From contig NW_021835492.1 of NCBI RefSeq assembly GCF_006345805.1, forward strand, positions 1 to 39,810: DNA of 39,810 nucleotides. The letters are read 5' to 3'. A model generated the notes under the pieces. That model searched no databases, was not told the origin of the DNA, and worked only from the letters and a program-made list of their open reading frames with translations. The translations under genes and the position numbers were made by a program. This document shows, one piece after another, positions 1 to 39,810 of the stretch. The stretch is from Octopus sinensis (Eukaryota). Numbering within the stretch: the stretch's first letter is position 1; each line of letters opens with the position of its first letter.

Positions 1-196
1 TCCATCCTCATTAAACCACTATGCACATAAAATGGACATTTCGATTTCCCCCTTTTGTCCCATTTGCTGTGCTGACGAAGACACAACTGCCCATCTATTC
101 CGCTCTATTCCGATCTTAATTTGTCATTCACTCCCTGGAGGTCCTATGGGAGCAAACTGGGAGGACGCTGTTGTTTCTGCTGGTCTCATTATCTAA
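1..196 (+). mobile_element. 3' fragment of a non-LTR retrotransposon ORF2 (C-terminal zinc knuckle), copy 1, cut by the window start
   Basis: Reads LNHYAHKMDISISPFCPICCADEDTTAHLF, resembling the LN-Y-H...CPxC...DTxxHLF C-terminus of LINE ORF2 proteins; frameshifted. Confidence 0.6.
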
Positions 197-246
197 TGCT
201 AGGTGAAATGACACAAAACAACACAAATTAAATAACAGAAAAAAAA

Positions 247-3060
247 TCATGCAGAAGCATATGCAGACAGTAATTCGTTATAAAATTCTGTCATTTTGTC
301 CAAATATATGGATAGAGTGTCCATAATATCCACTACAGGCTGGGCTTCCGTGCTGGGAAGGACTACGGGAATACTCTCTATAATTTTGATTAAATCTTTA
401 GTCGTCGTGACGACCATATTCTTCAATATGTCGAGAAAGTCAGTATTAATTGGCACAATCGAGTTGGCCACTGCCCTTATCTTGTGTCGCATATTGTCCA
501 TCTGATTACTTACACTCTTAACCACTCCTTTGCACTTTTCCACGTACTCCTCCGCAGATGGACACGACTCCTAAACATGACCCTCTCCATTCACCATCGG
601 AGACACTTCCATGAATGACTGACCACTTGACACAGCCACCACACACTCCGACGATTTGCGGGCTAACCTACACATCACCCGACCAGTCAAACATGTTCAA
701 ATCAACCACCTCGGTCAATGCGGGCAACTATGAATGTAACCACCTCGGAATACCTCGTCCATCAAATCCAATGGAAATGACTCCATTTTATTTAAGAGGG
801 CCTTACAGTCACGAATGATTGCTTACACTTTTGAAATCAATCACCTCCTTGTTGTATTTCAGCAATGCTCGCAAACGAATTGTCTGACTGACACTCATCT
901 GACTGGCCAGTTCGTTAATACTCCGAATTCTCTCATCGAACGGGAAGGGTTGGGAGTGGTACTCGGGCAATGGGGAGACCACCTCCATCCCCGGCACTTC
1001 CAACCCTCCGAACAAGTCCCTTTTCAACACCTGTTCGATCTCTCCCTTACAGATATATAATTCGACACAACCAGGTGAGATATGAGCTCATTCGTGAATT
1101 TTGTGTCATCATCCCCCATTCTTCCACGGAATTGTTCCAAGTCCATCTCCAACAGGCGAAGACCCTCCAAGTCTGATCGGACACACTCTCTCAGTCCATT
1201 CTCGAGTGGGTCAACAGGAGGGACACGTGATAACTCGTGTTTGGGAGCACATTCAATGAGATCCAACACCGTTTGTTTGGCATCATCCATAAATTGTTTT
1301 AAATGGACAATTCCCAACTGTCTCTTCTCCTCGTGGGCAATCAACTCACATTTGGTGGAGTGGAGACCCACAGCCCGCTCATGAGAACGAATAATTTTGC
1401 GAGACAACTGTCATTATTAAGCCAATAACCCACCTTGTTGACTGTACGCCTCGATTTGTAACTGGCACGTTCGTATGTATTGAACTGGGAGTCCAATTCG
1501 CCCACCCGTGCTGTCGAGGCTGCCAGTTTGTCCCCCAAAGTGTTGGAAATGGACTCCAATTGGGCCACAGTCTTCTTGGCAATGTCCAACTCGGCCTCCT
1601 TCTCCCTGAGAACACACGTCCTCGCATTGAATTGGTCATCAATCTCAAGTAGTGAGTACGTAACCAACCATTTGAATACTCTCGACAGCCAACTGATAAC
1701 ATTCCTCCAAATAGGCGACAGTCTTAGCCTGGTGGGACAGTTCGAGGGTGAATTCCCTGGGAGTTAATGACAGGAGTACTCAAAGTCGTCCTCCTTCATC
1801 AACACCCCCTTCCCCGTCGTGGCACATGTCAGTTGCTCCTTCAGTCGGTCGATCTCCCGTTCGAACATCTCCAATACACCACTCATCCAAACCTCCAGCA
1901 AACTGCCTCGTTGGAAGTCCTCGTTCACTTGTGGCTTGTTTTCGATTGTTTCTGCCAGACTGGCATACTCCAGTGTGCTCAGAGTCTCCTCGAATGACGA
2001 GGTGGATGGGGATATCGTGGCTATTATCGTCGTCCGAGTACGCCCGCCCAGCGAATCTTCAAGAATCCTCGTCAGTTTGCTCTCTCGGTAGGGAATGTGC
2101 TTGGCCTTTTCAGTCAGAGCTGTGATCACTCGTCCCAATGTCAGCAAACTCTGATTTATCTTCCCTACCGAATCACTCAACCCAAATAACCTGCTTCCCG
2201 TGCACGTTGGTTAACCGACCCCGATCTCCCCACATTCTCACTCCCCGCCAAATCCACCAAATTAAACTTGCTTGTTTTGACCACCCTTTCTCCATTATGT
2301 GAGTGGAAGGAGTGGAGGGTCACCACGAACACAGCATGTGACCGACTACACTCACATCCACGCCTACCTCGACTTTTGATTGCACTCCGTCGCCCCCACT
2401 TGACGGTTCCTGACCCCCAATTGGAGTTGTCTGTACATTTGGTCTCGTCCTTCCACTCTGACCTGCGTCACTCCCTTGATGACCACCGAATTGGCCTACT
2501 GATGGGCATTACTCACAACTTTGGAGGTTATGTCCCGAAAGAGACTCAATTTGGAGACACACTGGGAGAACAGGTCGAAAATCTCCTCGTTGTATATCTC
2601 GATGTAGGACATCTCGATGTAGCCGTCTTTGTCCTGCAGTGAGACACCAACCATGCCTTTGTGAGGTCAAACAAGTCTGAGAGGACTCGGGGGATTATTC
2701 CCGCGTCTTTGCAAAGTCCGGACTCGGAGGATTCCAGATTGCCCTCCATTGTGTGGGTCTTTCCGGAGGCAGTCTGTCCGTAGGCAAACACAGTGCAGTT
2801 GTACCCCGTGTGGACATCTTGGACCATTGGGGAGACAATGTTGTTGTAGACGTCCTCTTGGGTGGTTAGATGGTCAAATATCTCTGAGAACTGGTATGTC
2901 TTCCGTCTGTCAAAAGAGGGGTCGAGTATATATAGTTCGTTACTATTCTCGATTCTTAACATTTTTGATTTGTTTTCTTTCTTGTTTAGTGGTCTATTTT
3001 CTGTAAAAATAACTTTTACCTTATTCGTACGAAGGATTTGATACGCTCACAAGACTCCAT
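247..3060 (-). CDS. KIF11: Kinesin-5 (BimC/Eg5) mitotic motor; 15 exons, 14 introns of 22-26 nt, 822 aa
   Basis: Motifs [76 protein letters not shown]. Removing 14 introns (345 nt; e.g. 2994-3019, 2634-2656, 2496-2519, 2346-2367, 2165-2190, 1869-1892, 1757-1779) gives one open frame of 2469 nt from ATG 3060 to TGA 247. Confidence 0.92.
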
Positions 3061-3340
3061 TTAAAAATTAATTTATTTTGCGCCAGTTTTATAATTAAAC
3101 AATTTTTTGACAATATTAGTTTTTATTTTAATATTATTTGTTTTTAATCTTCAAAATTTAATTAAAAGCAATCTGATGTTAAATCTCTCCAAAACGAGTA
3201 TATGTACTGACATTTTCCTTAGTACTTTTAAAAATATAAAATACATATAATCTAAACTAGATATGATTTATGCTCAATAAATTTAATATTTATTTTAATA
3301 AATTATTATGCAATTAATCATCACTCTTACGTTGTGGTAA
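3061..3340. promoter_or_regulatory. AT-rich 280-bp divergent promoter region shared by kinesin-5 and the MADS-box gene
   Basis: Lies between head-to-head ATGs at 3060 (-) and 3341 (+); no specific motif identified. Confidence 0.4.
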
Positions 3341-3693
3341 ATGCCAAGCGGAAAATCGAAAATATCCATAAAATACATAGAAGATAAAGTCCGCCGACGC
3401 CAGTCACTGACAAAAAGAAAACAAGGACTAATGAAAAAAGTGTTTTTAATTTGTGGGGAATGTAGGCTTATGAACTGAATGTCCTCACTCGGAGTGAAGT
3501 AGCCATCGTAATAGTTTCCCCCAACCATAAGGTCTACGTGTTTGCCACAGAAATGCTGGATTCCTTCGTGAGTCCGGATAATGGGCCCAATCCATTAATG
3601 GACTATTTGCTCACAAAATATAATCTGGACTACTCCAGCATTATGCGTGAGGACACATCCAAATACTCTGAGGACGACCCGGAAATACTTTGA
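3341..3693 (+). CDS. SRF-like (type I) MADS-box transcription factor, 108 aa, one 26-nt intron (3440-3465)
   Basis: Spliced product MPSGKSKISIKYIEDKVRRRQSLTKRKQGLMKK|AYELNVLTRSEVAIVIVSPNHKVYVFATEMLDSF... matches the SRF/Mcm1 pattern KRK.G.MKKAYEL..LT...V.....S....VY.FAT; stop TGA at 3691-3693. Confidence 0.9.
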
Positions 3694-3844
3694 ATCATAT
3701 ATTAATACGTCTTTTTAATGTCGGATTTATGTGGTTTATTATCATATCTACACGCCTTTCATGTCTCCCTCCTTAGTTTATAATTGTGTGTAGATACACT
3801 GCATGAATGTGTTAATTTATAAAAATAATGAGCTAAAAATCGTT

Positions 3845-5227
3845 CTAAAAGTGACTTTCGAACAACTCAGGGCGGAGACCTCTAAGCCAGTCGGCCATTC
3901 TGTGAATAATAGCAAACAACAAACATGGCCTTTCCACACTCATTGGTCACCAAGTCAGGAAGAATGAACTGGTCATAGAAAGATGAGACTTGTCCCTGGT
4001 TATATAATTGGTAATCACACCTCAAATTCAGTCCAATCAAGTTGTGGCAGTCCATGTTCTTCCCTTCTCTGATTATAGGCAGTGTAATTGACCTACAAAC
4101 GTGGACAGGACAACCAACACTGTCCAACAACAGTCCATAACTGGGGGCAATGGGGGCGAACACCTCCAATATACAAACTACAGTACTTTCCTCAGCATGA
4201 ACAACTGCCCCAAATATGGTGGCCCAATCAGCCCTCTGCACAGGGAAATGACCACGCCTACAATAACATGACAAATCACCAATCATCTTCCTTATTTGGT
4301 GCAACAAAAAACTCTGTCCAACAATACGAACAGGCACGAATTGAATAGTCCCCGAGTCCCCCGGAAGGGACAGAGGAGGACACACCTCGACCGAGAAAAT
4401 ATGTCGGTGGTTGGTGGCCATCCTCATTTCCCTACAGTCAGCACACTCTCCTACGTCCGGGCAGTAAAGTTGTGGAAATTGTGAGTGCCTCTGAAAGCCT
4501 GCAGATACTCGTCCGCCTGCATCAGCTGGGCCTCTGAGGACTCAGGAGTGGGCTAAACCTGAAATGGCAAAGTTTCTCCACTCGAACTGGAACATTGACA
4601 CAAATGGGATACCAGGTCGGCCACTAGGGCAAAGGACGGGATATGGTATATATATGTTCTTGAACTACACAGGGTACGACTGCTGAAAGCTTTGGACACT
4701 TTTTGGGCACCTGGGAAATTTAAATTATATTTATTTTATATTTTGTCAATAATTAATAATAGATATTACAAATAACACGAATGTCAGGTGGGAGAACTGC
4801 ATTTATGTCATCAATTTTGTTTTCGACGTGTGAAGTCAGCTATTTTCACCACTAATAACAATACTTTTAACGAGACCATATTCCTCAGGGCAGACACCCC
4901 CTTGTCTGTACGGGCAGCCCTCTGGAACTTCAACTACGAGTAATTAAAGCCTCCAGACTTTGTCGAGGTTATCAATGTTGATCACATTTACTTGTAGAAG
5001 TGCGTCTATAAGCTCACCCTCTATAGTTCTGACACCCACCATCCTATCGTAGGTTTACTGAATAAGTACTTTTGCATTCCGTAATAATTGGATCCGTTGT
5101 AGCAGAGCACCAGTCCGTATTTTTTCTTATTTAATTGCCACAACTATTTTTGTTATTTTTAATATTGGACTATTCTATTGGAGGTTTTCGGCTTGGGTGA
5201 CTCATGTTGAGTGTCCACGGAGTCCAT
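3845..5227 (-). CDS. PUS1: tRNA pseudouridine synthase A family (PUS1-like), multiple micro-introns
   Basis: KKYGLVLCYNGSNYYGMQ, RTIEGEL, FQRAARTDKGVSA (catalytic Asp), GQSFLLHQIRKMIG, APSYGLLLD after removal of roughly 25-27-nt GT-AG introns; ATG 5227, TAG 3845-3847. Confidence 0.88.
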
Positions 5228-5511
5228 TTAACACGACCACACGAACGCACGAGATTGATAGTTTATTTAATAATTCGACTTTTAAGATGTTATATTTTTG
5301 AATACTTTCCTATTATTTAAATAAATTTGTTCTATTAAAATTTATAGTTAATTGAAACGTTTTAGAATAAAAATGGATCATATCAATATTATAGTGTGAG
5401 AAATCATTATAAACGTAGTTGTATTAAAAATAGCCATATCCAATTATGTTGAATTGATTCTTCGATGATGATGGAAATTAAAAGCAAAAAATATGACAAA
5501 AATAATTTTGT

Positions 5512-6154
5512 ATGGCAAAAGATGATGTATTGCAACTTAAAACAAACAATTTCAAAATTTATGTTATGGGAAGTAAAATGGTGGGGAAAACGGCTCTAAT
5601 TTCGAATTATTTGTGGAATAGAAAACTAAATGGATATGTCCCCACCATCGGCGACACATACGAGGCAAAACTGGAGAACATAACTTTTAAACTCGTTGAC
5701 ACTGCCGGGACTTTGTTGTGTCCGATGATGATGAAGATCGCAATAATGGAGGCTGATGTCATCATTCTTGTTTATAAAAACGACGACGAAATGTCTTTCA
5801 AAAAAGTGAACGACATTTTTAACCAAGTCTTATCGTTGAGAAATAGCTATCCTCCCTTCACAGTTTTTTTAGCCAATCAGTTCGAATATAACATAATAAA
5901 ATAAAAACGGAATCCCACTTTTCCACCGTCATTTATAAGTTCTCGGTGATGGACGACACATTAGTCACTATTTTTTTCAAAGAACTGTTGCTCGGGTACT
6001 TAAAACCTGCTAGTTTCATAACAAATTTTGCAATTTACGGAAGGCGTCCCAACCATCAAACAATCTGAACAGCAGATTGTATATCAATGCTCGAGGCCGT
6101 TCTAATTTTTTAAAAATATATTTTCCACAAAAAAAACATGAACGATCAGGTTGA
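5512..6154 (+). CDS. Divergent Ras-family small GTPase, paralogue A, copy 1 (two 1-nt deletions relative to copy 2; probable consensus errors or a broken allele)
   Basis: G1 GSKMVGKT, G2 PTIGDTY, G3 DTAG; intronless. Intact 214-aa version at 37502-38146; this copy lacks one A near 5896 and one near 6018. Confidence 0.85.
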
Positions 6155-6227
6155 TTCTTAATAATTACTAACATTAATTACTAACATTTCTGGAACTATT
6201 TCTCAATTTTCACTGCTATTTTTAATA

Positions 6228-7868
6228 CAGTAAACCTCTGTGCTCGCCATTTTCGGGACCGAAGAAAAAATGGCGAGCAATAGAATTTGGCGAGCAATAG
6301 AATAATCAATAAATTTGTTGACATTGAAATTTGAAAACATGTCCGTTTTCGATACTTTCCGATCATAAGTGAACTTCCAAGTCATATTTGAGCAAAGAAA
6401 CAAAGAGAATAGAAAAAAATTAAAAAGAAAAATTACTAAAAAAATCTTTAATAGTTTTTTTTAATTTAGCCATATTTCTAATAACGGTTTCGATTAGTTC
6501 CAACGAATTATATCAAAATTTTCATTTTGATAAAAGAATGACTTTATTCTTTTCAACATTTTCAAGCCTTCTCTGAATTCACATGAGATTCGTCATTATG
6601 AGTATCTTCATCGTCATATTTGTGTGGGAAAGAATATCCAGCAATATTAAGTAATCTTCAATTTCATCTATTTCGGTAAATTCATGATAATAAAATCATC
6701 TTTATCACCGGGTCCAATATTTTCAAGATATTTACCATTTGATCATAATTATCAATTTCAACAGTTGGTCTTCGAATTGATTTTCACATTCGATCCATTT
6801 TGAATGTCCGAAACAATTGCAATTGTTTTGGTCGTTACTTTTTCCAGGCAAAATATGTAAAAAGAAGACCGTCTTTTAAGGTTATTTTTTTATGAGCTTC
6901 CAGTGGATTTTCTCCATTTTCAATTTTTTCTAACATTAACTCAAATTAAGTTTATTAAAATGTCCTTTGAAGGATCTAATGATTCCTTGATCCATTGCCT
7001 GTAGAATTGTTGTAGTCTTCGAAGGTAGGTAAAGAACTTCAATTGACTGTAAATCAGCGTAAATTATGGGATGGGCATCGATCCACAACTAAAAGAATTT
7101 TTCGTTTTTTTTTAGATGCATATCCATGTTAAAAGCCATTCGTTAAAAATTTTACTTGTCATCCATGCTTTTGGTGAATGACAGTAATCGACAAAATTTT
7201 GACTTTAAAATTTTTAAGAGCAGGTTCTGGAACTTTCCAATCATAAGTGGAATTTTTTGTCTGTCCCAGTCATATTTGAGCATAGCAACAAAGAAAAATC
7301 TAAAAAATAAATTAAAATTAAACCGTTCTTTAAGGTTTATGTCCATGTTCACCTTCTGAAGGGGAGATTTGTAAAAAATCCCACAACTAAAAGAATTTTT
7401 CGTTTTTATAAAAATAGTTTAACCAAAAAAATATTTTATGTCCACGTCGAACCTTCGACAAATACTTTTGAAGGGATAGATTTGTAAAAAATCCCAGTTT
7501 CATCAGCGTTATAAATGTTTTCAGCATTATATTGTTGAATCTTTGCAGAGATCAAAGAAGTAATGCATCATTTCTTGTTTTGATCAACTGCAGTAGATCC
7601 TGATTCTCCATGTACGCAATAATGCGACGTTTTCATTAAAAGACAATCTTGTGCACTTACGCATGTTAAATTTAGCGTGGTTGAAATATTTTATATAAAA
7701 AATAGTTTAACAAAAAAATTTTTTTAAAAATTAATGGCGAGATTTAGAAAATGGCGAGCATAGAAATATTTATTAAATTTAACTAGAAATTTTTAATTTT
7801 TTGAAAAATATGTGGCGAGCAATAGAGGTGGCGAGTAACAGAGGTGGCGAGCACCAGAGGTTTTACTG
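6228..7868 (-). mobile_element. pogo/Tigger-type Tc1/mariner DNA transposon, internally deleted and degenerate, 1,641 bp
   Basis: TIRs CAGTAAACCTCTG... (6228) and ...CAGAGGTTTTACTG (7868); flanks TA (6226-6227) and CA (7869-7870); subterminal TGGCGAGCAATAGA repeats; transposase fragments IYNADETGIFY, LLLCSNMTG, RKILLVVD, YLPSKTTTILQAMDQGIIRSFK; absent from repeat copy 2 (single TA at 38218-38219). Confidence 0.92.
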
Positions 7869-8387
7869 CATCTATGTTGATTTAATGAATGAAAGAGGTC
7901 GTTTAGAGATACGTTCTAGAATATGGTTTATGACGGGTGTTTCGAGATGCGGCCTCACTAGTCTAGGCTGCTACGAAACGTGTTATATTAAAATGTTGAA
8001 ACTGTGGTCTCCTCGTGCCTCGTTTCCCAATTTTAATACCAAACAAATTATTAATAACAAATTTTTTGATAATTTAACGATCCCGTTACACATATTTTGA
8101 AACTTCCACCAATCTGTCTTTGAGTAATTAAAAACGTGTTTTAATTTTCCTCAAAACGTATTTCTCATGCAAATTAAAAAAGATAGACATTCCATGACTT
8201 ATTTGCCCCACTGTATTTCATCTTCTTTCAAAGTGTATTTCTGGGATTTTGTTGAGCAGTTTTGACGATTTAAGCACTAAAAATCGTTAAATTGTGTATT
8301 TATTATAAATAGCCTCATCTAATTATTCGAGATTGATTCTTCGGCAAAAATCGAAATAAAGTTAAAAATACCGACAAAAATGGTTTT

Positions 8388-9026
8388 ATGACAAGCAACG
8401 GGGTGTTACAACTTAAATCAAACAATTTCAAAATATATGTAATAGGTAACCAAATGGTTGGGAAAACATCTTTAATTTCGAATTATTTATGGAACAAACA
8501 ATTGAATGCATATATGGCGACTATCGGCGACACATACGAGGCAAAACTCGAAAATATAACTTTCAAATTGGTCGACACTGCTGGTGCTCTATTGAGCCCG
8601 ATGATGTTGAAGATTGCAATAATGGAGGCTGATGTGATCATTCTCGTTTACAGGAATGGCGATGAGTCGTCTTTAAAGAAAGTGAATGAAATATTTAGTC
8701 GTGTCTTATTATTGAGAAACGTTTATCCCCCCTTTACGGTCTTTATTGCCAATCAGTTCGAAAATGACGCACACAAAATAAAAACAGAGTCATATTGTTC
8801 CACTCTCGTTTACAAATTTTCTGTGATGAACAACAAACTGGTCAGAATTTTTTTTAGAGAAATGTTGTTTGAATATTTAAAGCCCAATACTTTAAGTAAA
8901 CAATTTTACAATCTACGAAAAGCGTCTCAACCTTCGAAAAATCTCAGTAAAAGATTTAGCGTTAATGCTGAATCCAAAAAACTTACCACAATATTTAGAA
9001 AAATGTTCAGGTATAAAAAGGCCTAA
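8388..9026 (+). CDS. Divergent Ras-family small GTPase, paralogue B, 212 aa, intronless
   Basis: G1 GNQMVGKT, G2 ATIGDTY, G3 DTAG; spacing like the RASD/DIRAS group; G4 reads NQFE; no CAAX box. Confidence 0.88.
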   Translation: MTSNGVLQLKSNNFKIYVIGNQMVGKTSLISNYLWNKQLNAYMATIGDTYEAKLENITFKLVDTAGALLSPMMLKIAIMEADVIILVYRNGDESSLKKVNEIFSRVLLLRNVYPPFTVFIANQFENDAHKIKTESYCSTLVYKFSVMNNKLVRIFFREMLFEYLKPNTLSKQFYNLRKASQPSKNLSKRFSVNAESKKLTTIFRKMFRYKKA

Positions 9027-9358
9027 ATACGTGGTTTATTACTAACAGACTTAAATTACTAACCGTTCTAAAATATGCTCAAATTTTTCATTTTTTAGAA
9101 TTCTAAATTTGACTTGAAAATGTTTTTTGTTATGTTTTTATTGTATTGAATACAATTAATAACAATTTGGATATATTCATCATGTAATTATTATTTGTTT
9201 ATGCTCATTTTCTGACAATTTAATGGAGAAGCGTGAACAAAAATATATTTGTTGTCTTTTAAAATGGACTATGAAAATGAATTCTTGATAATTCGATTAA
9301 ATAAGTATCATAAAACTTGTGTTCAAAAATTTAAGTTTTACATGATATTTCTGCAGCC

Positions 9359-9941
9359 TTACCATGCTGCATCAAGTAGCCTTGCTTCTGTGACTAATTT
9401 CTGCTCATTTTTAAATGATTTTTCCGCATTCCTTTCAAGTTCAGCGTCTTAAAAAAGCATCGACTTTGAATATCATCGTGGTAACTACTTTATTTGACAA
9501 ACACTTTCAGTTCATCTATAAATGGTTTGTTATGTATATAAGGGATCCATCATTTGGACTATCCATTAGCACTTTCGGGTAAGTTTCACTAGAGAACACT
9601 GTATCCCAAAAGAAGGCTCCCATTCTCACTGTTAAAATATCGCTCAGTACACACCTTAGGACCATAAAAAAACCGTTTGTCGGCTGAGTAGGTCTTACCC
9701 GAGTTAATGTGAAAAAGTTGATGAAACTTCAAAGGAAATCCCTAATTACAAAGATCAACTTCAAAGTCCTTTAGCAGCCACTCGCACATTGTCGTATAGT
9801 CATCATCAATCTCCTCACATACGAGCACCAGTTTAAAGTGAATGTCATTCCATTTATAATGACATGGCTACTAAATACCATAAGGTTACTTAAGACAGTA
9901 GATGAGTCTCTCCAGACTTCAAAAATGAACAAATCCAACAT
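9359..9941 (-). CDS. Possible hypothetical intron-containing gene, unresolved model
   Basis: Coding-like composition and joinable frames (MLDLFIFEVW..., KWNDIHFKLVLVCEE..., DAELERNAEKSFKNEQKLVTEARLLDAAW*), but the model needs one 18-nt intron and has no recognisable domain. Confidence 0.3.
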
Positions 9942-10026
9942 GAATTGAGCATTACTGTGAGTTACAAATTGTAATCTTATATAAGAATAAAAGAAAAATA
10001 TGACTATCAAAAAATGTCAGCGCCCT

Positions 10027-13000
10027 TTAATAGTCGAACATATTCACAAAAATCTCATAGAACGTCTAGAATAGAAAGCAGTACTCAAACTAGATCGTCC
10101 TCCATTTGTAGAGAGTAGTGCTTACTTTTACACACTCCTCCTGTCTATAAAGTATAATTAATCCACTCTTACAGAAAATGTGATCCCCCTCTCAGTCAAA
10201 GAAGGTCTAAGAGTGATATCCCCAATATTCACATCCCAGCACACTGATACGGCGTTGGCCATATTTAATTTTAGAACGAAAACACGTCTAAGCATTACCA
10301 AATAAGCCAACTTTGACGTCAGAAAACACATTCCCATTTTGGGTCGTCGACATCTTCCAAAATGGAGCAACTCGAGATCCTCGTTCGAATATGACTAGAA
10401 TGAACCCCCAGACAAACGGAGTAAATATAGTTCATTTCGGCCTCTTCCGGAGAATAGAAGAGTATCTGTCCTTCCGGAGATATCACACGACTGAATCTCG
10501 AAATCAATGGGACATGCTCCGATTGGACGAGCATTCTGAATATTTCGAATAGGGAGGACAACAGGTCAACCATTCCTCCCAAAGGGCGCACAATTATCCC
10601 CACAACCCCCACAAGGACACCTAATGCATTGTTCGACTTCCACAGACCTTTGACTACTCCTCTACACTTTTGGAGACGACCATACTGCACTGGCTTAGTA
10701 AAGACCCCCACTGATCCCATTACAAGGCCCCTTCCCAACTCATTCATTCCGAAGTAGAAAATGGCCGTAGGTGTCTTGGCACGCCTTTTATTGAGAATGC
10801 GTCTTGTCTTATATATGGGATCAAAGGACAGGGACGAGAGAAACTTGCCTGAAGATGCAAAAAATAGTGAGAATGAGTGGGCAGCCCCCCCTAAGAGTTG
10901 AGGCAACAATCGAACCAATGACGCTGTCGAGGAAGCTGTGGACTCCACTGACGAGTCCTTGAGCGAATTCCTCCGGTCCCTTGACTGCCCCTTGGATTGG
11001 CTCGTAAAAGAGATCAGTAATGCCAGAGGAGACATTGTGGATAAATGCGTAGGGGTTGCCCAGGACATCCGCCCCCAACACGATTGCATAGAATTGCCTC
11101 ATCGTCTGGAATATGACAATAACAGACTTGATGCTTATAATGACTGAGGACAGCCCAAAACAGATTGCTGAGACTGTACACGCGCGAACGCTCCTCAAAG
11201 TAGCCCAGTCGGAGTGGAATGGACGTTACACTGATGAGTGCGGACATGAATCCTTTGATGAAGGACATGACGTAGTTCCATCCAGACGGAGATGTCTTGT
11301 CATCCACCACGGACACCGAAAGAGTACATTTGAGAGGAGAAATGTGGAGCAACTCGAAATAGAATGAGGAGGAAGTGTTGGAATATTCGCTGAGCAATGT
11401 CTGCATGTAATAGTCTGCTGTGTCCCGAGTAAGGGCCTGCTTATCCAAAGTCTCCTCCCAGCCAAATGACTCCAACACGTCCCAAAAGAAGCCCAAGTCG
11501 ACATTGGCATTGAACTCTTGCAATAACAACACGGCATATCTAGAATGACGTGGGACTGCCAACTTGACAATGGGGATATCCTCCCTTGACCTCACAACCA
11601 AACTGCCTTCTATGAACGGTCGAGGACACTTCGACACGACGGGGGACAGGATCACCGAAAACGCAGCCTTCCTCTGCTGACAGTTCAACTGGAGGTGATT
11701 TATCTTGACGTGGGACCAGTGGCCCTTCTCAGATTTGCCATGTTTTAGCCACAGTCCGTCATTGCACCGCCGGACCACTCTCCCTTCGTCGACACAATAT
11801 GTTTCGCTGTCGTTCTTACAAGTACTAATTTGGTGACTACCTTCTTCTCTATTAGCTCCAGTTGACCATTCCTCCGCTTATCTTCCAACAGTCGTCTGTC
11901 AGACTTGGGGGCCTCCCAGACGGGGGTGGAGTAGTCAAGGGAGAGGTAGAGGAGTTCGGTCTTGGATTTGTTGTCGACGTACGACACTCCTAACTCGCTG
12001 AGTGCCACTTCCATCATGAAGTATGGTCTGTTCACTTGGGCACTCTGATTATAAGTGCAATTCTCTACATTATTCAAGTACAGGGCCAGTTCTATGTTGT
12101 GGGTAAAGAGCAGTGTCCGCAGTACCCCTTCGAGGAAAGACACAAAGTAGACTTGTTGGCCATTGATCACGAATTGTTCAAATTTGTCCTAAAATAGTGA
12201 CACGAAATGTACCCCACTCATCGACACTGAGAAGGAGGGGCCACTCACGAATGAGCATTCCGCCACCAATGGTTTCCCCGGATCCGCCCACAGATAATAT
12301 AAATAAGAAAGTGAGTGCAGCCGCTGTTTTGATTGCGGGACATCCTGTTGACAGTAAATCACCGGAATCGAGCTGAGTGCGTTCACAAGACAGAATGCTG
12401 CTCTTTCCACTGTTCCGTCATACAAATAGACGGTCAGAGATGACTCGGTTTGTTGACAATCCACGTAGACCAGCAGTAGAGACGACAGTTGGACTGTGCA
12501 TGAGCGAGACCCCTCGATGAGACAAGGCTTACTAATAGTCACCAAGTCACTCTGCAGGCCGAATCGCATAAAAACAGACTTGGACCCATTGTCTGGCCAG
12601 AATGGAGCATATCCGTCTAAGAAAATGATAAAACTCAAATAAACTAATATCCACGGGAGTGGGCGGTCGGTCAGGATCAATACTGAATACAAAAATAGGA
12701 TTTGAGGTTTTGTTGCAAATGAGATAGAACGGGGACATGATTATTATTTTGGTCAATGGATACTCAGTCAGGTAGTTGCTTGCAGTTATCTGAAGTCATT
12801 GAGGAGGACTACTTACCAAATGACACAACTTTTTAGTCTTTAAAGAAAGTGTCACAAAACTGGAGGGTATTGTCAAATTGTACAACCTCGACCATTTACT
12901 CCCCTCACATTTAATCCTCATCTAAAATGACCAATTGGGCAGTACTTTGGCCTTGTTTACTACTTTGGGGCACAACAAGAGATATTCGTCCTCCCTACAA

Positions 13001-16000
13001 GTATGTTCTACCAAAGAGTGTTCAGTCTGCAATGACAATACTCGAATAACCTTCCTACACATGCAACCACACAGTCCGGGGTCGTTCATTTGATATGTCA
13101 ACACAAGCCCGGTCTTGTTGATCACCCAGTACGGACAGAATATATTCCACACTCTCCCTCCTTTACGAAACACAGTCTGAATTCCCAAAACCTTGGAGTA
13201 CTCAGAATACAGGAAACCATGGACATAGAAGAATATACAAATTCGCAATATTCCTCTCCTTCCTCCCCGCCCTCGAACAATGTCCTCGAACATCTCCACT
13301 CAGACGATTGGTAATCCAGCAACTGCAATAAAAACAAGGAGAAATCACCAGATCTATTCTATCGCCATAACAGACTCCCCGCAGGTCAAGGCATTCCATC
13401 GACTCAATCTTGTCTTGATTCCAACCCTATCAATCAAATGCCCAAATCTGCCTTCAGTCTGATTGAATAAGGGAGACAGTTCTGGATTACAAGAATTGGG
13501 TGAATGTGCACTACTTGCACAAAAGCAGTCGCCCCTTCACATTTCACTTGAATATATTCAGTAACCACCTTCAGTCTAACACAGAGGACAACCTGGAGGT
13601 GAATGCTTTCCGTGGGTATACTAATGACCATTCCTTGAGGAGAAAGCAAATCCTCTAATGAGACTTGTTCGCAGTCTTCCACTTTTCCATCCTTGGAGCA
13701 AAACGTGATATATTGAGCACTGAGTGCGGGAATTGGGAGGTGGCAATTAGAATGTGCAGCAATGAAATATCTCTCGTCCATCAAACAAGTTAAATCCAAG
13801 TTTAGATGATTACGCAACTTGTCATTAATTGGATTACTAAACTTGAATTGTCGACCTGAACGTGACACTTATTTGACTGTATGACAGTTCAACTGCAGAG
13901 ATGAGGACCACGCTCGAGGACCCACCAAAGAACTGATAGGCTGTCTGGACTGCAGATCTCACCTCCAATTTTCTCTTCTGCTTGAATCCTTCCATCTACA
14001 ACTCCACACACCGTCTGTCACCGAAATTGAGAAATTGTAATCATTCTGACGATGCTCACTACTCAACAAGTCGAGGACCCGGTGATCTGACTCGACGTGG
14101 GACTTGTGCCACATTTTGAGTAACTGGCCGTGACCCAGGGATTCCGTGTCCCCACCACCACTGGTCATCATTCGTGGGTCGACGGATATGACAAGCCCAA
14201 GCCCAGACTGATTGTTGAATACCAGGGGAGCCTTTTCCACCGAATCATCCGAATAAACAAGATTATAGGCGTCAGTAAATTCCTAATCATAGCCCACCAA
14301 ATCATACTTTTGACAAATTGGTGAGCAGTTTACAAGAATATCCAGTCAGTGTGATCTCCAGTCGGTCTCGAGAGGAAAATTTTAACGACAATTCGCCGTC
14401 TACAGTTCGTGCATTCCTAGTACCGGAATTTGTATAAGACAGGGCAAATGTCCACGGTTTGTGCTGACCACGTTCGATGATTGGCTCAATCAATGGCTCC
14501 CATAGTGAATTATTGTTGTTATAACAAACAGCCATTATAGTGCCAGTACTCTCCAAACTAGACTGGCACTAAGAGAGGGGAATACATTATTCTGACGAGT
14601 TGTCATTTGGGCATTGAATGTCCCGTCCATCGTCACCAAAGGGGGAGCATTCGGGAGATACTGAGACGACATGTGCACCAAAATCGTGTCAATATCTACT
14701 TTCATCTTGGTTGTCATATTGCACACTGTCTTGTCCGTGATCTCTGTCTTTTCTAAATTTGTTCAACAAGTGGCAATAACTTGTAGGGATGGTTAGAAAT
14801 GGAAAAGAATCCACATTTAAAGAACGCGGACCCCAAGAATCCACGGAAACTGACTCTTTCGTTTGGTCCTTTACGGCCGACTGTTGAGTAGAAACACCGG
14901 ACAGAGTGGCAGATAGACTGTTGACTACTACAGGAGACAGTCCAATTGTTATTGTGGGAATATGGACAGTTGATTCAATCAGTTGGTCATCATATACCCG
15001 ATTATACAAAACTTTGATTGGCTTGACGACCTATCATATGAAAAGGAGGAAAACTGTTATGTTTGTTTCGAAATGACCCCTCTCGCAATATTTACCAGCA
15101 AATAATTCCGTTTGATTAAAAATGAGATCAAATTCGGCAGAGTGCTGATTCCAATTCCCCTCGTAAGACAAAACACTCTGCCAAATTAACCACACAGGAA
15201 ATACTCTGAGAAGGAACCCTTCTGTGATTTTGCCCGATTCGAGCAATATCACATCCACCGAGGAATCCACACTCACTGTCATCTCTCCCCCCATTTTGAC
15301 AGGCGTCTCGGGATCATCATCCGTTTTCTCCGGCTTGCTGATTATGGACAAAATAGTCAGCACATACGGGAGGTCGAGAGCCAGTATAAAGGGAACTATT
15401 TTCGCCTTGACTGCCAATATAATCGACTATCACAAACTCGAAGTATGGACAGACTCCACCATATGAGAATATTCTACAAAATTGGCAAGGGAGTGGCCCC
15501 CTTTCCTGTACAGGACAGTCCGATTAGATTTCGTCGGCCGGGCGTCCTTGATGCTCAAATCAAGAATGGTTATTCGATAGTGACTCCATTCCCCGAACTC
15601 TACCCTCACCACAAGATGGTCGATATCAGCATGTCCATAACATGAGTCTCGGGAATGACTAATAAAGTCGTCTATTTTCCCCTTGAATGGTATTACTTAA
15701 TATTTCACTTGTTTGAAATATATTTCCAGTTCGATAACCCCAACCTCTATTTCCCACTCCATAGACATCTTCGACTCCGAGGAGATGGGCACTTTCGCAG
15801 AACTCTTATCGCCATACTGTGCCTCACTCGAAGGAATAGATGTATTTGCGAATGCCTCCAGGAATAGGACGTAATCAGACCGACTGGCCTCAATCTGAAA
15901 TCGAGTAATTCTGCCCATACACTCAGCTTTGGGACAGTCCCGTGTATTCTAACAAGCCCACGGCCATCTTGTGGACGGGCAACTGTGAAAACTGCGGAAA

Positions 16001-19000
16001 TGGGGAGAACCAGGTCACAAAGAAGGGAATAAATATCTAAATATCCATCAAATAGTTGAATTCTGTAAAATAACCGCAATAAATGTGCACCTCTGCAAAT
16101 TGAGGGAGTCGATGGACACTCGAATGTATTCCATCGGCGTGTCAGTGATGGCAAACTCGTTAGTAATACTCAAATCACCAAAGTCGGCTAAAATGCAGTC
16201 ATTTGAGTCAGCACATCTCGGAAATCTCACTTCCGGGGCATTTACATTTATCTACTCGATTCTAATTTGAAAACATACATTTAATTTAATTCTGCTTTGT
16301 CTTTTTAGCATTTTTGCAGATTTGTGAACAGCCAGGTTAATCTTCTCCCCTATTTTTGCTGAGGGAGACATCGGGCCGTCTGTCAGTATTTTCAGATGGT
16401 CCAGAAATGTCCAAAAAGGAGTCAACACTTTTGTCAAATAGACAATTCGGATCTTCCTCAGGAACAACTCGATTTCCATGTATTTCTCCTGATTCCAGAC
16501 ACGGATACTGCCATGGGCCACTCGCATGTTTTTCTCCGCAGTCACAAAATGACGGTATGGACAGTTTTCCAACAGTGAATCCACTGCCACACTTCCAAGT
16601 TCGAATTTTATTGTATTAAGGTCATCAGTAAATTCCGTCACTGTCGAAAGATCCTTCACTTTGATTTCCACTCGTTCGTTTTTTGTGGTTGTCATTTCCA
16701 ACAAGATTGAGTCTATTTGTGCTGTAAAAACAGTCTCCTTGAATTCCACCGAGGACAAATTAGTCGGAATGACTTGGCCGTGACTGTACGACGAGAATGT
16801 CTTAATCGAGCCTTCCTTGGGAACACGAAGAGAGGAAACGAAAGTGAGAATCCCCACAAACACGTCTTCATAGACAAACAAACTGAACTTAGTGAATCGT
16901 ATATTTATATTCAGTCTCACCCCTCCATATATCTCCACAAACCCAGGATTGTCTCTGTTAGCCTACATGTCCTCATACTACGTGGCAAACCAATGTCATG
17001 TCCACAGTCAGCAGACAACCCTGTCGAGCTGTGTCGGGAGAAGACAATATTTGCAAACGCCCATCACTTTCGAGTAGTTTGTCCAGAGAGAGAGAAATTA
17101 TTGAGAATGTCAAGTTAGTGGCACGTGTGTTTACACTCATGGCACATTTCATAGAATTAATTGTCAATAGCAAGTCGTGTGCATTGATTGTCAATTTCAG
17201 ACAAACCTCCATGCTTATACAGGCAGGGATACCTTTTGGATTACAAAACATAAATTAATGATGAATAAATCGACGTTTTCGGATACTTCTGGCTCGGACT
17301 GCCGAGTTTCCAGCATTTTGGCCAGTCTATATTCATTCTCTGCTTGATTGATGGAGCATATCTCTTCTTCTATCTCCCGGTCTGGTGACTCCAACGTTGG
17401 TAGCGTCTCAGAAAAGGCCAGCAACTTTGTCATTTTGTCTTGGCTCAATATCAATTGAATCGAAGGCAGTTCTCCATCCACCAGAAATCTACAAATGTAA
17501 ATCAAGCATACTTTGGATATTGAGGATCCACCAGGATGCACTTTTTGATGTGGAGATTTATGGAAACTGGGAGTAGCAGATGGAAGGGGGAGTGGTCCTG
17601 CTTGATTACATGTCGCCAGTCGTCATCTTAAATGGATTAATAGATCCACCCTTTTCACACAGAAGAATCTGAATTCGGTTGAGGCTGACCAAGTAGTGGT
17701 CGTATATTAGTTCTTCTACTTTTGGGTGTCCAATCCAGTACTCGGGATGGACAGGAGGGTTAGTTTTCCCAAGTCGGCCACAATGAGTGAAGAGTGTCTA
17801 AGCGAGGTCACTCAGTCAGGCCACCTGAAATAGTCCCCAGAGTCAGGAATGAGTAGTTTAATGGCTTCAAAATCAAGAGAAATGTCTGCAAAGTGTTTGC
17901 TCTGGAGTATGTTCCTGATCCCCGTCGACGACTTGTCCCGCAGTTCTCTAATCCTTTCCAATGTCTCCATTTGATATCTGCACGTGGGAATACGAACACA
18001 ACCCTTTGAACACCAGCGAGTCGGGCGGAGTCAGAAAGCAAATGAGATCTCTGGCAATGTCCTAAGAACTGACCACAGCCGCCTACCTTTGTATAGGTTA
18101 TCAAAACTGGCTGAGTCTTCACTCGGACAAACACAGAACACTCTGTTTTGACAGGGTTCAGTTCAAAGTCGCCGTCAATGAACGCCTTCTTGTCGACAGT
18201 AACCATGTTTTCCATAAATGTATAATATTTCCCATCCTCTTGGGCATGGACTATTTTAAGACTGTGGAGGGACAGTTTCATTCTGAGTAAAGACAGGAGA
18301 ACACCTTATTCCGTTCGAGGAGGGTCGGTAGAATATTGTTGAGCTGAATTTGAATGACTGCAGTCTGATTGGTCTGGTTGTCCTGAATATGTCAGTTTGA
18401 CTACACAAACCGATCATTAACTCGAAAAGAAAAGGACCTCACGACGAGGCTCAGCGAGTAGGCAACATACTATGACATTTGGATGTGTATTATACATCGA
18501 GGGGGTAATTGGACGAGTCCGGCATGTCGTCGCTATATCCGATTGCTTCGTGGAATTTAATGCGTTCTTGTTCCGTGAATTCTAACTCAAAATCCTTTTC
18601 TACAATTCTCAGATCAAATGGACTTAGTGTGCTCCCACTGCTCCACAGATATGCCCCGATTCGACCAAACCATCCCTTCTTGTTGGCCGACTCAGAGTTC
18701 TCTCAAATACCCATGATTATCAACTCACCTTATTTCTGGCAATCTTACGGGCTAGTACTAGGCAGAATAAGTCAAGCTGCGTCTCCCCAGACTAGTGGAT
18801 GGTAACTTGCCTAATACAGAAAGGTGCGTTCTGGTCTCTGCGGAGATATTCCTGTCCCCCTTTGTCAGCAAGCAGTCGTATGCCTCGATGTACTTTTTGA
18901 ACACGCGATAATATTCGAGAGTTGCCGCAATATTTCGATATTTGCTTCTGATTTGTGTCTCCATTATGCACGTGAAGGCATATTTCCACCTGAGTAATTC

Positions 19001-20301
19001 GGAATAAATACATCAGGCGCAGATTTGTCTTCAAACTTCCTGCAGGGCGGAATTTTCGATATCTGAGAGCGATGGACCGTAGATTGAGGGAATCCTGCAA
19101 TTCTAGAATGCTCGCGTACTGCAAAACCGTCAAGACAACTCAAACCTGCAATCTGTCCAGCGTCAGTTCGAGGTTGCCGAGCTTTACTTGTCCTCTCACT
19201 TTGGACTGAGTGTAACCCACTTCTCTCGGCTTCATGTTTATTTCCAATTTGGCATCCAAGGACAGTGGAAGTAGCACTTGTCCAATAATGCTCCCATTTG
19301 AATGACCTCCGATCGTCCTGCTCAAATACTCCTAAGATTTAATTATTCTCAAACTTTTATTTCATGAGCGGATTTGTCCGCAACGAGACTCTGGCAGTCA
19401 GCATCACAGTAGACGGTCAGCGATCGAAGTTCAGCTAGCTACAATATTTTGACAATTAACATAAATAAATCAGTGTACCTAAATACTTATTAATTAATTA
19501 TTTAATTTGTAGCTAGTTAATTAATAAATAAACTATTGCATAAATCTGTCATGTGGTCACCTTGTTAAAAATGAAACGAGTCTCAGTGATGATAGTTTGC
19601 TTCCAATCCTCACCCACAGTCTACGAATGGTCAGTCCAAATGCCTTACTCTGACGACAATATCGTTCAATGTGACCCCCAATGACAATGGTTTAGTCACA
19701 TTGCTCGAATCCTCATACCGAATATGCACATTCCTGACCGTCAGCTGAATATTCTTGATGACCTGAAGTAGAATCATCTCCACATATCCCGTGGAACCAT
19801 GACTCTCTACCCTCAACACTCACACCTCACTTGTGGGTTGACTGTTGCGCTCGATTCTCTCCAAGTCTGCCATTTTCTTAGCCTGGGTGAGCCTGTCTTC
19901 CTCCTCCTGGTTGTACGACTGGCCTGGGAGTGAGGAAAGTGCCCACCATCGCTGGGCCGACAACACACGAGCACGTCCGTAATCTCCCCTACGACGGGGG
20001 CCTTGTAGATATTCGTCCAGGGAACTTGCAGGCGAAATGTGCCTGCTGAGTGAGTCCCATTACCAATGTGGCCGTAGATTATGCGGACTGGAATGTTGTT
20101 GTCTTCCTGCGTGATTAGACAGGTGGGGTACAAAGATGGTCGTCCTCAGGGTCAGGTCTTTGAGGAGGATGTCGCCTATTGTGGGTGGTTTGTTGTTCTA
20201 CCTTTCCAAATGTTCGTCTTGAGCTGGTCCTTGTCGAGGTTACAAATGTAGTCCCCCAGAGCTCGATTTAGGATGTCGGCAACCAGACTCTCGAATACCA
20301 T
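10027..20301 (-). CDS. VPS13: VPS13A/C-like bridge-type lipid transfer protein; dozens of micro-introns; 3' end approximate
   Basis: Chorein N-terminus [28 protein letters not shown] at ATG 20301, [28 protein letters not shown]; C-terminal [23 protein letters not shown]2_C-like [16 protein letters not shown] and a PH-like tail. First introns are 26, 25, 21 and 23 nt. Confidence 0.92.
19439..19560 (-). other. Exceptionally long (122-nt) AT-rich intron in VPS13
   Basis: GT at 19560 and AG at 19439 join ...RFIFNK to [12 protein letters not shown], matching the VPS13 HKL..L.SL.VY.D motif. Confidence 0.75.
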
Positions 20302-20988
20302 TGTGGGTCAACCGGATTTTATTCAGTGAATATATATTTATTTATACACCAAAATACTTAAGTAAATAAAAAGCAAGTGAGTAGATGTGGATACTTTATA
20401 TATTCAGTCGGCCAATCAATAAATCTTTATGGAATTATATATTCTAAAGAATGGACGATCAATTAATAATGATTATAAATCATCCATAAACTCTTCGAAT
20501 CATTCATTTTTGTGACGGAATACATTTTTGCCTTCTATTTTTGGAGTGTTGATTTTCTCCTAATCAGTGATTAGGTAAAGTACATGCAGGCTGACCTCAA
20601 CAATGAAAACTATTCTTATCAGATTTTTTGAAGACAAATACACAGTTGGATAGAATAAAGAATTTAAAGTGATATGGCTTGTTCGACAGGAAATGAATAC
20701 TTTAATAATGAGTCTTGCAAAAGTTTTTATTTTTAAGACAGACAGCCACACATTAATTTTTTATTTTGCTACTTTTTTTAATTTGGGCAAATGGGAAAGG
20801 CCTCTCCATTTGCATAATATCCTTATTAAACAGTGACAATAATTATTTTAAATACCAAAAATACTCAGAACATGGTGAAATGTTATTATTAAATCTTAAA
20901 CAGAAGAAATATTATGTACGATAAAATAAAAATTGAAACGCCTTGATTAATTTGAAAACAGATCAAAACATGTGAAAAATTATAAATA

Positions 20989-22090
20989 CAGTATAACCTC
21001 CATTTGGGGCATCAATTTTGAAAAATTGCCCCAAAAATAGAGGTTTCCCCAAAAATGGAGGTCTGAAATTTTCTTTATTTTTATAAAAATTTTAATAGTT
21101 TTAGCATATTTTCATTAATTTATAAATAAATAAAGTATTTTTAAGAACATTTAAACATGTTTTCCACTAATTTTATTGATAATTAGAGTATTTTTCAAGT
21201 AGAAAAAATTTTTATTCTATTATACACGAAAATAATCTGTTATTTTGTTTCCTGTTGCAGATTTCTTCATATGTATGCCCAATATTTTCTGAAATTGTAA
21301 TAGTCTTTTAACGCATCGGGAAACAAACGGTGAATATTCTCTTCAAGGTTATTCATTGCTGTTATCGTGTCCAAGTGTGAACAGTTGCATTCAGTTTGGT
21401 CATATATTGACTCATCATTATTTTCTTCTTCATTTTCAGCAATTACGTCTGCAATTATCGTGTCCAAATTTTCTTTCTCACTGTTAACTAAAAAATTTGA
21501 ACTAGGAATCTGTTGCCGACAGTTATTAATTGTTTCCCAACAATTCGTTATTGTTTCAGGATTTAAATTTTGCCATGTTTTTCCAACAATTATTATGACA
21601 TGACGAAGATTTATTTTTTTTAAATTAACAATTTGTAACTCAACGTCCTCAAAATAAAGAGTAAAATCCAATAAAGCGTTAAGATAATTGGACTTGAAAG
21701 ATTTAATAACCCCATGTCTAACGTTGAATTAATGAGGTTGTATTTTTTGGGAGAAAAAACAATTCAATGTTGGAAAGATGGATATATTTGTGACAGCTTG
21801 CGTTATCAAGTAACAAAACAATTTTTCTCTTTTGCGTAATCATTTGTTCATTTGTAATGGTGAGCCATAGTAATAAATATTTCTGATGTCATCCAACTGT
21901 TTTTAGATGATGAATATGAAACTCCATGTTCTTCAGGTTAAAGTTTTTCATACAACGTGGGGATTTATATTTTCCTACTAACAATGGCTTCAATTTTTCG
22001 CCACAAGCACTGACCGACAAAAGAATTTGATTTTATCATAGAAACCGCTATCATTGAAAATTGCCCGGGAAAAGAATATTCCATTTCGAA
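20989..22090 (-). mobile_element. Second pogo/Tigger family remnant; one TIR present, 5' part lost
   Basis: TA followed by CAGTATAACCTCCATTTGGGG at 20989 with inverted subterminal copies; minus-strand fragments ILLSVSACGEKLKPLLVGKYKSPRC, KNSWMTSEIF, FFLPKNTTSLIQ.LDMGVIKSFK, ETITNCWET. Confidence 0.85.
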
Positions 22091-22388
22091 CTACCCTAAC
22101 AAATAGTATGTCGCGCCTACGCTGGTGACCAGAGCGACCTTCATTGTTGACCTACATAGTTTGACACTAATTACTGACTAAAGACAATTGCTAAACATTT
22201 AATATGTCGCCTCTGTGTACTATTCTTTTAAAATAAGATGAATTATGTCTGGAGAATTAAAATCAAACATTTTATTATTCGTTTCTAAAAATAAATGCAT
22301 CTTAAATTTACCATCATGTTCATTTTCGACAAAACAAAGCCTCTCAAACAAATTGTGGAAAATTTCACTAATCTATAATATAGAACAA

Positions 22389-22734
22389 CTAGCTCGGCAG
22401 CTCGCTTCGCTCACCGCGACCTAGCTCCTGCGGAGGGCCTGTTTCATCAAACAACTATAAGTTTATGTAGATGTAAAACTACCTGGTTTAATGTAACCCT
22501 ATTCTATCGCCTGTTGATAACGATGTTTGTCGTCCGTCCTTCCTTGGCATATATGAATAAATTTTCTCTTCTGCCTACCCTCGAGCATCCCACATACAGC
22601 TGTCCATGTGAAAAGCACTCACTCTCTAAAAATAACCCAACTACCTTAATGACTGTCCCTGGGCCTTGTTTATTGTCATTGCAAACTTTTTTTTTCATTT
22701 TGTGGTCTATTTTTTTTATATTTAATTTTTTCAT
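22389..22734 (-). mobile_element. Helitron 3' remnant (helicase C-terminus plus terminal hairpin and CTAG)
   Basis: FAMTINKAQGQS / KVVGLFLESECFSHGQLYVGCSRVG...NIV is the PIF1-like Helitron helicase end; the minus strand ends CGGTGAGCGAAGCGAGCTGCCGAGCTAG-T (CTAG at 22389-22392). The 5' end was not located. Confidence 0.85.
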
Positions 22735-23030
22735 TTTTCCTTTGTAATTTCCTTTTTTTTCTTTTTTATTTTTTGTTTTTTACTGGCGGAAATGGGGCAG
22801 GGGAGATGCGGCAGGCAAGAAAGCGACACACAAAAAAGATTTAATTAATTACCTTATTAAGCTGACCGTTTTTTCTTCAGCTTCGTTTTTCCTCCTTCGG
22901 TATCTATTTAAAAAATTATTTTTGAATAATAAAAAAGTTTAGGAAAAGAGGCATACCGAAAATAAATTCTATCTTTACGAAAACTCAAGTAAATAGTTAA
23001 TATTTTTACGCAAATTCTTCTGATTGCGCT

Positions 23031-23262
23031 GTCAATGGTGGTAAATTGTGTTAATGGTTGTGCTAATGTGGTTTCAACTATCAAAGTGTTTTTCAAAATC
23101 TGTTAATGCACACTCTATTCAAGGTCGTGCGTCAATTGGTGGTAAATTGGTTAATGATTGTTGCTAATGTGGTTTCAACTATCAAAGTGGTTTTTCAAAA
23201 TCTGTTAATTGCACACTCTATTCAAAGTCGTGCAATCTGTGATTGCACATTCTGTCAAAGTC
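23031..23262. repeat. Tandem repeat of about 100 bp (23031-23130, 23131-23233, plus a partial third unit)
   Basis: Two near-identical units beginning GTCAAT(T)GGTGGTAAATTG and ending TCGTGC; probably internal to the Helitron derivative. Confidence 0.85.
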
Positions 23263-23546
23263 AAATATGATAATATGTGACATGGTTTGCGCGATACCTA
23301 TGGGCCGCGCGATACCTGACGTGACCTTGAAATGTGCAATTATGACATTGATGGGATTAAATTATAAATCTTTTAATTAGACCGCGACTCATTCTTATCA
23401 TTTAATAATTTACTAAATTAGCTAAAGACTCTCTCATTTTGACAAAAAATTATATTTGTAAGAATTTAATTATCAGAAATTAATTTTTTTGGTGGGAAAC
23501 CTAAATTTCTTGAGTTATTTCTAGCGTGCAAGTATGTTTTGCAGCA

Positions 23547-24481
23547 ATGTCCTCGTACAAAGGTTATGTAAAGAATAGTTTGGAATATCAAATTTTAAAA
23601 GATGTTTTACAGGATAAATTTCCTGAACATCTTACAAAGCAAAAAAAATATAGACTAGTTAAGAAAATTGAAAATTTTACTGTAATTAATGAAAGGTATC
23701 ATACAAATTGTAAATGTATAGATTGTATCTTAAATGTGCGAATTCAGATCACAAGCTAGTGATTTGTCTGGACAATGAACCCGAAATGGAGATCGTTGCT
23801 AAAAGTTTGCATGACTTCTTGCATGGAGGAGTTAACAAAATTGAATATGAATGTCGACAACGATATTTCACAGTTAAAAATGAGATTATTCGAAAAGTAT
23901 TCGAAACTGTGAAATTGTAAATTTGCGCGACCCTTAAAAGTTTTAACTTTTTAAATCCTAGATTGGAGATATAAATAACCATGTCTTTGCATCTTGCCCA
24001 AATGAAAGATTTCAGATATATCTTATAGATCTGAAAAGTTTTTCTACTATAATAAAAATTTTAAATGGATTTTAACGGTCATTGACGTATATAGCAGGTT
24101 AGTTTTTTAACAATTTTTATAGATTTGCATTTGCGAGGCCGCTCTACACTAAGTCCTCAAATGAAGTTTGTGAAAACCTTATTTTTCTTAAATGGTCCGT
24201 GTCAATTTCTTCAGTCCGATAATGGGACTGAATTCAAGAATCGTGAAATGACCAATCTATGTGAGGAATTCAATATCAAACGAATTCACGGAAGGCCAAA
24301 CAATCCCCGCTCACAAGGGATTGTCGAACGCTTCAACCAGTCAATTACAAGAAAAATGGCAAAAATGATCGACAATGATAATAAAAAGTGGCTGGAAAAA
24401 TTAGAAAATGCAGTGTACAGTTATAACATTTCTGTCCACTCATCTTCTAATGAGAGCCTTTTGAAAGATACCGGGGAATAA
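23547..24481 (+). mobile_element. Degenerate Ginger/KRBA2-type DDE integrase (rve) with two micro-introns (23696-23721, 24098-24122)
   Basis: HDFLHGG...C..C zinc motif, WILTVIDVYSR|FAFARPL, LQSDNGTEF, GRPNNPRSQGIVERFN. First catalytic Asp appears as Tyr, with several frameshifts. No RT, gag or LTR seen; termini not found. Confidence 0.8.
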
Positions 24482-25209
24482 GTGGAATAAATACAATATT
24501 TTATGGTTGTAATTATAAAATTATTCCTTAGATAATCAAGTAATGATTTGTTGAGTCCTGATCAAGTCGATGATGCAAACAATTGTCCGAGTCTAATTGA
24601 AAATTCATGTAATTTGAATTTCTATATGTAGATGATTGTAATTATTCGTTTACAAGTCCGAAAAGATTGCGACTGAATAAGTTTGAATCTCCATTATCCA
24701 TCTGCAGAAATTATCAGTATTTTATCAAACAATCGCAAAAGTTAAGGCAAAAGTTAAGATTATCTGGAAATTCGATTTTTTGTTAAAAGAAATTAAGCAT
24801 ATATAGAAAGAAATTGAGAAATTGGCTGTTCCGTTTTTATTTGTATCGCTGTAAATATGTAGATTCATATATGCATTGTGTGTTATATTTTTGAATTGTC
24901 TTGAGGAATTAATTCGTAAAAATTAATAATGGACGCATTTTTGAACAATGCCGCAGTTCTATATCATGTTGTAAATTAATGAGTTCTAATTGAAACTTTG
25001 CAGGCGCATCCTTAATTTCCACGCTGAATGGAGTTGCGAATATTTTCATTAAAGGAAGGAATTCTTTAGAATTCTAAAAATTAAATTTATATAAATGTAT
25101 TCCAAAACGTGCTTCAAATTGGTTAATGAAATCACCAATTATGGATATGTTTAACCTTAAGAATGAATAATTAAATTTAAACATTATTAAAAAATTAAAA
25201 AAGTTAGTT

Positions 25210-25280
25210 ACTCTAGAGGGGCCGCAAAAAAAATCCTAGGGGCCACATGCGGCCCCGGGGGCCGCATTTGAGAACCGCTG
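25210..25280. mobile_element. Orphan terminus of a hAT (Charlie/Buster-like) element
   Basis: Ends TTTGAGAACCGCTG (reverse complement CAGCGGTTCTCAAA), followed by TTTTAGAC, which fits the nnnTAnnn target; GGCCC/GGGCC subterminal motifs. No partner end found in the window. Confidence 0.7.
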
Positions 25281-25744
25281 TTTTAGACCGTTTGCGCATT
25301 TAAGTTTTCTTCCAATTTCATTAAGATCCTTGTATAGAACAACAGAGGCTGGCCGGGTGTCTCGTGTGGCCTTTAATTAGCTTAGCTATCTTTTTACTTT
25401 AGATATCGTTATTATATTTTAAAAAAAAAGAACAACAGAAAGAGTCATTTTAGGTCTTCCTCTGAACGATGTTTTTTTCATTAGTAAAGTAATTGTTTAT
25501 TGTTATAAGTGTTAATATCCATTCTAAGCTCAGAACTAGATGCGGAGAATCAAACCGATGGAAATTGAAGATGACATTGTGTCAGAAAATGATCTGAAAT
25601 TGAAAACATGCATAACCTATATTCAATCAATAAATTTAGTCATAATTTGGCATATTTTTATATAGCAATCGACTGACTAAAAGTATAAGAGCAAAATGAA
25701 GACGTTGAATTAGAATAACTAATTAATTAACATAATGAGTTAAA

Positions 25745-26767
25745 TTATTCAGCATCCCTCTCAAATGGAATACACTCAACACAACTCAGAATATCACGCC
25801 CAATCGACTCCCTGCAAGCACAGAGCACTGACCGAGACAAAATGTCAACATTCCCCCCTGCAACTACAAACGGAGACAAAACCATTATAAGGATTTCACA
25901 CACACGCCCCCGCCTCCTGAGCTATAACCACCTGCCGCATAGTCCCAAACGTGTATTCCAAACTCCAAGTAAGCATCTGCCCGACCATCGGCGACATAGC
26001 ACATATTTAAGGCAGCACTTCCGTTCATTCGAATTCTGTCAAAATCAGTCAAGGAAGCACCCAGCGACTTTGCAAATGAGATTCCGGTTGTTGGAAATCT
26101 TTTGAAGAGATACACTCTCCGACCGCCACCCTCCGTACTCTGCAAGTACCAATGCTCGACTCAGTTCTACTTTTTGACCTCATTTGTTACCAGAAACTGA
26201 TGAGACTCGCATTTGTTGGCCATTTTTGAAGGCTCCCCGACCGGTGATGGCAGAAAACATTTCTTTGGTGGACGGATTGAAGACGACCCCACGACAGGCT
26301 GATCCGTTAGTCCAGAACTCACCTTCTTCTGGAATGTCACTGCAATCGAGACACAAAAATTGGGAAAATTGTGAACAAGTTGGAGGTTCCGTCAATCGGG
26401 TCGACAATCCACGTGAATTCGTCTCCGAGTCCCCCACATTGGGCGATGGTCTCTTCGCCAATAAATCTAAAATAGGAACTGAGAGGGACCTGTGGTCTTT
26501 GAACTTTTGGTTTTGGTAGATGAGGGTTTTTATTTTGTTTTCTATTGCCCTGTCGGTCTCGGTGACCAAATCGCAGTAGGAGGATTTGAATTCGACTTTT
26601 AGTCCTGTTTGTATTGCCTCGAGCATCATCTAAGACTATTTTATGAATATACATCGCCAGCCATGGTGGCATATTCCTTGACTGCCCTTTCGATTTCTTC
26701 CAAGTCAGTCTTGGGGAGATTAGAAAATAAGTATAAATAGTGTGTATTATCTTAACAACCTCACCAT
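25745..26767 (-). CDS. IMPA: Inositol monophosphatase (IMPA family); micro-introns plus apparent homopolymer frameshifts
   Basis: DLVTETDRAIE, FIGEE, WIVDPIDGTSN, RMNGSAALNMCYVADGRADAYLEFGIHVWDYAAG, C-terminal IPFERDAE*; ATG at 26767 followed by a 55-nt first intron. Confidence 0.88.
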
Positions 26768-26987
26768 TAGAATTATAGTTTAAAATGAATTAACTAAATT
26801 AACAAAACTAGTTGCCTAATTAAGTTTTCAAACACACACAAAATTCAGCTTTTTTTACAAACTTTTTAAGATTCGACATTGGCTACCACACCTCAAAATT
26901 GGGTCGACATTCCTTAAAAACATGAATATTTGTAATGTGAATAAACATTAAAAAACAAAGCCAGTTAATTCCGAAAGTAATGAAATA

Positions 26988-28020
26988 TCAACAATTCGAT
27001 TCAAATAAAAGTGGAATGTATGACCCAGTCATCCTCCGCCCGGTGACTGGATCTGTCCTCGACAAAAAGGGGAAAGACGGGTCAGCAAAGAAGACAGAAT
27101 ACCCATTATCCACCAAACACTCCTCTTCACTCGCCACCCCCAATCGACCGTCCTCAACAACACTGCCCAGTCTATGAGGAGTCACACCCCCCGACAGCAT
27201 ATCCCCCACCATCCCCCTCATCACCTCACAATTCAGCCCTGATAGTTCTCATATCACTCAAACGTGGAATCAGCTCAGTCTCAACATTATATTCCGATAT
27301 ATCAAACACTTCCTGACAAAGCAGGGACTGGAGGATGACAGTCCCCACTCTGCGAAGTGATTCCCCCCACTGAGGAGTGCTCTCCTGGGGGTGGACGACC
27401 TGATAACTGACCTCCCCAAAGTCCCCCAGTTTGAAGAAGGCGTCGAACCCGAAGAACACATTGTCGGAGGATATGTCCCCATGAATTATGCCCAGTGAGA
27501 TGAGATACACCACAGCCTAAACTGCCAGGCCAGATTACCCTCGAAATGTCCACAAACAAGTCATGGCTGAGCATATCCCCCCGAAAATAGACCGACTGGA
27601 TGGTGTACATGCGAGTGAGACTGCCAGTCCTTCACTTGGCTAACCTGAGTTGACAGAGCTCTATTTGCATGTACAGTTGGCCTAATTGCACAAAGGCAGA
27701 GAAGAGGGACACACAGTTTGTGTGGGAAATGGTCGACATGGCTCGCACTTCTTCCAATCGGTGTTTTCTATGGTTAGAAGTGGGGTACTTTTCCTGGAGG
27801 GAGGAGAATGGCTGTGTGTACATTTTGATGGCGTACTTCTTTCCCTCACGTTTGGACTCGGCTGACCATATCTGCGGGTTATTGGGTGACCATACCAGGG
27901 TGTATGACCCAAACCCGATTCTCCGAATATTTTTAAACTCCTGTTCGAGGTATGGGTTGTGCAGTCGGCAGTCACGTTTATTCCCCTTAAGGTAACATTT
28001 AAAGTGACCTACCGAATACT
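26988..28020 (-). CDS. Myt1/Wee1-like protein kinase, degenerate C-lobe; start codon unresolved
   Basis: YLEQEF..IRRIGFGSY, YAIK, EEV, LYMQIELC, IIHGDISSDNVFFG, KLGDFG, co-linear with PKMYT1 after removing 21-25-nt introns; both ends approximate. Confidence 0.75.
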
Positions 28021-28081
28021 GGGTATAGTTTATTTCAGTAGTAGAATATAATCAATTTCCCCATAAGTAGTGTCATTAGGG

Positions 28082-30256
28082 CAGTGTTTCTCAACCTTTT
28101 TTCCCTGAGGCCCATTTTCAGGGTCATATAAAATCTCAGGCCCATTGCCTTTAATAAAACTTTGATTAACAAAAAAGTATTTTTATTAACATAAAAAATC
28201 TTATTAAAATGTCAATGACTACACTGCTCTTGATGTCTATCTATCAATTTGTCAAGTTGAATTTCCAGATCTTGGTTCAACCTCAAACGTAAGTCTCCTC
28301 TCTTCTCAATCTGCAATTGATTGCGTTTTTTTGTGAGTAAATCGTTTGTTGCAGAAAATCCTGTCTCAACCAACCAAGTGGTGGGAAAGCCAAGTACAAA
28401 CGGAACAACTTTTTCAAAGAGTAATGGATGAATCGATTCTACTTTCATCCATCCATATAAGCCATCCCTTTCAATATTTTTCATTAATACTTTGTTCTCC
28501 TTCAGTTCAAGAAGTTCTCCAGCAATAATAGGATCAATGTCTTTTTCACTTAATACGTCAAAATGTGCTATATCTATAATCCAACTAGGCGGATTCATTT
28601 CGATGATATCTTTAAATCTTCTAGTCATATCTTCTTTCAAGCATTTCAAGTGGTCAGTGCAGCTTGCGATTACTTCTGAGCTCGGAGCAGTTTTGGCAAA
28701 ATTACAAAAATAAGCAAATTCATTTTTTTGAAGATGCATCTTCCAGAGACATAACTTGTTCAAAAAAGAGCGTACTTTCTCAGCACTATCTATCAGATTA
28801 GCATTTCGCCCTTGCAGTGTCATGTTCAGTTGGTTGACATGTGCGAATAAGTCAGCCAGGTAAAAAATCCTTGCTTTTGTATCGTTGTTATTTATCACTG
28901 AAAACAAAGTCTCAGCTTTATCTTTCTGCTTCTTGCTACAAGCTTGTGTTTTATGTCATGAACAAAAATAAGAACCATATCCCACATTTCAGCAAGACGA
29001 ACTAGGGAATTTCCTTTGGAAAGCCATCTCACTTCAGTGTGCATGAGGAGTCTCTGGTGGTCCTCATGTTCACATAAATGTTGAAATAGGCGGTCATGCA
29101 AAGCATTGGCTTTGACAAAATTCACTGTTGAAACAGCGACTTTCAATGCATGTTCCATGTCATCATTGAGAGATTTAGCACAAAGATGTTCTCGATGGAT
29201 GATGCAATGAATTGCCAATATATGAGGGGCAACTTTTTTTAATTTAGCTACAAAGCCATTCTGTTTGCCGGTCATAGCGCTGGCACCGTCTGTTGCAATC
29301 TGCAACAGATTTGACAGAGGGATCCCATTATCGTACAGATAGTCGTAAACAGCCGCATATATAGTGTCGCTTCGTGTGTCAATCAACTTTTTTATAAATA
29401 ACATTTCTTCATGAATTGCCATTGCATCAATATATCGGACATAAGTAAGTAATAAGGCAGAATTGTTGATTGTTGTCTCATCAATTTGTAGTGAGAACTT
29501 AGAAACTTTTAATTTTTCCACAAGCTGTTTCTCGAGGTTTTCTGCCATTTCAATTTGCCTTCTCTTCACTGTGTCATTAGACAATGGGATTTTTTGTAGA
29601 ATGTTGGCAGCCTGTTCTCCTAGCAGTTCTTTAGCACAGATCAACATTGCTGGCTTCACCAGACGTTCTGCAATTGTATGTGGCTTCCCCACCTTAGCAA
29701 CCAGTTCACTCACTGCATAACTGACTTTTAGTGTCTTGTTATTATGCTCATTTGCTTTTTTTAAGCAGAATTCTAAAGTTTTTGGAGCATTCTTTTGGCG
29801 TAACTCCACTTTCTTCCTGAAATAGCTGCGCTCCTTTCCAACAGAAGCAGGATGCTTCAACTGTTGATGGGCGAACAATTTTGATTTCTTCATGGAAACA
29901 TTTGTCATTACTAAGCCACAGTCCACACATTCAGGCCTCTTAGAATCAGCACTTGATGGGATGAAGCCTAGTAATAAAAAATCAGTCTGGTATTTGCGTG
30001 TAGTCTTCCTTTTTCCTTGTGTACTTTTGACATGAACTATACAATCAGGCCTATAATATTTAAATTTAAATATGACAATATCATTAAATTAAAAACAAAT
30101 CAAATCAATTTGAAAATAATAACGAATAAAGATTTATTAGTATTAGTATTAACATATTTTCTTGAGGCCCACTCCAGGCCCAATTAAATCTTCAGGCCCA
30201 TTTCAAAATTTCTCAGGCCCACAAGTGGGCCTGGGGCCCAACGTTGAGAAACACTG
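28082..30256 (-). mobile_element. hAT superfamily, Buster-type DNA transposon, 2,175 bp, both ends intact
   Basis: Perfect 14-bp TIR CAGTGTTTCTCAAC; flanks CATTAGGG (28074-28081) and ACTTAGGG (30257-30264), both nnnTAnnn; GGCCC subterminal repeats at both ends. Confidence 0.95.
28212..30033 (-). CDS. Buster/hAT transposase, about 607 aa if two 1-nt A-run deletions are corrected
   Basis: BED finger (PECVDC...HQQLKH), FSLQIDETT, ATDGASAM, HCIIHRE, EVRWLS, LVETGFS; frames break only in A-runs near 30025 and 28945. Confidence 0.88.
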
Positions 30257-30370
30257 ACTTAGGGCAGCATATGCAAAGTACGCAACCACACTAGAACTTA
30301 TTCAAATATCCGCCGCAATCAAATAAATTTATTAATTAATTTGAGATAAAATTCAAAAGTCCTTGTAAAA

Positions 30371-31769
30371 TTATAAAGACTATAGAAATATAAAATCGAA
30401 CTAAAAAAGAGTCAGTTTCAATTGCCACGGCGTTGAGGGGATTCACCGAGTTCCAAATAAAAGATCAAAGCCAACCAATATCCGGATGACGTCATCACCA
30501 TCGACAATCCTGGGAAGTGTGTACTCCCCTTCTGAATAGCACAAGGACAGTCCAGCCAACCCATACATCGTGTGATACAAATCAGCCACCCTACAGTCCC
30601 CAGAATGACTAACGTGCCAGGCTTGTCCCTCAGTCCGTCCCCCGTCTGTCCACAACACACCAAATACTGCGACAGTCCAGCTGGAATAATCAGACTGGCC
30701 TACCACAACTGAACAGTCCTCCACCCCCCAACGCCCGAACGAGTGAGAACATGAGCTGCCCCAACCCAGAAGGAGTAGCAGGTGTCCACCAACTTATTGG
30801 GTCGTCCATTGAAGCCCCCTCGAAGCACATTTGTCTCCGACTCAGCCACCGCTGAATGTCACCACTCCACTCACCAACAGACCAGACAAATCACATTTCC
30901 CTTCTTCCCCAATAATTGTCAGACCCGCAATGGCACAGAAGGAGTATGAGCCGTGTGCCTCTGCTTGAGGGACAGCCCCGAACCCCCCTTCGTATGTCTG
31001 GCACTGGAGGATGTAATCGGCCACTCCCTCGGTCAGTTGGGGGTCGAGGATGTCCAGGCATTGGGCAATGGAGAGGACACAGTAGGAGGCTCTGCATTCG
31101 AGGGAATGGACTACCGAATGTCCACTTCCCCGTCCTGTTGGAGGCAGAACGAGCCGTCGGGGAGTTTCAGGCTTAGAAGAAAGTTTTTCATTTTTTGTTT
31201 GTCGACGTGATGGAGGGCGTGTAGGAGGGAGAGGGTGTTTATGGCTGCATAGGAGGAGGCCACATGTCCGAGTTGTCCCTTTCCGCCTTGAAATACATTA
31301 TAATGATAAAATACCTCCGAAACCTCCGCTTTGTGGGTCATATGAGTCATCGATTATAAACTTGATGGCTCTAACATTGTCATGTCAATTTAAACTGATT
31401 TCTCACTTTCGGAGGCAAGGACACCCCCAAAATAGCCAGAGAATTCAAAATCCAAAAGCAAAGCCACGATTGACTGCAACTAAGTTTCTAATTCTCAAAT
31501 AATAAGCACATACTTCGAGGCAGGAAGGCAGATGTTTAATAGATTTGAGCAAATTATTCGAAATGGATTTATATTTGAGAACATATGCATTTTTGTCCAA
31601 ACTAAACTTGCAATAATGAGTGTACTTTTCATTAAGGTACTCATGGAATGCTCTCGAACACAACTTCTCTGTTGATTCCTGTCATTCATTAAGGGGAATT
31701 AACTTGGTGAATATGTGTGGGGGTCGTCCCCCCTTTTGTTCGGTTTTTAAACTGACAAATTCGATACAT
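30371..31769 (-). CDS. FNTB: Protein farnesyltransferase beta subunit; micro-introns; 3' end approximate
   Basis: WLCFWILNSL, GQLGHVASSYAAIN, GEVDIR, CQTYEGGFGAVPQAEAHGSYSFC, RQMCFEGG.NGRPNKLVDTCYSFW, GLRDKPG, DLYHT; ATG 31769. Confidence 0.88.
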
Positions 31770-31845
31770 TCGTCGCACCTCACTCAACACAATTTATTAA
31801 GGCTAACTATTTAATTAACTTTATTAAATAGTCCTACTAAAATTG

Positions 31846-32186
31846 ATGAACTGCACCAATGAAGAGAATTTGATATCTACGTCAGGAATTCTTAAGCTGA
31901 CGCCTAACTCTGTGCTCGATAAACCTCCTCCTGACGTTCACCCTTCTAAATTGCTTCTCGATCGTTCAGCTCAGACAAACTTGGCTCGTTTCCATCCTCA
32001 TTAAACCACTATGCACATAAAATGGACATTTCGATTTCCCCCTTTTGTCCCATTTGCTGTGCTGACGAAGACACAACTGCCCATCTATTCCGCTCTATTC
32101 CGATCTTAATTTGTCATTCACTCCCTGGAGGTCCTATGGGAGCAAACTTGGAGGACGCTGTTGTTTCTGCTGGTCTCATTATCTAA
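31846..32186 (+). mobile_element. 5'-truncated non-LTR retrotransposon ORF2 3' fragment spanning position 31991
   Basis: KPPPDVHPSKLLLDRSAQTNLARF, then after a frameshift LNHYAHKMDISISPFCPICCADEDTTAHLF and SLEVLWEQ, resembling LINE ORF2 C-termini. Confidence 0.65.
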
Positions 32187-32236
32187 TGCTAGGTGAAATG
32201 ACACAAAACAACACAAATTAAATAACAGAAAAAAAA

Positions 32237-35050
32237 TCATGCAGAAGGATATGCAGACAGTAATTCGTTATAAAATTCTGTCATTTTGTCCAAATATATG
32301 GATAGAGTGTCCATAATATCCACTACAGGCTGGGCTTCCGTGCTGGGAAGGACTACGGGAATACTCTCTATAATTTTGATTAAATCTTTAGTCGTCGTGA
32401 CGACCATATTCTTCAATATGTCGAGAAAGTCAGTATTAATTGGCACAATCGAGTTGGCCACTGCCCTTATCTTGTGTCGCATATTGTCCATCTGATTACT
32501 TACACTCTTAACCACTCCTTTGCACTTTTCCACGTACTCCTCCGCAGATGGACACGACTCCTAAACATGACCCTCTCCATTCACCATCGGAGACACTTCC
32601 ATGAATGACTGACCACTTGACACAGCCACCACACACTCCGACGATTTGCGGGCTAACCTACACATCACCCGACCAGTCAAACATGTTCAAATCAACCACC
32701 TCGGTCAATGCGGGCAACTATGAATGTAACCACCTCGGAATACCTCGTCCATCAAATCCAATGGAAATGACTCCATTTTATTTAGGAGGGCCTTACAGTC
32801 ACGAATGATTGCTTACACTTTTGAAATCAATCACCTCCTTGTTGTATTTCAGCAATGCTCGCAAACGAATTGTCTGACTGACACTCATCTGACTGGCCAG
32901 TTCGTTAATACTCCGAATTCTCTCATCGAACGGGAAGGGTTGGGAGTGGTACTCGGGCAATGGGGAGACCACCTCCATCCCCGGCACTTCCAACCCTCCG
33001 AACAAGTCCCTTTTCAACACCTGTTCGATCTCTCCCTTACAGATATATAATTCGACACAACCAGGTGAGATATGAGCTCATTCGTGAATTTTGTGTCATC
33101 ATCCCCCATTCTTCCACGGAATTGTTCCAAGTCCATCTCCAACAGGCGAAGACCCTCCAAGTCTGATCGGACACACTCTCTCAGTCCATTCTCGAGTGGG
33201 TCAACAGGAGGGACACGTGATAACTCGTGTTTGGGAGCACATTCAATGAGATCCAACACCGTTTGTTTGGCATCATCCATAAATTGTTTTAAATGAACAA
33301 TTCCCAACTGTCTCTTCTCCTCGTGGGCAATAAACTCACATTTGGTGGAGTGGAGACCCACAGCCCGCTCATGAGAACGAATAATTTTGCGAGACAACTG
33401 TCATTATTAGGCCAATAACCCACCTTGTTGACTGTACGCCTCGATTTGTAACTGGCACGTTCGTATGTATTGAACTGGGAGTCCAATTCGCCCACCCGTG
33501 CTGTCGAGGCTGCCAGTTTGTCCCCCAAAGTGTTGGAAATGGACTCCAATTGGGCCACAGTCTTCTTGGCAATGTCCAACTCGGCCTCCTTCTCCCTGAG
33601 AACACACGTCCTCGCATTGAATTGGTCATCAATCTCAAGTAGTGAGTACGTAACCAACCATTTGAATACTCTCGACAGCCAACTGATAACATTCCTCCAA
33701 ATAGGCGACAGTCTTAGCCTGGTGGGACAGTTCGAGGGTGAATTCCCTGGGAGTTAATGACAGGAGTACTCAAAGTCGTCCTCCTTCATCAACACCCCCT
33801 TCCCCGTCGTGGCACATGTCAGTTGCTCCTTCAGTCGGTCGATCTCCCGTTCGAACATCTCCAATACACCACTCATCCAAACCTCCAGCAAACTGCCTCG
33901 TTGGAAGTCCTCGTTCACTTGTGGCTTGTTTTCGATTGTTTCTGCCAGACTGGCATACTCCAGTGTGCTCAGAGTCTCCTCGAATGACGAGGTGGATGGG
34001 GATATCGTGGCTATTATCGTCGTCCGAGTACGCCCGCCCAACGAATCTTCAAGAATCCTCGTCAGTTTGCTCTCTCGGTAGGGAATGTGCTTGGCCTTTT
34101 CAGTCAGAGCTGTGATCACTCGTCCCAATGTCAGCAAACTCTGATTTATCTTCCCTACCGAATCACTCAACCCAAATAACCTGCTTCCCGTGCACGTTGG
34201 TTAACCGACCCCGATCTCCCCACATTCTCACTCCCCGCCAAATCCACCAAATTAAACTTGCTTGTTTTGACCACCCTTTCTCCATTATGTGAGTGGAAGG
34301 AGTGGAGGGTCACCACGAACACAGCATGTGACCGACTACACTCACATCCACGCCTACCTCGACTTTTGATTGCACTCCGTCGCCCCCACTTGACGGTTCC
34401 TGACCCCCAATTGGAGTTGTCTGTACATTTGGTCTCGTCCTTCCACTCTGACCTGCGTCACTCCCTTGATGACCACCGAATTGGCCTACTGATGGGCATT
34501 ACTCACAACTTTGGAGGTTATGTCCCGAAAGAGACTCAATTTGGAGACACACTGGGAGAACAGGTCGAAAATCTCCTCGTTGTATATCTCGATGTAGGAC
34601 ATCTCGATGTAGCCGTCTTTGTCCTGCAGTGAGACACCAACCATGCCTTTGTGAGGTCAAACAAGTCTGAGAGGACTCGGGGGATTATTCCCGCGTCTTT
34701 GCAAAGTCCGGACTCGGAGGATTCCAGATTGCCCTCCATTGTGTGGGTCTTTCCGGAGGCAGTCTGTCCGTAGGCAAACACAGTGCAGTTGTACCCCGTG
34801 TGGACATCTTGGACCATTGGGGAGACAATGTTGTTGTAGACGTCCTCTTGGGTGGTTAGATGGTCAAATATCTCTGAGAACTGGTATGTCTTCCGTCTGT
34901 CAAAAGAGGGGTCGAGTATATATAGTTCGTTACTATTCTCGATTCTTAACATTTTTGATTTGTTTTCTTTCTTGTTTAGTGGTCTATTTTCTGTAAAAAT
35001 AACTTTTACCTTATTCGTACGAAGGATTTGATACGCTCACAAGACTCCAT
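32237..35050 (-). CDS. KIF11: Kinesin-5, second copy
   Basis: Same exon structure at offset 31990; six SNPs (three synonymous, one intronic, L>F, A>P under the splice model). Confidence 0.92.
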
Positions 35051-35330
35051 TTAAAAATTAATTTATTTTGCGCCAGTTTTATAATTAAACAATTTTTTGA
35101 CAATATTAGTTTTTATTTTAATATTATTTGTTTTTAATCTTCAAAATTTAATTAAAAGCAATCTGATGTTAAATCTCTCCAAAACGAGTATATGTACTGA
35201 CATTTTCCTTAGTACTTTTAAAAATATAAAATACATATAATCTAAACTAGATATGATTTATGCTCAATAAATTTAATATTTATTTTAATAAATTATTATG
35301 CAATTAATCATCACTCTTACGTTGTGGTAA

Positions 35331-35683
35331 ATGCCAAGCGGAAAATCGAAAATATCCATAAAATACATAGAAGATAAAGTCCGCCGACGCCAGTCACTGA
35401 CAAAAAGAAAACAAGGACTAATGAAAAAAGTGTTTTTAATTTGTGGGGAATGTAGGCTTATGAACTGAATGTCCTCACTCGGAGTGAAGTAGCCATCGTA
35501 ATAGTTTCCCCCAACCATAAGGTCTACGTGTTTGCCACAGAAATGCTGGATTCCTTCGTGAGTCCGGATAATGGGCCCAATCCATTAATGGACTATTTGC
35601 TCACAAAATATAATCTGGACTACTCCAGCATTATGCGTGAGGACACATCCAAATACTCTGAGGACGACCCGGAAATACTTTGA
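35331..35683 (+). CDS. SRF-like MADS-box factor, second copy (intron 35430-35455)
   Basis: No differences from 3341-3693 seen. Confidence 0.9.
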
Positions 35684-35834
35684 ATCATATATTAATACGT
35701 CTTTTTAATGTCGGATTTATGTGGTTTATTATCATATCTACACGCCTTTCATGTCTCCCTCCTTAGTTTATAATTGTGTGTAGATACACTGCATGAATGT
35801 GTTAATTTATAAAAATAATGAGCTAAAAATCGTT

Positions 35835-37217
35835 CTAAAAGTGACTTTCGAACAACTCAGGGCGGAGACCTCTAAGCCAGTCGGCCATTCTGTGAATAAT
35901 AGCAAACAACAAACATGGCCTTTCCACACTCATTGGTCACCAAGTCAGGAAGAATGAACTGGTCATAGAAAGATGAGACTTGTCCCTGGTTATATAATTG
36001 GTAATCACACCTCAAATTCAGTCCAATCAAGTTGTGGCAGTCCATGTTCTTCCCTTCTCTGATTATAGGCAGTGTAATTGACCTACAAACGTGGACAGGA
36101 CAACCAACACTGTCCAACAACAGTCCATAACTGGGGGCAATGGGGGCGAACACCTCCAATATACAAACTACAGTACTTTCCTCAGCATGAACAACTGCCC
36201 CAAATATGGTGGCCCAATCAGCCCTCTGCACAGGGAAATGACCACGCCTACAATAACATGACAAATCACCAATCATCTTCCTTATTTGGTGCAACAAAAA
36301 ACTCTGTCCAACAATACGAACAGGCACGAATTGAATAGTCCCCGAGTCCCCCGGAAGGGACAGAGGAGGACACACCTCGACCGAGAAAATATGTCGGTGG
36401 TTGGTGGCCATCCTCATTTCCCTACAGTCAGCACACTCTCCTACGTCCGGGCAGTAAAGTTGTGGAAATTGTGAGTGCCTCTGAAAGCCTGCAGATACTC
36501 GTCCGCCTGCATCAGCTGGGCCTCTGAGGACTCAGGAGTGGGCTAAACCTGAAATGGCAAAGTTTCTCCACTCGAACTGGAACATTGACACAAATGGGAT
36601 ACCAGGTCGGCCACTAGGGCAAAGGACGGGATATGGTATATATATGTTCTTGAACTACACAGGGTACGACTGCTGAAAGCTTTGGACACTTTTTGGGCAC
36701 CTGGGAAATTTAAATTATATTTATTTTATATTTTGTCAATAATTAATAATAGATATTACAAATAACACGAATGTCAGGTGGGAGAACTGCATTTATGTCA
36801 TCAATTTTGTTTTCGACGTGTGAAGTCAGCTATTTTCACCACTAATAACAATACTTTTAACGAGACCATATTCCTCAGGGCAGACACCCCCTTGTCTGTA
36901 CGGGCAGCCCTCTGGAACTTCAACTACGAGTAATTAAAGCCTCCAGACTTTGTCGAGGTTATCAATGTTGATCACATTTACTTGTAGAAGTGCGTCTATA
37001 AGCTCACCCTCTATAGTTCTGACACCCACCATCCTATCGTAGGTTTACTGAATAAGTACTTTTGCATTCCGTAATAATTGGATCCGTTGTAGCAGAGCAC
37101 CAGTCCGTATTTTTTCTTATTTAATTGCCACAACTATTTTTGTTATTTTTAATATTGGACTATTCTATTGGAGGTTTTCGGCTTGGGTGACTCATGTTGA
37201 GTGTCCACGGAGTCCAT
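35835..37217 (-). CDS. PUS1: PUS1-like pseudouridine synthase, second copy
   Basis: No differences from 3845-5227 seen (offset 31990). Confidence 0.88.
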
Positions 37218-37501
37218 TTAACACGACCACACGAACGCACGAGATTGATAGTTTATTTAATAATTCGACTTTTAAGATGTTATATTTTTGAATACTTTCC
37301 TATTATTTAAATAAATTTGTTCTATTAAAATTTATAGTTAATTGAAACGTTTTAGAATAAAAATGGATCATATCAATATTATAGTGTGAGAAATCATTAT
37401 AAACGTAGTTGTATTAAAAATAGCCATATCCAATTATGTTGAATTGATTCTTCGATGATGATGGAAATTAAAAGCAAAAAATATGACAAAAATAATTTTG
37501 T

Positions 37502-38146
37502 ATGGCAAAAGATGATGTATTGCAACTTAAAACAAACAATTTCAAAATTTATGTTATGGGAAGTAAAATGGTGGGGAAAACGGCTCTAATTTCGAATTAT
37601 TTGTGGAATAGAAAACTAAATGGATATGTCCCCACCATCGGCGACACATACGAGGCAAAACTGGAGAACATAACTTTTAAACTCGTTGACACTGCCGGGA
37701 CTTTGTTGTGTCCGATGATGATGAAGATCGCAATAATGGAGGCTGATGTCATCATTCTTGTTTATAAAAACGACGACGAAATGTCTTTCAAAAAAGTGAA
37801 CGACATTTTTAACCAAGTCTTATCGTTGAGAAATAGCTATCCTCCCTTCACAGTTTTTTTAGCCAATCAGTTCGAATATAACATAAATAAAATAAAAACG
37901 GAATCCCACTTTTCCACCGTCATTTATAAGTTCTCGGTGATGGACGACACATTAGTCACTATTTTTTTCAAAGAACTGTTGCTCGGGTACTTAAAACCTG
38001 CTAGTTTCAATAACAAATTTTGCAATTTACGGAAGGCGTCCCAACCATCAAACAATCTGAACAGCAGATTGTATATCAATGCTCGAGGCCGTTCTAATTT
38101 TTTAAAAATATATTTTCCACAAAAAAAACATGAACGATCAGGTTGA
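37502..38146 (+). CDS. Divergent Ras-family GTPase paralogue A, intact copy, 214 aa
   Basis: Open ORF with G1-G3 motifs; G4 NQFE; no CAAX. Confidence 0.88.
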   Translation: MAKDDVLQLKTNNFKIYVMGSKMVGKTALISNYLWNRKLNGYVPTIGDTYEAKLENITFKLVDTAGTLLCPMMMKIAIMEADVIILVYKNDDEMSFKKVNDIFNQVLSLRNSYPPFTVFLANQFEYNINKIKTESHFSTVIYKFSVMDDTLVTIFFKELLLGYLKPASFNNKFCNLRKASQPSNNLNSRLYINARGRSNFLKIYFPQKKHERSG

Positions 38147-38734
38147 TTCTTAATAATTACTAACATTAATTACTAACATTTCTGGAACTATTTCTCAATT
38201 TTCACTGCTATTTTTAATATCTATGTTGATTTAATGAATGAAAGAGGTCGTTTAGATACGTTCTAGAATATGGTTTATGACGGGTGTTTCGAGATGCGGC
38301 CTCACTAGTCTAGGCTGCTACGAAACGTGTTATATTAAAATGTTGAAACTGTGGTCTCCTCGTGCCTCGTTTCCCAATTTTAATACCAAACAAATTATTA
38401 ATAACAAATTTTTTGATAATTTAACGATCCCGTTACACATATTTTGAAACTTCCACCAATCTGTCTTTGAGTAATTAAAAACGTGTTTTAATTTTCCTCA
38501 AAACGTATTTCTCATGCAAATTAAAAAAGATAGACATTCCATGACTTATTTGCCCCACTGTATTTCAACTTCTTTCAAAGTGTATTTCTGGGATTTTGTT
38601 GAGCAGTTTTGACGATTTAAGCACTAAAAATCGTTAAATTGTGTATTTATTATAAATAGCCTCATCTAATTATTCGAGATTGATTCTTCGGCAAAAATCG
38701 AAATAAAGTTAAAAATACCGACAAAAATGGTTTT

Positions 38735-39373
38735 ATGACAAGCAACGGGGTGTTACAACTTAAATCAAACAATTTCAAAATATATGTAATGGGTAACCAA
38801 ATGGTTGGGAAAACATCTTTAATTTCGAATTATTTATGGAACAAACAATTGAATGCATATATGGCGACTATCGGCGACACATACGAGGCAAAACTCGAAA
38901 ATATAACTTTCAAATTGGTCGACACTGCTGGTGCTCTATTGAGCCCGATGATGTTGAAGATTGCAATAATGGAGGCTGATGTGATCATTCTCGTTTACAG
39001 GAATGGCGATGAGTCGTCTTTAAAGAAAGTGAATGAAATATTTAGTCGTGTCTTATTATTGAGAAACGTTTATCCCCCCTTTACGGTCTTTATTGCCAAT
39101 CAGTTCGAAAATGACGCACACAAAATAAAAACAGAGTCATATTGTTCCACTCTCGTTTACAAATTTTCTGTGATGAACAACAAACTGGTCAGAATTTTTT
39201 TTAGAGAAATGTTGTTTGAATATTTAAAGCCCAATACTTTAAGTAAACAATTTTACAATCTACGAAAAGCGTCTCAACCTTCGAAAAATCTCAGTAAAAG
39301 ATTTAGCGTTAATGCTGAATCCAAAAAACTTACCACAATATTTAGAAAAATGTTCAGGTATAAAAAGGCCTAA
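38735..39373 (+). CDS. Divergent Ras-family GTPase paralogue B, second copy, 212 aa
   Basis: Differs from 8388-9026 by one I>M change. Confidence 0.88.
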   Translation: MTSNGVLQLKSNNFKIYVMGNQMVGKTSLISNYLWNKQLNAYMATIGDTYEAKLENITFKLVDTAGALLSPMMLKIAIMEADVIILVYRNGDESSLKKVNEIFSRVLLLRNVYPPFTVFIANQFENDAHKIKTESYCSTLVYKFSVMNNKLVRIFFREMLFEYLKPNTLSKQFYNLRKASQPSKNLSKRFSVNAESKKLTTIFRKMFRYKKA

Positions 39374-39810
39374 ATACGTGGTTTATTACTAACAGACTTA
39401 AATTACTAACCGTTCTAAAATATGCTCAAATTTTTCATTTTTTAGAATTCTAAATTTGACTTGAAAATGTTTTTTGTTATGTTTTTATTGTATTGAATAC
39501 AATTAATAACAATTTGGATATATTCATCATGTAATTATTATTTGTTTATGCTCATTTTCTGACAATTTAATGGAGAAGCGTGAACAAAAATATATTTGTT
39601 GTCTTTTAAAATGGACTATGAAAATGAATTCTTGATAATTCGATTAAATAAGTATCATAAAACTTGTGTTCAAAAATTTAAGTTTTACATGATATTTCTG
39701 CAGCCTTACCATGCTGCATCAAGTAGCCTTGCTTCTGTGACTAATTTCTGCTCATTTTTAAATGATTTTTCCGCATTCCTTTCAAGTTCAGCGTCTTAAA
39801 AAAGCATCGA

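Follow-up and report, generated by a model that had tools for sequence, protein, structure and literature searches.

The DNA analysed here (hereafter, the window) is the entire GenBank record VCDQ01007082.1 (39,810 bp), an unplaced contig of the Octopus sinensis assembly GCA_006345805.1. We show that it is not octopus DNA; its most likely source is the nuclear genome of a dicyemid kidney parasite of O. sinensis. The two ends of the contig are near-identical direct repeats of each other, a structure that we read, with a probability of about 0.5, as a chromosomal head-to-tail duplication whose shared part was collapsed by the assembler; both the chromosomal arrangement and the behaviour of the assembler are what we infer from the repeat. 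The contamination of a RefSeq host assembly by parasite DNA is a firmer result than the structure of the repeat.

Self-BLAST and a MAFFT pair alignment showed that the contig ends repeat each other in direct orientation, on the same strand, with a period of 31,990 bp. This bears out the sequence-only reading, according to which positions 1-9463 recur at 31991-39810. Positions 1-6227 match 31991-38219 with 99.86% identity (7 mismatches), and positions 7870-9463 match 38219-39810 with 99.75% identity (2 mismatches). The offset is 31,990 to the left of a transposon insertion site and 30,349 to its right, in agreement with the indels. A 7.8-kb match at 99.85% excludes chance as the origin of the terminal repeat. 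The contig thus divides as follows:

1..9463: repeat copy 1, transposon-filled, beginning at the contig start (self-BLAST, MAFFT)
31991..39810: repeat copy 2, transposon-empty, stopping at the contig end, with the empty site at 38218/38219
9464..31990: single-copy remainder of the unit, 22,527 bp, with no further long self-match by self-BLAST

In total, the contig holds 1.24 units, the unit being 31,990 bp long, or 30,347 bp minus the transposon. The alignment of the copies spans from base 1 to base 39810, and neither repeat boundary lies inside the contig.

Several mobile elements bear on the interpretation of this repeat:

~6228..7869: non-autonomous element of 1,643 bp, confined to copy 1, with TA/CA flanks and ends placed to within 1-2 nt
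20200..25700: AT-rich (31-33% GC) mosaic of transposon fragments (individual ORFs, Pfam)
21270-22032, minus strand: pogo-type DDE_1 fragment, within the mosaic
23031-23233: local 101-bp tandem repeat, within the mosaic
24095-24478, plus strand: integrase core fragment, within the mosaic
28082..30257, minus strand: hAT (ZBED5/FAM200-type) transposon with terminal inverted repeats CAGTGTTTCTCAAC...
31950..32237, plus strand: apparent LINE 3' remnant, spanning 31991, the counterpart of contig base 1

The element that separates the two copies carries terminal inverted repeats (CAGTAAA(A)CCTCTG..GCTCGCCA) and subterminal GGCGAGCA repeats, so that the transposon insertion proposed from the letters alone is borne out. 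The stretch at 31950..32237 looks like a LINE 3' remnant: the ORF at 31950-32183 (plus strand) has a weak zf-RVT match, and an A-run follows downstream at ~32229-32237. The continuity of this ORF and A-run across 31991 supports the earlier suggestion that base 1 is an arbitrary cut in a LINE fragment.

The nine substitutions between the copies listed previously (159, 258, 795, 1306, 1342, 1420, 2051, 8221, and 8444) were all recovered by MAFFT at their exact coordinates, together with three small indels absent from that list (1-bp at 5894 and 6017, 2-bp at 7905). The hAT transposon provides a measure of the assembly error. Indeed, a copy of it on another contig of the assembly, VCDQ01009566.1, where it is labelled "ZBED8-like", differs from that of the window by 0 substitutions and 9 one-base indels, 8/9 of them in homopolymers. 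As assembly errors are thus homopolymer indels, the substitutions between the repeat copies are real variants, and the proposal that the copies are distinct molecules or loci is supported. The divergence between the copies is 0.115%, ten times lower than the heterozygosity published for Dicyema japonicum (1.24%), a comparison between different species and samples. The substitutions are also patchy, with 7 in 159-2051 and then 0 across the next 4.5 kb (largest-gap probability ~0.004, our own calculation). Such low and patchy divergence fits a very recent duplication or gene conversion, and also clonal alleles.

Eight genes occupy ~30 kb of the window, and GT-AG introns measure 21-26 nt:

247..3000, minus strand: kinesin-5 (Eg5/KIF11-like) gene, introns of 21-26 nt, second copy at ~32237-34990
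3885..4541, minus strand: possible pseudouridine-synthase-like exon, weak, under the Pfam cut-off
5512..6150, plus strand: Ras-like GTPase A, with copy 2 at 37502-38146 intact (214 aa)
8388..9026, plus strand: Ras-like GTPase B, second copy at 38735-39373
9908..20300, minus strand: giant gene of the VPS13 family that can be read through ~44 introns of 17-56 nt
26183..26789, minus strand: inositol monophosphatase gene exons
27000..28051, minus strand: protein kinase gene exons
30421..31681, minus strand: prenyltransferase beta-subunit gene

In the kinesin gene, the GT-AG introns measure 21, 22, and 26 nt, and the NCBI model (P0121) spans no more than 1767-2174 and 2558-2962. Reading through the VPS13 gene needs ~44 tiny introns, mostly of 17-28 nt, versus 85 in the shuffled control. 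GTPase B is a paralogue of GTPase A (76% DNA identity), and an exact-protein look-up with it returned no identical protein on record. In copy 1, two 1-bp indels at short A runs leave GTPase A with an ORF of only 130 aa. These indels resemble the assembly error pattern and are probably consensus errors; we therefore did not read this copy as a pseudogene.

The tiny introns, the gene density, and the lack of a close cephalopod orthologue together show that the contig is not octopus. No cephalopod orthologue with identity >70% was found, close O. vulgaris and O. bimaculoides orthologues included, and O. vulgaris and O. sinensis split only ~2.5 Myr ago. Apart from the contig's own model, the best matches of the kinesin are arthropod and fungal proteins at 60-70% identity. 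Coherently, the hAT element shares only ~46% identity with its true octopus relatives. An organelle, plasmid, viral, or rDNA origin is ruled out by the nuclear-type genes with spliceosomal introns, and a search of the full window length for Rfam families and tRNAs gave no match.

The assignment to a dicyemid rests on the introns of 21-26 nt, near the dicyemid norm (spliceosomal introns mostly <30 bp, median 27 bp), and on the host, O. sinensis being known to harbour Dicyema japonicum. The dicyemid lineage named as a candidate in the sequence-only reading fits both. Dicyemid relatives of the contig were not found in the sequence collections searched: a word-indexed search for a related locus with the VPS13 exons gave no match, and peptides of the kinesin, VPS13, and the prenyltransferase, scanned against metagenomes, matched only distant kinesins (30-63% identity). 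As no related locus was found, the ancestral adjacency of the genes cannot be read from synteny. The nearest relatives of the hAT element were also considered as possible dicyemid assemblies and discarded: in ERZ25067582, the CDK7 exons lie ~5 kb apart, which points to a large-genome animal, and P0001, a close hAT relative, lies on a 3.7-kb Tara Oceans contig and was of no help. In the literature searched, we found no report of dicyemid contigs in the O. sinensis assembly. In its features, this record resembles other cases of parasite or symbiont contamination of host assemblies, being a small unplaced contig with foreign gene structure and proteins named after the host species. Contamination explains the origin of the contig, but not its terminal repeat.

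A direct repeat at constant period that reaches both contig ends fits a head-to-tail duplication, and eukaryotic genomes often carry tandem segmental duplications. The duplicated block would comprise the genes for kinesin-5, the two Ras-like GTPases, VPS13, inositol monophosphatase, the kinase, and the prenyltransferase beta subunit. In its simplest form, it would be a whole-unit tandem repeat with two or more copies; in its minimum form, a segment of at least 9.5 kb recurring 32 kb downstream. Copies ~99.9% identical would be inseparable by noisy long reads, and the 22.5 kb that they share would be collapsed by the assembler. Only the stretch around the 1.6-kb transposon would be kept apart, one contig end receiving the copy with the element and the opposite end the copy without it. 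Measured from the empty site, copy 2 extends 6.2 kb leftwards and 1.6 kb rightwards, an extent that may approximate the span of the reads distinguishable from the filled version. The window shares with recent tandem segmental duplications the head-to-tail arrangement, copies ~99.9% identical over tens of kb, whole genes, few substitutions, and a new transposon insertion; unlike in those cases, the sequence shows neither copy number nor junction nor flanks. Against a two-copy tandem, an assembler normally breaks at duplication boundaries or enters unique flanks, and contigs of 1.24 units without flank arise more typically from a circle or a many-copy array.

Dicyemids are known for chromatin diminution and for small circular DNAs of unknown function, and the contig could also represent an extrachromosomal circle or circular amplicon of 30.3-32.0 kb, assembled with overlapping ends, with the filled and empty versions being two circle populations (alleles or lineages) from pooled parasites. 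We regard this main rival as a possible but somewhat unlikely explanation. Ends that overlap head to tail by 7.8-9.5 kb in a record without flank are, for long-read assemblies, a textbook sign of a circle, and contigs of organelle genomes, plasmids, and rDNA, whether circular or arranged as long-unit tandem arrays, share with the window a length above one unit, a direct end overlap, and the lack of unique flank. They differ from it in that the window has no rRNA or tRNA genes, carries nuclear genes with spliceosomal introns, and ends in two different variants. Indeed, the overlapping ends of one circular molecule would be identical apart from sequencing error, whereas here they differ by 9 substitutions and the 1,643-bp insertion, and the contig ends are thus not one molecule. 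Moreover, tandem arrays yield an identical contig shape, and the sequence alone points to either a tandem array or a circle, fitting both. An artefact from a missed SMRTbell adapter or a rolling-circle read was set aside by reasoning: it would give inverted copies and no 1.6-kb insertion difference. According to a paper that cites Noto 2003 and Awata 2006, dicyemids form extrachromosomal circular DNA and amplify DNA selectively in development. The window and the dicyemid circular DNAs (Noto et al. 2003; Zverkov et al. 2019, PMC6543705) have in common the probable lineage and the inference from "circular" contigs. However, the circles known so far range from 0.3 to 2 kb, with a median of 702 bp, and either lack coding sequence or hold a single mitochondrial gene (PMC6543705), with no conserved domains save mitochondrial ones, whereas the unit of the window is 30-32 kb long, with eight intron-bearing nuclear housekeeping genes and several transposons. 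They are therefore a weak precedent for a gene-carrying 32-kb circle. That a real extrachromosomal circle or developmentally amplified dicyemid nuclear unit of 30-32 kb exists, with eight expressed housekeeping genes and at least two variants, captured by chance when the host was sequenced with long reads, we judge unlikely.

The 22.5 kb of single-copy sequence between the copies makes the assembly path cyclic, and a plain haplotype mis-join is insufficient to produce it. Accordingly, of the tandem amplicon, circle, and joined haplotypes put forward in the sequence-only reading, the simple mis-join is not supported and the other two stand. Like haplotype false duplications, the window has two near-identical versions in one record with allele-like variants, but allelic false duplications adjoin, and here 22,527 bp separate the copies. 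The mechanism alone does not suffice: a haplotype mis-join would need an extra false join in 9464-31990. In such a composite case, the locus would be linear and single-copy, with the true order IMPase-kinase-hAT-prenyltransferase-LINE-kinesin-GTPases-VPS13. A dispersed repeat or a chimeric read would have led the assembler to join the ends of the locus falsely within ~20.2-25.7 kb, and the contig ends would be two alleles of one segment. The mosaic at 20200..25700 is the most plausible site for a duplication junction or a false join. Several features agree with such an error: the dicyemid genome is ~49% repeats according to the literature, very young transposons occur in it (hAT, 0 substitutions), and the parasite accounts for a small part of the sample, at a coverage that was probably low, in line with the residual homopolymer indels. 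A transposon insertion in the heterozygous state is also a natural kind of difference between alleles, and the duplicated-BUSCO fraction published for the O. sinensis assembly (5.2%) is above those of other octopus assemblies. Nevertheless, we hold this reading to be quite improbable. Among the repeats of the single-copy part, the hAT transposon alone is demonstrably young, and it has its own target-site duplication of ~8 bp (CCCTAAGT/CCCTAATG, first 6/8 bases identical); its matching flanks indicate a single insertion, not a join through two copies, and rule out a false join through this element. In the mosaic, only short fragments of several superfamilies (pogo, integrase, and others) occur, no long repeat, whether terminal or inverted, was found, and the sequence runs without discontinuity. 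The end-to-end divergence is also ten times below the published heterozygosity. Finally, a pure haplotype false duplication free of any further error, or a real feature of octopus DNA itself, is extremely improbable: the allele-like difference between the copies and the filing of the record under Octopus sinensis agree with it, but the spacing of the copies contradicts the former, and the 21-26-nt introns, the gene density, the lack of close O. vulgaris or O. bimaculoides orthologues, and the distance of the hAT element from its octopus relatives contradict the latter.

Whichever structure is correct, at least one contig of a RefSeq-annotated octopus assembly has parasite DNA named as O. sinensis proteins ("Klp61F"). 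Host labels on parasite genes can lead comparative genomics, and claims of horizontal transfer, astray; at the same time, parasite contigs in an octopus assembly are free long-read dicyemid data. The chromosomal tandem duplication that we favour, if true, would be a structural variant of an ordinary kind, in a parasite genome of which little is known. A circle or amplicon, if true, would be the first large gene-bearing extrachromosomal element in dicyemids, and a circle or amplified unit of 30-32 kb would extend the circular or amplified DNA, whose presence in dicyemid somatic cells has long been suspected, to a gene-bearing class of far greater size.

The window, which is the entire record VCDQ01007082.1 (assembly GCA_006345805.1), begins and ends inside a repeat. 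Self-BLAST returned two collinear same-strand matches, pairing 1-6227 with 31991-38219 (99.86%) and 7870-9463 with 38219-39810 (99.75%), and the base-by-base alignment agrees with it, as the sequence-only reading had proposed in describing a 32-kb repeat. Since the inter-copy alignment runs from base 1 to base 39810, the repeat boundaries are out of view. Copy 1 (1-9463) carries a 1,643-bp segment (~6228-7869) that copy 2 (31991-39810) lacks; counting it, the period is 31,990 bp, and leaving it out, 30,347 bp. No N runs or long simple repeats were found in the window. The NCBI protein model P0121, “kinesin-like protein Klp61F [Octopus sinensis]”, maps with 100% identity to both copies. The repeat unit is gene-dense, with the following features:

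247 to ~3000, minus strand: Kinesin-5
3885-4541: possible pseudouridine-synthase exon (weak)
~5.5-6.1 kb: Ras-like GTPase A
8.4-9.0 kb: Ras-like GTPase B
9908-20300 (~9.9-20.3 kb), minus strand: VPS13-family giant gene
20.2-25.7 kb: AT-rich mosaic of transposon fragments
~26.2-26.8 kb: inositol monophosphatase
~27-28 kb: protein kinase
28082-30257: hAT transposon, ZBED5/FAM200-type
30.4-31.7 kb: prenyltransferase beta subunit
31950-32237: LINE 3' remnant

Position 31991 falls within the LINE remnant, and position 1/31991 is indeed an arbitrary cut, as had been suggested. The two GTPase genes adjoin and are 76% identical in DNA (5415-6066 vs 8296-8944), the pair recurring in copy 2 at 37405-38058 and 38643-39291; they probably represent an older local tandem gene duplication within the unit. 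The transposon mosaic holds short fragments only, including pogo DDE_1 (three frames), an integrase core, and one taken on visual inspection for a PIF1-type helicase, with no match in Pfam. A ~101-bp local tandem duplication (93% identical) is also present in the mosaic at 23031-23233.

The hAT element offers a yardstick for assembly error. A second copy lies in the same assembly on contig VCDQ01009566.1 (7,326 bp, at 2915-5089), with flanks that differ from those in the window; the two copies are free of substitutions and are set apart by nine 1-bp indels, of which eight fall in homopolymers. Homopolymer indels are the residual consensus error pattern of these low-coverage contigs, thus broken open reading frames in them should not be taken as pseudogenes. 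The “ZBED8-like” model P0004 on VCDQ01009566.1 corresponds to the same transposon.

Between the two copies of the repeat, the alignment placed nine substitutions (5 transitions and 4 transversions) at 159, 258, 795, 1306, 1342, 1420, 2051, 8221, and 8444, exactly where they had been listed before. Because errors in the hAT pair are indels with zero substitutions, these nine differences are, by this measure, genuine; none of them introduces a stop into what appear to be the coding frames. Conversely, the small indels (1 bp at 5894, 1 bp at 6017, and 2 bp at 7905) are suspect, including the two 1-bp ones, which shorten GTPase A to 130 aa in copy 1 (214 aa in copy 2). The 1,643-bp segment bears terminal inverted repeats CAGTAAA(A)CCTCTG and subterminal arrays of a 16-17-nt repeat containing GGCGAGCA, is flanked by TA/CA, and faces a clean empty site in copy 2. 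On the basis of the terminal and subterminal repeats and of the empty site, it is a non-autonomous transposon insertion polymorphism between the copies, in agreement with the transposon insertion noted from the sequence alone. With genuine substitutions and a transposon polymorphism, the two contig ends thus come from different molecules or loci, as previously claimed. The divergence of ~0.115% is ten times below the heterozygosity of Dicyema japonicum, 1.24% (PMC6736024). When 159-8444 is set against 32149-38791, seven substitutions fall in 159-2051 (the kinesin tail region) and two in 8221-8444, and the 4.5 kb that follow the first group are free of them; the probability of the largest substitution-free gap, computed from the copy alignment, is ~0.004. 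Such clustering points to tracts of recombination or gene conversion, or to a consensus that is partly mixed.

The contig joins the prenyltransferase, the LINE remnant, and the kinesin 3' end (31.5-32.5 kb), and also GTPase B, VPS13, and onward to the prenyltransferase (9-31.7 kb). Both linkages together imply a head-to-tail recurrence, a circle, or one false adjacency in 9464-31990. A plain haplotype mis-join, one of the three structures offered earlier, would put alleles side by side; here 22.5 kb of single-copy sequence lies between the copies, and this part of the proposal is disfavored, as the comparison with simple haplotype duplications also indicates, while the tandem amplicon and the circle are each compatible with the contig. 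A false join with allelic ends is quite improbable: for a repeat-mediated join in the transposon-rich stretch (20.2-25.7 kb) there is no positive evidence, no long direct or inverted repeat was found there, and a join through the hAT element, the one demonstrably young repeat, is ruled out by its flanks CCCTAAGT and CCCTAATG, which form a single target-site duplication.

The sequence cannot tell a tandem duplication from a circle. We favor a chromosomal head-to-tail duplication, including the partial case of a segment of at least 9.5 kb flanking 22.5 kb, at a probability of about 0.5. In keeping with this reading, the gene content is of the ordinary housekeeping sort and the ends are two variants, not a single molecule; chromosomal duplications of this kind are also common. 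A circular amplicon from a dicyemid is rather doubtful. For cycles, assemblers give a contig such as this one, of 1.24 units and without flank, which would suit a many-copy array as well as a circle; a tandem of two copies would usually be broken at the edges of the duplication or extended into the flanks. Dicyemids are reported to form circular DNA and to selectively amplify DNA, but the circles described so far measure 600-800 bp and carry no nuclear genes (PMC6543705), which makes the precedent weak, the unit differing from them in both size and content. A dicyemid circle or amplicon of 30-32 kb that bears genes is an unlikely reading of the contig. From the empty transposon site, copy 2 reaches 6.2 kb leftward and 1.6 kb rightward, approximately the reach expected of reads distinguishable from the filled version; the assembler may have collapsed whatever proved inseparable and then unrolled the cycle once. 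The layout has the standard cyclic-assembly-path signature of organelles, plasmids, rDNA arrays, and recent tandem duplications, although Rfam and tRNA scans of the whole window found nothing to indicate an organelle or rDNA origin. The window is best filed as a further example of this known kind.

As regards the source of the DNA, hand inspection of the kinesin motor revealed canonical GT-AG introns of 21, 22, and 26 nt, the removal of which restores the conserved motifs NQKSSRSHAVF and EAGKINQS; P0121 omits the middle of the motor domain because these tiny introns went unrecognized in the annotation. A shortest-path gene model carries VPS13 from ~20.3 kb to 9.9 kb in ~44 introns, mostly of 17-28 nt, whereas 85 are needed in shuffled sequence and the antisense strand can be followed for 1.7 kb only; as the model favors short introns, this is no more than a sign of compatibility. 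In dicyemids the median intron length is 27 bp (PMC6543705), and in D. japonicum, a parasite of O. sinensis, introns average 38 bp (PMC6736024).

Apart from P0121 itself, the best kinesin matches are 60-70% identical, from arthropods and fungi. No close O. vulgaris match to the kinesin was found, although an annotated O. vulgaris genome exists and the two octopuses split only ~2.5 Myr ago; for the hAT element, the true octopus relatives show ~46% identity. An octopus origin does not fit these results. The window appears to come from the nuclear genome of a dicyemid and to have entered the host assembly, where it was annotated as octopus; the earlier guess at this lineage is supported by the 21-26-nt introns and the host. 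No dicyemid relative emerged from a word-indexed search with VPS13 exons or from a metagenome scan with kinesin, VPS13, and prenyltransferase peptides. Even in the conserved C-terminal exon, identity to VPS13 proteins is only 40-57%, and the word-indexed search gave no VPS13 relatives at E<=1e-10; such a divergent gene would fit the fast evolution reported for dicyemids.

The hAT element is very young, given two copies without substitution on separate contigs. Its DNA matches a Tara Oceans metagenome contig at 93% identity and copies in the genome of a long-intron animal (ERZ25067582) at 80%, a hint that it has spread among marine animals or passed between host and parasite. No earlier report of dicyemid DNA in the O. 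sinensis assembly was found in the searched literature. That a RefSeq host assembly contains parasite DNA labeled with host protein names is a firmer result than the structure of the repeat.

What the first reader, a model, noticed from the sequence alone, without database searches (positions are those of the whole stretch)
247..3060. Length-ruled micro-intron system with no polypyrimidine tract and any base at acceptor -3
Seen: all 14 kinesin introns are 22-26 nt, and introns modelled in the other genes are mostly 21-28 nt. Many are purine- or G-rich (GTAGGCGTGGATGTGAGTGTAG, GTGAATGGAGAGGGTCATGTTTAG), and acceptors include TAG, CAG, AAG and even GAG (1869-1892 ends TTGGAG). SNPs between the repeat copies fall at synonymous or intronic positions under this model. 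Inference: the 3' splice site is chosen mainly by distance from the 5' site, implying a remodelled spliceosome (U2AF/branch-point recognition).
Basis: partly seen in the sequence, partly recalled or inferred. Interest (0 to 1): 0.7.

Follow-up and report, generated by a model that had tools for sequence, protein, structure and literature searches.

The report
Dicyemid-type micro-introns in a parasite contig
The 22-26-base segments that interrupt this kinesin gene are real introns, but they are the already described ultra-short introns of dicyemid mesozoans, on a contig that is filed under Octopus sinensis and most likely comes from its kidney parasite.

Summary
The window is the whole contig VCDQ01007082.1 of the 'Octopus sinensis' assembly. 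It is gene-dense and carries a kinesin-5 gene (minus strand, 3060-247) split by 14 introns of 22-26 nt. It also carries a VPS13-like gene with about 48 introns, almost all 19-33 nt.

The introns are real. Nine of the 14 kinesin introns, and 26 of the 48 VPS13 introns, sit where other animals' orthologues have introns. Chance would give 1.6 and 5.1.

- One kinesin intron is GC-AG.
- Only 2 of 14 are purine-rich.
- 2 of the 5 exonic differences between the repeat copies change an amino acid.
- Position -3 is still a pyrimidine in 76%, although GAG acceptors are real (5 of 34).

Weak canonical signals remain: AG|GTA, an A at +16 to +18 in 32 of 34, T at -6/-5/-3, and exon +1 G. The rule 'first AG ending at least 21-22 nt from the 5' end' predicts 33 of 34 acceptors.

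The best reading is a compressed but conventional U2-type intron in a dicyemid, the renal parasite of this octopus. Such introns have been described since 2007 (26.2 +/- 1.9 nt, weak signals). This is already known. A remodelled spliceosome is untested.

The parts
247..3060 (-). Kinesin-5 (KIF11/Klp61F-like) coding region, 822 aa, 15 exons, TGA stop at 249-247
   Evidence: Model. The Pfam kinesin motor profile is matched 1-327 of 327 in one stretch at 345 bits. Best hits are animal KIF11 proteins at up to about 49% identity.
2994..3019 (-). Kinesin intron 1, 26 nt, GTAAAAGTTATTTTTACAGAAAATAG, phase 2
   Evidence: Same alignment column (27) as an intron of Lingula and Clytia KIF11. It restores VRIR|PLN. 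The internal AG ending at +19 is skipped.
2634..2656 (-). Kinesin intron 2, 23 nt, GC-AG (GCATGGTTGGTGTCTCACTGCAG); the alternative is a 14-nt GT-AG at 2634-2647
   Evidence: These are the only frame-restoring options that keep the conserved flanking blocks. It has an A at +17. It lies 3 columns from a Lingula intron in a gappy part of the alignment. It is identical in both copies.
2496..2519 (-). Kinesin intron 3, 24 nt, GTTGTGAGTAATGCCCATCAGTAG, phase 0, ends in an in-frame TAG
   Evidence: Position shared with Lingula and Clytia. The internal CAG ending at +21 is skipped.
2346..2367 (-). Kinesin intron 4, 22 nt, GTAGGCGTGGATGTGAGTGTAG, phase 2, inside the SSRSH motif
   Evidence: Position shared with Lingula and Clytia. 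Removing it gives a gapless SSRSH alignment.
2165..2190 (-). Kinesin intron 5, 26 nt, GTTATTTGGGTTGAGTGATTCGGTAG, phase 1
   Evidence: Position shared with Lingula and Clytia. It restores REAG|KINQSL.
1869..1892 (-). Kinesin intron 6, 24 nt, GTTTGGATGAGTGGTGTATTGGAG, GAG acceptor, length a multiple of 3 with no in-frame stop
   Evidence: Position shared with Lingula and Clytia. Removing it gives a gapless neck alignment to 7 homologues. NCBI's model retains it.
1757..1779 (-). Kinesin intron 7, 23 nt, GTACTCCTGTCATTAACTCCCAG
   Evidence: Position shared with Lingula and Clytia. It contains a TTAAC motif with A at +16/+17.
1644..1668 (-). Kinesin intron 8, 25 nt, GTTGGTTACGTACTCACTACTTGAG, GAG acceptor
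   Evidence: Position shared with Lingula (column 442). It has an A at +16. The rival 22-nt option at 1700-1679 has no A at +16 to +18.
1408..1433 (-). Kinesin intron 9, 26 nt, GTGGGTTATTGGCTTAATAATGACAG; carries the one intronic difference between the copies (1420)
   Evidence: Position shared with Lingula (column 512). The difference is listed.
1046..1071 (-). Kinesin intron 10, 26 nt, GTTGTGTCGAATTATATATCTGTAAG
   Evidence: Frame and parsimony model only.
802..826 (-). Kinesin intron 11, 25 nt, GTAAGCAATCATTCGTGACTGTAAG
   Evidence: Within 2 columns of a Lingula intron, but in a poorly aligned part of the tail.
728..753 (-). Kinesin intron 12, 26 nt, GTATTCCGAGGTGGTTACATTCATAG
   Evidence: Frame model. 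Only one other frame-compatible option exists (44 nt).
668..692 (-). Kinesin intron 13, 25 nt, GTTTGACTGGTCGGGTGATGTGTAG
   Evidence: Frame model. It scores best among 7 alternatives.
571..594 (-). Kinesin intron 14, 24 nt, GTGAATGGAGAGGGTCATGTTTAG, ends in an in-frame TAG
   Evidence: Frame and parsimony model.
32237..35050 (-). Second copy of the kinesin gene (offset +31990), open under the same model
   Evidence: It differs from copy 1 at 6 sites; 13 of the 14 introns are identical.
10160..20301 (-). VPS13A/C-like gene, about 2948 aa, 48 modelled introns (47 of 19-33 nt, one of 122 nt)
   Evidence: Model. Homologues score E = 1e-190 to 1e-145. 26 of 48 introns fall within 2 columns of handfish VPS13A introns, against 5.1 by chance and at most 14 in 2000 trials. 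The position-conserved short introns are: 20201-20176, 20131-20107, 20063-20043, 19946-19924, 19842-19819, 19648-19621, 19354-19332, 19145-19119, 19011-18990, 18817-18792, 18724-18702, 18495-18470, 18086-18062, 17649-17627, 17511-17489, 17232-17207, 16990-16963, 16090-16063, 14307-14283, 14021-13996, 12945-12922, 12816-12790, 12644-12617, 12212-12189, 10985-10958.
19439..19560 (-). The one long intron (122 nt, AT-rich) in the VPS13-like gene
   Evidence: Curated by hand. Its position is shared with handfish VPS13A.

Best explanation
The window is a contig of a dicyemid mesozoan (Dicyema or a close relative), the parasite that lives in the renal sacs of Octopus sinensis. It was assembled and annotated as octopus DNA. 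Its genes carry the ultra-short spliceosomal introns typical of dicyemids.

These are ordinary U2-type GT-AG introns, with a rare GC-AG, sitting at ancestral animal intron positions and shrunk to near the physical minimum of 21-28 nt.

Shown here:
- The segments are introns.
- Their length is narrowly bounded.
- Weak canonical signals survive: (A)G|GTA at the donor, an A at +16 to +18 that stays anchored to the 5' end as length varies, T at -6, -5 and -3, and AG|G at the acceptor.
- The acceptor is almost always the first AG ending at least 21-22 nt from the donor.

Inferred:
- The +16 to +18 A is the branch point. It sits at about the shortest distance that lets the 5' splice-site helix and the U2/branch-site helix form on one RNA.
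- AGs within about 3-4 nt of it are sterically unusable.
- The next AG downstream is taken with little help from a pyrimidine tract, which is why GAG and AAG acceptors are tolerated.
- The 'length rule' is then a consequence of a fixed minimal 5'ss-to-branch spacing plus next-AG choice. It is not a separate measuring device.
For: SOURCE
- The kinesin protein is on record only on a 39810-bp contig, VCDQ01007082.1 of GCA_006345805.1, under the name Octopus sinensis.
- D. japonicum was collected from O. sinensis renal sacs (PMC6736024).
- At least 10 genes lie in 32 kb.
- The standard genetic code fits, with TGA and TAA stops.

THE INTRONS ARE REAL AND ANCESTRAL
- 9 of 14 kinesin intron positions are shared with Lingula and/or Clytia, P < 2e-4.
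- 26 of 48 VPS13 intron positions are shared with a fish gene, against 5.1 expected.
- The alignments are gapless across the junctions and the kinesin Pfam match is full length.

LENGTH
- 34 conserved introns span 21-28 nt, mean 25.0 +/- 1.9.
- Published dicyemid values are 26.2 +/- 1.9 (PMC2222250), 24.93 +/- 2.51 (PMC2483917) and a median of 27 (PMC6543705).

SIGNALS
- An A at +16 to +18 in 32 of 34 (p = 2.6e-6).
- The peak sits at +16/+17 in introns of 24 nt or less and at +16 to +18 in introns of 26 nt or more. Measured from the 3' end it moves from -7/-8 to -9 to -11.
- Y at -3 is 76-81%. Y at -5/-6 is 76% against 43% in decoys. A at +3 is 55% against 10%. Leave-one-out AUC against decoys is 0.91.
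- The first-AG rule predicts 33 of 34, and skipped AGs all end at or before +21.
- The same shift of weak A residues with intron length is reported for D. japonicum (PMC13644364).
Against: - No dicyemid reference sequence could be compared. No close relative of the kinesin tail or of VPS13 exists in the protein collection. The taxon therefore rests on host association plus the intron hallmark.
- No transcript evidence was available, so exact boundaries are inferred. Conserved position fixes them only to about +/-2 residues.
- The VPS13 introns were found with an 18-34-nt search window, so the upper tail of the length distribution is biased.
- The depletion of AG between +22 and the acceptor is only marginal (0 observed, 3.4 expected, P about 0.03) and is partly favoured by how the model was built.
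- The branch point is assigned from base frequencies, not from lariats.
- Exonic TAG and TAA are depleted by coding, so decoy contrasts at -3 and +3 are inflated.
- One in-frame TAG in the prenyltransferase gene cannot be removed by any 21-28-nt intron.
Confidence: 0.8

Rival explanations
1. Acceptor choice is made by a true molecular ruler from the 5' splice site, by a spliceosome whose U2AF and branch-point recognition has been remodelled or lost, so that intron sequence hardly matters.
For: - Signals beyond GT/AG are weak. A weight matrix picks the right intron in only 7 of 14 cases.
- GAG and AAG acceptors make up 8 of 34.
- There is no pyrimidine tract.
- Length is very uniform.
- Irimia and Roy found 'no signature of branch points' and the weakest known 5' boundary score in dicyemids (PMC2483917).
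- Human short introns with truncated tracts use SPF45 instead of U2AF (PMC8363638).
Against: - A 5'-anchored A at +16 to +18 is present in 32 of 34.
- Pyrimidine is still preferred at -3, -5 and -6.
- AG|GTA and AG|G contexts are enriched.
- In the convergent myxozoan case, U2 snRNA and U2AF1/2 are conserved (PMC13644364).
- In Stentor, the snRNAs and most spliceosomal proteins are conserved (PMC9505925).
- No spliceosome component was examined here.
Confidence: 0.2
2. The contig comes from another animal with introns under 30 nt, such as a myxobolid-like myxozoan, rather than a dicyemid.
For: Myxobolids have median introns of 22-27 nt with similarly reduced signals (PMC13644364). Nothing in the window places it in Spiralia rather than Cnidaria. 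Identity to all animal homologues is about equal, 29-31%.
Against: - Dicyemids live in the renal sacs of O. sinensis.
- Myxobolids are parasites of fish and annelids.
- The length statistics match published dicyemid values closely.
- GC is 31-47% here, against 29% for the H. salminicola genome.
Confidence: 0.06
3. The contig comes from a ciliate or other protist of the cephalopod kidney or gut (for example Chromidina or Aggregata). Ciliates also have tiny introns.
For: Paramecium introns of 20-35 nt have a similar size (PMC2222250). The kinesin gene ends in TGA.
Against: - 35 intron positions are shared with animal orthologues.
- The best hits for the kinesin (apart from one fungus) and for VPS13 are animals.
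- VPS13 ends in TAA, and no in-frame TAA or TAG is needed in about 3770 codons.
Confidence: 0.02
4. The segments are not introns. They would be assembly indels or frameshifts, or a decayed pseudogene, and the GT..AG pairs are found by chance.
For: GT..AG pairs of 21-28 nt are common: 267-286 lie inside the modelled exons. Every junction has alternative solutions. The assembly is said to be PacBio-based; this is from memory and was not checked here.
Against: - The coincidence with orthologous intron positions is far above chance.
- Both copies keep all 14 introns and an open frame.
- The motor-domain match is full length only after removal.
- The phase distribution of 36:13:13 is typical of old introns.
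Confidence: 0.02

Closest known systems
Ultra-short spliceosomal introns of dicyemid mesozoans (Aruga 2007, PMC2222250; Irimia and Roy 2008, PMC2483917; Ogino 2010, Gene 449:70; Lu 2019, PMC6736024; Zverkov 2019, PMC6543705; Hadjez 2026, PMC13644364)
   Same: - GT-AG introns of uniform length. Here 25.0 +/- 1.9 nt; published 26.2 +/- 1.9, 24.9 +/- 2.5 and a median of 27.
- They sit at conserved animal intron positions.
- The donor is reduced to GTa and the acceptor to little more than AG.
- There is no, or only a minimal, pyrimidine tract.
- Weak A residues lie further from the AG in longer introns.
- The host is Octopus sinensis.
   Different: Nothing essential differs. Small additions from this window:
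- GAG acceptors at conserved positions.
- One GC-AG candidate.
- An explicit 'first AG at or beyond +21/22' rule.
- The fact that the contig is filed and annotated as octopus.
The species was not determined.
Ultra-short introns of myxobolid myxozoans (Hadjez 2026, PMC13644364)
   Same: Median 22-27 nt, reduced splice-site logos, weak A residues upstream of the AG, and a parasitic animal with a reduced genome.
   Different: A different phylum and different hosts; the similarity is convergent. That paper reports conserved U2 snRNA and U2AF1/2 for myxozoans.
Tiny introns of ciliates (Paramecium 20-35 nt; Stentor 15-16 nt; PMC9505925) and of the Bigelowiella natans nucleomorph
   Same: Narrow length classes near a physical minimum, donors reduced to GT(A), and no strong branch-point consensus (PMC2483917).
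   Different: Those are unrelated lineages, and the ciliates use variant genetic codes. Here the code is standard and intron positions are shared with animals.
Human short introns with truncated pyrimidine tracts, spliced with SPF45/RBM17 instead of U2AF (Fukumura 2021, PMC8363638)
   Same: The pyrimidine tract is too short for U2AF65. This gives a precedent for 3' splice-site recognition without the U2AF heterodimer.
   Different: The human introns are about 50-60 nt or longer. Whether dicyemids use an SPF45-like route is unknown. This is a lead, not a test.

Membership tests
Dicyemid-type ultra-short U2 spliceosomal introns | GT-AG (rarely GC-AG) boundaries | tested here: met
   60 of 62 modelled introns are GT-AG and 2 are GC-AG candidates.
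Dicyemid-type ultra-short U2 spliceosomal introns | Narrow length distribution centred on about 25-27 nt | tested here: met
   34 position-conserved introns span 21-28 nt, mean 25.0 +/- 1.9. The VPS13 search window was 18-34 nt, so the upper tail is biased. One 122-nt intron was also found.
Dicyemid-type ultra-short U2 spliceosomal introns | Positions conserved with orthologous introns of other animals ('conservative exon/intron structure') | tested here: met
   Kinesin 9 of 14 against 1.6 by chance. VPS13 26 of 48 against 5.1 by chance.
Dicyemid-type ultra-short U2 spliceosomal introns | Removed from the mature mRNA (cDNA or RNA-seq junctions) | not testable with these tools
   No transcript-derived protein of this or a close species is in the collection. 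Support is indirect: homology and a full-length Pfam match.
Dicyemid-type ultra-short U2 spliceosomal introns | The source organism is a dicyemid | tested here: inconclusive
   The contig is labelled O. sinensis, which is the host of D. japonicum. It shows animal intron positions and the micro-intron hallmark. No dicyemid sequence was available for direct comparison.
Dicyemid-type ultra-short U2 spliceosomal introns | Reduced splice-site logos (GTa ... AG) and a missing or very short pyrimidine tract | tested here: met
   A at +3 is 53-55%. Positions +4 to +6 are near background. Pyrimidine runs average about 3 nt. Y is enriched only at -6, -5 and -3.
Ciliate tiny introns | Ciliate nuclear code or gene content, with no sharing of animal intron positions | tested here: not met
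   TAA and TGA both act as stops. 35 positions are shared with animal genes. Best hits are animals.
Myxobolid myxozoan ultra-short introns | Median 22-27 nt with reduced signals, in a cnidarian parasite of fish and annelids | tested here: inconclusive
   The intron features fit equally well. Host and composition argue against it. No phylogenetic placement was attempted because the branches are long.
U12-type (minor) introns | An extended /RTATCCTT donor and a TCCTTAAC branch site | tested here: not met
   No intron in the lists carries these motifs (read by eye).
U2AF-independent (SPF45-type) short-intron splicing | Splicing persists without U2AF and needs SPF45/RBM17 | not testable with these tools
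   Only the cis feature, a truncated pyrimidine tract, is seen. No trans factors lie in the window.

The most novel reading that the evidence does not exclude
In dicyemids the 3' splice site is chosen without U2AF-type reading of a pyrimidine tract or of the -3 base. A branch A is fixed at the minimal distance (+16 to +18) from the donor, and the spliceosome takes the first AG beyond a steric exclusion zone. That would explain why 15% of conserved introns end in GAG. If so, this animal would be a natural model for U2AF-independent, geometry-driven acceptor choice.
Probability: 0.25. Interest if true: 0.55.

Novelty: already known. Interest (0 to 1): 0.25.

Why it matters
The biology is established. 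Dicyemid genes have uniform introns of about 25 nt with very weak signals, reported since 2007 and revisited in 2026.

What this window adds is practical:
- A RefSeq-annotated 'Octopus sinensis' contig is most likely parasite DNA.
- Its annotated proteins are mis-spliced. One example is the 271-aa 'Klp61F', which should be an 822-aa kinesin-5. Standard gene finders do not allow introns under 30 nt.
- Anyone using cephalopod gene sets for comparative work can be misled by such contigs.

The small set of 34 position-validated introns also gives a concrete, testable rule: a branch-like A at +16 to +18, then the first AG at or beyond +21/22, with GAG tolerated. This sharpens the open question of how ultra-short introns are told apart from the many same-length GT..AG decoys in exons.

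Tried and rejected
- Fewest-intron search for an open frame without homology. It yields wrong solutions, such as 10 introns of 26-59 nt or 13 introns with out-of-frame motor segments. Every junction has several frame-compatible GT..AG pairs. Frame alone therefore cannot prove the model.
- Codon-usage Viterbi with a flat 10-150-nt length prior. It miscalled introns even in the training gene. An unbiased ab initio length distribution could not be obtained. I used positional conservation instead.
- The 19-20-nt introns called by the 18-34-nt model. None is position-conserved. One such call, in the prenyltransferase gene, was wrong on inspection; the correct intron there is 23 nt.
- Rfam and tRNA scans of the window found nothing, so there is no snRNA to examine.
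- Search for transcripts or relatives. The kinesin tail hits only the window's own annotated protein. No close VPS13 relative exists.
- Gene structures of Saccoglossus, Cyclopterus and Apostichopus VPS13 could not be fetched. The handfish gene worked.
- tblastn exon mapping missed many short exons. I replaced it with exact k-mer diagonal chaining.
- A test for depletion of introns whose length is a multiple of 3. 17 of 61 are such introns, but detection is biased against those without a stop, so the test is inconclusive.
- A literature search for reports of dicyemid contamination in the O. sinensis assembly found none.
- Supplementary logos of Hadjez 2026 are not held as text.
Full report
WHAT IS AT THE COORDINATES

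The minus strand of 247-3060 encodes a kinesin-5 (KIF11/Klp61F) protein. With 14 short segments removed, one open frame of 822 codons runs from the ATG at 3060 to a TGA at 249-247. The segments are 26, 23, 24, 22, 26, 24, 23, 25, 26, 26, 25, 26, 25 and 24 nt long.

Thirteen are GT-AG. The second (2656-2634) is GC-AG. Its only frame-restoring alternative that keeps the conserved flanks is a 14-nt GT-AG (2647-2634).

The spliced protein matches the Pfam kinesin motor profile from position 1 to 327 in a single stretch at 345 bits. It aligns across the motor-domain junctions to seven animal KIF11 proteins without gaps.

ARE THEY REALLY INTRONS?

Frame and GT..AG alone do not prove it. A fewest-intron search gives other solutions, and every junction has several frame-compatible GT..AG pairs.

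The decisive evidence is position. I fetched the KIF11 genes of the brachiopod Lingula (L002) and the hydrozoan Clytia (L003), mapped their exons exactly, and projected intron positions onto the protein alignment. Nine of the 14 modelled introns fall within two columns of an intron in one or both species. Random placement gives 1.6 on average and never more than 7 in 5000 trials. The nine include the two GAG-ending introns at 1892-1869 and 1668-1644.

I then modelled the large VPS13A/C-like gene on the minus strand (20301-10160). Its N-terminus was curated by hand and the rest came from a frame and codon model that allowed 18-34-nt introns. I compared it with the 75 introns of a fish VPS13A gene (L004). 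Of 48 modelled introns, 26 coincide, against 5.1 expected and at most 14 in 2000 permutations.

These segments are therefore old animal introns, shrunk in place. Sequencing error, pseudogene decay and a protist origin are excluded for practical purposes. VPS13 ends in TAA and the kinesin in TGA, and no in-frame stop has to be read through.

WHERE THE WINDOW COMES FROM

The kinesin tail has no relative in the 5.8-billion-protein collection except one 271-aa protein named 'kinesin-like protein Klp61F [Octopus sinensis]'. That protein is encoded on a contig of exactly 39810 bp, VCDQ01007082.1 of GCA_006345805.1. The window is that whole contig.

NCBI's model skips a conserved part of the motor, reads through several micro-introns out of frame, and retains the 24-nt GAG intron. 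Its kinesin domain match is split in two.

The contig does not look like octopus DNA:
- At least ten genes lie in 32 kb: pseudouridine synthase, two Ras-like GTPases, VPS13, inositol monophosphatase, a kinase, prenyltransferase beta and transposon remnants.
- Coding regions are about 45% GC and spacers about 31%.
- The introns are of a size known in only two animal groups.

Dicyemids live in the renal sacs of this very host. D. japonicum was collected from O. sinensis (PMC6736024). I conclude that the contig is most likely dicyemid DNA carried into the octopus assembly. This is an inference. No dicyemid sequence was available for direct comparison, and I found no paper reporting such contamination.

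COMPARISON WITH WHAT IS KNOWN

- Aruga et al. 2007 found 16 introns of 26.2 +/- 1.9 nt at conserved positions in Dicyema genes, from cDNA and genomic sequence.
- Irimia and Roy 2008 listed 41 Dicyema introns of 24.93 +/- 2.51 nt. They reported the weakest known 5' boundary score and 'no signature of branch points'.
- Zverkov et al. 2019 reported a median of 27 bp. They cite Ogino et al. [quoted passage not shown]
- Lu et al. 2019 gave a mean of 38 bp for D. japonicum.
- Hadjez et al. 2026 showed that only dicyemids and myxobolid myxozoans among animals have such introns. The donor is reduced to GTa and the acceptor to AG. The pyrimidine tract is missing or extremely short. Two or three weak A residues lie further from the AG the longer the intron.

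My 34 position-conserved introns span 21-28 nt, mean 25.0 +/- 1.9, median 25.

- Composition. The kinesin introns are T 36%, G 28%, A 23%, C 13%. Only 2 of 14 exceed 60% purine. The conserved set is T 34%, A 25%, G 21%, C 20%. 'G/T-rich and C-poor' is a fairer description than 'purine-rich'.
- Acceptors. The kinesin has TAG 7, CAG 3, AAG 2, GAG 2. The conserved set has T 17, C 9, G 5, A 3 at -3. All four bases occur and GAG is real, but pyrimidine is still preferred: 25 of the first 31, p = 2e-4 against exon composition.
- SNPs. The two copies of the gene (1-6227 equals 31991-38219 at 99.86%) differ at only six sites in the gene: one intronic, three synonymous and two non-synonymous (L500F, A820P). 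The claim is only partly right, and the sample is too small to support the model.

HOW IT MOST LIKELY WORKS

Aligned from the 5' end, the conserved introns show an A peak at +16, +17 and +18 (0.39-0.42, against 0.13-0.19 at +13 to +15 and 0.06 at +19). At least one A lies there in 32 of 34 introns. Composition predicts 58% (p = 2.6e-6), and same-length exonic GT..AG decoys show 66% (p = 6e-4 for the first 31).

The peak stays at +16/+17 in introns of 24 nt or less and at +16 to +18 in introns of 26 nt or more. Counted from the 3' end it moves from -7/-8 to -9 to -11. It is therefore anchored to the donor, as Hadjez et al. describe for D. japonicum.

Other biases are exon -1 G (50% against 17% in decoys), +3 A, T at +19, -6, -5 and -3, and exon +1 G. 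Together these amount to about 6 bits, which is biased upward by the small sample and by the coding depletion of TAG and TAA in decoys. They give a leave-one-out AUC of 0.91 against 267 decoys.

The signals are weak. A matrix trained on VPS13 introns picks the modelled kinesin intron among frame-compatible alternatives in only 7 of 14 cases.

For the acceptor, the 29 internal AGs counted in the first 31 conserved introns end at +4 to +21, and used AGs end at +21 to +28. 'First AG ending at or beyond +21 (or +22)' predicts 33 of 34. The absence of AG between +22 and the acceptor is only marginally significant (0 against 3.4 expected) and is partly favoured by the modelling.

My reading is a conventional U2-type intron compressed to its geometric minimum. 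The shown parts are the data above. The inferred parts follow from established spliceosome architecture:
- The 5' splice-site helix needs about 6 nt.
- The U2/branch-site helix needs about 6-7 nt upstream of the branch A.
- Together these place the earliest possible branch near +16.
- AGs within a few nucleotides of the branch cannot reach the active site.
- The next AG is then taken with almost no pyrimidine-tract help.

The length rule follows from this. Whether U2AF still takes part is unknown. A precedent for U2AF-independent splicing of short introns with truncated tracts exists in human cells (SPF45, PMC8363638). In myxozoans and Stentor, however, the core machinery is conserved.

LIMITS

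- There are no transcripts, no lariats and no dicyemid reference.
- Boundaries are fixed by position only to about two residues.
- The VPS13 set was found with an 18-34-nt window.
- Five kinesin introns rest on parsimony alone.
- An in-frame TAG in the prenyltransferase gene is not explained by any 21-28-nt intron.
- How the cell avoids the several hundred exonic GT..AG decoys remains open.

VERDICT

The phenomenon is already known. The useful new point is that the contig and its RefSeq proteins are probably mis-assigned parasite sequence.

Noticed in passing
whole window (1-39810): The window is the complete contig VCDQ01007082.1 of the 'Octopus sinensis' assembly GCA_006345805.1. It is most likely DNA of a dicyemid parasite. 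The RefSeq protein 'kinesin-like protein Klp61F [Octopus sinensis]' (271 aa, P0121) is a mis-spliced model of an 822-aa kinesin-5.
   Followed up: partly
1-9463 and 31991-39810: The contig ends in a 7.8-kb direct repeat of its start. 1-6227 equals 31991-38219 at 99.86%, and 7870-9463 equals 38219-39810 at 99.75%. The cause could be a tandem duplication of a 32-kb unit, two alleles joined end to end, or an over-run circular or tandem template. It was not resolved.
   Followed up: partly
6228-7869: A 1642-bp insertion is present only in copy 1. It has imperfect terminal inverted repeats of about 23 nt (CAGTAAACCTCTGTGCTCGCCA... / ...TGGCGAGCACCAGAGGTTTTACTG). The target looks like TA, though the right-hand copy reads CA. 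A pogo/Tc1-like DDE remnant lies at 6939-7088. It appears to be a transposon insertion polymorphism between the two copies.
   Followed up: partly
19439-19560 (minus): This is the one long intron (122 nt, AT-rich) among about 60 micro-introns. It sits at a position shared with vertebrate VPS13A. Not all introns in this genome are compressed.
   Followed up: no
30701-30703 (minus), prenyltransferase-beta gene 30400-31300: An in-frame TAG lies between ...VQLW and ASLIIPAGLSQYLVCCGQ.... No 21-28-nt GT-AG intron can remove it in frame; the only options are 12, 15 or 33 nt. It could be an assembly error, an odd intron or a damaged gene. Two clean 23-nt introns lie nearby (GTGAGTGGAGTGGTGACATTCAG and GTTAGTCATTCTGGGGACTGTAG).
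   Followed up: partly
5506-5901 and 8337-9023 (plus), repeated at 37498-37797 and 38731-39030: Two paralogous Ras-family small GTPase genes, about 79% identical in DNA, lie 2.9 kb apart. They appear to lack introns.
   Followed up: no
21270-21888 (minus), 24095-24478 (plus), 28215-30088 (minus): Mobile-element remnants lie in the AT-rich spacers: a pogo-type DDE_1 fragment, a retroelement integrase-core fragment, and two long overlapping ORFs (247 and 397 aa) with no Pfam match.
   Followed up: partly
1892-1869 and 20063-20043 (minus): Two position-conserved introns have a length that is a multiple of 3 and contain no in-frame stop (24 and 21 nt). If retained, they would add 8 or 7 residues in frame and escape nonsense-mediated decay. 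Frame-based gene models cannot detect such introns, so more may be hidden in the 'exons'.
   Followed up: partly
kinesin-5 protein, C-terminal third (window about 247-1400, minus): The protein is short for a kinesin-5 (822 aa against about 1000-1100). Its tail does not align with the conserved C-terminal region present in the seven animal homologues compared.
   Followed up: no
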